The notes under the pieces: model-generated
Told to the model about the DNA's origin: nothing
The model's database searches: none
What the model saw: only the letters and a program-made list of their open reading frames with translations
In this document: in pieces, positions 1-64,000 of the stretch
Layout: the number at the start of each line of letters is the position of its first letter
Position numbering within the stretch: position 1 is the first letter of the stretch
Program-made: the position numbers and the translations under genes
Assembly (NCBI GenBank): GCA_964247055.1
Contig: OZ176052.1
Location: 4,216,001 to 4,280,000 of the forward strand
Direction: 5' to 3'
DNA from: Paragordius varius
Taxonomy: Eukaryota; Animalia; Nematomorpha
DNA length: 64,000 bases

Positions 1-279
1 TATTTTTCTAAGTGTTGTAATACAGCATGCCTCAATATATTATCAAATACCCTAAAAAAATTAATTTTTTGAGAATACATTATCTTAAAAATAATTTCTA
101 AAGTAATAGAGCGGTAAAGAGGTACCCAACATTGAAAAAATTTAAACTAAATCTAATAAAAATTGCAAAAAATTTACTTTATAATATTTAAACATTCAAA
201 TTTCGGCTGATAGACACACATCAATTAATTTAGTCACGTAACCTATTAATTTATTTTTATAATAAAATGAGAAAAAAAA

Positions 280-700
280 TCATCGCCTCAAACTTTTTAG
301 CGGCCATTTTTTTTAGATTTTCAAAACTTTATTACATTTTCCTTTTTATTAACGATAGCATTTAGGGTAGTTGTTATATCCCAAGCCTTAATCTTGTGAC
401 TATTGTTTTGAGAGTTGTTTTTGTTTAAAATTAAATATCAAACATTGTTCTCCTCTAATTAGATGAAAAAGCTAATATTGTTTACAGTTTTGTTACTTCT
501 AAAACACATCTGAACTAAAGAGCTGATTTCAATTAAAAATAAGGTATATGTTGGTGAAATATAGCATGAAAGCTTTTAATTAATTATCATGTAATCATTA
601 AGTACCTATTGTATCAGCGATTAAAAAAATTTAAAGACAAAAATGGAAGTTTGCGATGAAGTTTTTTTTACAATTTAACATTTTTTTAAAAATATTTTGC
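280..700. repeat. Degenerate dispersed repeat (family C), with forward and reverse pieces
   Basis: catcgcctcaaactttttagcggccattttt (~282) matches catctcaaactttgtcgccgccattttt (~3715) and catatcaaacttttttcccgcattttt (~55253). aaacattgttctc (~439) is the reverse complement of gagaacaatgttt (~55441). No termini found; boundaries approximate. Confidence 0.4.
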
Positions 701-979
701 GAATGCATGCGCCTTAAAAAATATTTTATATTGGGCCTAATACCTTAAATACTTTTTAAGATATTAAAAAAGCGCACCGAGATATAAATCTATCCTAAAG
801 GGTATTAAAGTGCTAATAGCTAATGAAACAGGTAAATGTATTATAAAAAATGCGTCTCTCATTATAAAGTTTTAAAGTGTTTTAGCAGCAAATTTTAATT
901 CGTAGAACTTATAATCAGCTGCTGGTTTATTTTAGACTATACGAGTTAGAGAACTGTGACAAAGGCCCATTTTATTTAA

Positions 980-1534
980 CACTTCGATTCAAATTGGGGT
1001 ATCTAAATACCCCAGACTAAAATTAAAGGATTTTATGAAAACTACTGAAGGAAACGGTCCCAATTTATATGTATGCTTCTATCCTAATCAAAATTATGTA
1101 AATATGCCAAAATTATAAAATTTTGTTTTGAAAAAAAAGTTCCATATCAAATTACTTCGACGCCATTTTTATGCAAAATATCGTCTTCATTTAATTTTAA
1201 GGGTAAAATTAAAGCTTATTTTTTATTTAAATTACATTTAACATTTATAGAATTAAAAAAAGCCGTTTATTTGGTATTATTTTTCAATTTTACCATTGAA
1301 CACATGTCACGTTGACTAAATTTTTACTTTTTGGTTTTAGCTTAAAATAAGTAATATCAAGTATTTTTGAATAAATTTTTTTTATATTCCCGTTTATTAA
1401 TGTTATATAAGAAGTTTTGTCAAGGTTTTGATCTCTTCCATATTTTTTAAAGAATTTAATTTTAAACATGCCTGGGGAATTTAACTACCCCAATTTGAAT
1501 CAAAGGACTAAAATCAATGTGTTGTATCCAAGTG
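980..1534 (+). mobile_element. piggyBac-like MITE (family A, copy 1)
   Basis: TTAA at 976-979 and 1535-1538; ends CACTT...AAGTG; subterminal inverted repeat (C/T)GATTCAAATTGGGGTA at both ends; five more copies in the window. Confidence 0.85.
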
Positions 1535-2208
1535 TTAATACAGGTGATGTTTGTTAATTAAATTTTAAACAAAAAATTTAAAAATATGTTACTTTAAGTT
1601 TTGGGGTAATATAATAATGGTCCAAACAAAATAACATGATAAAGTAATTATTTTATAGCCAAGAATAAGTCTTTTAATATCACATTTATTAAAAAATATT
1701 AATGATAAAACAGTTAAATTTAAATCTTTTAAAAAGTATGAATTTATGTGTAGCTAAAATTACTTTGTTAAAATTTTTGTTTTAGATATTAGCGTCAAAT
1801 TTATATATTTTCGCATATGAGCGCACCGGACTTTTCAGTTTAAAATAAGGTCCATGAAGCCATCTAAGGTACTCTCTGGCACTCATATATATTACAAATT
1901 TTCATAGCGCAATCTCGACATTTTTGCGTTTATAGAAGAACAAAAGTTTCAAACTTTCATATCCCACATCTTATATATAAATATTGATTTGCTTTCTATC
2001 TCAAATGGAGCATTTGCATTCATTTTTGTCTATGCGATGATTTTGTGATTTTTGTTTTGAGTAATTATTCAGTGAGCGCAAACATTTTAGCTGACTCGCA
2101 AGGCCCAAAACAAAAATACATATGTTTTTGCATTTCACATATCATGATATTTTTAGTAACTTGGAGAGTCACGCTCAGATTATATGATATAGGCCAAAAG
2201 CAATTTAA

Positions 2209-2748
2209 CAATTGAATGTAACACATTTATTTCAGTGCTTCGATTCGAATTGGGGTATTTGGATTCCCCGCTGTTTAAAATTAAATACTTCAAAAATTAT
2301 GCAATGAATTGAAACCAAGTTTACCCTTAAACATTAATAAGCCAAAATATTAAAAAATTCATTCAAAAATACTTGATATAACTTATTTTAAGAAAGTCCG
2401 AAAATAAAAATTTAGTCAAAATGTGATGTATGCATTAGCAAATTTAAATATAATACAAAATAAACCACTTTTTCTGTATCTATTATTAGATGAGATTTTA
2501 ATAAAAAAAACTTGCTTTAATTTTAGTTTGCAAATTAAATAAATCCGATTTAAAAATGATCTAAAATAAAAATGGCCTTGAGGGAGTTTGTGGAACTTAA
2601 AAACAAAATTTATTTATATATTTCGGCTCATATATATAATTTGTATTAGGATAAAAGCATAAAATTAAAACAATTTCTTTCAGTAGTTTTTTAAAACTAT
2701 TAATTTAACTATAGTCTGGGATATTTATACACCCCAATTCGAAAAGTG
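2209..2748 (-). mobile_element. piggyBac-like MITE (family A, copy 2, degenerate)
   Basis: TTAA at 2205-2208, then a diverged long-spacer end (caattgaatgtaacacatttatttcagtgcttcgattcgaattggggta). Other end is accccaattcgaaaagtg followed by ctaa. Body is the reverse complement of copy 1. Confidence 0.75.
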
Positions 2749-3559
2749 CTAAAATACAAGCCCTATAAAATTAGAATTCATAAAAATATTTTCTTTGTTA
2801 TGAGTATTATGATAAATAAACTTTAATCACTGATGTTATAAAAATTTTATAATAAATATATTTTTATAAATTACATCATAAGAATACAAATATAATATAT
2901 ATTAAATAAAATTAAAAAATATATTAGTATTTTCTTACAACCTAAATAATTGCACATAATTTGATTTTACGCATCGTGATATGGAAGGCAATGATGAAGC
3001 CATACAAAGTTTTAAGATGCGTGTTCAAGACATTATATCCCTAGAAGTCAACTAGACCCCCGACGCAACCAGACGGCTGTCACTGAACCACCATTGACTG
3101 GTGTATGGAAGGGCAGCAAGGGACGTCTTTTGTGGACAGTGGCGACGTGGGTCTGCTACACCCTTTTCTTGATACACCTTGATACACAAAGATCTTGATA
3201 ATAGGCCAAAAACAGTCATTACATATGTTTTACATAAATTGAGAGATCAAATGAGAGATTTAACTAAGCAATTCGATAAATCAGAAAATGACTTAAAAGC
3301 CCTGCAAAGTGTCAGACAGGTCATATTTAATATATTAATATAGATTGTTAGCAAAGTTTTAACACAATCGACGGATGATAAATGTTTGATACATAATTTT
3401 ATACTTAAGTTATTCTAAAAGCTACCAATAGACCCAGATATGTTGTTGGTTGTAGAAGTCATTTGGAAAAGTGCAAATTAAAAGCCGGAATCCTGATAAA
3501 ATATATATATTCTAATAGAAAAATGTATCAGGATTATTATAGTGTTTTTGGTTTTGGCC

Positions 3560-4570
3560 TTACGTGTTATCTAACATCATGACTTTTTGGGGTAGTTTTA
3601 TAGCGATTTAAAATTTGGTTATCTTAAAAAGTATTTGATGTATTAGGTTGAATGATTTTATGCTTTTATCCTTTTATGACCATAATAAATACAAAAAAAT
3701 TGTAAAACTCATCTCATCTCAAACTTTGTCGCCGCCATTTTTTTACTAGAATAAGATGCCAATAGATGTATTTAACACTTCGATTTAAATTGGGGTATCT
3801 AAATACCCCAGACTAAATTTAAATTAATATTTTTAAAAAACTACTGAAGGAAACGGTTCCAATTTAAATTTATGCTTCTATCCTGATAAATATTATATAA
3901 AAATGCCAAAATATCTTGATAAAATTTTTTTTTGAAAAAAAAGCTCCATCTCAAACAACTTCGACGCCATTTTTATTTTGCAAAATTTTTGCAAAATATC
4001 GTCTTTATTTAATTTTAAGGGTAAATCTAAAGCTAATTTTTTACATAAATTACATCTAACATTGATAGAAATAGAAAAAGCGGTTTAGTTTGTATAATTT
4101 TTCGATTTTACAATTTGACACATGTCACGTTGACGAAATTTTTACCTTTCGGTTTTAGCTTAAAATAAGTAATATCAAGTATTTTTGAATAAAATTTTTT
4201 ATATATTTCGGTTTATTAATGTTGGATAAGTGCAAAATTTTGCCATGGTTTTGATTCCTTCTATATTTTTTAAAGAATTTAATTTTAAGCAGGCCTGGGG
4301 TATCCAACCCCAATTTGTATCAAAGGACTAAAATGAGTGTGTTGTATCTAAGTGTTAAATAATTAACTTTAGTAAGCTTTCAGATTCCAGCAAAAACTAG
4401 ATATTTATTGATTTTAAAATCAACTGTTTTCAATTGTGTTATGAAGCTTTTCCGATTTAGTCTCTAGAAGTCCCAAAAATGTAAAATAAGCTTTTTATCT
4501 ACAAGGAACAATGTTTATGTAAATTTAAATATATATAACTTTCTAAACTGCTAAGTATCAAAAAAATTGA
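3560..4570 (+). repeat. Family C repeat interrupted by a family A MITE
   Basis: Sequence before 3772 and after 4358 continues colinearly with 55250-55480 (ccagcaaaaact.gatatt...aacaatgttt). Boundaries approximate. Confidence 0.5.
3776..4354 (+). mobile_element. piggyBac-like MITE (family A, copy 3)
   Basis: TTAA at 3772-3775 and 4355-4358; CACTTCGATTTAAATTGGGGTA left end; GTTGTATCTAAGTG right end; colinear with copy 1. Confidence 0.88.
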
Positions 4571-5224
4571 GCTCGATATAAAATTACCCCAATATGTCAT
4601 CGCGGAAGTGAAAACATAAGTGTTAAAATTTACACTTTGTGGTAAGTGCACCATATCAGAAAATGACAGAGTTTGTGCACATTTAAATAAATCTTTTTAT
4701 GAGTTATATGCTCCATTCCAAAAAATATCCCTAATATGTTTTTTTAACCAGGTATATAAAAAAACAATATTTTTAATTAAATCATTTTTTAGATTAAATT
4801 GCCCTTTCAAAATGGGATGATTGTTTTGAAATAAACGCAAAAATGCCGGGATCGTGCGCATATTTTACATATATGCTCAATTAAAAATATTTTAATTTTT
4901 TTTTAATTTCAAAATTTTGTTAAAGCGTACTTCATACTATTTTGAGGTATCTTTTACCTTATACTTTTTTTGATATTTTTGATTTTTTACGTCCACAGGC
5001 TATTTAATATATATCTTATTAAAATATTTTCAGAAACCTAACTAAGCAAATACATCGACTTTAATCTTTTCTTATAGCTGTTTATTAATAGGGTTTTAGA
5101 TCTATCTCTATTTTGAATTCTTGAACTTAAAACAAAAAAATTTAATTATTTAATCTAATAACACAAAATATATGTATTAAATTTAAAGTTTGCAAACATA
5201 TCTAGCATCATCGAATACACAACT

Positions 5225-7396
5225 TTTTCTGGAATCGATTTTTAAATATTTTCTGATTCCTTATAGTATAGTGATCAGATTTGCGTTAAAAAATTTTTTA
5301 CTTACCCAGCTCGTTTTGGACATTTCCAAAATTTTCTTGTTTATAAATATTTTTCGCTATGTAAACAAATAATATGTGGCTTACATAAGTATTTTTACAA
5401 GAAATTACCAATTTCAAAATAAAAAAAATTTACTCAAAATATCCAATACTTTTTGTTTTAGGGGGCAAAAACTCTCAAAAATTGGGTAACTTAACATTTT
5501 TTACACAAATATTTTTTATCAATTTATTAAATCAAAACAAACTTTATTATATGTTTTTGGATGTTAATAATGTTTGTTTAAGTATAAATATCACTTTGTA
5601 ATAGCTTTGTGGACTTATATAAATTTAATTTTTACAGCTTTTTTGTTATTTTTTTATGTAAAAAATGATTTAATTTAATCAGCTGTAAATACTAATTTCA
5701 TTTTTTCATCTGAAATTTTTAAATTTTTACCATATATGATGTCAGATATGTTGATTCGTTAGCTTCATTTTTAAATATGTTAAAAAATATGAAATGGACA
5801 GTAATGATTCTTATATAAATTTGTGATTGAATTCTGAATCGGAAAAATCGTCTGCCTTTTGGATAAGAGAAGAACACACCTGGACGATTGAGCAGAGAAA
5901 ATTGGATATGCCATATCTTATCAAAAACGTTTAAATAAAATATAATACCATTAATAAATGATTTCATCATAATATATTGAACTATATGCAAATCCTAATT
6001 ATAATCAGTTATTAGAGTGAATATTTAGAATATATTTTGGTGTACAGATGTTAAGACACGGATAATCTAATCTGGACTTTAAATAAAGTAAATTAGGTGT
6101 AGAAAAAATAAAATAATAATTTATTTATTCGTATATATATAATCGCAAATTAAATTTATATTGTTTCGATAGGTTTTTTCGAAGGGTTTTCTAAAAATAC
6201 CGTTTTGAGAGATGCATTTTTTTGATTAGGGATATCACCTCAGTGCCACTTAATTTATTAGTGTACTTTATATCTTGATGATAAAATTCCAAATCAGTAT
6301 CATCTATCATATCAAATAAATCGATATGAATGGTTGGTTATGAAGGTACGGGAAGGTCAATGGAATGATCAACAGGACGAATTGCACAGGAAAAGTTTGG
6401 ATATTTGATAGGTTTTTTGTTTTTTTTGGTAATGTTAATAAGAAATGGTTTTGGAACTGGACAAAAGTAACATTCAGAATGAGATTTTGGCTCTCGACAT
6501 ATCATAGGGATACCCCAAGGGAGTCCAGGCCCAGTTTTGTGGTACCATGCTCCTAAACTAATGCTACATGTCCGAGATACGGTGTTCGGGGCCCAAATCT
6601 AGATTCCCCATAATATAAAAAAATAGTTTTTTATGTAAGTGGTAATGTTTATACTATTAGATTTTTTATGTATTGTCCACATATATGGCAAACAATATTT
6701 TTATCCATCCTAAAATTATAAATATATATATACTTGGGTATTAATTATATTTTTTGTACATTTTGGGTATAAAATAATATTTCTTGATGAAAAAACTGAT
6801 ATGGAGTATATTTAAGTGTGGGAAATATTTAAAAATATCATATGAAATAAAGAATATATTATGTGCAGCTGAGTAAAATTTAGCTTTTTTTACATAAAAA
6901 AAACAGCAAAAAAGATGTAAAAATTAAATTTATTTTTTAAAATAAAAATCCACACAGCTATTACAAAGTGATATTTATACTTAAACAAACATCATTAACA
7001 TCCAAGAACATATAATAAAGTTTGTTTTGATTTAATAAATTGATAAAAAATATTTGTGTGAAAAAATGTTAAGTTACCCAATTTTTGAGGGTTTTGCCCC
7101 CTAAAACAAAATGTATTGGATATTTTAAGTAAATTTTTTTTTATTTTGAAGATAAATTGGTAATTTTTTGTAAAAATACTTATGTAAGCCACATATTATT
7201 TGTTTACATAACGAAAAATATTTACAAACAAGAAAATTTTGGATATGTCCAAATATGGAAAAAGTCCCATATCTCGAAAACGAGCTGGGTAAGTAAAAAA
7301 ATTTTTTACGCAATTCTGATCACAATACTATAAGGAATCAGAAAATATTTAGAAAATCGAGTCCAGAAAATTGACCCCATATTTTGTTGCACAGTG
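5225..7396 (-). mobile_element. Internally deleted Chapaev3-like (CMC superfamily) DNA transposon with ~500-bp inverted arms
   Basis: 5227-~5715 is the reverse complement of ~6785-7372. The intact end reads CACTGTGCAAC on the - strand, flanked by TAA (7397-7399); the other extreme tip is lost. The - strand at ~6600-6340 encodes IWAPNTVSRTC..W...G.PWGIPMICREPKSHSECYFC...KPIKYPNFSCAIRPVDHSIDLPVP, followed by FYHQDIK. These motifs match, from memory, the WREP..H..CYFC / YP..SAIRPV.H / FHQDIK transposase family. Confidence 0.7.
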
Positions 7397-7752
7397 TAAT
7401 TATATTTTATATTATTTAAAATTTATAATGTTTATCAACTTAATATTGTTATAAAATAGGCTTCAACAAATTCTAATAACTATGTATGTTTTTCAAATCT
7501 TTGTTGATGTCAAGGCATGTTTAAGGAATGACGCATTTGACATGTAAATTTTATTTAAAAAAATATACGAAAATTTTATAATTTATTATCACTGTTAAGG
7601 CCCAAAATCAAAAGCATCATGTGAATATTGCTACAGATTCTATAAGAGTATATATTTCATAATTTCGTGTATGTCTGGTTTCATTGCTTTTCTACGGTAG
7701 AATATGTTATTTTAACAATATTTTCTGGCTACCTCTAAATGTATTATTTTAA

Positions 7753-8305
7753 CACTTGGATACAGATTCAAATTGGTTTAGTTAAATACCCCAGGCATGT
7801 TTAAAATTAATTTCATTTAAAAATATGGAAGGAATCGAAACCATGAAAAAATTTTGCACTATATCCATTAGTAAACCAGATTATATAAAATTTCATTCAA
7901 AAATACTTGATATTACTTATTTTAAGATAAAACCGAAAGGTAAAAATTTAGTCAACGCGACCTGTGTGCAACGGTAAAATTGAAAAATAATACAAAATAT
8001 ACCGCTCTTTCTATTTCTAACAATTCTGAAGTAATTTATATAAAAAATTAGCTTTAATTTTACCCTTAAAATTAAATGAAGACGATATTTCGCAAAAATT
8101 TTGTAAAATAAAAATGGCGTCGAAGTAGTTTGACATGGAACTTTTTTTAATAACAAAATTTTACTTAGAAATATTGGCATATTTATATAATTTTTATTAG
8201 GATAGAAGCATAAATTAAAAATTGGGACGGTTTCACTCAGTAGTTTAAAAATCTTAATTCAAATTTAGTCTGGGGTATTTAGATACCCCAATTCGAATCA
8301 AGGTG
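7753..8305 (-). mobile_element. piggyBac-like MITE (family A, copy 4, spacer deleted)
   Basis: TTAA at 7749-7752 and 8306-8309; body is the reverse complement of copy 1; the long-spacer end is shortened to cacttggatacagattcaaattgg. Confidence 0.85.
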
Positions 8306-8460
8306 TTAACATAGCGCGCTTAATATGCGATTTTTTATCTAGAATTAGCAAAAAGCGGAAATGTTTTTTATTTAGCATGTATAAAAAATCAAAAGCATTA
8401 AGAGAATTCTGATCCTTTTTTTAAGTATAAAATTTTTTATATTTTTTTATGCACTGTGTA

Positions 8461-11400
8461 ATGAATGCACCACTAAAGTAAACCTTTCAATAAATTTTAA
8501 AGGTATACCTGGTTTCAAACCAATCAATTTGTCGTGGTGGATGTATTATGTAAAGTCACAGATATTGATAATTTTAATTGTCAAATAACTCCAGAAAAAG
8601 TTTATTTGAAAATATATTTTTAGCTGCTCATAAGTATCCCAAATTATAGACCGCTTCAATTGCATTTATATGACCTGGTGGATAACACTCATTCTTCCTA
8701 TAAAATATTATCCTCAAAAGTATATTATTAATTTTATTTTGGGTTGAAGTAAAATTAATAAAACAAAATCAATCGCCAGTATTATGGCCTACGCTTGAAA
8801 AGAATACAAATGCTTTACCAACACCCGACATAAGTATTTTTTTATATTAAATATAGCGAATATATATCCTACATCAACGTCCAAAGGGCCTAAAAATTGG
8901 AATTTAATCGAAAAAGAAATCGAAGAGGTTCGCATATTTATATACTTAATCATGTTATGACCAAATTGGTCATGATTATGTAAGATATTTTAATAATTCC
9001 ATATTTACTCATAATGTATTCCAATTTTATGGTTAAAGTTTCAACAAGATGCATCCCTTACCTAACTTTTAAAATATTATTTAGTATAGTCACAACAAAT
9101 AATTATTGACCAATATGATTTTATATAGTTTCTCATTTTAGTATCGAAATATAAACTAGCAGATTTAAATATTTAAAATTATTAAAAGTTACTACTTAGC
9201 TTTCGGGGTAATAAACTGAACAGAATAAAAGAAAATATCGCAAACTTATGTTAACTTTCAAATATAAAAGATTTTCAAATTAAAAAATCTAATTTATCCC
9301 ATTTTATTTTTCTGCATGTTATAAACCATAAAATTAATTATTCCATTAATATATAGCATGGACTTAAAATAAGAAAAAAAACAATATTTTTAAAACTACT
9401 ATTGATTTATATTATAATGTTCGGTTTTAAAATTTCAATAAACAAAACATTATAACTGATTGCTAAAAATTACTTTTTACAGTGTTTAACTGCTCCAAAC
9501 GCAAAATTATTCATTTTTAAAATTGTAAGCTTCTCTATTTTATATATAACATACACTATATTTTAGCCAAATGTCGAAAAAAATATTTATAGTGCTCTCG
9601 TTCAAGCTTCTTAGCCTATTTTTAGCAACAAATGTTACACACTTTCGCGGTTTCGTAAAAATTTTGCCCAAAAAATTTGAGTACCGGTTCAACTTTTTCG
9701 GTGAAATAATATTTGGTTTTGTTTTTTTTTAAAGTTAAGTTAAACTAGATACTACAATGTTATACAATGTTACATATTTATTGCAATTTTTTGATGCTAC
9801 GATATAGATTCATAGATTCTAATGTTAAAAAAACAAATATTTTATTGTAAAGAAAATCATATTTAGAATATTGGTTCTCTTTATTAAAAAAAGTACTGAA
9901 GCTGTTTTTCAGTTAACAATTAAAAAGAACTAGTATCTTGGTTGTCATCATAAATTTAGTTTTGATAAGGTGAATATCTTTTCTACAGTGGACGCCCTTC
10001 CCTCCTTACGATCATTTTTTTGAAAATAAGCAGCGCCTTTAAAAATATTAGCACATCCTGATTATATTCACACAAACTCAAGTTTTGCAATCGTATAATG
10101 TTAAAAACACCTTCCTTCAATTTTTGAACCAAAATTAATAATGAATTTTTTCATCATTCACAATATCTATTTAATATTTTTTAAACTTGCCTGATCAGAT
10201 GTATATGCCTCGCGATGAGCAATTAATTACAACCTCTAAATACATATTATGTGATCCATATTATGATAATGCTACTACACTTATAAAAACAAATATAAAT
10301 AATATTAATAATTCAAAAACAATTAATAAACCAGGTACGAATCAACATTTGAAATAAAAATTAGATTCAAGAATCTAAATAAAAACTTCAAATTTATATC
10401 GTAACCATTCAAAATTGGGTCTTGGAATGTTGAAACAATCGTAAATAAGCAATGAATGGCTATAGATACGGTAAACTTATGCAGCTGTTGACAAGAAACG
10501 ATATAAAAATGTAGGTATGAAAAAGTATGATGGATATTCATTATTCTACCAAGCTGGGATCGTAATGATCAAAGAGACCCACTGACAGAACTTAATTAGC
10601 GTGGCACAACACAGCGATAGGATAATACCAGCTCGAATGGTGTTTAACAAGCGACCCTCAAACGTAAATGCACCCCAAACTTGTCCGATAAAGCAAGCTG
10701 GATTCTTGGGATCGCTCTAACAAATATGTTTTAATATACCCGAAACTGACTCTACGATGATTGGAGGATATCTAAACGCACGTGTTGGAATATACATGGA
10801 GGGGATACAACTTTGATAACCGGAACAAAAAAGGAAAAACAATTAGCCAATACTCTTTTCTTTCACCAACAGCAAAAATAAGCTGATTACATAATAATAA
10901 TAATAATACAACAATAGACTACATCCTAACTACAACATATCCAAAAATATCTGGTAAAATACAACCACTTATCATTCGGAAACACAGCATAAATTTTTAA
11001 CATTAACTTTATTCGATTCAATGCCTTTCAATAATAATAATAATACCTAACCTTGACTATAACACAAGCTTAAAAATCATTAGATAATAAAATATTTCCA
11101 AAATCCGCTTAATTTAACTGTGAAGACTCCTGGCAGTTTTAGCAGCAATGCGATCGAAAGTTTAGAAAACAGCGTGGTAAAAGAAACAGTAAATTCCAAA
11201 AGAAATGGTGGTGGGACGATGCAATTATGCCATTACTTGAAGAAAAGGCGCGTTTGTATAAAAATGGAAGATCGAAAAGAGAATGCTACAAAGTTGAATG
11301 TAACAAATACAACAAAATGGTATTTAAGAAAATAATGATAAGGCTAAAGATACTGCCGATAAATTGGAATAGGAAATCCAAAATTATACAATTTTCAAAC

Positions 11401-13730
11401 ATATGAAACATTACAATAATAACAAAAAAGATATGCCAACGATTAAATGTGTAAAAGATAATTATATTATTTTTTTAAATACAACCAAATCAATTCTTAT
11501 GTAAGTTGGAACAAAATCTAAACAACCCTTTAACATCCATCATAAGTTCTGACAGAGATCTTTGTGGCCTTTTAAGGACTTTTACAATACATGAAATCGA
11601 AATTGCTTTAGACCAAATGTGTTCATACAAGGCTTCGGGCCCTTGTGAACTATGCTTTAATATCATAAAATTAATACCCAATATTTCCATGCTTTTAACA
11701 AAATTATTTAATAAAATAATAGTTGAAATGTAAATACCCACAGACTAGAAAAAAGTATCATATTTCATATCTTCAAAAAGGAGATATTCTCTGCTTCTCA
11801 TACAGGCCCTTAACTTCTAGGGTTTGAAAATTTGAAACATGCTTAAAAAATCTTATCACTTAGCTTATCTCAATCGATCCAATATTCGTCCTCAATAATA
11901 AATACCTAGCAAAAGGTCTTAAATTATAAAAGGCTTACGACTCAGTAACCTACAACTTTAATAATAGCATCACTACGCTACAACAATCTATATACAATTA
12001 TATTTATAATGTTAATCTACATCACTTAATCAGCTGTGTTATTACACCTTTTAGGAATTCGGAGCATTTTAATATTAATACCGGGCTGCATCAGGGGTCT
12101 GTCTTAAACCCTCTTTTTCTCATATTTATATTAGACTCTATTACAAAAGACATTAGAAAAAGATGACCATATGAAATTCTTTACGCAGACGATCTCCATA
12201 ATTCCTGCGGAAACTATTTCAATACTCGAAAATAAATATTTATTGTCATTAAAATTACAAAAAAACGGGCTTAGGATCAATACAAAAAAAACAAAAATTT
12301 AATCACAAGAGATGAGCACCAAACTACAACTCACTTTGTTGTACAAAATGCAAAATTGGGTCCATAAAAAATGCTCCAATATAAAAAATTAATAATAATT
12401 TTATCTGCACACCATGTCCTTTATCAACACCACTGCCAATAGATATCTCATACTCTAGTTTTCAATGGAGATAAAGAAATTGTAGCATTTTTTCCATATC
12501 TTGGCGATTATATAGCATCTGATGGTTCATTGAGGGATGCCAATTCTCATACAATCAGACAAGGATGGGTTAAATTTAATCTTAACCAATAAAAATATTA
12601 AATCGAAATTATTAGACAAAAATTTACAAAATGGGAGTAAGATCAGCTGTTACAGCAACTGACTTAAGTAGACCTACTAGAGCTGAAAATCACATGCTAA
12701 AAATCTGCAAAAATTGTTTTGATAATACCATTAAAGAAGTACCCATATCTCTGTTTATTAAGCGCCGCATGTGCTATTGTGGACATATAGTATTAGCACT
12801 TCTTGTTGGTCCTTGAACATTTTAAGTTGGTCATTTAGCTTTTTTGTATTGTTTTAAACTTTTATCAATTAATGTTATTCATCTATTTTATCATTTTAAC
12901 CTATTATATTTATTGATTTTAAAATTATTTAAAATATTTATAAGATCTTAACACGTAATAAAAAATATATAAGTTTTGTGTCTTCTTATTTCCAATTTTT
13001 CATTAACATTTGTAACTATATAATTTTGTTGAATTAGAAAAAATTGTTTGAAATAAAAAAAGTGGTTTTTAAATAAAATTATTTTTTATTGAATAAACAT
13101 ATGATAAAAAAGAATATTAAGCTAAAAAAAATATAAAATAAAAAATACATGCAAAAGTTATGGTTGAATCAAAATTCTAAAAAATTTGATAACAACAAAC
13201 ATATACTATGTTTTCCATAATTTAGAAATATGGATTTTACACAATTAGATTTTATATTGTCTCAGGAAATTAATTGACTGGTTATTTTGAAAGCGTTAAC
13301 AAATGCATTTATGATCGACCAAACCCAACATACATTTTTTATAGAAATATAACATGTTTTTAGGAAGAAAAGGGTGAAAAACTCGAAGGTGAAGCCGAAG
13401 TTAATCGATTATTTCAACAAATTTATGCGGACGGATCCGACGATGTGAAAAGAGCCATGAATAAATCTTTTGTAATTCTATATTTTCTTACTTAAACTTT
13501 AAAAATTTATGTGTACCATGGTACTTTATAAAATTTAAAAATTTTATAACGCGTTTGTGAACAAAAACCATTTGTAACACTTAATCCAATTCTAATTTTA
13601 TTGTTGTTAACATAAATTTTTTTAGGTCGAATCGGGCTGTACTGTTTTAAGCACGAATTGGGCTGATGTTTCAAAGAAAACAGTTGAACCCAAACCACCG
13701 GATGGGATGGATTATATTAAACCTTTTTGA
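8461..13730 (+). CDS. SUGT1: SGT1 co-chaperone (CS + SGS domains, no TPR), 194 aa. Exons 8461-8477, 8503-8599, 8624-8719, 8743-8833, 8857-8927, 13364-13471, 13626-13730
   Basis: Spliced translation [23 protein letters not shown]...ILSSKVEVKLIK...LWPTLEK (CS domain) ...[83 protein letters not shown] (SGS domain). All phases are consistent; intron 3 requires a GG acceptor. Confidence 0.93.
10390..12830 (+). mobile_element. Decayed RTE-type LINE (APE endonuclease + reverse transcriptase) inside SGT1 intron 5
   Basis: Ordered motifs in shifting frames: KIGSWNVET (~10401), [13 protein letters not shown] (~10770), TIDYIL (~10915), WWDD (~11210), [10 protein letters not shown] (~12085), ILYADDL (~12175), [20 protein letters not shown] (~12495), [10 protein letters not shown] (~12765). 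Many stops and frameshifts. Confidence 0.85.
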
Positions 13731-13915
13731 TTTGATATCAAATGCAGCAAAATAAATTTTGTGTTTGTTTTAACTTTGATATAAAAAATTTTTGGTGCTT
13801 GTCTTCTAAATAAACATATCGAATTAATGTACATTTAACTAAACTATCGCATAGCTAGAAAAATGTATAGTTTTCAATGAATTTATTGGAAATTTGCGTA
13901 TGTATTTATAAATTG

Positions 13916-16002
13916 TTATGTTATTTGTAATTTCTTCACGACTATTTGTCCGGAATCGTGTATAGTTGAAAACATATCTAATATCTTTTTTCGGTTTTCT
14001 GCCATTAACCTTTGTTCATCACTCATTACCATATTGTTGTTGTTGTTGTTTGAAACCATGGTAGTCGATGAGATCCGTTCTGATTCGAGATGCTGCTGCG
14101 GTACCTTGCTTTTATTTCTATTAGAGCTTAATCGGTTGCGCAAAATTATTGAACGTTTTTTCGGTCTTTGCGATGTACTAGATCTTAAGAATTCCCTTGA
14201 TTCACTATCATTCACTAAAGATAATTTTTGGGCGGGTGGCGGTTTTGATTCATTTAAATCTGCGATTGTTGAAGCGCTACTGCTACTGCTGGTACTACTC
14301 TGACTGCTACTGTTACTATTTTTTGCGTACATGTCTGCTGACGTTGAAGACACATGTTTTACACTAATTTTTTTATTGGAGTTTTGTAAGGAGTCCTTGT
14401 TCTCCCTATCTGTGGTGAAAGATGCAAGGTTTTTCGGATTAACCCATATGATCGGGGTTGCGTTTCCACCATCCGAGGGGATATCCAAAATAACTGAGTA
14501 AATTTCCCTTACACTCCTTTCATCGGGATCTAGTAATTTGTCTAATGCGCGGGCGGACGACGTGTTTGTGAGGGATGATGACTTGGTTCTTGTCAAAACG
14601 ACTGTGCTTGATGATAATGCTTGTAGGGGCGGTGCAGCATTATTGGCACTTGATACATTTACTTGCGTGTTTTCAGTTTTAGCACTCCTATTATTCTTTA
14701 CTGCTGTCCATAGTTTAATCCCAATACTCGGGTTGTTTTCTGGAACCAGATCATATCTACCGTATGGTTCCAAAAATACCCAAAGCCCGAGCACACAGAA
14801 AAGGAAAAGTAGAAAAACCATTAGCATTAATAGTATAAGCCATAATACTCCTAAATGAATTGTTTCCGGCTTTTCATGAAAGTCACTGCAATTAACATCT
14901 AATATATATATATATATCAAAGTTTAAAATGTAAAATGTTTTTGCTGTGAATGACCATATCGAAAAAACAGTATTAATTTGGAAATGGGTTTTTATAATA
15001 AAATCAAATGAAGGACGAGAAGTTCTTATATTTTGAATCCTACCTTACCCTTGTCCTATTTTATAGCTACTACCTCAGTGATTAAACTAACTCCTTATCT
15101 TGCTTTAATACCCTATATCTTTTCGTTTGACCAGTAATGAGTTGACGAAAATTCTTGTAAAATTATTATTACTTTTTCAATTTAATTCCTTTTTGCAAAC
15201 TTATATATGTTATACCTCCAAACTTAGCGGGACTTGGACTCTGTTCCGGCGGCGAAGTTGAAACTGAATCATGTATCAATGATTTTTTATATGCATACTT
15301 TTGACTTTTATTTTGAAAGGCTTGATTGAATTGAATTAATAATTCTTTTAATTCTTGATTATCATTGTATACTGGGTTGGCGGTTGTTTTTGTGTTTTTT
15401 TGGCGGTTTGCTTTAATGTTTTGTACAAGTTCACTCCATAAACTTTGTATTTTTTTGTATATTTTAGATCCGTTATTTAAGTTATCGACCATTTTAGTAG
15501 ATTGTGAATAGTTTGGCTGCTTATATGTTATTTCTAATTCCAATGGCGAAGTGTTTGACCTGAAAGGTGCTGGAGATTGCCTAAATATTTTTTTCACAAC
15601 TCTTTTTCGTATTTCTTTGATGATACTTTTTACCGTGGAATAATTGTAGTTTTCGCCTGGTTTAACCATGTACACTTTTGTATTAGGCTTTGTTGTTGCT
15701 AATATTTTTAGAAACGTTTGATGATTATCCAACATATTGGTAACATTAATAGCTGCATTTGCTGTAGGAGTAGAATGTTCACCAACTAACTCATTTGCTA
15801 ACCCATTTAGGGCATTTATCAAATGATGATTAACGTTTGTTGTAATAATATTTGTCAAACCTCTACCAATTGTCGCGTTTGTTGGATTACGTAGAGATTT
15901 TATAATTTTAGCCATAGAACTTGGTTTTGTAGGGAGAGCCATGCTACATAACCCAAAACATATGACAATTAATAATAGTTTTGTTGATTGCATAGTAGTC
16001 AT
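13916..16002 (-). CDS. Orphan type I single-pass membrane protein, about 589 aa. Proposed exons 16002-15216 and 14898-13916
   Basis: The 277-aa ORF starts with a signal-peptide-like MTTMQSTKLLLIVICFGLCSMA. The 334-aa ORF has a hydrophobic stretch LGVLWLILLMLMVFLLFLFCVLGLWVFL, then a Ser/Asn-rich tail. A phase-1 GT donor (15215) and phase-1 AG acceptor (14900-14899) join them in frame via a 317-nt intron. No family recognised; the join is inferred. Confidence 0.65.
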
Positions 16003-16225
16003 TTTTTTAATAATTTTATAAAATAACTGTATAAAGTTTGATTATTGTTGACATCATCACACACGTCAAGTTATTCTTAATATGTAATTAGGAGAGACGG
16101 GCTGGCCTATGATAATATTAAATAAACATATAAGAATATAAAATACATCATTAAATAGTTTTAAGGGACAAAAAGCATGTTATCAAGATTAGTGGAAAAC
16201 CCGTAATAATTAAAAACTTGAAAAA

Positions 16226-17157
16226 TCTATATAATTATAAAAATGGAAAATGCTGGCTTTGTGATCTGGTACAGGAAAACCGGTAGACCCAATCAAATCC
16301 AAATATCGAAAAAATATAATCATTAATAAATGTACCGACAATAGCTTCGCCTTTTTTTTGAAATAGGCCCCCAGTTCGGGCCCACCCCGTATGAAAAACG
16401 GGTTTTTTTTGAAAACAGAAGTCTACAAAAATTGTGTTTTTGAGACAATTTTCCGGAGAACGTGTTGGACCATTCAATTTCAAATATGATTTTTGTTTAC
16501 TTATTTTCGATTGCGCCGAACATAGTCGAGTCACTTTTTTAATTTAGGCCCTCTTTTTACCGGCTCCCCCTGTAAAATGCCATTTTTTTCAAAAAACAAA
16601 GTCCACAAAAATAATTTTTTAAATCGATTTTTTGCCCAAGGTATGAGACCGTAAAAATTCAATATGGATTCCACGTATTCCCTGTTAAAAGGCAAAAATT
16701 TTAGTCCACCGTTTATTTGATGATAGCTGCTGGGTAAGGAGCTACCCGCTAAAAACTGATTTTTCATATAACTTTGTGATCTGTTTCCGGAAAACCGGTG
16801 AACCCAATCAAATCCAAATATCGAAAAAATATAATCATTAATGAATGCCCCGACAATAGCTTCGCCCTTTTTTGGAATTAGGTCCCCAGTTCGGGCCACC
16901 CCGTATGAAAAACGGGTTTTTTTTGAAAACAGAAGTCTACAAAAATCGTGTTTTTGAGACAATTTTCCGGAGAACGTGTTAAACCATTCAATTTTAAATA
17001 TGATTTTTGTTTACTATTCGGTTATGCCGAACATAGTCGTCTCGCTTTTTTAATTTAGTCCCACTTTTTACCCGCTCCCCCCGTAAAATGCCATTCCCGC
17101 CTCCCAGAAGTCCTAAGGACTTCCTCGGACTGCGTAGCAGCACGAGATTTACGCTAG
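16226..17157 (+). mobile_element. Non-autonomous Helitron with an internal 515-bp-period tandem duplication
   Basis: 5' end A|TCTATATAATTATAAAA; 3' end hairpin ctcg-ga-ctgc-gta-gcag-ca-cgag followed by ...CTAG|T; A/T insertion site with no TSD. gtgatct at 16261 and 16776 marks the two repeat units. Confidence 0.85.
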
Positions 17158-17460
17158 TAATATATAATTATTTTTTCTTTTTTTTTGAAAAAAATATTAA
17201 CATTAAGTTTTACATTTTTTGCTAATATTATTAAACCGTTAAAACTCATTTATTTTAAAAGTAAAAATTTTATTTAGATTTAAGTAACGAGGTGCTATAA
17301 CTGTTTAATTATATTTCCTTCCTAAATTTTCAGCATTATTTTAAAGTAAATCTATGTTCTCGTTTTTGTAAAAGACAGTGGTTATCGGTGCTCATTCATG
17401 TAACTGAGGGTTGCTAAAAAAATTACACCTATTATAACACATCTTATGGTTTATTTATTG

Positions 17461-17646
17461 CAGTGGTACTCAATAGCAAGAAATGCTTTTTTTGGCCCCG
17501 AATTATACATTAAATTTTTTTGATGACTTTTTTGATTATAAATATCTGCTAATGTGTCAAACAATGAAGTTTTCTCGGCATGCACGGCCCTTGAGACAAA
17601 ATAAATTTTTTTGCGGCCTTTCATATATTTTGTGGAGTATTAAATG
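17461..17646. mobile_element. hAT (Buster/Charlie-type) MITE related to the 37856-43693 element
   Basis: Starts CAGTGGTACTCAA; perfect 8-bp TSD ATTTATTG (17453-17460 and 17647-17654); ggccc subterminal motifs; right TIR degenerate. Confidence 0.8.
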
Positions 17647-18127
17647 ATTTATTGTATTGTTTAATTTAATTATAAAAAATAATCTGAGTATTAGGGTGAA
17701 TTTTCATTACCGTCACTGTAACCGATTTTTAATCAAATAAAATTCGGCTTGTTTGATATAAAAATATATTTATTTGATAGGGTAGATCAGTAGGTCTCAC
17801 CAAAAAATTTTAAAGGACCGCAAAAAACTTATCTTCTCTCAAGGGTAGCACTCTATAACACAAAAAAATTCATAGTTGTTAGACACATTTGCAGATATTT
17901 TTAATCTAAATAGTTTTATCCAAAAATTAAAATACTCTTTTGTTTTCGATAGAAAATATGGGTAGTTAATATTTTTGACACTATGCAAAAAAACTTTGAA
18001 TACCCTCATATATATATATATATTTATAATAAATCATGCACCAATAAATGCCAAAAATATATTATAAATTTATTTTTATACTAACACTCATTCAATATTT
18101 ATTATTTATAAAAAGCAAATTAATTTA

Positions 18128-18841
18128 TTATGTTGTTAATTCTTCGGCACCTTGTTTCGCCTGTTTGGCCAAAATTCTTGCCTCACGCTCAATAAGCCGT
18201 CGTTCTCGTTCAAAAGTTTTAAGCCTATCAATTTGGTCTTGATAATTGCAATGCATAAATTCTTCGTACAATGGTTTACAGTGCCGAATAACACGCGGAA
18301 AATTATCTTGCCTACACTTTTGAAATGCCAGCAAAAATCGGGAACAATAATCTATCGTATCTCGGGACGGAAAATGTGCCGCCTCCAAATTCCTACGAGC
18401 AGCAGGTTCTCTTTTACAAGGACGTGGCTGTGGTTTATAGGTTCGATTTGGGTCGGGTTCATGACCACGCCATTCTAACGGGAGAATAGCACGGGGATCC
18501 ATTGAGGAAAGAAACAGATAACCCCGCGTATTTTTTCCTCGATATATACCATATTCATTGTATTGGCTTTCTTCGTCCTCCCATGTCTCAGCATTGTTGA
18601 CTGTATGTGATGATTCATGCAACCCATGATTTTCTGATTCAAATGTCTCGCCTTTAGGTTTTACATGATGATCGTGATTAGAATGATGTTTTTCATGCAG
18701 CTTACGCCGATATTCTTCGTGTGATATCGTTCCGTCAAATCCAAACAAGGGATCAAACATAATTCCATCCTTAACATCAGGGGTCCATTGTGGGAATATA
18801 AAATTACATTTTATCCAATAATATACAGTTCCTAAGACCAT
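18128..18841 (-). CDS. NDUFB7: NADH:ubiquinone oxidoreductase subunit B7 (B18) with a ~100-aa His-rich insertion, 237 aa, single ORF
   Basis: N-terminal FDPLFGF motif; twin CX9C (DYCSRFLLAFQKC...CKPLYEEFMHC); diagnostic C-terminal R.K.FERERRL.ER. Confidence 0.9.
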   Translation of the reverse strand: MVLGTVYYWIKCNFIFPQWTPDVKDGIMFDPLFGFDGTISHEEYRRKLHEKHHSNHDHHVKPKGETFESENHGLHESSHTVNNAETWEDEESQYNEYGIYRGKNTRGYLFLSSMDPRAILPLEWRGHEPDPNRTYKPQPRPCKREPAARRNLEAAHFPSRDTIDYCSRFLLAFQKCRQDNFPRVIRHCKPLYEEFMHCNYQDQIDRLKTFERERRLIEREARILAKQAKQGAEELTT

Positions 18842-19141
18842 GATAGTTATTTTAATCCATTATTAAAATAATAAAACAGCGTCAATAAAAATAAGCGTGA
18901 AAAATCATATGTTTAAGACAATTTCCTTTGCTCGTACGGTTGTTTGCAACACTCCTCGCTAGTAATTAATATATTCAAATATCTGTTACACTTGTTGACT
19001 TACGTCCAATTAATTTTTTATCACTTCTCTATTGATTTGTGTATTTGCGTTAGATTTATATAATAACTGTATTATATTTATAATTAAAATTGTTAATTTG
19101 ATTTAACTCAAATTTATAGTTTAACCTTAAAAATACCAATA
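18842..19141. promoter_or_regulatory. Presumed 300-bp bidirectional promoter between NDUFB7 and the aminopeptidase gene
   Basis: Divergent start codons at 18841 (-) and 19142 (+); no repeat recognised between them. Transcription starts were not observed. Confidence 0.6.
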
Positions 19142-20678
19142 ATGACTATGGGATCTCACACTGCAAGCACTGAAAAGAAGTCGTTCCAAAGACTTCCGAA
19201 AACGGTTATCCCTACGCATTATGATGTTAAAATAATTCCAAATATAAAAGAAATCAAATTTTCCGGTGAAGAAACTATTGATTTGGAGGTATATTATATT
19301 ACATTGTTTTAGATTAAAGAACCAATTGATAAAATTGTATTAAATTCATTGGAACTCGATATTTCTGATGTTGTTTTCAAGTCTGACAAAAAAGGTATTT
19401 TATATTCGCCATAAAATATTTTATGTTAGATAATATAACGCCTAGCGTTAATTATGACGTGGAAAACGAACAAGCTATCTTCCATTTTAACAATAAAATT
19501 GAGCCTGGTTCAGCGAAGTTACAGCTTAAATTTAAGGGAAAATTGTCTGATAAAATGAGAGGATTTTATTTTACCAAATATTTGCATGACAATAAAGAGA
19601 AAGTCGCCGTCACAACTCATTTTGAGGTTTTTTGTTTTCCCTATTCTTAAATAAATGTAAAATATATTTTGAAATTAATTGGCAATTATTTAACTTATTT
19701 TTTTAGTCCACAGATGCGAGACGAGCTTTTCCATGCTGGGACGAACCCGCCATAAAATCAAAGTTTACCATAACTCTCGTGGCACCGAAAGATTTTGTCG
19801 CTTTGTCAAATATGGTAAAATTTTTACCTTTAAAATTCCTCCCCAAAAAATTACTATAATACGTATAATTATTTAATTCAATCATTTATGTTTTATATAT
19901 TTTTGGGTGAAAATATATTTTTTCACTATTGCGGTTTAGCATATATATTATCGATTTTATACATTTTTAATAAAATATCTTTGTATTCAAAAAATCTACA
20001 CGCACGAAACTTTTATCAGCTGAATGGAAACAAATATTTAGTTGTTTGTTTATCGATATCTGTGAAACTCGTGTTATGACTTTAATTTCTATAATACTTG
20101 GATACATTCATAGTCTTTTCATGCAAATTCGGGTAATTGAATTTTCCAGGCTATTAAATACTTTAAAAAATATGAAATCAATCGAAATATAACTCTAATG
20201 AACTGAACAAAGTATCAAAAAAATTCTAAAAATACTTGTAATTATTTATTTTAAGGTAATACCCAAAAGTAAAGATTTAGTTGATATGACATGCATGCAT
20301 TAGTTATAATAAAAATTAATACAAATAAACCACTATTTCTGTTTCTATCAATGTTAGATTTGATTTAAATAATAATTAGCTTTAATTTTATTTAAAATTA
20401 AATAAACACGATATTTCGCAAAAATGTTGCAAAATAAAAATGGTGCTAAAGTAGTTTAATATAGAATTTTTATTCAAAACTAAATTTATTTAGATATTTC
20501 GGTTTTATATAATTTTTATTATGCATAAATTTAAATTGGGACCGTTTCTTTTATTTTCTTTAAGTAGTTTTTAAAGAAATCAACTCTAATCTCCTGGGGT
20601 ATTTAAAACCCTAATTTGCAAAGTGTTAACGCACAAAATAAATTGTAAAGTGAAAGGGCAAGGTCACTAATAAGCCAT

Positions 20679-20712
<34 letters not shown>

Positions 20713-20964
20713 GCCCGTTGATAAAGAAGTAGATAGTGGAAATAATGAAAAAACGGTTCGTTTCCAAATAACTCCCATTATGTCAACATACATTGTGGCA
20801 TTTGTCGTGGGCGAATTTGAGTATGTCGAAGCCAGAACAGATGATCAGCGGGTCCTTTGTCGCGTTTATACACCCATTGGTAAAAAGGAACAGGGACGAT
20901 TTGCTCTTGAAGTACATAATATATATATAGCGGATTTTTTATAGTTAGCCTCTAGTGTTTAAAT

Positions 20965-21009
<45 letters not shown>

Positions 21010-21995
21010 GATTTTTTAATTTAGTTTGCAACTACTGTTTGAATAGTACAGTGGTACTTACTAAAAAAATTAAAGGACCACAAAAAGTATTTATCTTGAT
21101 TTAAGGGCCGCGCACCACCCATTACCGATAAAAGTTTTATAGATGTTTAACACTCATAAAGGGTAGGGGACTCCGGATTTGGAGTTTTCGTACTTGGTAA
21201 TCTGAAGCGATTTTTTTACGTAACACATGCCCTTGTGTACAACTAATAATTTTACAGATCATTAGAAAATGGCCTTTGCCGTTAGCGTATTTTAATGCCC
21301 CAGCCAACACCGCGGGGAAGTGGCAATATAGGACATTTTTGATTTAACACATTAAATATATATATATATATACACTCAAAATCAATTTAAAAATAAATCA
21401 GGGCCAATTAAAAGCACTTTTAGGACCGCGATCTAAGTAACATTAATAAATTTAATAGTTTAACACATTATTTTCCCTCATTTATAATGATTTTACTGTT
21501 GGTTGGAAAGTATATATAATATGGTTTGTAATCTCGATAATGTGAGGCTTTAGTAAAAAATTGATTTTTTTGTCAATAATTTAATTTATAGGAGCCTACT
21601 GATTATGGGAAAGATGGGCATGGTTTAATATTTCGTGAGAGTAAGTGACCCTTTTAAAAAATTGAACATTAGATTAAATTCAATCATAATATTAGTCATA
21701 TGTATATATATATATATATATGATAGTTTACAGATATTTAATTATTCTTTTTTATTTTTTTTGCTTTTTACCCACCAATTATTGTAATTTGGCGGGGAAT
21801 ATACATGCAATTGTATCATCCCAATTAAAACTCAATTTAGAAATCAAGTGCATGTAATCTGCATAGATTATTCGTTTATTACCCATTAGTTATTATTAAA
21901 AATAACTCTTTATCAGAGATGGTCTACTGGTCATTTTTTATAAATCTTTTTAGTTAATGATATATGCGTAATTTTTTTACCCTTATTTATATGTA

Positions 21996-22027
<32 letters not shown>

Positions 22028-25000
22028 CGCCTTTTGTTTATTTTGGGTTAAGGGCCAATTTTTTCCACACTCAAAATGATGTGGAATAACAAATGGCAAA
22101 ATAAAATTTGGCAGAAAATGTTCAAAACGAGTATATAATACACCTTACAGGCAAAAGGTGATATGAGCGCCTTTTATTATATTAACAAAATTATAATTAT
22201 AAATGATTGTTATCATATTCGAATTTTTATTTGATAATTTATCGGATATATACCGATTTCGTAACAAGTCGTTTTTTTAATTTTTTTGTTTTAAAATATT
22301 TAAGAAAACGAAAAGAATTTAATAAAATCAAATTTACAAAACGGTTACCGGTTAAAGATTAAGCCCATATTTACATTAAAATGTATTTAGCGGTGTGTGA
22401 TAAAAGCGATTATAATTAAATTAAGGATGCTAAAATTATCCTTAAAATTACTCCGGTAATAGATGTTTAAAATATTGAGGCACAATTGTGCAAAATTTCA
22501 TTTCATTGACGGTTATTAAATGGCGAGATTTTTACAGAATGCGAAAATGGTTTGTACAAAATTAAATTTAACCGTGTGCGAAGATTTTGGTTTAGTTTAC
22601 CATTTACAATTCAGATTCGCCCTCGAACAATTCAAATTCACCCTAAAAATTAATTTTGTGTTTTCGGGCTAATATAACTTATCCGTAATATGAAATATAT
22701 TTTTACTACATAGTTTATTATTTTTATAGCATTATGTTAATTTTAAACAGAATTTCATATTTTAAAAATATTATAATTAATAAGGGTAATTTTAAATCTG
22801 AAAAAAAAACACATAATTTTTAGGATGAATCTGAATTCGACGGTGAATTCGAATTGTTCGAAGGCGATGAATTTTTCAAGGGTGAATTTGAACTGTAAAT
22901 GGTATATTTATTTTTCTCACTAAATTTTATATAATAATACGTAATATCTGATATTATTTTTATTTAGGATTTGGGTTTTTTCTAAATATTTTTCTTGATA
23001 GATAAAACAGCATAAAAATTTATTTCCTTAATATATCTTTTTTGACTACAACAGGTTACGACTAAATCACTCGCTTTTTACGAAAAATATTTTGGCATTA
23101 AATACGAACTCCCTAAATGTGATTTAATATCCATCCCTGATTTCGCTTTTGGTGCCATGGAGAATTGGGGACTCATAACGTTCCGTGAAGTTTGCATTTT
23201 ATTGGATGAAAAAACATCGTCAACCAATACCAAAAATTACATTGCAATCGTCGTTGGTATGTATTTACGTATTTGTTTGTTTGTTAAAATGTAAAATTCT
23301 CACTTATCTCAAACAAATTACAAAAACATATTTTTATAATGTTGTAAACATTGATGGTTATTTCGTTTTTTTTTGTTTCATTAATTTTATGCTAGAAAAA
23401 GCTTGTTTTAAACTATATTAGACATCTTGATATAGTTAATTTTTTTGCAAAAATAATAACTTTTGGATGATAATATAGTATTGTATCGTTTTAACTTATA
23501 GGATTTATGCCTTAGATTTTATATTTTTTTTTGTCTAATATCTTATAGCTCATGAATTGGGTCATCAATGGTTTGGAAATTTAGCTACAATGGTATTCGT
23601 TTTCTATGCAATTATTTTATTGACAATTATATTTCCGATATTTATCAACAATTATGATTTACTAATAAAACAATGATGCCTATTATCTAAAAAATATGCT
23701 ATAATTTTACCAGTTTTTTTATTATTTTTATCAATTTTTTAATTAAACACTAAATACGTGATTTTTCACGTTCTAATAAATATTATCTTAATTTCGCTCG
23801 AAAATTAAACGCGAGTGTTTACTATTTAAAATTATTAGAGATACGTTATCTTATTTAAGATATTATTAATTTTCACTATTTTTATGTGTTACTTACGACT
23901 GAAATTATTTTATATTAGGAATGGTGGACATACCTTTGGTTGAATGAAGGTTTTGCTACATGGGTCAGTTTCCACTGTATTAGTCAAATTTATCCGGAAT
24001 ACGATATCTGGACGCAATTTGTTTCTTCGAGTTTTCATGAGGGAATTAGTTTGGATTCTTTGGCCACGAGCCATCCCATTGAGGTAAATATACTTTTTTT
24101 AAATTATTTAACCTTTATTATACCATTTACAGTTCAAATTCACCACCCTTGAACAATTCAAATTCAGCTTAAAAATAAAATATGTGTTTTCGAATTAATA
24201 TAACTCATTGATAATATGAAATATATCTTTATAACATAGTTTATTATTTTATCAGTCTTATTTTAATTTAAAACAAAATTTTTATTTTAAAAAATATATG
24301 AAAATATAGGTAATTTTTAATCATAAAAAACTTATATTTTATATGAGGGTATATTTGAATTGTACATGGTATATATTAATTTAAAATAGTTTTTGGTTTA
24401 ATCTATTATATATATTTTCATATATATTATTATTATGGTAGTTAGGGTGTTTGATTATTATATAATTTTTAGATATATTAAATCCATATTTTTTGTCTTT
24501 AACCTTATGTGGCAAAAAATTTGCAAATAATTCAAATTACCTTAGAAAATGGTGATTAGCATGAATCGACATTAAAAATAAAAATCTTTCTATTAAACAG
24601 ATAGAAAGGTATGACCCGATTTAAAAAATAATTTTTACGATAAAAAAAATAAAACAGTATGCAAAAGTTATTTTGACAAGATTATCAAGTTTTTGTGTAA
24701 AAAATCGGTTTGTCTGTCTAATTTTATTATTTTTAGGTTACAGTAAATCACCCCCATGAAATTGATGAAATTTTTGATGCCATATCTTACGAAAAGGGTG
24801 CATCTTTCCTTCGCATGATGAATGAATACTGTGGACCTGAGGTTAAATTATTTTAATATTTCAAATATTTATACACCAGGGTTTGAAACCACGCCTCGTT
24901 TTAGGTTTTAGTAAAACAGTTTATGTATTTTTTCGATTAAATTGATTCGTTTATACAAAAATAGGTAAAAATACCCCAAAAATCTTATTTAGCCGAAAAT

Positions 25001-28000
25001 TAACCGCGTAACCATTTTTGAAAAAAAAAATTAATTTTTTTAGAACAATCAGACCAGAACGGGGTTTCAAAAAAAATGTGCGAAACTTAACCTATTCAAA
25101 TCCTTGGTTTTTATTATATATATGTTTTATAATCTATTTATAATGACAGGCGTTTCAAAAGGCTCTAAATTTGTACCTTAATAAGTTCAAGTATAAGAAT
25201 GCATCAATCACGGATTTTATGAACGCTTTAGAGGAGGCTAGTGGTAAAAAATTGGGAGCTATGGATACATGGTACAAGAAAGTTGGGTATCCTCTCGTTA
25301 ATGTAAATTATTTTGATTGATTTAATTTAATTTTTTTGGTTTAACTTAAATGTCTGTATATGTTAATTTTTCTACTTGTTTTATTAATAAAGTTCTCCTT
25401 TATCCGCTATTTTCACCTTTCAAAGGAGTTAATACTATAATAATAATAATTATCATGTTTAATATGCGATAAATTTATTTAAACATGAATTATAGGATGA
25501 TATTTTATATCTTATTTTAAAAACTTGATTAAAGGTATAAATTTTTGTGTTGGTTTAAAGACATCAAAAAAATGTAAGTTTACAAAACGTGCGATACAGA
25601 TTGATGTAATTTTGTTTTAAAGATTAATTAACTAATCTGATGTTTTCAAAAATTATTTTTGCAAAATGTGCCATAATTCCAATATTTTTTGGTTAAAGAT
25701 TTTTTTAAATTACAATAAAAATTGAAATTATACGGACAAACCGTAAAAATAAGACAAACATTTTTATCTAAAAGACAACCATACCATACTTTTTAAAACA
25801 TTAATTTTTCCATACAAGCTATTAAGTTATAATTATACAATATAGAATTGATTGTGTTAGTATATATGTCTCTATTTTACACTTAATCATTTATAAACGA
25901 GTTATATTAAAATCAAGATTTTACTAATATGGGTGTCTTTAAAAAAATATTTGTCTTTATATTTTTGCGTTTTGTCCATATAATTTTATTTTTTACTGTA
26001 AATAATTAAATAAAAAAAGTTTAACTAATTTTGCAAAACATATGATATCATATATTGATTTTATTTTAGTTTTAATAGATTTATGGTAACTAGTTATATA
26101 ACAAAAAATTTATTTTTTAGGTTGAAGAAGTTAAAGACGGAAAATCACGTAAACTTAAATTGTCTCAACAAAAGTTTTTGCTTACAGGTCCAGTCAACGG
26201 TATGTACCATATAACTTTATATTTTGAAAAATTATAATGTTGGAATATATAGAAAATATTTATTTAACACTTGGATACAACACATTCATTTTAGTCCTTC
26301 GATTCAAATTGGGGTAGTTAAATACCCCAGGCCTGTTTAAAATTAACTTTAAAAAATATGGAAGGAATCAAAACGATGGCAAAATCTTGCACCTATATAA
26401 CATTAATAATCCGAAATATATAAAAAAATTTATTCAAAAATACTTGATATTACTTATTTTAAGCTAAAACCGAAAGGTAAAAATTTAGTCAACGTGACAT
26501 GCTCGCAATGGTAAAATTGAAAAATAATAAAAAATAAACAGTTTTTTCCATTTCTATCAATCTTAGATGTAATTTAAATAAAAAATTAGCTTCAATTTTA
26601 CCCTTAAAATTAAATGAAGACGATATTTAACAAAAATTTTGTATAATAAAAATGGCGTCGAAGTAGTTTGACATGGAGCTGTTTTTTCAAAACTAAATTT
26701 TATTTAAATTTTTTGGCATATTTATATTATTTTTATTAGGATAGAAGCATAAATTTAAATTAGGACCGTTTCCTTCAGTAGTTTTTAAAAAATCCTAACT
26801 TAAATTTAGTCTGGGGTATTTAGATACCCCAATTTGAATCGAAGTGTTAAACTGTATTTAAAGTTTGTTTAAAAACTAATATAAGTGGTAGTTTTTTTAG
26901 ATTCTTAATGCATGTTTTATATATTATTAAGTTTGATGAATGCATATTAAAAATGTACATGTGGTTAAAATGTTTTTTGAAAATGAATATAATCTTTGAT
27001 AAAAATATATTCAAATAGCTATTATTAACCATATATATTCTTTTTAAATGAATAATCTTTGATAAACGAAATTCCAAATATAAACATTAATAACCATATA
27101 TATATTCTTTTCTGGTATGATATATTTTTAGATGGTACTGTTTGGCAAATCCCCATGACATTTTGCAGTAAAAGTTCACCCAAAAAGCACATTGCTTCAA
27201 CTTTAATCGATAAGCAAAATCAAGAATTTGTAATTAATGATGTTACACCCGAGGATTGGATTAAGGTCCGAATTAAATTCACAATTTTTTAATAAGTTAT
27301 CCATTATTCATTTTGATTTATTCATTAAAGAGTTTTTTCGGAATTTTTCTTGGCTAATTTCAGAATAAAATATATTTGCATGTCCAATAGTTTTATCTTT
27401 TGTTTGTAAATTTATAGGAGAAACTTACTAGTTTATTTATTGCCAGATAGCATATACGATATATAAAGAAATATTGGTTTAAAGTTGGTGAATATTAACA
27501 TAAACTATATTTTTGCTGTTTATAACTAATAAAATTGCTCCTTACTGTAAATGCTATTTGTTTATCAATAATTAATAAAAAACTAATAATGTATGTTAAC
27601 TATAATTTTATGAATGCGCTTTTTACGCACCTACATAGTTGAACTGTGAGACTGTCAGTTTTTGTCGAATTCATTACAGTCCAGAAATGTTGGCTGCTAT
27701 TAAACCGGCCATAGAGAATAATACACTTAAACCGCTGGATCGATATGGGATTGAAAGTGATTCTTTTGCTTTGGTAAGTAGAATTATAAATAATTGTAAA
27801 GAAATACAAAACATATAAACTGTAAGGCAAACTTTTTATACTTTTGTTAAATTTAGGTTTTTTTACAAAAACTAAAATGATCATAAAGTATAGAATTCAT
27901 GTTACCAGTTTACATAAATGTTTATTTTACAACCCGGAACAATAGATTATCTTATAAAAATCTCTAAAAATATTTTAACCTTTAGTATTCAGGTTTTGTC

Positions 28001-31000
28001 TATTTTATTTTTTACTTGTCATTAATAATATATATGAATTATACATTTATATATGATGAATCTATATAGGAATCTCTTTGATGCTTATGATTACAAAATA
28101 ATCTGATATCAAATACTATTTTCCCTATTTTTTAGTGCTGTGTTACCCCTAGTGACCGCTTAAAATAATGTCAGCTTTATATAAATTTAGTACGGACATT
28201 ATAAAACCTTATTCTAATGTAAAATGTGAAAGTATTGAAGCCCTATTATTTTTACATTAATTTATTTCATTAAAACTCTTCTAACAAATATAATTTCTTT
28301 TTTGTTATTTTTTTTATAAGTGGACAAACTAGTTTTTATTATCTTTAACGGTTATTCGACCCAACATAAATTATGGTCCCCATACATTTATTTTCTGTTA
28401 ACATTTTAAGGTGCAAGCAGGTGTTATGCCATTAAAAGAGTTTTTGGACCTGCTTCAAGCTTATCGCAATGAAACAGATTATGCCGTGTGGTGTGACATT
28501 TCTAGCTCCTTAGGTGTTTTGGGTATCATAGCTCAATACATTCCGGATGGTGAAGGTTGGTTGGTTTTATTAATTAGCCTTTATTAATTTTCCAGTAGGT
28601 GACTTTTTTGCTTTTTATGATGCCAAAAAATCTTAAAACTAGATTTTTTATAGTTGTTAAAAAAAGGTTTGAATTTGCCGTTTCCACCATGCTTCGAAAT
28701 ACAATAAAAACATGTTTTAAACACCATTTAGCTAAGTTGTTAAGCAAAGTATACAGTATTTTTTCATATTATTTCCATTATTATTATTTAATTTACAAAA
28801 GTTTAAAGTGATAGGTTTTTTAATGAAATTAGATGTCAAGAAACTTTTAACTGTATATTTTCTATACAGGCGGAAATCATCATGAAGGATCAGATTTACA
28901 AAATTTGGGCAAAGAAACGAAAACTCAACAACTTTTCAAGAAATACGCTATTAATTTGCTGACACCGATTTACGAGAAGCTAGGGTGGGACCCTAAACCT
29001 GGGCAAAGTAATCTTTCTCAAATAAATTTTGGATTTGCCGCAATATATTATCAATATTTTATGTAGTTGAATAAAAATATATGGTTATTAAATGGTATTA
29101 TGCCTACAGTTATGTTTAGAATGTTAAAATGCAAAAATTGTTATGATTTATTTTATGCCTTTAACACCTATCTTCCCTCATGATTGCGTTTAATAAACTA
29201 TTAGTGTTAGGGTAAAGTTTGAGACGATAATATTTCCTATATAAATATATTGCATTAGTATACTATGGGTTCTTTGAGGTTGAAATTTTTTTTTAGGCTT
29301 GATAAGATTTAATTATTTTATAGAAGATAAACTAGATCTTGATTTTTAAAAATGTAGGCAAATCTAAATAATTCTTTCCAATAAACGAACTAAAAAATTT
29401 AATTGGTTTTATATAGTCGTAATTTCTTTATCCTATGTTTATGTTTTAATATTTTTTTCGAATTTGAGCTGAAAATACGACCCGCAAAGGCATTTGAGTT
29501 TGGCACTCTTGATCTAAAAACAATGTATTTATAGAGTCAACAATAATATACCCACATGAGTCAATATATACCATTTACAATATTTCACCCTCTAACAGTT
29601 CAAATCCCTAAAAATAAATCATGTGTTTTCGAACTAATAAAACTTATTATTAAAATGAAATATATTTTTATGGCATAGTTTATTATGTTTTCAGTATTAT
29701 GTTAATTTAAAACAAAATATTATTTTTTTAAATATAGGTAATTTTTTAATATTAAAAAACACATAATCGATTGAGGGTAAATTTGAATTGTAAATGGTAT
29801 ATATAATAAGAAATTCACTTATATTTTCACAAAAAAAATGTGTGATAGATCACGTTGATGCAATGTTACGTGTAATTATTTTAAGCCGTCTGGCCCGTTA
29901 TGATTACCCTCCGGTGGTGGAGGAAGCAAAAAAACGATTTACAGCTCTTTGCAATAATGATAGCAAAACTTGCAATGAAATGTCCGGAGATATGCGTGCC
30001 GCTGTATAATACATAATACATACCTTCTTTTTTTGCTAAAAATTATATAGTAAATTTGGAGAAGTAAACCAACTGAAAAAGTATTAAAGACAATGAATGA
30101 TGATTTTGATTTTCTAAAAAATGAAAGAATGCCTTTTATTTTAATTGCGGGATTATATAGTTTTGATATAAGAATCAAATACCGTATTAACATTCTTGTG
30201 GCCAATTGATAATACCTAGCGTTCATGATATAAAATAGAATCTGTCCATTATTAAATAGACAGATTTAATTTATCCAGGATCGAAAAAAAATTATTAAAT
30301 CTCAATCATTTTTTTTGTTGCGCCGATAGGCCAACATAAATATGCATACTCTGCTATGGTGTTTTTGGATAAAAGAGGCACTTTTTTATTTTTATCACAT
30401 GTATTTATAAAACATTTTTAAATTGCAGATTTACACTGCCATGCTTTCCAATGCTGATGAAAAGATGTACAATCAATTTCTTGAGGTCTGTATTACATGA
30501 TTATATAATTGATTTAGTAATTTGTTTAGATATTTTTCATCTGTTTAATAATCATTTCCTCTTGTTAGATGGCGCGTAAGAGTAATCAACAGGAGGAAAA
30601 GGTTCGAATCTATGCTCGCCTCGGACTTAAGAATGATCCTAAACTCATTCAAAAAACGTTGGATATCGCTAATTCGGTAATCTTGTAATACATTGATAAA
30701 TTTTTAGCTTATTATAAAGAGTATGCTGTTAATTATAATCTTACTTTTAATAGACAAAATTTATTGTCACATAGCTTAGTTAATTTTTTAATGATATTAA
30801 AATTCTTAAATTTACACCAAATTTATGTTCAATGAATTAGCTTTTATTTGACCACAACCAATATAAATATTTCCAATGTTTGAATCATATGTTCTGAATA
30901 ATATAGGATGAAATTCGTTTGCAAGATAAAGTGAGTGTCTTTAGTAGCATTTGTGGTCACAAGCTGGGACGTCAAATGACTTGGGATTACCTTAAGAATA

Positions 31001-31992
31001 ATTGGGAACGCGTTTTGCAATGGTATGGAGGTTTGCACCTTATGTCACGATTGATTAAGGTATAGTTTAGTTTGTAATTTAGTTTAAATATAATTTTTAT
31101 GATTATTATCAAAAATTATTTAATGATATTAACAACACGTTTTTTAGTTTCATTTATCATTTAGTATATAGTATATTTTATTTTTACATTTGACAAAGAT
31201 AACTAGTAAAATTAATTCAATCATTGCTAAATTATTAATCTAATATTAATGTAAATATTTTTCTTTTTGCAGAATGTAACCAGTAATTTTGCTTCGGAAG
31301 ACGCTGCTAAGGATTTGGAGGTATTTTTTATTTTGCAATTCACTAAAAACTGAAAAAAGTGTTATAAGATGTGCCGGTGATGTACTACAAAAGAAATTTT
31401 AAATAATTTTATGGTCATTTTTTGACTAAATCTTATAAATACGGTTATCTATTATCTATCGCAGAGGTGTTCAACACAAATGACTTCACAGGCTATATTT
31501 TGGTTTTAAAAATTTGCCGGCCGCACATAGTTTTGGAGGTCTGCGTGTTTGACTTCTCTGATCTATTATAATTAATATTAGTAAATAGGAACCGCAAATT
31601 ACATGTATTGTATACCAGTTTTAAATTGTTTAGAGTTTTGTTTCCATATTACAGTCATGTATCCTATCTTTTATCAAAAATTTATTTATTTTTTTCGTTA
31701 AATGCTTGTTTTTTTCCATTCTTTAACAAATATTTATACCCATGTAACGAAAAACAAATAAATTTTTGATAAAATAAAGGATACATGACTGTATATAATT
31801 AGAAAGTACATTTTTTTATTTAATCGACTAACTAATTATGTTTTATATAATTAGACCTTTTTTAAAACGCACGAAGCCCCGGCTGCCGAAATGGCTATAC
31901 CTCAATCAATAGAAAACATAAGGATCAATGCAAGTATGCTTAAACGTGATGGCCAAAAATTCAAGGAATATTTGACTCAAAATGTTAAATAA
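19142..31992 (+). CDS. NPEPPS: Puromycin-sensitive aminopeptidase (M1 family), 896 aa, 21 exons: 19142-19288, 19313-19394, 19430-19626, 19707-19814, 20714-20911, 23055-23256, 23549-23592, 23919-24083, 24737-24841, 25150-25302, 26121-26199, 27132-27265, 27639-27773, 28411-28555, 28870-29007, 29849-30003, 30429-30485, 30569-30676, 30907-31059, 31273-31320, 31855-31992
   Basis: [49 protein letters not shown]...WLNEGFA (HEXXH-X18-E), [18 protein letters not shown]. All 20 introns are GT-AG with consistent phases, and the total is 2691 nt. Confidence 0.95.
20095..20625 (-). mobile_element. piggyBac-like MITE (family A, copy 5, degenerate) in aminopeptidase intron 4
   Basis: Starts tacttggatacatt; ends cctggggtatttaaaaccctaatttgcaaagtg followed by TTAA (20626-20629); body is colinear with copies 4 and 6. 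Confidence 0.75.
20681..22025. repeat. Cluster of (TA)n microsatellites in aminopeptidase introns 4-5
   Basis: (AT)14 at 20681-20708, (AT)20 at 20967-21006, and further tracts near 21355, 21705 and 22000. Confidence 0.9.
21049..21445 (-). mobile_element. hAT MITE derived from the 37856-43693 family
   Basis: Begins CAGTGGTACTTACTAAAAAAATT (reverse complement of the right end of the large element). Ends gggccaattaaaagcacttttaggaccgc..taagtaacatta (reverse complement of its left end). TSD not preserved. Confidence 0.6.
22598..22904. mobile_element. MITE family E, copy 1
   Basis: TACCATTTACA(A/G)TTCA...TGAACTGTAAATGGTA inverted ends; reiterated subterminal AATTCAAATTCACCC; shared body with three other copies. 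Confidence 0.8.
24121..24371. mobile_element. MITE family E, copy 2
   Basis: ta|TACCATTTACAGTTCAAATTCACC ... TTTGAATTGTACATGGTA|ta. Confidence 0.8.
25713..25998. mobile_element. Tc1/mariner (pogo-like) MITE family F, copy 1
   Basis: TA|CAATAAAAATTG...TATACGGACAAA ... TTTTGTCCATATA...TTTTTACTG|TA; inverted arms of about 80 bp; TA TSD. Confidence 0.7.
26268..26846 (-). mobile_element. piggyBac-like MITE (family A, copy 6, best preserved) in aminopeptidase intron 11
   Basis: TTAA at 26264-26267 and 26847-26850. Ends are CACTTGGATACAACACATTCATTTTAGTCCTTCGATTCAAATTGGGGTA and TACCCCAATTTGAATCGAAGTG. Confidence 0.9.
29569..29799. mobile_element. MITE family E, copy 3
   Basis: ta|TACCATTTACAA ... 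TTTGAATTGTAAATGGTA|ta; same body as the other copies. Confidence 0.8.
31462..31560. mobile_element. 99-bp hAT-type MITE
   Basis: CAGAGGTGTTCAAC ... GTTTGACTTCTCTG; flanks atctatcg / atctatta (6 of 8 TSD positions match). Confidence 0.6.
31652..31791. mobile_element. 140-bp Tc1/mariner-type MITE
   Basis: TA|CAGTCATGTATCCT...TTTATCAAAAATTTATTT ... AAATAAATTTTTGATAAA...AGGATACATGACTG|TA; inverted arms of about 50 bp. Confidence 0.8.
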
Positions 31993-32356
31993 TAATAATT
32001 TGTTTTTGTTCAAAATCTTTTTTATGTAAAATAAATGCCATGTATTCATAATAATTCATTCTATGCACGCACCTTAGTTTATTAATTTTGTATTAATAAT
32101 TATCTTATCTTATTGAATGTAACTAGTATATATCTATGTGAAATAATCATTTTAGACATTTTTTATGCACATTTTATGTTTCTAGCATCTAATTCATGTT
32201 ACAACTTCAGTTTAGTTAATAATAAATATTTCAGTTTATATGTGTTATACACATAGTACTTTCTTCTAAACACAATTATATAGATTATTTGACCTTTTAA
32301 TTATCTTTGAGGGTAAATTAATTATGAATCATTGTTTTCCTTTAATACTCTGTATG

Positions 32357-33043
32357 CAGGGGTCAGCAACCTTTTTGGAAAAAAAAGCCAGTATGCCAAA
32401 CATTTTACATATCTGGATAATATCTTTGGTACATTAAATGAAGAATTGATTAAAATAATTATTCTAAAAAATACAACTTTTCGTTTGCATAAAAATTTTT
32501 TAACCGATGACGAAATAATTTATATTGTACTTTAGTCAACAAAGTTTGTCGTTTTTGTTTAATAACGATTGCAACAAATGCAGCAATAATTTTTTTTAAT
32601 GTGAGAAATAAACAATATTAGTTTACGCTGAAAGCATTTTATAGAAAACGACCCCGTTAATTAATTTTCTTTTTCCTTATAAAATTAATTTATTAAGGTA
32701 AATTATAGTGTCCGCAAAAAGTATATTCCGCGTCAACTTTATTTGCGAAATAATGTATGGTTAGTACCGTTTTTGTGAATAATAATAGATGAAAACATTT
32801 TCAATATTTACAACTTTGATGAATTGGGCAATATTAAAATTAAGCCCTATAAGTGAACTTTTGCCTATATATATACTAATGTTTATTTTATCTGCAATGA
32901 AGATGGAGCAGCAAACTGGCCCAATCGAAAAATGCTAATTTTTTTAAGGAACTCTTGCAAACAAATAAAAGAATTGATTTTGGGCAAAAATTATATTAAT
33001 TTTTTAGTAAATTGGACAGCCGGGGCATGAAAGCCAACACCTG
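32357..33043. mobile_element. Old hAT (Charlie-like) non-autonomous element
   Basis: Left end CAGGGGTCAGCAAC; right end GCCAACACCTG; TSD not recognisable. Confidence 0.45.
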
Positions 33044-33537
33044 ATGTAATTGATCTATTTGTCATGTTTTGAAATGCATCGCTTCTAGCGAAAATGAAAT
33101 GTATTGATTTGTATACCTTATATAACACGAATAATTACAGCTTCGGTGAAAATTTAGGTTAAATGTGCTAAAACTTTTGGAAATCAGATTTTGTCAATTT
33201 TGGATTTTATTTAAACTCTCGTTAAAATTATCAAGTTATTGTCGTGGTATGGTAAAAAACAACAAATCGTTGAAATTAAACAAATTTTTCCCTGTGTTTC
33301 ATAACTATAATTTGGTACTCATTTCAAACAAACGTTTTTATACATTTTTATATCCTGTGACATCAAAATGGCCCTACACAACTGCATTTTAAATTATAAT
33401 TAAATTTATATAAAAAGGCGATTTTTCTCTTTAAATCGCGTTTGTACTGTATAGTGACTATAAAAAATATAATTTAATAATCTTATTCAATATCTAATTT
33501 ACAAAGATGTTTATTGATTATATGGTTGGTATTATAG

Positions 33538-34749
33538 CACTGTGTGCAAAAAAGAGGGTCATTTTGATTTAACGAAAAAATTTTTTTTCATGAGATAGCT
33601 TATGACCAGCAAATTCATTTGCCGCCAAAGAACCTAGTTTTCGAAATATTGAGAGAAAATCGAAATCGGGCAAAAAGTGAAAATTAGGGATAATTAAGGA
33701 TAATTCAAAAAATAGTGATAAAATTTGAAATATTATGGTTTATTATCATTTTAGGAGATATTTTCAATATATAAATAGCCTAAAACATATAGTTAGGGTT
33801 TCTATAAAATTTCAGCTCAAAAGATGGCGTTTTTCATTTATCACACTTAACAAAAAAAATTAATGAAACTATATTAAAATAATTTTTTTTTTAATTATTT
33901 ACTATCTAAACTCACTATTAAAAACATTCATATTTTATTCAGTAAAAAAACTATATATCAAAATAAAACCAAAAAATATTGTTTTTTATTTTTACATTTT
34001 TTGTCATCTGGTTTGTGAGTGTATAAAATATTATACTGTTTAATTTTGAAATCTTACATGAGTGCGAATTATAAAGTATATAATTTATGCAAAATAAGAT
34101 TTAAAATTAGTGGAATATCAACCAATAATCCGCACAAATCCCAATACAAATATTAATTTGTCATAAAACAAACTTTTTATGATTTGTAAGGATTGTTAGT
34201 TGATATTCTATAACTTTTTTATGCTATTTTACATATATATACTTAATTCCCACTCATGCAAGAATCCAAAATAAAACAGTATAAAATTGTTCCATATGAC
34301 AAAAAAATGCAAAAATAAAAACAATATTTTTTTATTTTGATATGTCAGTATTTTTTACTGAATAAAATATGATTGTTTTTAATAGTGAGTTTAGGTAGTA
34401 AATAATTAAAAAAATTATTTTAATAGTTTCATTAAATTTTTTGTCTTTTAAGTGTGATAAAAGAAAAACACCATCTTTTGAACTGAAATTGTATAGAAAT
34501 CCTAACTATAGATTTAGGCTATTTATATATTGAAAAAATCTCCTAAAATGATAATAAACCATAATATTTCAAATTTTATCATTATTTTTTGAATTATCCT
34601 TAATTTTCACATTTTGCCCGATTTCGATTTTCTCTCAATTTTCAAAAACTAGGTTGTCAACAAATAAAAATTCTTTCTATTATGAATACGCTGGTCATAA
34701 GCTATTTCATGAAAAAAAAAATTTTTTGTTAAAATTTTTTTGCACAGTT
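33538..34749. mobile_element. 1.2-kb foldback element, CACTGTG-type ends (CMC/Chapaev3-like non-autonomous)
   Basis: Left arm 33538-~34140 is the imperfect reverse complement of right arm ~34180-34749. Ends are CACTGTGTGCAAAAAA and TTTTTGCACAGTT; flanked by TAG on both sides (33535-33537, 34750-34752). Confidence 0.8.
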
Positions 34750-35269
34750 TAGAGTACATGAATAATCGTAATTAAATGCTGGAATTATTTAAAACCAATA
34801 GGTAAAAATAGGATAGCAGGTGTTTCGGTATATTAATTATTTCCGCCAAAGTCGCCAATCTAAAACAATAACTAGCTTTACAGAGAGTTGCATAAATAAT
34901 TTTAACCTATAAATAAATGATGCGATATAATTAAATAATTTAAGTTATTTTATATTGGCAATTATTTAATTAATTATTATTCGATATTTTAGTCATTTCA
35001 TAGAGAGTTTTAATATTAATTAATAATTTTTTTTTAATTAAACTTAAAATTAAAAAATATGTTTTTGGGTGTAGATTTCTAATAGCATCGACGATTTTCG
35101 ATGAATAATACATTGCTAGTGATTAAATAATTCTAACCTTTTCGATATTTTTAATTGTCATTCAATTTCGTTGTTAATAATTAAAAGATTTAATAACTAC
35201 TATTATTTTGTTAAAGTTAAAATTATTTTTCATTTCTTTTAAATTTTAATCCGTAAAGATGAAATATTT

Positions 35270-35420
35270 TCGGTAAATTGGGCAGCCTTGTTTAACTCGC
35301 CGGATTACTGTTTGACTATCCTTTCCGGTTTCGGGGTTTTTCACATAAACAAAAGTGCCATCTCGTTTTTCCCTGCATTCGACAAGTTTATTAAAAAAAT
35401 TAAATAATAATCCTCCACAG
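35270..35420 (-). pseudogene. Possible LINE reverse-transcriptase fragment
   Basis: The - strand reads ...TFVYVKNPETGKDSQTVIRRVKQGCPIY, resembling the G(V)KQGxPLSP RT motif. Short and isolated. Confidence 0.35.
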
Positions 35421-35479
35421 TATTATTATTTAAAATCCTCTATTTTTATTAACAAATTGATATATCAACAAAACTATCC

Positions 35480-35950
35480 ATGTCGCTTTTTAAATATATT
35501 TGTTCGATGCCGTAAGAAGTTCCGCTATAACGCATATTTTAATTTTATGTAAAAAAATTATCTAGTTTAAGTGTGCGGGCTTTCTTTGGTAAAATTCAAA
35601 TGGTAAACATCAATGATTCCTTCTTATATCCTATTATGAAGCAATATTAATCACTTTCTATTTTAACGAGTTTTGATGAAATATTAGGTGCTGATGCTTA
35701 ATACCTTTTAAGATTTTTAAAAAATTTTAAAATAAGTTTGCGTCCACTTCGAAGGAGAGGGTAATAGTTTAAGTTAATTGGATGTATAAATTTATATTGG
35801 TTAAATAATTTAAAACATGTGGGGATCAGTGTATTCGATGTTAATTAATAAAGACGTCGCTAACTCAATTTTTTTGTGTCAATACATGTTTATGCTGAGT
35901 AGTTCTCAAAGAATCAAATAACTCAGTAAAATACTTTGTTCTATAACTTC
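35480..35950 (-). pseudogene. Decayed EnSpm/CMC-like transposase fragment
   Basis: The - strand pieces GRKLIL..., ISSKLVKI, LPFEFYQRKP and YSG recall the RKLL..ISxRL...P.EF.RKPR...LLY.G block. Heavily frameshifted. Confidence 0.35.
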
Positions 35951-36639
35951 TTATCAGCCAGTCTTTCTATTTTTTTGTTTCATATGTATTTATTTTCTCA
36001 AACTAAAGTGGTTATTTCCACATAATTAAAATTTTTAGTCTTTTTTTCAAGACAGCTTGAGATCGTTATGCAACAACATTGTTTATAAATTTAATGATGA
36101 GATTCCATAAATTAGTGGATCAAATATTTTATTTTGTTGCATAGTTGAAAAGCCTATCTTAAATTTTATTTATGGGAATGTGGTCGCTAAATGTATCAAA
36201 AAAGTTTCCAATTTTTCCCCCTTAAGTGGTTTTTTTAATTTATTAGTATACATAAAATATATATGAGATGATTTATTGTGCACGGATATTTTTGTATTTG
36301 CTTTTTTGGAACTAATGAAAAAAGGTTTAGTTGATATTAAATATTCCGCTTCGCAAAATAATATTCAAAGCCTATTATTTGTGTTGGTGATTTAGGTTTA
36401 AAATTACCAATTATCTAGGCGTAAAGGTTTGTGAACCTAACTTATCATACATGTATCCGCCAATCATAAAGATTTTATTGTTAGATAAGTTGTCAGTAAC
36501 TTGATACTTTGAATATATTTAGTTAAGTGGGGATGGTTTCATCTGTATAATCTAAAAGATTTTCTTTAAGGTTCTTAATTTTCAATCTGCTTTCGAATTA
36601 TAATCGATTAACAGTTAAATCCCAGTTCCTGTTTAATAA

Positions 36640-37560
36640 GCCTATATGTCACAACGTTACTTTCGTTATAAAATTAGGGATTATTTTTATAGAATATTAC
36701 TCCAAGAATGACGGAGATATGCATGCAAATATAGGTCCCCAATTTACATGGGAAACAGGACATTTAACACCAAAAATCACCAACACGAATGGTAGGCTTC
36801 CAATTCAATTCGGCGAAGCTGAAAAATGATTGCTAAGGAAGAAATACAAGAATACCCACAAACAAAAAAACTTTGCAAATAGTTTACATAATAGCGAAAA
36901 TAAATGTGTTTTAAAACAGGAACTTATATGACACATTTAACGATCACAAGCATATATCAATAAAATATAAAATAGGGTGGAAAGAGATACAAAAAAATAA
37001 TATATCAAGAACATGAGCCATTATCCACAAAGTAAAGTATGCTAACAATGCTACTTATAAAAAACAATCATAAGGTCCAGGAAAAAAATAAATGCATTTG
37101 TTCTATGAAAAAATATGGATCAAACAAATAATGAATATTAATTAGTAAGGGACAGGACAAAATACCTTCCATATGAATAGCTTACACAATCTTCTGAGAG
37201 AAGTATTCAGCACCTATAAATAATTCGTTAAAAAACCTTAACTAACGTCTTCTTAACTAATTAATAACACCAAATGCTCCGACCCCAACATTATTGTAAA
37301 CCACCTCTACGATTACTGTATGGATTTTTATAAACATAAAAAAATTGAAGCAACCGCTTTTTCTTTTTCATCGAATCTAGACCTAAACTCACTTGAAAAC
37401 AAATATAAGAAAATCTTAAAGCTATAAAACAACAGGTCTAAACGAGTTTAGTACAAAATTGACGACCTATCATTAATAAATCAAAACTCTAGTTTTAGCC
37501 CCATTTGGAAAATCAGCGGAAAGCCTAATGTATACCATACAACTTTCTTTGAGAGTAACA
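36640..37560 (+). mobile_element. Decayed LINE fragment (APE endonuclease and start of RT)
   Basis: GDMHANIG...NTNGRLPIQFGEAE (~36716-36830) matches GDxNAxxG...NxNGxxLxxF; KTTGLNE (~37430) resembles KAPGxDG. Boundaries approximate. Confidence 0.55.
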
Positions 37561-39922
37561 TAATTATTTACAAATTAATGCATAACTTTTAATTATATTT
37601 AATAAATTAGTAATACTAATTTAGGAAAACTTTAGTGCTAAAAATAAATAAAATTTTAAAATGTTAATAAAAACGGGCTAAAACCTCGTAAAACAGCGAT
37701 ATCATAATTTGTGTATTTGTTCGTTAAATTTTTGGTACATATATAAAAAAGTCAATATAAGGCAAATTTTACAAGTTCTAACAGCAAATTAATTTTGCTT
37801 ACGCCTAAAAAGTTCGGTAAGAAAAATATCATAATAATGTCTTAAGAATCTATGGCAGTGATACTCAAACCGCGGCCCGCGGGCCGCATGCGGCCCTAAG
37901 AGTGCTTTAAAATTGCCCTATGACCATATTGATACTTAATTATTTTGATGAATTTTAAAAATACACATAAACGAATTTGCTTATTTTAATATTGATTTAT
38001 TTTCTTTAGATTTAATTTTGGTAATTTTTATTTTTTACCGAATTTAAAATGTTGAAAAATTTCCCTACATAATGATTACACAATTTTGCACCTTGTTTCT
38101 GTTCTGTATTCTATTTTCTTTTCTATTTTGAAATTTTTATTGCATTCCTTTTTGTATTTAAGCAAGTCTTTCACCCAAACTTGCATATACTCATTCCTTG
38201 CTATCCCGCATCATTATTTATAACTCATAAAAATATTTTTAAAATCAACATCATTAAACTTCGACCTGTTTATTATAGCATAATTTAAATTATATTCCCA
38301 TTTTTTGAAAAAATTTACATAATATATAAACATAAATTCAAAGGATGACATCTAATTTAAAAAAACGTAAATCATCCGATAATCACTTCTTTAAAAAAGA
38401 ATGGGATGAAAAATTCTTTGTCGTTTTAAATAAAAATGTTTTGACCTGTTTTATAAGTAAGGACAACTTAATTAAAAAAATTCAATATTGAAAGACACAT
38501 TACGATCCATCATTCTCATAAATTACCAAAAAATTATGGGGAAAGAAACGAAAAATAGAAAAAGATTAAGAAATTATACCAGAAAGTGTTATCTATTATG
38601 TCCATAGTTTTGCCCAGGAAAAAGCTGTAACATTAGTTCATGAAATTGCTGTATTTTAGGAAAATATATGAAACCGTTTACTGATTCCCAAATAATAAAA
38701 AAATGTCCAATAAATGGTTGCACTTTTTTATTTGATTTCCATAATACAGATCAAATCATGAGACAATTAACTTCAACTTTCTGATTCTATATGTGCTCGA
38801 CGCATTGAAGACATGTCTAAATATATTTTTAACAATACATTATTGGCTATGAAAAACTGCAAATATTTTATTGCTATTGATTAGAGCACTAATATTAGTT
38901 CCACACCTCAATGTGCGCTCTTCATGAGATATTGTAACGACAACATATTCAACGAGGAATATTTAAAAGTTTTACCAATTAATAATGCCACAAAAGGAAG
39001 CGGTTTTCTCGAAATAATTAGCACTTTTTTCGATAACAATGGAATATCTATGAAAAAATTGGTTTCGATCTGCACAGATGGCTGGGCTGTCTCTCTATGA
39101 TTGGAATACAAAAGATTTTATTTCCTTTTTTAAAAAACAAATATAATTTGCAAAATATTTTATCCTTTCACTGATTTATTCATCAGCAAAACTTGGTTTC
39201 GCGTGTAAAAGATGAATCACTCAATTAGTAATTAAAACGGTTGTGGATATAGCTAACCACATCCGTGGCAGAGAATTCAACCGACCTTCTAAAAAATATC
39301 CATAGTGAGTGTGATATTATTTTGTACACTGCTGTGAGATGGCTAAGCCTTAGTAAAGTATTAAATAGATTTTTTTGTTTTAAGACATGAAATTCTCTTA
39401 TATGAAAGAAACAGAAAGCTTGACGAGAAAATTAATAGTGACAAGTGGGTTTTATTAGCCTACCTTTGCGACATTACTTATAAACTTAGTTTTTTTAATA
39501 CAATTCTTCAAGGGAGAATAAAAATTTAATTGGCTAATCAATTTGCTTTTGAAGAAAAATTAATATATAAACAAGATTTTATTAATATAACACTCGTATA
39601 TTTTTTAACACTTAAAACAATTCATGAAGAAAATATGGAATTCATAATTTAATTCATTTAACTTTTATCTAATGAGATGAAATTCAGTTTTTAAAAATTA
39701 AAAAAATATTAAAAATTGCTTAAAACTCGTTTCCATGGCATATGTAAGGTGACCAGATTTTTTGAAGGAAAAAGCGGGACAAATCTGAGAAGGGGGTGGG
39801 TCATTGGGGGTTACAACCAAAAATTTTTATACAAAAAATTTATTGTAATATTTATTTATTTTTAACACAAATACATTATAAATATAAAAAAATTTGTACC
39901 TCACAGGTTGTTTGTACCTTAT

Positions 39923-40672
39923 TCAATAAATTTCCATGTGCACGAACGGGTGAAGTGATTTTAATATTCTAGAAAAAAATAATAAAGACGAAATCATCAC
40001 AAAGTGCGCTGGGTGATGCAAGAAGCGGCACAAAAAATATTTTTAACAATTTAGCGAATAATCTAAATCAAAACTTTATTGGCAGATACACCACGCTATT
40101 CAAACAGCTACTGATTTGTTACCCCTGGATGTGGAAAATATATATGTTAAAATGCTTGAATATTGTAGAACTATTGTTTAGCTCTTTTGCCAGCGATTGA
40201 TATATTTATAAAAATGTGATCTCCTAGAATCCAATTTTTTATCACAGGACAAAGGTCAAAATTCCAAGTCAAAAAAGGTTAGAAAATAATTTTATACCAT
40301 TACCAAATCGCAAAAAAATGTTTTATGCAAACAGAAACGATTATTTGGAAGACAAGACGGTGCACAATGACACTTTTTGATGAAGTCTCATTATTAAATA
40401 ACTATATATGAAAACTTATAATTTGGACAACAGAAAAAAATACGTAGGATAGAAATGGTTAAAATAATCATTTTTAAACAAATTATGTTTCATACAATAA
40501 TATTTTAATTGTAGAATTTGCATTATCTTTACCTGAACCACTGCTATTGAACGCGTTTTTCCACAGTAAATTAAGTAAGGACACGGAATCAAATTTAAAT
40601 GTTGAATAAAAGCCATTTTGTGTGTTCAAATATAATTTGACAAATTATGGAGACTTATACAATATTTTACGT
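39923..40672 (+). pseudogene. Inverted, multiply deleted copy of the inner hAT transposase gene
   Basis: The + strand matches the - strand gene in order: aaatttccatgtgcacg (KFTCAR), acaaaaaatatttt..aatctaaatcaaaac, acgctattcaaacagct.ctgatttgttacccct.gatgtggaaaat, ttagaaaataattttatacca, gcattatctttacc..gaacgcgttttt, aaatataatttgacaaat. About 1.5 kb is compressed to about 0.75 kb. Confidence 0.85.
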
Positions 40673-40715
40673 GATTTTGTTTATTTTTTTACACAAAAAC
40701 TTTAAAGAAAATATT

Positions 40716-42570
40716 TTACTCTTTGGTATATTTTTTGTTTGAGTGAATGCGTTTTAGCAGATTGTCATCATTTTTTAAAATATTGTAGAAGTCTTCACAA
40801 GAATTTGTCAAATTATATTTGACAGATAAAACCTTTAAAGTTTCAACATTTAAATTTGATTTTTCCGATGTCCACACCTGATTTACTGTGGAAAAAACGC
40901 GCTCAGTAGCAGCGTTGGTTCCAGGTAAAGATAGTGCGAATTCCACAATTTTTAAAATATTATTGTATGTAATATAGTTGGTTTCAAAATGATGAAATAT
41001 TTCCAACCATTTCTTTTCTACTGTATATTTTCTTTTGTCCATAATTTAAGTTTTTCATTATTAATATATCTTTTAACTAATGATACTTCAGAAAAAAGAT
41101 CATTTTCTGAAAGATTACTTTTTGATAATTTTTGGGAGCAGATATAATCAAATGATTTTTGAACATCGCACCAATTAAATTCTGATTTTAATGTTATCCA
41201 ATGAAAATGATCAATTTCATTGAATTGCGTCGTCCAGTCTTCCAAATAATCTTTACAGTTTGTTTAAAACATTTTTATATGGTACAGGATATCTTGGCGA
41301 TTTATTAAGCCTTGTTTTTCTAAATTTTTTATTATATTGCGGATGGTTAATGGTATAAAATTATTTTCTAACCGTTCTTGACATTGGAATTTTAGGTTAC
41401 TAACTTCTTTGGCTACTTCGATTGCCGAAATTTTGTCACCTTCTATATATTTAATAACATTTTGAAAGAGAGAAGCTTTATGTAAGAATTCTAACCATAT
41501 TTGTGAACAATCATTTTTAAAAAACTTTTTTAAAGTTGTAGGCCATTTGTCCTGTGATAATAAAAAAGATTTTAAAGGGTCATACATTTTTTAAATTCTT
41601 TCGATAGCTGGCATAAAAGCTAACCAACGAGTTTTACAATATCCAAGCATTTTTTGATATTGAACTTCTGCATTTTCACAGAATTCAAGCGTTTCAACAC
41701 TACCGTGTATATAAAAATAGAAATATATTTTAACAACTACATTTTCCACATCTAGGGGTAACAAATCAGCAGCTGTTTGAATAGCGTTGTGTATTATATG
41801 CGCTGCACACCCAACGCCAATAATGTTTTGATTAAGATTATCTGTTAATTTATGAAAAATATTTTTTGTTCCCCTCCTTGCTTTTCCACCAAAGTTCTTA
41901 TTGGTGTTGTCAGCGCAATATGCGATAATTTTGTATTTTAAATTATTTTTTTGCATTATTGAAGTAAATATTATTTCGGAATTTTCACCGGGTAGGGATA
42001 TTAAATCTAAAATTTTAATTTTTACTCCGGTTTCTGAATCAAAATATCTCATCAAAGTGGGAAATAATTTTGTTTCATGGTGATTTGATGCATCAGAGTA
42101 TAGCGATATGGAATTAATTTTCAGCAAATCTTTTTGTATTTCAGAAAATACATGTGGCGAAAGGACATTGCACACAATGGCTTCAGCCTTTGTACGGGCA
42201 CATGTAAATTTTTTATGGAATAACGTGCGAATAACCTGTGAGGTACAGTCCATAGATCTAAAGGAATGATTGTGATTAACGGCGTGAAAAGATAACACGC
42301 CCTCAGCTAGTGCCAAATTCTTTTCTTCCTCTCCAAAAGCGGTTTTTCAAAAAAATCGCTCATTTTGTAAGATGATGCCACCATATCTAAACATTTTTTA
42401 TGTTTCTGTGTTTCCATATGCTTTGTAATATCATGCTTGCCGCCATGTGCTAGGCTGAATTCCCCCTCGCATATAAGACATCTAACAAATGATTCATTCT
42501 TCGTTTTTTTAATAAAAGGAAAATCCTTCATTAATTAATCGTTGAATTTACAACCTCTTTTTGTGCTCAT
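40716..42570 (-). pseudogene. hAT transposase pseudogene (BED finger, DDE core, dimerisation domain)
   Basis: ATG at 42570 with an early in-frame TAA; FVRCLIC..FSLAHGGKHDITKHMETQKH; YSDASNH; YCADNT; GCAAHIIHNA; KTRWL; PGTNAATERVFS. Split into at least five ORFs by frameshifts or stops. Confidence 0.9.
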
Positions 42571-42576
42571 ATTTAT

Positions 42577-42855
42577 AAACTACTATTAGTATAATAAATA
42601 TTATATTACCTTAATTTTCTGTGATAAACGTGTAAGGTACCGATTTGTGGTATCAATTTGTCTTTTAAGCTACCGATTTGTGGTATTAATTTGGCTTTTT
42701 AATAATGTTGGCAAGTAATAAAACTAAAATATTAGTATAATAAATATTATATTACCTTAATTTTGTGAAATAAACGTGTAAGGTACCGATTTGTGGTATC
42801 AATTTGTCTTTTAATCTAGAGATTTGTGGTATTAACTTGGCTTTTTGATAATAAT
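42577..42855. repeat. ~140-bp tandem duplication upstream of the inner transposase, each unit with an internal ~31-bp repeat
   Basis: tattagtataataaatattatattaccttaatttt...taaacgtgtaaggtaccgatttgtggtatcaatttgtcttttaa occurs twice (~42584 and ~42730); gatttgtggtat occurs four times. Confidence 0.9.
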
Positions 42856-43821
42856 GACAGTAGTAGTAGGAAGTATAGTGTATAATCACATGATATAAAT
42901 TCGAAAAAAATAAATATTTTTAATTTAAAATAAAAAATTTTAATTTAAAATTGAATAAATATTAAAGATATTTAATGATAAAAAATTTAAACGGACAAAA
43001 AAAATTTATTTGTATTAAAAAAAATTTTTTTTATATAATCCTGAAAAAGCGGGACATTTAAAAAAGTAGCAGGAAGCGGGACAAAGTGTGAAAAAGCGGG
43101 ACGTCTGGTCACCTTAGGCATATGGAAATATCCGATATTAAGCACCTTAAGCATTTCGGTTTTGATCAGGCGCATATCATTGAAAAATTTGTAGATTTTA
43201 AAAGTGGTCCTTTCGGAGGCTGTGTTCAAGGAGAATCGTAGCGAAAAATATGTAGAGTTTTGGCAAGATGTGCCAAATAAATACGAAAATATAAAAAAAA
43301 TCAAGTTATCCTAACTGTTTTACCCTTAACTAAGAGCGTGAGACGGCATATTCAAAAATGAAATATGCCAAGAATTCAATACAGAAATCGATTTACCGAT
43401 GATCATATGGACGACGTATTAAGATTGGACTGTCATGAGGCGAAGCCAAATTTGTCAAAAATTATTGGTTAAAAATAAATGTTGTTATCAAAATATTTTA
43501 AATTAAATGGTGCAAAACGAGTTAATAGCTGGATTTAAATGCGATCCGCAAAAAATTCATTGTGGTGATTTGGTGTATAAATATGTACATATGTGTTAAA
43601 TAGCTATGGAATATTTACCATTATAAAGCTCATGGCCCTCGAAAAAAAATATATTTAATTTGGCCCGTCAAATTTTTTTGGTGAGTACCACTGATCTATG
43701 GTAAAAAATTTTTTTTAATACAATAATATAAAGAACATCTTCCGGGATGCGACTGAAATTCTAAAAGTCTAAAATAATACATTATCTGTTCTTACTTTTT
43801 CCAGATCGTATACAACTGAGA

Positions 43822-46800
43822 ATGGGAGGTGGTGAAGAAAAAAAGCATAAGAAACACAAAGATAAAAAGAAAAAAGAGAAGAAGCATCATAAAAAAGAAA
43901 AAAAAGAAAGTTTTGAAGAATTATATTACTATGAGGAAGAAAAAAATATTGATTCAAATACCCCGAATGGTTCATAATTGTTTTATTTTTTAGATGTTAT
44001 GCCCACCCAAGAATTATCCCTTTCTATCCAGGATACGAAGTATTAAATGTTTTCAAAATTTAGTAAACTACGTGAAAAATTGGGGTTGGCACCTTTAAAC
44101 TTGGAATCATCCAATAAAGTTGAAGAAACTCTAGATGGTATTTTTTTATTATATCTTTTGATTTTAATTCCGTTCATTTATAAAACTTTCATTAAAGGCA
44201 ACAAGAAATATACAATTGAAGGGGATACATTTGTACATTTACCCCCTCAAAATTGGGGACAGAAAAAAGCCGATGAAAAGTTACAAGAAAAATTACAAAC
44301 TCGACGCCAAAAACGAGAATTGGAGGAGAAATTAGGGTAATATAATAATATATTTTTATATTAATATATGGCATACCTGCTGTTTCCCCTTAACTTTAAC
44401 ACAGGGGGTGTCGAACACCCTTTTTTCCGTACACAAAAGTACTCTAAAAAAATTTAAAAATAAAAAGTGGATTACGATTATTTAGAAGATTCATTGAAAT
44501 GCTTAAAAAACAGTTAATCAGCCCATGATGAGATCTGTGTTGGACACCCCTGTTTTAACAATACTTTATTTTTATTATATTAAATAACACGCATATATGT
44601 CATACATTACTCCATTTTTAATAATGTTGTAAACAATATCGCTTAGATTAAATAAAACTAAAACACTTGGTCAAGCCGACATCGCAGACGAAAACAATGC
44701 TCTTTCTTGGGTTCAACGAAGTCGCCAATTGGAAAAGGAAAAGGCTTTAGCAGCAAAAAAAGTATGATATATAACTTTTGTCATTTAAATTAATTTAATA
44801 TAATTTTTGAATAAAAAATATGTTTAGTTTCTTTTAAAATTTGTTGAATTTGGATGGAGGTGGTTCATATGAAAATATATTAAAAGTTATAAAAGTACAC
44901 GTCCAACCCATTTTTTTCTTTTTTTCATATCACCTTATTTCGGATTGAATGTGCGGAATTGATAGAGTAGAGATTTAACGATCTTTATTTTATTGTAAAA
45001 TATTTTTTTAAATAAATTCTGTAAATGTTATAAATATTATGTGAAAGTCTGACATTACATGAGAGCTGAGTTAAACCGATTTTATCTCTTTTATAGAAAT
45101 ACTTTCACAGTAATAGTAGACATTATTACATACAAAATATGAATATATAACATAATTTTTGATCCATTGATTTTCATATAATTTAAATGTTAACGATTTT
45201 GAAATTCTATTCTGAATTTCGCAACCAAAGTATAAAAACTATAAATATATTTGTAACTTTACATATACTTTTTAAGTTTTGTCTTTAGTATTTTTGATTG
45301 CTACTGTAATCAACCTCATTAAATATATTTTTAGGCTAAAATGCTTGAAGAGTTGGACCAAGATTTCGGTATAGAAGATTTGATTGAATCAAATATGGGA
45401 ATCGGTAGAGGACGCAAAAGATTGAGAGAGGATGATTTTGATGAAAAAGTTAATTTTTTATTGTTTAAGGTTGTTTATATTAATTATTTTAATCCTGTAA
45501 AATGAAATTTTTTAATTTTTTTGATTACACATAAAGTTAAACTAAAATCCATTTGATTATATTTATTTTATTGTAATTAATATATACATAGTTTTTATCT
45601 TCCTGATAAAAAAATTTTATTAAAATTTTAAGCCAGCAGCTTATAAATCAAATTATTTTTCATTTTTTTACAAAATATTATAATTTTATTTATTTACAAT
45701 TAGGAATATTCAGCCAAACAACTGAAAGGCATTAAAGTAGATCATTCTCTTGAAGCCATACCTGAAGGCGATACTGTTATTTTAACGCTGGCTGATAAAA
45801 GTATTTTTATTGAAATTAACAATAATAATATGTATTTTACATATTTAACGCGATTTTGATCAAAATATTAATCTTACAACAAGGGGTCATATTAGTCCAT
45901 ATCATCAGCTTTTCAAATCGTTATTAATGTTCATAACTTATCAATAAACCGAATTTTTAGTCAACAAATAATTTTGTTAAATGCCATTAGTTAGTTAAAA
46001 ATATATTTTTGACTAAATTTGACACACACATTTTAAACTCAACCATTTTTTTCTTACTCACTCAGATATTTTGGATGAAATGCAAGAAACGGATATAAAT
46101 ATTGATGGTACTGAAAACGTCGTACTTCAAAACCCAAACCTAATTGATGCTGAAAAAGCGGCCAAAAACATTGAAACTCGGTCAAAACGACCAGAATATA
46201 AACCCTATTTAATGGATGAAGCTGAGATGTATGATGATTTTGGGATGGTAAGTAATTTTTTAGTTAATAAAAATTTGTGAAACAATGTATTGTATATTAA
46301 CAATGTTTCCTTTTTCTTTAGTACAAATCAAAGTCCCTGCTTGACAAATATGATGAAGTGATTGGAGATGTGCCTGAAAAAAAGACGTTTGTTCTGGGTA
46401 AAATAAATTATATTTATATATATAGGAGATATAATTATACATTTTTTAATTTTTTATCATAAAATTATTATATTTGAATAACACATGATATTACAAAGAT
46501 TATAGGAATATTTTTAAGGGCACTCAATCAATTTGGCTTTAATTAATTTACTAAACATTTTATTACAAACAGTGGGCAATCAATTTACTGATTAAATTTT
46601 TTTTCAGGGGATTATGGTATCGTGCAGGCATCCCAAATAGAGAAAGACAAGGAAGAACAGATTACCAAAATGAGACAAGAATTAAATATGGTTAATATTT
46701 TTACCGATTAATGGCAAATATCTTTTAAATTGATATTACTGTAAAAATTAAAGTATACGGACAAAACGCATCAATATGAAGACAAATATTTTTTTTCTAA

Positions 46801-49800
46801 AAGACAACCCTACATACCTTAATTTTTCCTACATAAACTACTTGATTACATTATTATATGATATAATTGAGTGTATTAATAATTTTCATAATTAATCCCT
46901 ATTTTGCAACCCAAAACAATAATTAATATTTGAATAAATAGAATTTGAAAAATATGGTTGTCTTTTAGTAAAAAATGTTTGTCTTTTTTACCGATATTTG
47001 CATATAAATTAACTTTTAAATTGAGGTTATTAACAGTAATAATTTTTTTGAAAAAAATCTTATAAAGGTGTTTTACTAAGCAGAAATGTCATTAAGTTTT
47101 AAAAATATTAATGATTTATTCTTTATATAGGATACTTTGGAAACAAAACCACTTGATATCGCAAAAGAATATTTCACGCACGAAGAAATGGTAATTTATG
47201 TTCAAAATATTTATTTTTAAATATCACAATGATTATGTCTTAATTAAAATCTCCTAAATTTTTTCATACCAATATATAAATGGTTTATTACATATTTTAG
47301 GCAATCAAATTTAAGAAAAAGCCATTGAAAAAACCCAAAAAGATTCGGTCTACTGCTATTATAGACACGGATGAACAGTAAAATATAAACAAATTTTATT
47401 TTGGACATATTTTGAAAGTTTAACATTTCATTGAATAATGCTGTACAAAATTTTTTACAATGGGATTTTTAAACCAATGTTATTACCTTTCCAGAAGAAT
47501 GTTAAATTTTACTCTATTATAGGGGAAAAATTATTTTTGAAGTTTGTTAATAATGGTCGATAAATCAATCGAATTTTTTGTGAAATATATAAACATTGAA
47601 ATATAGGAAAATATGTTATTTTATTTCATATGTAAAATTGCTTTTTCAGTTTATTCATTTATTACAACCACAATATTACAAATGAAGTACATTCAAAAAA
47701 TCAAAGTTTAATCGCAATTAACTTATTAATTTTTAGCTTTATCCATTAATTATTATTTTTTATAATGTCAATAATTCCTTAGAAAACCCGAAAATAGTAG
47801 TCAAACCGCCTCAAAAGCTCAAAATGCCACCGGTATATTTTGAATATTATAAAATATTTGCTTATTTGGTTTTTTTGTTTAATTCATTGCTATTTAAATT
47901 ATTTAATTTTTTTATTATTTTAAAATTTTGGTTTCTATACAATTTTAAGTTACGCGCTAAACTCTATGTGAAAATGAACCACAACCCAATGTTTGATATA
48001 ATGTCATCCTTATATTTTTTATATTAGGTTGTTTAAATGAAATTTTATTTTAAATCGATAATTTTAAACATTTTGACATTGGCAATTATATTATTTAAGT
48101 ACGCCGCACCTCTTAATTAATTTTTCGCGGTCAAAATCCATTTTTTAATAGGCTAGATGTCATAATATAATTGGTATAATGTAATTTTTTCCTCCTTCTA
48201 TTATAATACGCTAATTTTACTAGACAACAAATTTTGACTTTTTTGAGAATCATTCTTGTAAATTTAAAATTTCTTTCATCAAAGTTCATAAATAGTTATC
48301 TGAAAAATTTAACACCCAAAAATTTTTTTTATTAGGGTTTATCGAAAATTTTTGGCTTCGATTTAACATTAAACTCGATATTTTCAAAACTAACAGTTTT
48401 AGATATAGAGTCATGTATTATATATAATATGAAAGAGCGCAAAAAACTGCATCTTTCTAATGGTAGTTGTCATTTAAATCAATCTTATGTAAAAGTTATT
48501 TGGCTTTATATGGTCAAAATTTTCAAACCTTAAATAAGTCAAAAATTTTCACAGACAAAATAATTTAATAACGATATAAATTATTTAATATAATTATTAG
48601 GGTTACATTAGTTTAAAATCTATAAATCTGTTTGTTTTGTTAATAAAATCATTATTATTATCAAAATTATTTTAACAGTGTATAATAAAATGCATAGTCA
48701 TAACTATAAATTTATTACATAATCGTTAATAATATTAAAAATACCTTAAAATTTGTTTTTATATTGATTAAATGGAAATTTTTTATAAAACAACAGACTT
48801 AAAAATATCTGTTTGAATGAGATAAAAGCAACAAGTGTTTTAATCAAAATTGTGTTTACTGGTAAAATGATAGTAAATATCAAATGCAAAAAACTGAGTG
48901 GCAAATTTGTTGTCTATTATTATAAATTAATATTTTTCCTATGGGTAATGATATCTTGGGGATTTTTGCAATTTTTTTTTAATTAAAATTTAATTTTATG
49001 AATAAAATATTTTATAGTGGTATAATGAAATTTAAGCCTTTGATAAAAAATTGCATGTGTTATCATTGTGCAATGGGTATATTGTTTTTATTCCCAAATT
49101 TCGTTTAATCATTTATGCTGTGATTGTTTAAAAATTTATAACATTTTATAATTAATTTTTGTTTATTTGGGATTGAAACATTTTTATTTTTTCAACCTAT
49201 TTATTTACAAATTGTTTAAAAAATAATAAATATGCATATATTTAGAACCGGAACATCTCTCAATTATCGAGGAGGATGAAGAAAAAACTAGACAAGAGTT
49301 GGAAGAAACATTGGCTCGTATAAGGCGAAAAAAATTATTGAGTAATAATAATAATGCAAATGGCGACGCTGAAAATGTCAATATAGCAGCACCTGCTGTT
49401 AATAACAAATCTTTAGCAGCTACCTTGGCATTAATAAAACAATCGGGACCTGAACGGCGGGTAAGTTTTATCTTTTAGAACGGAAATAAATTGGTGTTTT
49501 TAAAATAAAAATATTATAATTTAATTAAAGTGTAATGAAAATAGTTTGATCGCATCAATATAAAGGACAAATATATATTTATATTTGTTGTAATAATGCT
49601 TTAATTGCTTATATTATTATTATTATGTTTTAAATGGGTATTAATCATTTCCAACGTTTGATTTTTCATTGTAAACTTTTAAATGAAAATAATTTTTTTA
49701 CTCAGTAATTAGCAATATTATTGGTTATAGTGGTCTTTTAAAAAATTTATATGTAGAGTGTATTTTTAAATTTTTTGGTTTTTTTCTTGCTTAAACGCAT

Positions 49801-52285
49801 AATTTAAAAGGAGGAAAAAGAAAAAAATCATACTACATATTTTTACTCTTAATTTTAAAAACCATTACATCCAATAATATGGCTGGTGAAAGTATCAATC
49901 ATACATAAAATTATAGAGTTGTTTAGATTTTAATTTATTTTATCAAAAGTTTGGGTAAAATATGTTATTTTAAGGCAAGTTTATCATTACCAATATTTAC
50001 GTTGGTGTATTAAATGTATTTCTTTTTCAAATAAAATATCATGGATATGTAAGTTATTTATAAAATAGATAAAAAATGGACATTTTTTTATTTAATTGAA
50101 ACATATTTGACATACAATTAATTATTAAAATATAAGGTATTTGAAATGGTTCAAAAACAACTTGACCCAACAGCAAGCGAATCAAATGAATTAAATGATG
50201 TTGAAGCGTCAAACACTATATTAAACCCATCAAGTACCTACCTATATAATATTATATTTGCACTATTTTAGCATATTAAAGGTTACTTATAGCTATAAAA
50301 TACATATAAATTGAATTACACAGACAAAATGTTAAAATGAACAAATATTTTTTTAAAGATCACCACACTCTATAAAAATCTTCATTTTCATATGTAAACT
50401 ATTTAATGACAAACGTAAGATATATAATTGGGTGTGTTTTCCATTTACATCTCTATCTCATACTTTGCAGTATAAAATAATGCAAGTTTAAAAAAGTATA
50501 GCAATCTCTTTTTTTAAAAAGATTTTTCTTCATAATTTTACGTTTTGTCTGCATAATTTTTAATTTTTACTGTATTATATAATCTTATTTTAAGGTAAAA
50601 AGAAACCAGTAAACGCTACTTCTACTTCAGCATCTTTGGTGCTTAATAGCACTTCCGAATTTTGTCGAAGTCTAAAACAAAATGTTTTGAAAAAGAGTGT
50701 ACCATCAGTTTCTGAAACTAAACCAGTTAAAATTACATCTTATGATGCAACCAATACAACTACGTTCCAAGTAAATTATATGAATTTGTTTTTATAGAAT
50801 TTTAACGATCATTTTATAGTATTTTTTTACAATATTTACTGTTTATGTGATATACAAATTTTTTTAAAAAAAATATTTATTCTAAAAATATGTAGCTGGG
50901 ACCACAAAATTTGGGATATTTTTTACCAATATTTAACATTCGCTTAGTTTGTGAATTCTTGTCTATTAAACAGCACATGCTACTATGTTATATATATAAC
51001 ACGTTAAAATTTAGCGTTAATATTTATGGGGATTAAAAGTTTTGCAAAAATATAATTTTAATCATCTCATATTTGTCAGAATGGAGACAGTTCTGATGAT
51101 GATGAGAACGATTTCATGGGAGGGGATGATGAAATTCCCACTAAATCGAAATCAATAAAACCGACAGATACGATTACACAAGAACCAAATATAGAAAAGG
51201 GTTTAGCTACTGCCCTAAAATTAGTTACCGAAAAAGGTAATTTTATTACGATTAGTTTGTTAGTTTTGATGATTAAAATGTATATATATTTTTAAGAATA
51301 TTTATATTCTAGATACTTAATAGTTTTTCAAATAAAGTCATAACAATGATTGACTAGCTTATTAATATTTGATTTTAATGTGTAAATCATAGAAAAATAT
51401 TTTAATTAAAAAAAAATTTAATGATGATTAGGTTATCTTGAGGCACCCGAAAAAGTACCTGAATTAAGCGCCGAATACAAGGAACTAAAATGTAAACGAT
51501 ACACTGTGGAAGACAAACATTTTGATTTGGATGATAAACATTCTTACAAACGTGATCGATACAATGGGCCAATCGTCGATTTTAAAGTTTTTTTATTTTT
51601 ATAAAAATAAGTCATGAACCACACCATTTTTATTCTATTAAACTCCTATATTAAATCATAACTACAGTTTAATGTTAATGTCTATAATATATCATAAAAA
51701 CATTTTCAAATAAGGGATTATTAATTTTTGGTTTGATCGTTTTTATTATCTCTCGGGATATTTATTCGTAAGGTATGGTTAATTAATACATTATCTTTTT
51801 ATTTGGATTTTTTATTATTCAAATTTGAATGTTGTAAAATATTTATTGATAGATAAATAACGAAATTTAATTTACACTTAGGATAAAAAGGATTATACTC
51901 CTGATTTTAAGCTAAATTATGTGGACCAAGAGGGAAGATTATTGAATCCGAAAGAAGCGTTTAGATATCTATCTCATAAATTCCACGGAAAACATGCCAG
52001 CAAGAAGAAGGTTGAGAAAAGAGCCAAAAAATATGCCGAGGTAAAGCTTATCTTTGCATATTTTTAATATTTTTTTAAAATAATAAATGTTGAAATAAAC
52101 ATTTTTTATCCTTAAGTTAATGAATGTAACCAAATATTATTTTATTTTATTGCTATTAGATGATTGATAAATTGAATAAAACAACTACCAATGATACAAC
52201 ACAGAATACGGTTGAATTGTTACTCAATAAACAAAAAGAAATACGTGCCCCATATCTTATCCTGAGTGGCAAATCACATTTATAA
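43822..52285 (+). CDS. SART1: U4/U6.U5 tri-snRNP-associated protein 1 (SART1/Snu66), 781 aa, 20 exons: 43822-43969, 43994-44039, 44064-44137, 44198-44336, 44647-44761, 45335-45448, 45704-45800, 46066-46247, 46322-46397, 46608-46690, 47131-47190, 47301-47377, 47783-47832, 49246-49460, 50137-50233, 50595-50770, 51080-51236, 51432-51586, 51882-52040, 52160-52285
   Basis: HIND motif [24 protein letters not shown]...[20 protein letters not shown]...[59 protein letters not shown]. All introns are GT-AG and phase-consistent (2346 nt). Exon 13 is the least certain. Confidence 0.93.
44402..44552. mobile_element. 151-bp hAT MITE in SART1 intron 4
   Basis: CAGGGGGTGTCGAAC ... GTTGGACACCCCTG; TSD ctttaaca / ttttaaca (7 of 8). 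Confidence 0.8.
46739..47025. mobile_element. MITE family F, copy 2 (SART1 intron 10)
   Basis: gtaaaaattaaagtatacggacaaaacgc...ctaaaagacaacc with inverted ggttgtcttttag...tttgtcttt; right tip decayed; end approximate. Confidence 0.6.
50295..50572. mobile_element. MITE family F, copy 3 (SART1 intron 15)
   Basis: Right end ttttgtctgcataatttttaatttttactg|ta matches family F; left part acagacaaaatg...aacaaatatttttttaaaga; start approximate. Confidence 0.55.
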
Positions 52286-52335
52286 TTATTAAATATACAT
52301 ATATATTTGGTGATGGTTCACGTAAAATAAATTGT

Positions 52336-52367
<32 letters not shown>

Positions 52368-52949
52368 TTTAAATAATTCTTTGATTTTATTAAATTTTAC
52401 TTTAAATATTATTCCCTGTAGTATACGCTTTATAATTCATTGCGGTTGTTTTAACAAGGTTAAATGTATTTAATGGTTTTGAGTGGGTGAAGTGTTGGTT
52501 TATAACGTTTATAATTGGTGTTTAGCAATGTGTTTGTAAATAATAGCTCCTTAATCATTTTTCGTTTATAGGTTTGTTTTCTGTATATAATTCAGAATTG
52601 GGAATCCTGCTTTTTGCCTTAGCAAATTAATGAAATATTTTTTTTGTTAAATATCTTCACCCCTGTACTTGTTGTATAGCTTTTTTATACCACCAGTAAG
52701 TACGGTTATTATTAGATAGCTCTTAACTCCCAAAAATATTATAAATATTAATAAATTATATAATTAGGACATTTTTACCTGAGTTATATATTTCGCAGTG
52801 CTGAATTATATCTGCTCATTAATTTTGTTTCCCTATATACTAAGCATTTATCGTGCCCATAGGCTACATTAGAAAGATATATTCCGACTTTTACGGTCGC
52901 TACCTAAAAATAAAATTGGCTTACATATGTTAAAATATATTTTTTGGTA

Positions 52950-53560
52950 AAAACTAAGCTTTATTTTAAACTAAAATATTTTGTTAATATAATTATAATT
53001 AAATGGTACAGTTACCAGTTAAAATGGTCTTTTATTTAATTTAAAGGTTAGAAATTTTCAAAAAAATTCTTTAGCGGCGTCGAATGTAAAAGAAGTCCTT
53101 TTAATAATGATATTATTCATTGATAAATTTACTATTTTTATAAAGGTCCTATTAATTTAGTTTTTATCGTTCAAATGGTATTCGTGGCTGGGTTATTTGC
53201 AAAATGCTTAGATCCGAGTTTTAACGATCGAGCACTTAACTAAAATTTGGCATCAATCCTTTCAATCCGTTAACAAATATGGTATATGGCTTCGAATAGA
53301 TATGTAAACCTCGATTGTAACTCTTTATTGGTTTTGTAAATATTTTTATAACTAACCTTCTTATAAATCTGAATATTATTGTGTGTTTATTGGTCATTTT
53401 TCCCAAATTCAAAAAGATCTTGAATTGTTAATAATAGAGAGTTCGTAATGAAAGGTTATTTCTGTTTTTAAATTTTTAATTTGAATAAGTTTCCAAACAT
53501 TAAAATTATATCTATTTGCATCTATTGACCATTAAAATTCAGTTTATTTATGAATAACAT
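52950..53560 (-). pseudogene. Decayed EnSpm/CMC-like transposase fragment
   Basis: The - strand pieces HTIIFRFIRRLV, ARSLK...PATN and FFENFL recall the MHL..LG..RKLL / PRSL...KATE / FENFL blocks. Very degenerate. Confidence 0.35.
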
Positions 53561-54755
53561 TTAATTGACATTTTTAATTTTAACTAATTCTGTTTTTATA
53601 CATATATTTATTTATATATTCTGCAGTCATTGAGTCTACTTGAGTTCAAACTATAAGGATGAAAGTTTATATATATATATAGCTTTAATTAGCAAAGATA
53701 GCGTCATTACTCATGAATGACAATATTGTAGAAATAAATGATCTAACGATTAATTGATAATGTATATTATATAAATTATATTTTCATAATAATTTAATAC
53801 AATAAATGGCAACCTTTTTAAAGTTATGATATCTACTGTATATGTATATATATACTATATTACTTTTCGAAGATTTCATTATATAATAATAAATATAGGT
53901 ACATTTCGTGACAAAGTTGCATATTACAGAGTTTTATTTTTTAAATCTCATTGTTTATTTACTCTATGATAGTGAAAACACATTGATGATTATAATTATA
54001 ATTAAATTTATATTATATATATTAACAATTTAATATAGTAAACGATATATAATTGAAAAGTGAAACTTTTTTGTGGTAAAAATAAAATAGAATGTTTAGA
54101 TATATCTTTATTTTCTATGTATTGAAATTTAAACGATTCCAGCAGGCACAACATCATAGTACGTTGTACTATTGTTTATATAAAAATGATCATTTTATTT
54201 TAAATATGAACATGACATTTTTATGTGCTATTATAGGCTTACACGTTAGGTCATAGGGATCGGATTTAAATACTAAAAAACGAATCTTTTTTATTTGTAC
54301 TTGGAATAGCTTTAGAGAGTAAATGGAAAATGGCTGCACATTCGAATTGAATGTGTTTAAAAATTGTTGTATTGATAATCATTATGAAAACAATTTATTT
54401 TCAAATGGTAACAAGTTATACCAGGCAATTTTAATTTGATAATGTTTAATCTAATTGAGTGAGCGGTCTCTCAAATTAAATTCATGCCAATTCTTATTTA
54501 AAATATAGATAAATAATTTAATAAAACATATCAAATTATTTCGACAGAATATCTTTAATAAATTTTTTGGATTCTGCGGCTAAAGTATATAATTTTACAT
54601 TGAATACATTGACTAATAAGTAAAACAATAAAAAATACAGAAAATGGTTTGAGCAATATTTTTAATTTAACTAATGCCCGTTTAAATGTTGCCTAAAATT
54701 TTGCTGTCAGGGAGAACCGTAAAATAAGATTTATATCATTGGATTTATCTATATA

Positions 54756-54998
54756 TACCATTTACAATTCAAATTCACCCTAAAAATAAATAATGTGTTT
54801 TCGTATTAAATATATTAGTGTCATACATATTATTTTTTAGTATTATTTTAATGTTATAGATATAGAAAATTTCATTTTTTTCAATAAGAAAAAATATAAG
54901 TAATTTTAAATCTTAAGGAAAACTTAATTTATTTTAAGGTGAATTTGAATTGTTCGAGAGTAAAATTGCCCAAGGGTGAATTTGACCTGTGAATGGTA
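54756..54998. mobile_element. MITE family E, copy 4
   Basis: ta|TACCATTTACAATTCAAATTCACCC ... GGGTGAATTTGACCTGTGAATGGTA|ta. Confidence 0.8.
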
Positions 54999-55249
54999 TA
55001 TTCTAGTGCATCAACTTTGTATAAATGAAATTAAAAGAGGTCTGTATTTAGATTTTATAAAATAGTTAAATTATAGAAGCCTGGGTTAGTTAACAATTTA
55101 CCTTTTAATGTAGTTTTATATCCCAGAGGAATCGGAAATTTAAATATTCTAAAAAGTATTTATGGTATTAAGCCGAATTTAAAAATATGCTTTCTTTACC
55201 TTTTTAGGCGCATTATAACATTTTTTCAAAAAATTTAAAATTGTAAATC

Positions 55250-55626
55250 CTCATATCAAACTTTTTTCCCGCATTTTTTTCGGTAAATTTTAAATCTTTA
55301 AAGCAGCAAGCTACCAGCAAAAACTTGATATTTTTTTTTCTTATCAGCTGTTTATTTCAATCGTGTTTTGAAGCTGTCCCAATTTTAAACTCTAGAATTC
55401 AGAACACTGCAAAAAAATATAACCTTTTTATTTAATACGTGAGAACAATGTTTCATAATTAAATTTTAACTAAAATAACTAAACTTGATATTTTTTGATT
55501 TCTTATCAGCTGTTCATTTCAATCGTGTTTTAGAGCTGTCCCAATTTTAGACACTAGAATTCAGAATACTGTAAAAAATATAAACAAAAGAACAATGTTT
55601 CAATTAGATTTTAACTAAAGTAACTT
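55250..55626 (+). repeat. Family C repeat with a ~160-bp internal tandem duplication
   Basis: aaacttgatatttttt..ttcttatcagctgtt.atttcaatcgtgtttt..agctgtcccaatttta...tagaattcagaa occurs at ~55322 and ~55481. Confidence 0.7.
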
Positions 55627-58439
55627 CCAAACAGTATTTTCATAATTGAGCTCTGGAATATAAAACTACTCCAGTATTTAGCCTAGGGCAAAAAAGTGAA
55701 AAGGTAATAAAGTGTTAGCTACTGTAATATGTAACGAAATAGAGACATGATTTGTAAAATTTATCGGTTTATGCCAATATAAGTATTAATATAATATTTA
55801 TAAAAGTATCCACAAGACAGCTAAAGACTGGAAATTTCTATCATATATACTAATAATAAGGATCGAAATTTAAAAAAGTTACCCCCAATAATTGAGCTTC
55901 TAAAGGGTGTTATATGCAAAAATCAAGATAAAGTTTTTTAGCGCTAATAAATTTACTCCTTCCAGCTGAATCAGTAAAATTTTCTTCAACATAAAATTAT
56001 AAAAAGTATTTTTCAAATATATATCAAGGGTTTTCACAACATCCACTTCATTGTGTACAGCTAAATAAATTTTTAAAACAAATTATTATATCTATTATAT
56101 GAATGGAAACTCTAGACAGCGTGATTGTTTTGAAATCATTTAGCGTTAAATATAATATTATTTTTAAATTTTTAAAACAATGACATTATTAAACAATTAA
56201 ATATGTTGTAATAACTCCAATTTTTATTGCCAACAATGATTTATTTTTTAAACAATTTTGGATTAATACCAGTGATTTAAATCAACTGAATAAGACAAAA
56301 ATATAAAAATAAATATTTAACATTTTTAATTTTGTATATATTTATTTTAAATTATTGTTTTATTTTTACAGTCGACAAAGTACCTTCTTGTAATTGATAT
56401 TCACGTTTTGTATAAATTTAATTATTGCTGAGTTAAAATGATTTAAATTTAATGACATTATTACTCAATAGTCCTCTCTAAAAATATAAAAGTGTATTTT
56501 TTAAAATTTTTAGAAAAAAATAGTACACAATGTATAGGTAGTGTTGATATATCTATTCGTTCACATAGACAAAATAACGTTTGGAGCCGAAATCAGAGCT
56601 ATTTAACCCATAAAATCTTTTTGAAACGGGGCATTTGGTTCGTAACGAAAAATACGATAGAAATTGAAACTAGAGCTAAATTGTTGAGAACCACATGAAA
56701 CTGTTTAAATATAATAAGTATTTTAAAATATCCTTTTAGAAGTTGACTTTAATACGAATTATTGTAATTCAAGCGTTTATTTTAATGAATAACGCTGACA
56801 AATAAAAATTAACTACAGTGTTTCTTAAATTATATTTATTTGCTTTATGTTTGAAAGAAGCGATTTTTTGATTTGGGTAGTATAGAGATAAAAAAAACTT
56901 TTTTAAAAAATTAAACGCGTTTATTGTCGCGATAATGGCTACGTTTAAGCATCAGATAATGATGTATCATTTTAAAATACACGTGTTGATTACTAAACTA
57001 AAAATAGACTGATGTTTTGCAATTAATTTTCAAATACCCCCTGAAAGAAATGCATACTTTTATATTTGAACCAAAGCTTTGTATTTGTATAATATTGATA
57101 TACCCAACATTGACGCTTCAAACTCTCTATTTTCAACTAACCACTAGTCCAATTAGAAATATGTTCATGACATTCATTACACAATATAGAGATCAGGTGT
57201 TAAAAATTTAATATATACAATTTAATCCCTAATAATGACATCATTTGATTTAATTTGTTAAATAGTTTTCCTATATTGCTAACAACATAAAATACACTCT
57301 ACAATAAAAAAGATCGAAACTATTATCTAATTTTTTTACTACTATTGTTGGATTCGTTACGGTATGATAAGAAAGAAGATTATTACACCTTGATAAAATA
57401 CCTGTATAAAAATTTAAGTAGAAGAAAAATACGTTAAAAACGAGAAGTTAAGATATTTTGTTTTTTGAAAAAATAGAGATAAAAACGCACCTCTGATAAA
57501 AGTAGATGCACTATTTCTTACTGTACCTTTTTTTACCTATAATAATAAAATATTAATGTAATATAAAAAATATCATGCACCAACGTTTAATAAATAATAT
57601 TCAATGTAATCAAATGTTATTTAATTGCATATAAAAAAAGTTAAAAAACATAGACCATAGCATTAATTTTTATACGTAAATGTGTAAAGAAAAAAGCAAA
57701 AAAAAGGTAAATGGAAACACAAACCTACAAATAAAATAAAAAATGTATTAGAGAAAACGAAAAGGATCAACCTAAATGTATACTGCAGTATTTTTATAAA
57801 TTTTTACTAAATACAATAAAAACATGCCTTCCCTTCATGTACATGCATATACACACACACGCACACCTTAAGCATTTTTACTACAACTTCAGATTTTATT
57901 GAAAACTAAAATTAATTTATATACATGCGTTACATAATTTATATTGGAATTCTTGGCCTCAAGTTGACCAAACTGTTCATTCTGATTTCCCTTATTAATT
58001 TTTCGTCAAAATTCATTATTTTTGATTCCATAGAATAAAATCTTGCCTTGACATTGATATACTTAATCGTACAAAATGATGAATTTTTTTTACAAAAATT
58101 CGATTCCAGATTAATGAAAAAACTTATCATAAAACAATGAGTATATGAAATTTAAACCATTCTGTAAGATAGAAATATTATTTGTACTACATTCCAACAT
58201 ATTATTTTCCCTTTCAAAATTTATGCCATTGTTTTATTAACAATATTCAACAGGTCTAATGTTCAATGGTAATAGTATGCAAAAAAGCTTTCCTACCAAT
58301 GGAATTTTTACAAAAAAATAAAAACAATCAGTATCCACACATTTATAGCCATTGCATAACTATGAATCATCGTATTAAAACAATAATATAATATTACAAT
58401 GTTAATACCTTTAACTGCGTAATTTTGTTTCTTTCAAAC

Positions 58440-61400
58440 ATGTGTCACCAAAAGTTTGGATTAAGTCTTTTGAACTCTAAAATTATTTTTATTATTCCAA
58501 TTATTACATGTTTAATATTAAACATTCCAAGTGCAATTGCGTCGATAGATATTTTCGGCAATAATCAGGATTCCCCAATAATTTCCAATCCCATTAATGG
58601 TTTCAAAAAATCGTCTGCCAACAGTATTAATGGTCCAAACGATAATTATCCTTATGTTTATGGCACAAGTGAACAAACAATAAATCAATACCCCATAAAT
58701 AAAATCCCAGATGTAGTTATTAAAGAGGGTGGCGTAATTACGCTGGCTGGGAGTCCCTACACTATAGAAGATGATATTATTATTCCAGAGAAATCCAATG
58801 TTTTTATTCAACCAGGCGTTGAATTAAGATTTGCGCCTGGGGTCGGTATCGATGTTTATGGGTCCCTTATTGCCAAGGTATTATAAATTTTATATCTTTT
58901 AATAAAAAAAGTTGCCCAAAATTTTCTAGCATTTTACCCTAACCGTTTGTTTTAATTGTTGGTGAAACAGTAACTAAAAAAACCTAATATATTTTATCGA
59001 TAACTCAAGTAGAAACTAATGTATTTTCATATTTAACATGCTATTGAATTGCTTGATTTACGTTACTCCAATATAATAAACGAAAATGTTAACCAAAGCA
59101 ACAGATCCTTTTTTTGTAGGTATTTTAGATACACTATTGATTTTTTATGTCTGCATTAGTGTTTTTTACAATAAACATTAAAATTCCGTAATTAATTCAT
59201 TTAGGACTCTTTTAACATTTTTAACATAAATATTTGTTTTTCACGGTTAAGTGTGAAAGATGCGCTTTTTCCAGTATTATAAAATTATATTACATTCATG
59301 GAATTTAAACGTATCGATAGTATTAATCAGAATGAAATATTAATATGTCAATATTAATCAATCATTTATAGATATTAATCATGTAAACCTTTTAAAAACA
59401 TTTTTAAATAACCCTAATATTATAAATAAATCCCTATTACCCTAATTCCTGTATAATTCCGTTTGTAAACATATGCGTTATATTTTATTTAAAAGTTTAA
59501 AATGTGGTGAATTAAATATTTATTTATGCACGCTTGCATGATAAATTTAATTTTAAATAAAATATTTTAATAAAAATTGTATGTTGGTATAGTGACCATT
59601 TTACAGTCTCCCTAAAATCTATATAAATAGTATGCATTAATGCGTTTCCTATTTGAAATTAAAAACCATTTTATCAATGGATTAACAGATTTTTACCAAC
59701 ATTTCACTTTAAGTAAAATCAATCAAATATAAGTTACAAAAATAAATAAAATATATATGAAAATTATTTAGGGGCTTCCGAATAATCGGATAGTTATGAC
59801 AACTAAAAATCAAGCAATTGAGGATACTAACGATAAAATAAGGATGGCGAGATTGGTTGATGGGCCCGATGTTTCTACTGGAACAATTCAACTTTTGTAT
59901 AAAAATAAATGGAGAACAGTTTGTTCCCAATCCTTTAAGTAACTCATTAGTTTCGTCATTTTTTATTTATCTGCTAAAATTAAGGTTAAAATAATGGCAT
60001 AATTAAAATTAATTTAATTAGAAGATTGCTTTTATGGATATAGATAGGTAGGGCATGATTTCAGTTTAAATCAAGTCTTTCGACATGTCTAACATTAAAT
60101 TAGAGATTTTACTTTAATATAAAAGATAGCATTTTTAGAGTTCTTTTTTGCATTTAATTTCTTATTTTTTATTTATTAAAAATTAAACGATTTTTTTAAT
60201 CTTCTTCTTACATCGCCGTTTTCACAAATGCAACAACTTTAATTTTGTTTTTATTTTAATTCTTAGGCTCTATCAGGAAACAATTTTAAGTTTCCAAACT
60301 TATTGTACATCTTTCAGTAAAGTGTAATTTATAATATATCACATTTTACACCTAACAATAGTTGGAGTTTGGCCCTTCAAAATCCGGAGCACTTTAGTTT
60401 TAATCGTTGGAGTCAACACGATATAACGGTAGCTTGTCAAAGTGCCGGTTATCACAATGGAACATTTTCGCATTGGCTGGATTGGAATGCGGCTGATAGC
60501 CATGTTCATATTGGTTCTCTTGGATGCGCCGGTGATGAAAAAGATGTCACCAATTGTCGCAACTGGAATAATGGACGTATTGGACGAGGGATATGTGGTA
60601 ATATTTTAAGATTATTTAAAAATGATTTTTGCAAATCAATTTCCTCCCGTGATTTATGTGGACAAGATTTTTGGAAAAAGTGATAAAAATAAAAAGTTTA
60701 TGTAAAGGTTAATGAATTAGAAATATAACCATTTTATATGGATTTAAACACACCATGAGTTATATTGATATTATGAATAGGTCAAAGGTCATCCTCACGT
60801 AAAACCAAAACGATTGCAATACAATGTTGGCACCATAAATGTTTGAGTAAAGAATGTTTTAGTGCAACAACACATCATTGGCGTGGAATAACGTTTCACA
60901 ATGCAAGTTTTGAAACGAAAGTTATTAGACCCGAAGCGGGTCCTTTCTCATACGACACCTATTTTGCCAATCAGTATCAGGGCATTTATGGACAGCATAA
61001 TAACAATAACCCCCTAAGGTCTATGATTACATCATATAATGGAAGGAATGACCAGCAGCATTACTACTCAAATTCCCAAATCAATCATGAGAAGTATGTT
61101 AATGAATCGAAATCAATGCTAGAAAATGTGGATATTCTTTATGGTGGAATCAATAAATATGGACAACTTAGTCCCGCGCTTAATGTTATTGGTGGATATG
61201 TGCCCAAAATGCATGAAATTGTTATCAGAAATGGCTTATTCACTGGTATACAATACACTGGTGTTAGTGGTACAATTATAGCCTCTGATATCTCCCTCGA
61301 ACAAAATAAAGGTATAATATATTTAATTTTAAATTTTTCGGAAAATGATTTCTAAGTTTTTTGCCATATAATATATTAAATATTAATTAGGTGATGGTAT

Positions 61401-64000
61401 AATTATTAATTCTACTATGCCAGTAAATGCTACATTTGATGGCTTACATATTAAACATAACAAGGGTCGTGGACTTGTTTATGATGTTTCACCCATTTCA
61501 GAATCAACTAATAATTTTGTTAATGAAAACAGATATTTTGATCAATTTTGTTCATTTAACGCCAAAACTAACGGTCAAGTTTACCCGATTTATTTGGCCG
61601 GGAATCAATATTCACAATGTGAACAGGTAAAAAAATTATTTTTTTATTTGTGTTTTTTTCAAAAAATATTAAATTAGATAAAATGTAATTATCATAATTT
61701 ATCAATCATTGTATTACATAGGTGTTTTATGCTGAGAGTCACATCTTTACAATCCATTTATTAATGAGTCGTTCTACACCAAACCCAAAGCCCACTAATA
61801 ATGATGATACCATCGTACCCTATTTAGTAATTTCTATGGATGAATCTGATAACGTTTACGAAAATGTTACATATTTACCACTTTTAAGCAATGAATTACC
61901 ACCAAGTTTACACCTTAAAGGACAAAACTTAAGGATGTCGGTAAAATTTGGTTATCCCAATCATACTTTAATCCACTCCTCAAGTTATTCTATGGCCGCT
62001 ATTTCTGATTATAACTTTCATTTTGCTTTGGCTATTTATGACCAATTCATGTATGATTTAAGCATAACCAACAGTCACATAAATGATAATGAACTCCAAG
62101 GTTTAGTGCTTAATAATGCTAAGGCAGGAATCACCATAACTGATTCCATCATTGCCCACAATGGGTATCGTTCGGGTTTGCAATTAAGTGGCTTGAAAAA
62201 TTTCTTAACCATTCACAATGTAACATGGGTTGGGAATGCGGACAGTTCAATGAATGTTACAAATGCCGAAGGAACCATAAATGTAACACAATCCAAAGTT
62301 ATAGGCTCACGAGGAGGAGGTACAGGTCTGGGTTTAGCATTTTATCTGCCCCTCAATGATGATTCAATTATCAACAATGTTTCATCAAGGCTGAAAGAAT
62401 GCCTAATAGATATTAGTCAAACTTATTTTGTGGGAAATCAAGGCCCTTCAATCCTTTACACCAAGTTTCCTATCACCCCGACACAAAAAACTTTGCTTGA
62501 ATCTCAAGTTTCTCATCAAATGCGGTCACCTTTTGTAGAAAATGATAAGGTGAGACAATCTCTGCAAATAACCTTTTCCCGTTTTGAACAGAACAAAGAT
62601 GATTCTATCAAAATTAATATGGTATCACCGACCAAATATGTTAAAAGAAATATCTGCTCTTTACGGGATAAATTTATACTTGATATAAATAACAATACAT
62701 TTGAGAATAATGATAGACCCGGCATTCATATTGTTAGCGATGCGTCGTGGCCAAACCCATGTCCCTACGCAATCAATATTGGATCAAACACTTTTAATGT
62801 CAGTAATGGCGGTATAACTTTTGTAGAACATTCTCCACAACAAAATATAGATGAAATTGTATCAAACATCGATCTTCAACATAACATTAACCCTAATGCC
62901 ATACAAAATATTCCAAATGTGGCATTAAATAATTACCTAAATATCGAATATAATTACTTTATAAGAAATTATGGAACTTCGGTAGTGTATGTAGATTCAC
63001 CCGGAGACACAAATCATTTTCATATGTTTCATGCTCCACACCATTCCATTCAATTAACGACGCGCATAATGTATAATCACTTTGTGAACAATGTCATTCG
63101 TTTACGAGCCCGTAAATTGGATGAAAAGCCAAGAACTATCCGTTCTAGATCACGTATTAATGCTGTGCTCACTATTGCAGGTTGTAGCAAAAATATATTA
63201 GTACAACGGAACCATTTTGCAAATGCTCCTCTCTACTCAGATTACGAAATAGGTATGGGAAATGTTTAATTTTTTATACAAGCAAGTAGCTATATATAAT
63301 AAATAAAAAGATCTTTTTAATTGGCCCATAGAGAAATTAGTTTTTGCTTATATAGAGAAGGTTCGAAATATATAGATGCATTCAAAAATAATTTAATTTT
63401 ATTATTTAAGCATATGCAACTTAGCAATATTCTATAGTTCTTGCCGATTGAAAAGGCTTATTCAAGTTTGAGAAATGGCAATTTTTTGAATTTTTGTTAG
63501 TATATTTTTGCAAATTATAGATTTCCAAATTTTTCGCAGGTCCTCATGTTGACGCCTTACAGAAAGCATACTTATCAATAAAACAAACAATTTTTTAAAT
63601 ATGCCAACTTATTATATTTTGGCTCTTTACTATATAAAATGTGTTGTTCCATAATTTTTTTGATACTAGATATATAAATATAATTAATAAAAAAGGTTTT
63701 ATTCATATTCCATATTTTTTAAACCATATCACAAGGTACCCGTTGCACTGATCGCTCTATTGATTTCAATGCTGCATATAATTGGTTTGATACACAACTA
63801 GTTGTTGATCAATACCACGTGAATGAAATCTATGACAAGGTTTTTGATCGAAAAATGCGTTATAACCTTGCTGGTATAACGGTTCACCCATTTTTACGGA
63901 CTGAAAATCTGAATGGGCCCACATCTATGTCACCTTTTACGCGTAAATTTATGCGCCGTAGTACAGAAATGAATAATGATGATGGTCAACAAGTAGTTTT
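58440..64000 (+). CDS. bark: Bark beetle/Anakonda-like SRCR and beta-helix cell-junction protein, 5' part. Exons 58440-58877, 59772-59938, 60362-60597, 60781-61311, 61391-61626, 61722-63252, 63736 to window end
   Basis: Signal-peptide-like N-terminus; GSPYTIEDDIIIP..SNVFIQPGVELRFAPGVGIDVYGSLIAKG; SRCR repeat RLVDGP..GTIQLLYKNKWRTVC...VACQSAGY...C.G.E....C; HWRGITF; many N-rich beta-helix repeats; YNWF...KVFDRKMRYNLA. Phases are consistent. Orthology is judged from memory of the family. Confidence 0.8.

Follow-up and report, generated by a model that had tools for sequence, protein, structure and literature searches.

In animal genes the first intron is usually the longest. Within a 64,000-nt stretch of the genome of the horsehair worm Paragordius varius (hereafter, the window), several genes seem to be built in the opposite way, opening with introns of a few tens of nucleotides and continuing with introns that reach kilobases, which raises the question of whether the length of an intron can be tied to its position along the gene. 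A sequence-only reading of this stretch, based on 52 modelled introns, had proposed just such a position-dependent system of two length classes. Forty-four introns have been rebuilt here, belonging to SGT1, to an M1 aminopeptidase, to SART1 and to a bark-like gene, the latter contributing its first exon and intron 1 only. Every number of the earlier account that could be checked was reproduced, and our own gene models returned the same intron lengths for all four genes. Positions are counted from the ATG, used in place of the transcription start site (TSS).

Conservation of intron position and phase with respect to orthologues was established for SGT1, whose features are as follows.

8449..13730, + strand: SGT1 gene, with CS and SGS domains, no TPR and seven coding exons
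8449-8477, 8503-8599, 8624-8719 and 8743-8833, + strand: SGT1 exons 1-4
8857-8927, 13364-13471 and 13626-13727, followed by the stop, + strand: SGT1 exons 5-7
8478..8502, + strand: intron 1, 25 nt, GT..AG, phase 2, CDS +29
8600..8623, + strand: intron 2, 24 nt, GT..AG, phase 0, CDS +126
8720..8742, + strand: intron 3, 23 nt, GT..GG (non-canonical 3' end), phase 0, CDS +222
8834..8856, + strand: intron 4, 23 nt, GT..AG, phase 1, CDS +313, genomic +385
8928..13363, + strand: intron 5, 4436 nt, the first long intron, CDS +384, genomic +479
13472..13625, + strand: intron 6, 154 nt, GT..AG

The long fifth intron had been placed at +467, which is right if counting starts at the second ATG (8461) and becomes +479 from the first (8449). 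The spliced product (198 aa) matches the Pfam CS profile in exon 2 and the SGS profile in exons 6 (positions 16-49) and 7 (positions 50-79), positions 49/50 running on across intron 6. It aligns end to end with its orthologues, with zero indels at the junctions; the nearest relative found is Gordionus, a second hairworm, where residues 3-194 can be aligned at 51.6% identity.

The alignment column and phase of intron 1 are common to Gordionus (41 nt), Limulus (8574 nt) and Nematostella (886 nt), those of intron 2 to Gordionus (46 nt), Limulus (3989 nt), Lottia (793 nt) and Nematostella (977 nt), and those of intron 3 to the same four animals (40, 1276, 553 and 437 nt, respectively). Introns 1-3 thus look like old introns, the counterparts at their positions measuring 437-8574 nt across a chelicerate, a mollusc and a cnidarian. 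In the case of intron 3, which lacks the usual AG, the join KILSSK-VEVKLIK is gapless against all orthologues only when exactly 8720-8742 is excised, while intron 2, if kept in the transcript, introduces an in-frame TAG. Intron 4 coincides in column and phase with the 124-nt intron of Gordionus, and in Limulus and Lottia a phase-1 intron is offset from it by 2 and 11 columns, respectively, within a variable linker. The position of intron 5 is common only to Gordionus, where the intron measures 17362 nt; in the window it is packed with high-copy repeats, DNA-run depth over 10200-13200 standing at 10 to 200 times the baseline. Column and phase of intron 6 are matched in Gordionus, Limulus, Lottia and/or Nematostella. 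All six positions are occupied in Gordionus SGT1, by introns of 41, 46, 40, 124, 17362 and 6633 nt, so that the rule of short 5' and long 3' introns is present in a second hairworm. It is intron 4 that differs in class between the two species (23 nt at +385 here versus an ordinary 124 nt at +425 in Gordionus), a contrast that, as a single case, fits a boundary set by distance.

The aminopeptidase and its neighbor are described by the following features.

19142..31992, + strand: M1 aminopeptidase gene, puromycin-sensitive type, 21 exons and 20 GT..AG introns
19289..19312, + strand: intron 1, 24 nt, GT..AG, CDS +147
19395..19429, + strand: intron 2, 35 nt, GT..AG, CDS +229, genomic +253
19627..19706, + strand: intron 3, 80 nt, the first of ordinary size, genomic +485
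19815..20713, + strand: intron 4, 899 nt, of which 45% consists of repeats present elsewhere in the window
18131..18841, - strand: NDUFB7-like gene, intronless, head to head with the aminopeptidase

The aminopeptidase reading frame is complete, with 896 aa, a single terminal stop, and the motifs GAMEN and a second one of 10 residues (letters not shown). Positions 2-26, 66-123 and 124-159 of the Pfam Peptidase_M1_N profile fall in exons 1, 3 and 4, respectively: exon 1 stops at position 26, the 39 profile positions left unmatched from there to exon 3 are approximately as many as the residues in between, 27 aa from exon 2 and 8 aa at the start of exon 3, and positions 123/124 run on across intron 3. 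Retention of intron 1 would create an in-frame TAG. The 17 introns that follow intron 3 measure 83-2143 nt. Since 300 nt separate the ATG of the NDUFB7-like gene from that of the aminopeptidase, the 5' UTR of the latter must be shorter than 300 nt.

The remaining models concern SART1, approximate between 47378 and 50602, and the start of the bark-like gene.

43822..52285, + strand: SART1 (Snu66) gene, about 18 exons
43970..43993, + strand: intron 1, 24 nt, GT..AG, CDS +148
44040..44063, + strand: intron 2, 24 nt, GT..AG, CDS +194, interrupting the HIND motif
44138..44197, + strand: intron 3, 60 nt, GT..AG, in frame, stop-free, 17% GC, genomic +316
44337..44646, + strand: intron 4, 310 nt, GT..AG, genomic +515/516
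46248..46321, + strand: intron 8, 74 nt, CDS +915, the shortest beyond the 5' zone
58440..59771, + strand: 5' part of the bark-like gene, with SRCR and beta-helix domains downstream

Positions 21-52, 75-106, 105-151, 417-452 and 533-584 of the Pfam SART-1 profile are found in colinear exons of SART1. Its HIND motif lies in exon 3, which starts at position 11 of the 25 of the HIND profile. Removal of intron 1 is required to link the K/H-rich N-terminal reading frame with exon 2, and keeping it leads to a stop two codons later. All introns after intron 4 measure at least 74 nt. The first coding exon of bark (58440-58877) is unbroken over 438 nt and is followed by an 894-nt intron (58878-59771) at +438.

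Taken over the 44 rebuilt introns, whose median length is approximately 300 nt, the lengths separate into eight micro-introns of 23-35 nt and 36 others of 60-4436 nt, with nothing between 35 and 60 nt. The micro-introns were found in three housekeeping genes of the window, SGT1 (25, 24, 23 and 23 nt), the aminopeptidase (24 and 35 nt) and SART1 (24 and 24 nt), and seven of them measure 23-25 nt. They run consecutively from intron 1 onward in all three, an arrangement whose probability by exact within-gene permutation is P = 1/(15 x 190 x 136) = 2.6e-6. The two length classes and their confinement to the 5' end, as proposed by the sequence-only reading, are thereby upheld, all eight micro-introns beginning no further than +385 from the ATG; the boundary is a fuzzy one, SART1 having an intron of 60 nt already at +316 and SGT1 one of 23 nt still at +385. 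Its statement that all downstream introns measure 74 nt or more holds for the 34 introns that begin at +438 or beyond, none of which is shorter. The sample is small, three genes carrying micro-introns here; the 5' bias is likely to extend genome-wide.

The explanation that we favor, albeit tentatively and with slightly less than even confidence, is a position-dependent lower bound on intron length, by which ancient U2-type introns would have shrunk to the minimum only near the 5' end. Ancestral introns would have been reduced to what appears to be the smallest splicable size (23-25 nt, with one of 35 nt), with such sizes restricted to a block of adjacent introns in approximately the first 0.4 kb from the ATG. 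Downstream of it on the same transcripts, introns never fall below 60-74 nt, and many consist of kilobases of transposon debris. The 5' introns may be recognized by intron definition while the polymerase is in an early, cap- or promoter-proximal phase, which would allow them to be as small as the spliceosome permits, once even without a 3' AG. Downstream introns, in turn, may be paired across exons, which would impose a floor of approximately 70 nt and leave them open to transposon uptake. Against this explanation counts the similarity of splice-site profiles between micro-introns and the others, in what is a small sample. That the cause lies in splicing competence, rather than being a purely evolutionary one, is possible, although we lean slightly against it.

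A purely evolutionary origin, which the sequence-only reading had suggested as its second alternative, after dependence on the cap or promoter, and which we consider somewhat unlikely, would have deletions trim all introns and transposable elements (TEs) re-inflate them everywhere except in a promoter-proximal zone under selection; insertions at the 5' end would be purged because they disturb the promoter or draw silencing, and only 5' introns would reach the minimum. The long introns are indeed visibly transposon-laden, as seen in the read depth over SGT1 intron 5 and in the repeats, present elsewhere in the window, that introns of at least 440 nt often carry, and in Gordionus the orthologous introns further downstream attain 6.6 and 17.4 kb, with those at the 5' end staying at this species' own small size, 40-46 nt. 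On such an account, however, it is difficult to place the approximately 20 downstream introns of 74-330 nt that are free of repeats by an in-window check and of which none is micro-sized, an observation that speaks for a length limit tied to position rather than for TE loading alone. This check is a weak one, having called the 4436-nt intron of SGT1 repeat-free despite the high-copy repeats revealed by DNA depth, and the short downstream introns may therefore conceal old TE remnants. By a rough estimate, the chance of finding none of approximately 43 downstream introns below 74 nt would be about 2e-5 if their lengths were log-uniform down to 23 nt. In addition, DNA-run depth places a high-copy repeat only approximately 140 nt ahead of the ATG of SGT1, which indicates that transposons are tolerated very near at least one promoter.

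A more specific proposal, doubtful in our view, is that hairworm splicing gauges the distance from the promoter or cap, with introns of a fixed minimal size within approximately 400 nt, a 3' cut chosen largely by length instead of by an AG, and the same ancestral intron switching class according to the side of the boundary on which it falls. The fixed minimum would then be 23-25 nt here and 40-46 nt in Gordionus, and the GT..GG intron of SGT1, as well as the class switch of its intron 4, are cited under this proposal.

It is improbable that clustering itself is primary, so that a micro-intron could be spliced only beside other micro-introns or short exons, in a cooperative intron-definition block, with history accounting for the survival of such blocks chiefly at 5' ends. 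Every micro-intron described here does adjoin another, short introns cluster in flatworms (PMC6530080), and the short introns of myxozoans have shorter neighbors (PMC13644364); nevertheless, the block begins at intron 1 in Gordionus SGT1 as well as in each of the genes studied here that has one, and the 34 introns at +438 or beyond include zero internal or 3' blocks.

A positional length limit, like the other readings above, presupposes that the micro-introns are real spliced introns, which they very probably are, as judged from the following sequence features. GT opens all nine of the short introns (the micro-introns and the 60-nt SART1 intron) and AG closes eight, SGT1 intron 3 being the exception, and GT..AG borders are present in 42 of the 43 rebuilt introns of SGT1, the aminopeptidase and SART1. 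Excision of all nine yields open, homologous proteins, Pfam profiles being matched colinearly across the junctions of the aminopeptidase and SART1, and each of the eight micro-introns would lead to a premature stop if retained. As to a branch point and polypyrimidine tract, the picture is mixed, the 3' halves being 65% T and internal A residues present, but with a TRAY match in only two of the eight. Two DNA runs cover the window, two putative RNA runs being empty here, and the SGT1 micro-introns are present in two DNA samples. The idea that the "introns" are modelling devices by which assembly errors or pseudogene frameshifts are bridged could appeal to the single missing AG and to the empty putative RNA runs, but is very improbable in view of the consistency of the borders, of three SGT1 micro-introns that occupy the exact column and phase of introns of distant animals, of reading frames that are complete, conserved and full length, and of an independent DNA contig over 8272-8993, with zero differences listed at SGT1 intron 3 or at the other SGT1 micro-introns. 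Removal by a process other than splicing, such as somatic DNA elimination or translational bypass, none being known to us in this group, is the least credible reading of all, since the tight length class and the one non-AG end resemble ciliate eliminated sequences only loosely, while the segments start with GT, lie at ancient spliceosomal positions and are present in both DNA samples.

Introns of similar size are found in ciliates, at about 25 nt in Paramecium and 15-16 nt in Stentor, and a premature stop upon intron retention, also seen here, was reportedly described for Paramecium by Jaillon and colleagues in 2008. Ciliates differ from the hairworm in being unicellular and in that nearly all of their introns are tiny, and we know of no positional dependence reported for them. 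With usual animal genes the hairworm shares ordinary GT..AG introns at ancestral positions, with the polarity reversed: the first intron of SGT1 measures 8574 nt in Limulus and 25 nt here.

By analogy of layout, the closest known parallel is that of the microintrons of flatworms, a group in which spliced-leader trans-splicing occurs. The reversal of the usual animal rule, put forward by the earlier reading, stands as to polarity but has a precedent in these microintrons, described in Opisthorchis felineus and also in Clonorchis, Schistosoma, Echinococcus and Macrostomum, which are clustered and near the TSS, and for which a preference for intron definition was suggested (Ershov et al. 2019, PMC6530080). 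In flatworms and hairworm alike, very short introns stand beside kilobase ones in the same genes, adjoin one another and favor the 5' or TSS side, without a special motif; the flatworm lengths, however, peak at approximately 37 bp (within a class of <75 bp) rather than at 23-25 nt, and the flatworm pattern is a genome-wide, RNA-backed statistical bias, whereas that of the hairworm comes from three genes and from DNA (PMC6530080). Platyhelminthes and Nematomorpha being separate phyla, the likeness is presumably convergent.

Animal introns of <30 nt have been published only for myxobolids and Dicyema (Dicyema japonicum), in a study where Nematomorpha and related names are not mentioned (Hadjez et al. 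2026, PMC13644364). These animals also have introns of <30 bp at conserved positions, as does the hairworm in SGT1, as well as short neighbors, but with a median intron of 22-27 bp and compact genomes (PMC13644364), while in the repeat-rich hairworm genome 8 of 44 introns are micro-introns, others reach 4.4 kb, and the median of approximately 300 nt is far from an ultra-short norm (median <30 bp). A literature search found no report of a 5' micro-intron pattern in hairworms or at the size of 23-35 nt.

If RNA confirms splicing, horsehair worms would become the third animal lineage with introns of <30 nt, and the only such lineage in which these are paired with introns of 4-17 kb on one transcript. 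A single spliceosome would then deal with 23-nt and kilobase introns a few hundred bases apart, according to position, which would provide a system in which to ask what determines minimum intron length, how intron and exon definition are split along a gene, and why flatworms reached the same layout independently. Gene finders that bar introns below about 30-40 nt would be expected to mis-model hairworm 5' exons, which could inflate apparent gene loss and lower completeness scores; the BUSCO completeness of Gordionus montsenyensis is 71.6%.

In the genes rebuilt here, introns of 35 nt or less (micro-introns) are found in SGT1, in an M1 aminopeptidase and in SART1, and 8 of 8 begin +29 to +385 from the ATG in genomic distance, ahead of every other intron of the gene concerned. 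One intron of 60 nt begins at +316, and all 34 introns that begin at +438 or beyond measure at least 74 nt. The exact probability of the micro-introns coming first in each of the three genes is 1/(15 x 190 x 136), or 2.6e-6. The gene models, in window positions, are the following:

SGT1, ATG at 8449, rebuilt from sequence: introns of 25, 24, 23, 23, 4436 and 154 nt
M1 aminopeptidase, ATG at 19142, introns 1-10: 24, 35, 80, 899, 2143, 292, 326, 653, 308 and 818 nt
M1 aminopeptidase, ATG at 19142, introns 11-20: 932, 373, 637, 314, 841, 425, 83, 230, 213 and 534 nt
SART1, ATG at 43822: introns of 24, 24, 60 and 310 nt, then about 13 more of at least 74 nt
bark-like gene, ATG at 58440: first intron of 894 nt, preceded by an unbroken 438-nt exon

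The aminopeptidase model is a single ORF of 896 aa whose one stop is terminal, and the SART1 model, whose smallest downstream intron is 74 nt long (46248-46321), is approximate across 47378-50602. Once boundaries were corrected, GT..AG ends were present in 42 of the 43 introns of SGT1, the aminopeptidase and SART1. The intron lengths given by the sequence-only reading match the rebuilt models of these three genes and of bark intron 1; its count of 52 introns is replaced by 44, with bark contributing its first intron only, and its position of +467 for the long SGT1 intron can be reproduced, but is counted from the second ATG, at 8461.

The main observation of that reading, that micro-introns lie only near gene starts, is confirmed by these data, and its description of position-dependent intron classes is supported in the three genes and in SGT1 of the hairworm Gordionus. 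The other genes of the window are consistent with the rule: bark carries no intron before +438, an NDUFB7-like gene has none at all, and the first intron of an uncharacterised minus-strand ORF pair would start near +790. The 5' UTRs of SGT1 and of the aminopeptidase must be short, because a repeat ends approximately 140 nt upstream of the SGT1 start codon, and 300 nt separate the aminopeptidase ATG from that of the divergently oriented NDUFB7-like gene.

Four lines of evidence, namely homology across the junctions, the age of the positions, presence in DNA, and truncation upon retention, argue firmly that the micro-introns are real introns. Database searches were run exon by exon, and joined forms were aligned only with proteins already retrieved. 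Residues 3-194 of the 198-aa spliced SGT1 model align with Gordionus SGT1, and residues 8-196 with vertebrate, insect and mollusc SGT1, the alignments to orthologues being free of gaps at 6 of 6 junctions. Aminopeptidase exons match positions 2-26, 66-123 and 124-159 of the Pfam family Peptidase_M1_N, and the profile gap from 26 to 66 corresponds approximately to the 27-aa exon 2 together with 8 aa at the start of exon 3. In SART1, the second 24-nt intron splits the 25-position HIND motif, which exon 3 takes up at position 11, and later exons provide colinear matches to the SART-1 Pfam profile; a homologue search with a 97-aa ORF of SART1 found none, and no Rfam family was detected in the window.

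At the DNA level, a contig from an independent DNA run over 8272-8993 differs from the window by 3 substitutions and a 2-nt gap, none within the micro-introns, and two DNA runs, X4 and X5, compared with 8200-14199, cover the introns at even depth. Over the same stretch, one putative RNA run, X6, yielded no contig, and another, X8, yielded one, on intron repeats only. Retention of a micro-intron introduces an in-frame stop within 2-8 codons in every case (8/8), including all four of 24 nt.

The sole close relative found in any search was Gordionus sp. m RMFG-2023, presumably the RefSeq entry for G. montsenyensis. SGT1 of the window and of Gordionus are 51.6% identical, the next best orthologues reaching at most 46%; this value, together with the 49% identity of the NDUFB7-like proteins, indicates that the source genome is that of a nematomorph only distantly related to Gordionus. 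Gordionus SGT1 carries introns at the same six positions, of 41, 46, 40, 124, 17362 and 6633 nt, all GT..AG. In this gene the polarity of short 5' and long 3' introns is kept across a deep split, and the small size itself varies between the lineages (approximately 40-46 vs 23-25 nt). SGT1 intron 4 is 23 nt long at +385 in the window and 124 nt long at +425 in Gordionus, a contrast that is as expected of a distance boundary near 400 nt, in a single case. Comparison by tblastn of the aminopeptidase exons with two Gordionus loci, that of SGT1 (L001) and that of the NDUFB7-like gene (L005), revealed no synteny.

A wider comparison was made by retrieving the SGT1 loci of Gordionus, Limulus, Lottia and Nematostella and mapping their introns onto one alignment. 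SGT1 introns 1, 2 and 3 share column and phase with introns of 41/46/40 nt in Gordionus, 8574/3989/1276 nt in Limulus and 886/977/437 nt in Nematostella, and introns 2 and 3 with introns of 793/553 nt in Lottia. Intron 6 is likewise shared, and intron 5 is found in the two hairworms only. The alignment argues that the positions of introns 1-3 are ancient.

SGT1 intron 3 (8720-8742, 23 nt) has GT..GG ends. The residues YKILSSK are joined to VEVKLIK only if exactly 8720-8742 is removed, and orthologues read FKVLTTK followed by VEIKMKK across the junction; the position is occupied by an intron from cnidarians onward, and no difference is listed at this site in a second DNA sample. The next AG, 7 nt downstream, was rejected as the intron end, since the exon would then open with an in-frame TAA. 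The sole in-frame canonical GT..AG pair found by eye, 8634-8749, was rejected as well, since its use removes 31 conserved residues of the CS domain. That pair could generate a skipped form comparable to Gordionus SGT1 isoform X2 (P0088, RefSeq, 177 aa), which is 16 residues shorter than isoform X1 (P0153) and lacks an exon-3-encoded part of the CS domain.

Two readings of the cause of the 5' layout were weighed, of which the positional one is modestly favoured. Splicing competence of very short introns would depend on their position in the transcript: an early cap- or promoter-proximal zone would employ intron definition, and splicing further on would proceed by exon definition. A different length limit downstream is suggested by approximately 20 downstream introns of 74-330 nt in which no repeat was detectable, none being shorter than 74 nt; the repeat check, performed within the window only, is weak, and also missed the repeats of the 4436-nt SGT1 intron. 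Splice-site profiles are alike in micro-introns and other introns, in a small sample. The competing evolutionary reading, in which transposons inflate all introns but those close to promoters, the remainder being trimmed by deletions, draws support from long introns that are laden with repeats and from the huge downstream introns of Gordionus, but it is the same set of some 20 apparently repeat-free introns, subject to the same weak check, that speaks against it.

The Schistosoma mansoni genome paper of 2009 reportedly noted smaller 5' introns. Microintrons of flatworms, which cluster and tend to be close to the transcription start, measure less than 75 bp, peak at 37 bp and account for 34% of introns (Ershov et al. 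2019, PMC6530080), and intron definition near the gene start has also been suggested by these authors (PMC6530080). The hairworm layout is alike, but its micro-introns are smaller (23-25 nt vs the 37-bp peak). Hadjez et al. 2026 (PMC13644364), in a survey of 51 animal genomes that makes no mention of Nematomorpha or related names, reported introns below 30 bp from myxobolid myxozoans and Dicyema only. The word "intron" is absent from the Gordionus genome preprint and from a 2024 comparative nematomorph preprint, and the literature searched held no statement on hairworm intron sizes. The 5' microintron layout is therefore already known; in hairworms, at 23-25 nt beside kilobase introns, it appears to be undescribed.

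Several further features were noted in the window, which is animal DNA with a G+C content of 24-33%. The NDUFB7-like gene (18131-18841, minus strand, 237-aa ORF), head to head with the aminopeptidase, has its only database match in Gordionus, where 98% of its length is aligned at 49% identity; it is intronless in both hairworms, and its histidine-rich N-terminal extension of approximately 150 aa is conserved in Gordionus (L005:10001-10675). The Gordionus copy is situated within a gene that has been called over all 20.7 kb of the locus, and the 175-aa product of that larger gene displays weak zf-CCCH and RRM matches; a scan of the locus for its exons was unproductive. The repeat upstream of SGT1 (8200-8309) is of very high copy number (X4 contig depth of approximately 670,000 vs a baseline near 300), and its proximity to the ATG indicates that transposons are tolerated beside this promoter, on the upstream side. 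Remains of a hAT/ZBED-type transposase (40719-42534, minus strand) form five consecutive open pieces split by stops and frameshifts, and another fragment of similar kind is found upstream of them, on the opposite strand (38336-39530, plus strand). The motif AWCAGCTGWT occurs at 12642, 55343 and 55505 (3 observed vs 0.11 expected), never in a modelled exon. (TA)n microsatellites at 20680-20712 and 20960-21000 directly abut aminopeptidase exon 5 on its two sides, the upstream one reaching the 3' splice site. Finally, in the minus-strand ORF pair (13919-16041; 335 and 290 aa, no Pfam match), the upstream member has a signal-peptide-like start; an intron of approximately 310 nt, starting near CDS +790, could link the two ORFs, and the pair may encode a lineage-specific secreted protein.

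Follow-up and report, generated by a model that had tools for sequence, protein, structure and literature searches.

Seven segments of 23-25 nt in the window, the 64,000-nt stretch of DNA analyzed here, are best read as spliceosomal introns in an animal genome that also bears kilobase introns. Reading of the sequence placed all seven exactly where the initial annotation had reported GT-initiated introns, with lengths of 25, 24, 23, 23, 24, 24, and 24 nt in their order along the window. GT was at the 5′ end of each, as it was in six introns of RPL3 elsewhere in the assembly, and AG was at the 3′ end of six of the seven and of all six in RPL3. The segments were rich in A and T as first described, with measured A+T of 80-91%. 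Those of 23 and 25 nt shift the frame when read through and each of those of 24 nt contains an in-frame stop (TAG or TAA), so that none of the seven can be read through. Across the window and RPL3 together, in-frame stops were present in all six tiny introns whose length is a multiple of three; introns of such lengths in Paramecium are likewise reported to carry in-frame stops.

The bare tiny-intron pattern is not above chance in this AT-rich window. Specifically, we scanned for segments of 20-32 nt bounded by GT and AG whose removal would fuse two open frames, each 22 codons or longer, and obtained 169 and 129 on the plus and minus strands, respectively, versus 134 and 148 in the reversed sequence. 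It is homology and conserved intron sites, not pattern, that set the seven segments above chance. Several further candidates were rejected as tiny introns: two in SART1 (50572-50594 and 50771-50797) were dropped because their flanks were non-coding, 24708-24736 formed the last part of a longer intron, and 25173-25197 lay within an exon.

Gene models spanning the seven segments

Four of the seven segments lie in a gene for SGT1, which, like the other two genes considered below, is on the plus strand. Its exons were searched singly, and homologues were aligned to the genomic DNA by tblastn and by a profile built from 26 full-length hits to exon 6, a query that had retrieved 392 SGT1-like database proteins at E ≤ 0.001. 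Exon 1 (8449-8477) supplies the start codon and ends in phase 2, and the orthologue from the hairworm Gordionus has an equally short first exon. After intron 1 (8478-8502, 25 nt, GT..AG, phase 2), the CS domain starts in exon 2 (8503-8599; Pfam CS 3-35, E 0.0079; SGT1 profile E 6e-7). Intron 2 (8600-8623, 24 nt, GT..AG, phase 0) contains an in-frame TAG and is followed by exon 3 (8624-8719), also of the CS domain, for which the CS match of the genome search extended to 8722. Intron 3 (8720-8742, 23 nt, phase 0) is the only one of the seven that terminates in GG rather than AG; it precedes exon 4 (8743-8833), which holds the end of the CS domain and was matched by tblastn with a homologue. Intron 4 (8834-8856, 23 nt, GT..AG, phase 1) leads to exon 5 (8857-8927), where the SGS region starts (SGT1 profile E 7e-4; 61% identity to Gordionus over 28 residues). 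The gene then continues across intron 5 (8928-13363, 4436 nt, GT..AG, phase 0), to exon 6 (13364-13471; Pfam SGS 15-50, 42 bits), intron 6 (13472-13625, 154 nt, GT..AG, phase 0), and exon 7 (13626-13730; Pfam SGS 50-79), which is coding to 13727 and then has TGA. The exons sum to 597 nt, enough for 198 codons and a stop, and the split codons are AAG and ACG.

The six stop-free pieces from exon 2 onward, which lie in different frames, matched the SGT1 profile collinearly (132-169, 178-201, 201-222, 232-255, 256-292, and 292-321) and were also matched by the 26 full-length homologues in tblastn. Continuity of the profile was exact at intron 3 (201|201), intron 5 (255|256), and intron 6 (292|292), while in the genome search Pfam CS positions 2-72 were matched straight through the in-frame 24-nt intron. 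Strong SGS matches that passed the cut-off were present in the genome at this locus only. Searches of single SGT1 exons against solved structures gave no useful match, and those with exon 6 and with the profile gave no match at 100% identity, as sought for a protein or transcript of the species itself. The gene structure bears out the earlier description of a 4436-nt intron beside 23-nt introns, and more generally the coexistence of kilobase introns with others far under the usual animal minimum.

The remaining three segments belong to two other genes. In an M1 aminopeptidase, exon 1 (19142-19288) covers Peptidase_M1_N positions 2-26 and exon 3 covers positions 66-123, with a 27-residue exon 2 as the bridge between them. 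Its intron 1 (19289-19312, 24 nt, GT..AG, phase 0) has an in-frame TAG, and its intron 2 (19395-19429, 35 nt, GT..AG, phase 1) was absent from the initial annotation. The other gene, SART1/Snu66, was identified from its downstream exons. Here, intron 1 (43970-43993, 24 nt, GT..AG, phase 1) and intron 2 (44040-44063, 24 nt, GT..AG, phase 2) each contain an in-frame TAA, and the latter interrupts the HIND motif, such that exon 3 picks up this 25-residue motif at position 11. By comparison with the human version, the 15-residue exon 2 looks like the motif's first half. A SART1 exon had no match among solved structures, the 22-residue frame holding exon 2 had no Pfam hit, and a word-based homologue search found nothing for the SART1 exon or for an NDUFB7 open frame, with an exact look-up of NDUFB7 also empty. 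Support for these putative aminopeptidase and SART1 introns is weaker than for those of SGT1 and comes from in-frame stops, frame, and domain continuity. The initial observation was confirmed for all seven segments, each of which has to be taken out before an open reading frame with homology results.

Conserved intron sites and the source organism

We mapped the SGT1 gene structure in three other animals: Gordionus (as annotated by NCBI), the soft coral Dendronephthya gigantea, and a passerine bird. The codon position and phase of all four tiny introns were identical in coral, bird, and Gordionus. At the first site (phase 2), the intron of 25 nt here has counterparts of 41 nt in Gordionus, 82 nt in D. 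gigantea, and 415 nt in the bird; at the second (phase 0), 24 nt here corresponds to 46, 127, and 993 nt, respectively; at the third (phase 0), 23 nt corresponds to 40, 272, and 9587 nt; and at the fourth (phase 1), 23 nt corresponds to 124, 114, and 1272 nt. Intron 5 (phase 0), 4436 nt here and 17,362 nt in Gordionus, has no counterpart in coral or bird, so its site is common to Gordionus only among the three orthologues compared, while intron 6 (phase 0), 154 nt here, is 6633 nt in Gordionus and 605 nt in the bird and is missing from the coral. Four exact coincidences among approximately 390 possible sites cannot be chance. Because positions and phases are shared, the four tiny SGT1 introns, including that with the GG acceptor, are, on comparison of these gene structures, ancient introns since reduced in length.

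These sites bear on two other readings of the segments. In the first, they would be assembly indels or frameshifts in decaying pseudogenes. One segment does end without AG, and some sequencing methods make frequent errors in AT-rich homopolymer runs; random errors, however, would not come in sizes of 23-25 nt with GT in seven of seven and AG in six of seven, and would not fall on four ancient sites in the right phase. Moreover, the exons are all open and conserved, and the genome has no second locus with strong SGS matches. We therefore consider error or decay very improbable. In the second, the segments would be excised at the level of DNA, as ciliate internal eliminated sequences are, and not from RNA. 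The eliminated sequences of Paramecium are indeed of similar size, but the segments here end in GT..AG rather than TA..TA, and those in SGT1 occupy ancient spliceosomal sites at which introns of 40-46 nt are annotated in Gordionus, making this explanation scarcely credible. Removal as spliceosomal introns remains our reading.

The organism itself was placed by two kinds of sequence evidence. A mitochondrial contig of 15,693 nt contained dozens of perfect palindromes, with arms of up to 208 nt that were 100% complementary and had no loop, and one of these lay inside a conserved nad5 motif. Long perfect inverted repeats in mitochondrial protein genes are a hallmark of Nematomorpha (PMC6649704). 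Additionally, Gordionus SGT1 had the top summed tblastn score among the homologues compared, with approximately 58% identity over 133 aligned residues (its first place in the profile search follows from its role as query seed), and it shares with the SGT1 here both a build that lacks TPRs and the extra intron site. From the mitochondrial palindromes and the affinity of SGT1 to that of Gordionus, we conclude that the genome is that of a hairworm distant from Gordionus.

A further possibility is that the window came from a ciliate or other protist with introns of 20-30 nt, which would be either the actual source organism or a contaminant. The G+C content of 25% and introns of 23-25 nt are like those of Paramecium (PMC5014332). 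Yet the window contains animal-type genes with kilobase introns together with a hAT transposon, TAA and TAG are never used as sense codons in its exons, and it sits within a contig of 14.4 Mb. These features, alongside the hairworm protein as the closest relative of SGT1 and the palindromes of nematomorph type on the mitochondrial contig, leave a protist source with almost nothing to recommend it, and we retain the hairworm assignment in what follows.

Splice signals, machinery, and distribution in the genome

To characterize the signals, we compiled 13 tiny introns, namely the seven of the window and the six of RPL3. At position +3, A was present in eight and T in five, with no preference further in. 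The extended 5′ motif of U12-type introns was present in none of the seven window introns, in which A or T followed GT in no pattern. The 3′ region was T-rich from -7 to -3 and had T at -5 in all 13, and A occurred at -8 to -10 in 46-62% of the introns, in the form of no strict motif. The initial observation that there is no obvious branch consensus was thus upheld, the 13 introns giving a weak pattern only.

That SGT1 intron 3 has GG as its acceptor may reflect a mistake in the assembly, an allelic variant, or a non-canonical site that is tolerated. The initial annotation had called the introns GT-initiated and made no statement on their 3′ ends, so the GG is a caveat to it rather than a contradiction. 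We sought an alternative AG near 8720-8742, and none keeps the reading frame open. Canonical splicing is not known to use a GG acceptor.

The splicing machinery was sampled in the genome through the U1 and U2 snRNAs, SF1, and U2AF2. The best U1 snRNA genes have a canonical 5′ end, the sequence that binds the 5′ splice site, the best U2 genes have a canonical branch-binding box, and SF1 and a U2AF2-like gene were found. Among apparent U2 variants, considered as altered snRNAs, 19 of the 20 examined were 5′-truncated repeats that lack the branch-binding box and were discarded. One full-length U2 copy has GTAGAA in that box.

It was initially suggested that a size range of approximately 190-fold among introns of one gene may need a modified spliceosome. 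That suggestion was not supported by the comparison of orthologues: introns of SGT1 span 40 to 17,362 nt in Gordionus and 415 to 9,587 nt in the bird, and a wide range within one gene is therefore ordinary. Nor does anything found here indicate a special spliceosome, given the canonical U1 and U2 and the presence of both SF1 and a U2AF2-like gene.

Some points do favor the proposal that the tiny introns need modified or dedicated machinery, whether changed snRNAs or replacement of U2AF and SF1 by other factors. In an intron of 23 nt, the 5′ site and any branch point can be no more than some 13-15 nt apart, below the presumed tolerance of model spliceosomes; the 5′ site is cut down to GT and a subsequent A or T, the stretch of T is a mere 5 nt or so, one acceptor is GG, and there is the full-length U2 copy with GTAGAA. 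There is also a precedent for replacement of U2AF, in that human introns of 56 nt use SPF45 in its stead (10.1101/784868). Against this, the canonical state of the best U1 and U2 genes and the presence of SF1 and a U2AF2-like gene weigh directly, tiny and long introns occur in the same transcripts, so that one machinery must serve both, and a study of myxozoans drew the same conclusion of an ordinary spliceosome (PMC13644364). We regard dedicated machinery as unlikely. Judged from genes and signals in the sequence, the tiny introns are instead very probably of U2 type, shrunk to 23-25 nt in the hairworm and removed by the normal major spliceosome.

Under removal by that ordinary spliceosome, the tiny introns would be taken out of the pre-mRNA via intron definition. 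The 5′ signal would be reduced to GT with A or T next to it and the 3′ signal to a few T residues up to -3, and the branch adenosine would probably lie some 8-10 nt before the acceptor. Given the scant room, the 3′ cut would perhaps be chosen mainly by distance, a mode that would permit GG as the acceptor in SGT1 intron 3, provided that this G is genuine and neither misassembled nor allelic.

Tiny introns were a subset and not the rule in the genes that we examined, which comprised those of the window, RPL3, HSP90, and one actin, in an assembly of 110.6 Mb with 44 contigs and approximately 25% G+C. RPL3, on a contig other than that of the window, had six, of 24, 24, 26, 29, 26, and 26 nt, one with Pfam continuity from 170 to 172, while HSP90 (introns of approximately 370 and 79 nt) and the actin (approximately 108 nt) had none. 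In the window, seven introns were under 30 nt and the others ranged from 35 nt to 4.4 kb, mostly from 80 nt upward. Within its three genes, the tiny introns were the first two to four only; there are about 20 introns in the aminopeptidase and many in SART1, and in each the short ones are the first two. Intron lengths in the genes examined did not fit a genome-wide median below 30 nt.

Comparison with known tiny-intron systems

Published cases of introns below 30 nt in animals are limited to Dicyemida and Myxobolidae (PMC13644364), to which the hairworm would be an addition. That survey, of September 2026, covered 51 animal genomes; a dicyemid and the myxobolid myxozoans were the sole groups in which such introns turned up, and further cases were predicted (PMC13644364). 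The lineages first listed as comparable, dicyemids among them, still stand and are now extended by the myxobolids (PMC13644364). A literature search for intron length in hairworms found no report.

A broader proposal, on which we are evenly divided, is that Nematomorpha would be a third, independent animal lineage with introns below 30 nt, in which shrinkage affected only the 5′-most introns of ordinary genes and all introns of one highly expressed gene, with transposons and kilobase introns kept in the genome and with Gordionus at an intermediate stage. Were this so, the retention of transposons and kilobase introns would mean that shrinkage is no by-product of genome compaction, and the hairworm would add an ecdysozoan lineage to the animals with introns below 30 nt. 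Such genes would be broken up by gene finders whose intron minimum is 30-40 nt, and part of the loss of universal metazoan genes that has been discussed in hairworm genomes may be due to this. The usual tools for annotation and for completeness likely miss or break them, such that estimates of gene loss for Nematomorpha need rechecking. The presence of tiny and kilobase introns in one transcript also makes the lower size limit of splicing testable, as is the question of whether shrinking follows gene position or expression rather than genome size.

Among the known systems, the myxobolids Henneguya salminicola, Thelohanellus kitauei, and Myxobolus rasmusseni are also parasitic, AT-rich animals, whose GT-AG introns measure 22-27 nt, occupy conserved positions, and have a 5′ site of approximately GTa, as here (PMC13644364). 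Weak A residues upstream of the AG, canonical U2, and the presence of U2AF are further features in common (PMC13644364). However, the genome-wide median intron in myxobolids is 22-27 nt (PMC13644364), whereas the tiny introns here are the first few of each gene. Cnidaria and Nematomorpha are different phyla, and the tiny introns of the two would therefore be of independent origin.

The dicyemid of the survey, Dicyema japonicum, is a bilaterian parasite with introns of approximately 20-30 nt and reduced splice-site motifs, and its introns are short genome-wide (PMC13644364), unlike the genome here, in which kilobase introns and transposons remain. The splice-signal pattern described for myxobolids and Dicyema is matched by that of our 13 tiny introns (PMC13644364). 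Paramecium and other ciliates have AT-rich introns of approximately 25 nt, again as here (PMC5014332). In contrast to this animal with its wide spread of intron sizes, ciliates have tiny introns only and a different genetic code.

The closest comparison is with Gordionus montsenyensis (GCA_954871325.2, NCBI annotation), of the same phylum, which has the same six SGT1 sites and phases, including the hairworm-specific site. Its first three SGT1 introns, of 41, 46, and 40 nt, are unusually short as well and stand beside others of 6.6 and 17.4 kb. At 40-46 nt they are above the 30-nt line and within reach of gene finders, whereas here they are 25, 24, and 23 nt, and the fourth, of 124 nt in Gordionus, is 23 nt. 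The same SGT1 sites can thus be traced from the bird (415-9587 nt) through the coral (82-272 nt) and Gordionus (40-124 nt) to the 23-25 nt of the present genome, and, if the proposal of a third lineage holds, the two hairworms would show intron shrinking at two stages within one phylum.

In-frame stop codons in the 24-nt introns

Among the tiny introns of the window (23-25 nt) and of the RPL3 locus (24-29 nt), those of 24 nt are multiples of three in length, and retention of any of them would place a stop codon in frame (6 of 6). Four are in the window (8600-8623, 19289-19312, 43970-43993, and 44040-44063) and two are in RPL3 (L027:1694-1717 and 1887-1910). The chance of an in-frame stop was roughly estimated from base composition at ~0.55 per 24-nt intron, for this sample of six.

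U2 snRNA copies across the assembly

An Rfam search of the assembly (G000) returned 46 U2 matches, and 19 of the 20 copies retrieved from among these, ranked below the three best, proved to be 5′-truncated. In the truncated copies U2 was retained from approximately nucleotide 39 onward, with stem I and the branch-binding box replaced by AT-rich sequence. These Rfam-identified copies were located on the contig of the window (C3:257000-528000), in two further regions (C2:11.95-11.99 Mb and C5:12.73-12.79 Mb), and at the contig ends C8:6857, C6:8570, and C4:7260. They look like a U2-derived repeat family that is situated in part at contig ends. Additionally, a copy of full length (L064; G000:C4:2626169-2626361; 153 bits) carried the branch-binding box GTAGAA rather than GTAGTA, and may be either a pseudogene or a variant snRNA.

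Repeats, transposon remnants, and other open frames

Perfect palindromes occurred by the dozen throughout the mitochondrial contig (C44; L039 and L040; 15,693 nt), the longest with arms of 208 nt, and a 52-nt hairpin unit formed a tandem array at ~6750-7450. On the minus strand of the window, a remnant of a hAT-family transposase extended over five abutting open frames (40716-42531); a hAT dimerisation domain was recognised there at E 1.7e-5, together with a weak match to a BED or C2H2 zinc finger. Two adjacent open frames on the same strand (16235-16534 and 16531-16962) shared a near-identical peptide stretch; this region looks like a tandem repeat of ~500 nt, and the one copy scanned had no Pfam match. 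A 237-codon open frame (18128-18841, minus strand) encoded a C-terminal NDUFB7 domain preceded by a long unmatched N-terminal part, and a word-based search with it recovered no homologue. At 58425-63269 (plus strand) lies a large gene that contains right-handed beta-helix repeats and includes one open exon of 515 codons.

SGT1 in hairworms and other animals

Intron 3 of SGT1 ended in GG (window 8741-8742), where the orthologue from the hairworm Gordionus has AG; the GG may be erroneous or allelic, or it may be a non-canonical acceptor that is tolerated. The N-terminal TPR domain was absent from SGT1 of both hairworms (window 8449-13730 and the Gordionus locus, L041), but was present in the proteins of the soft coral Dendronephthya gigantea and of a passerine bird.
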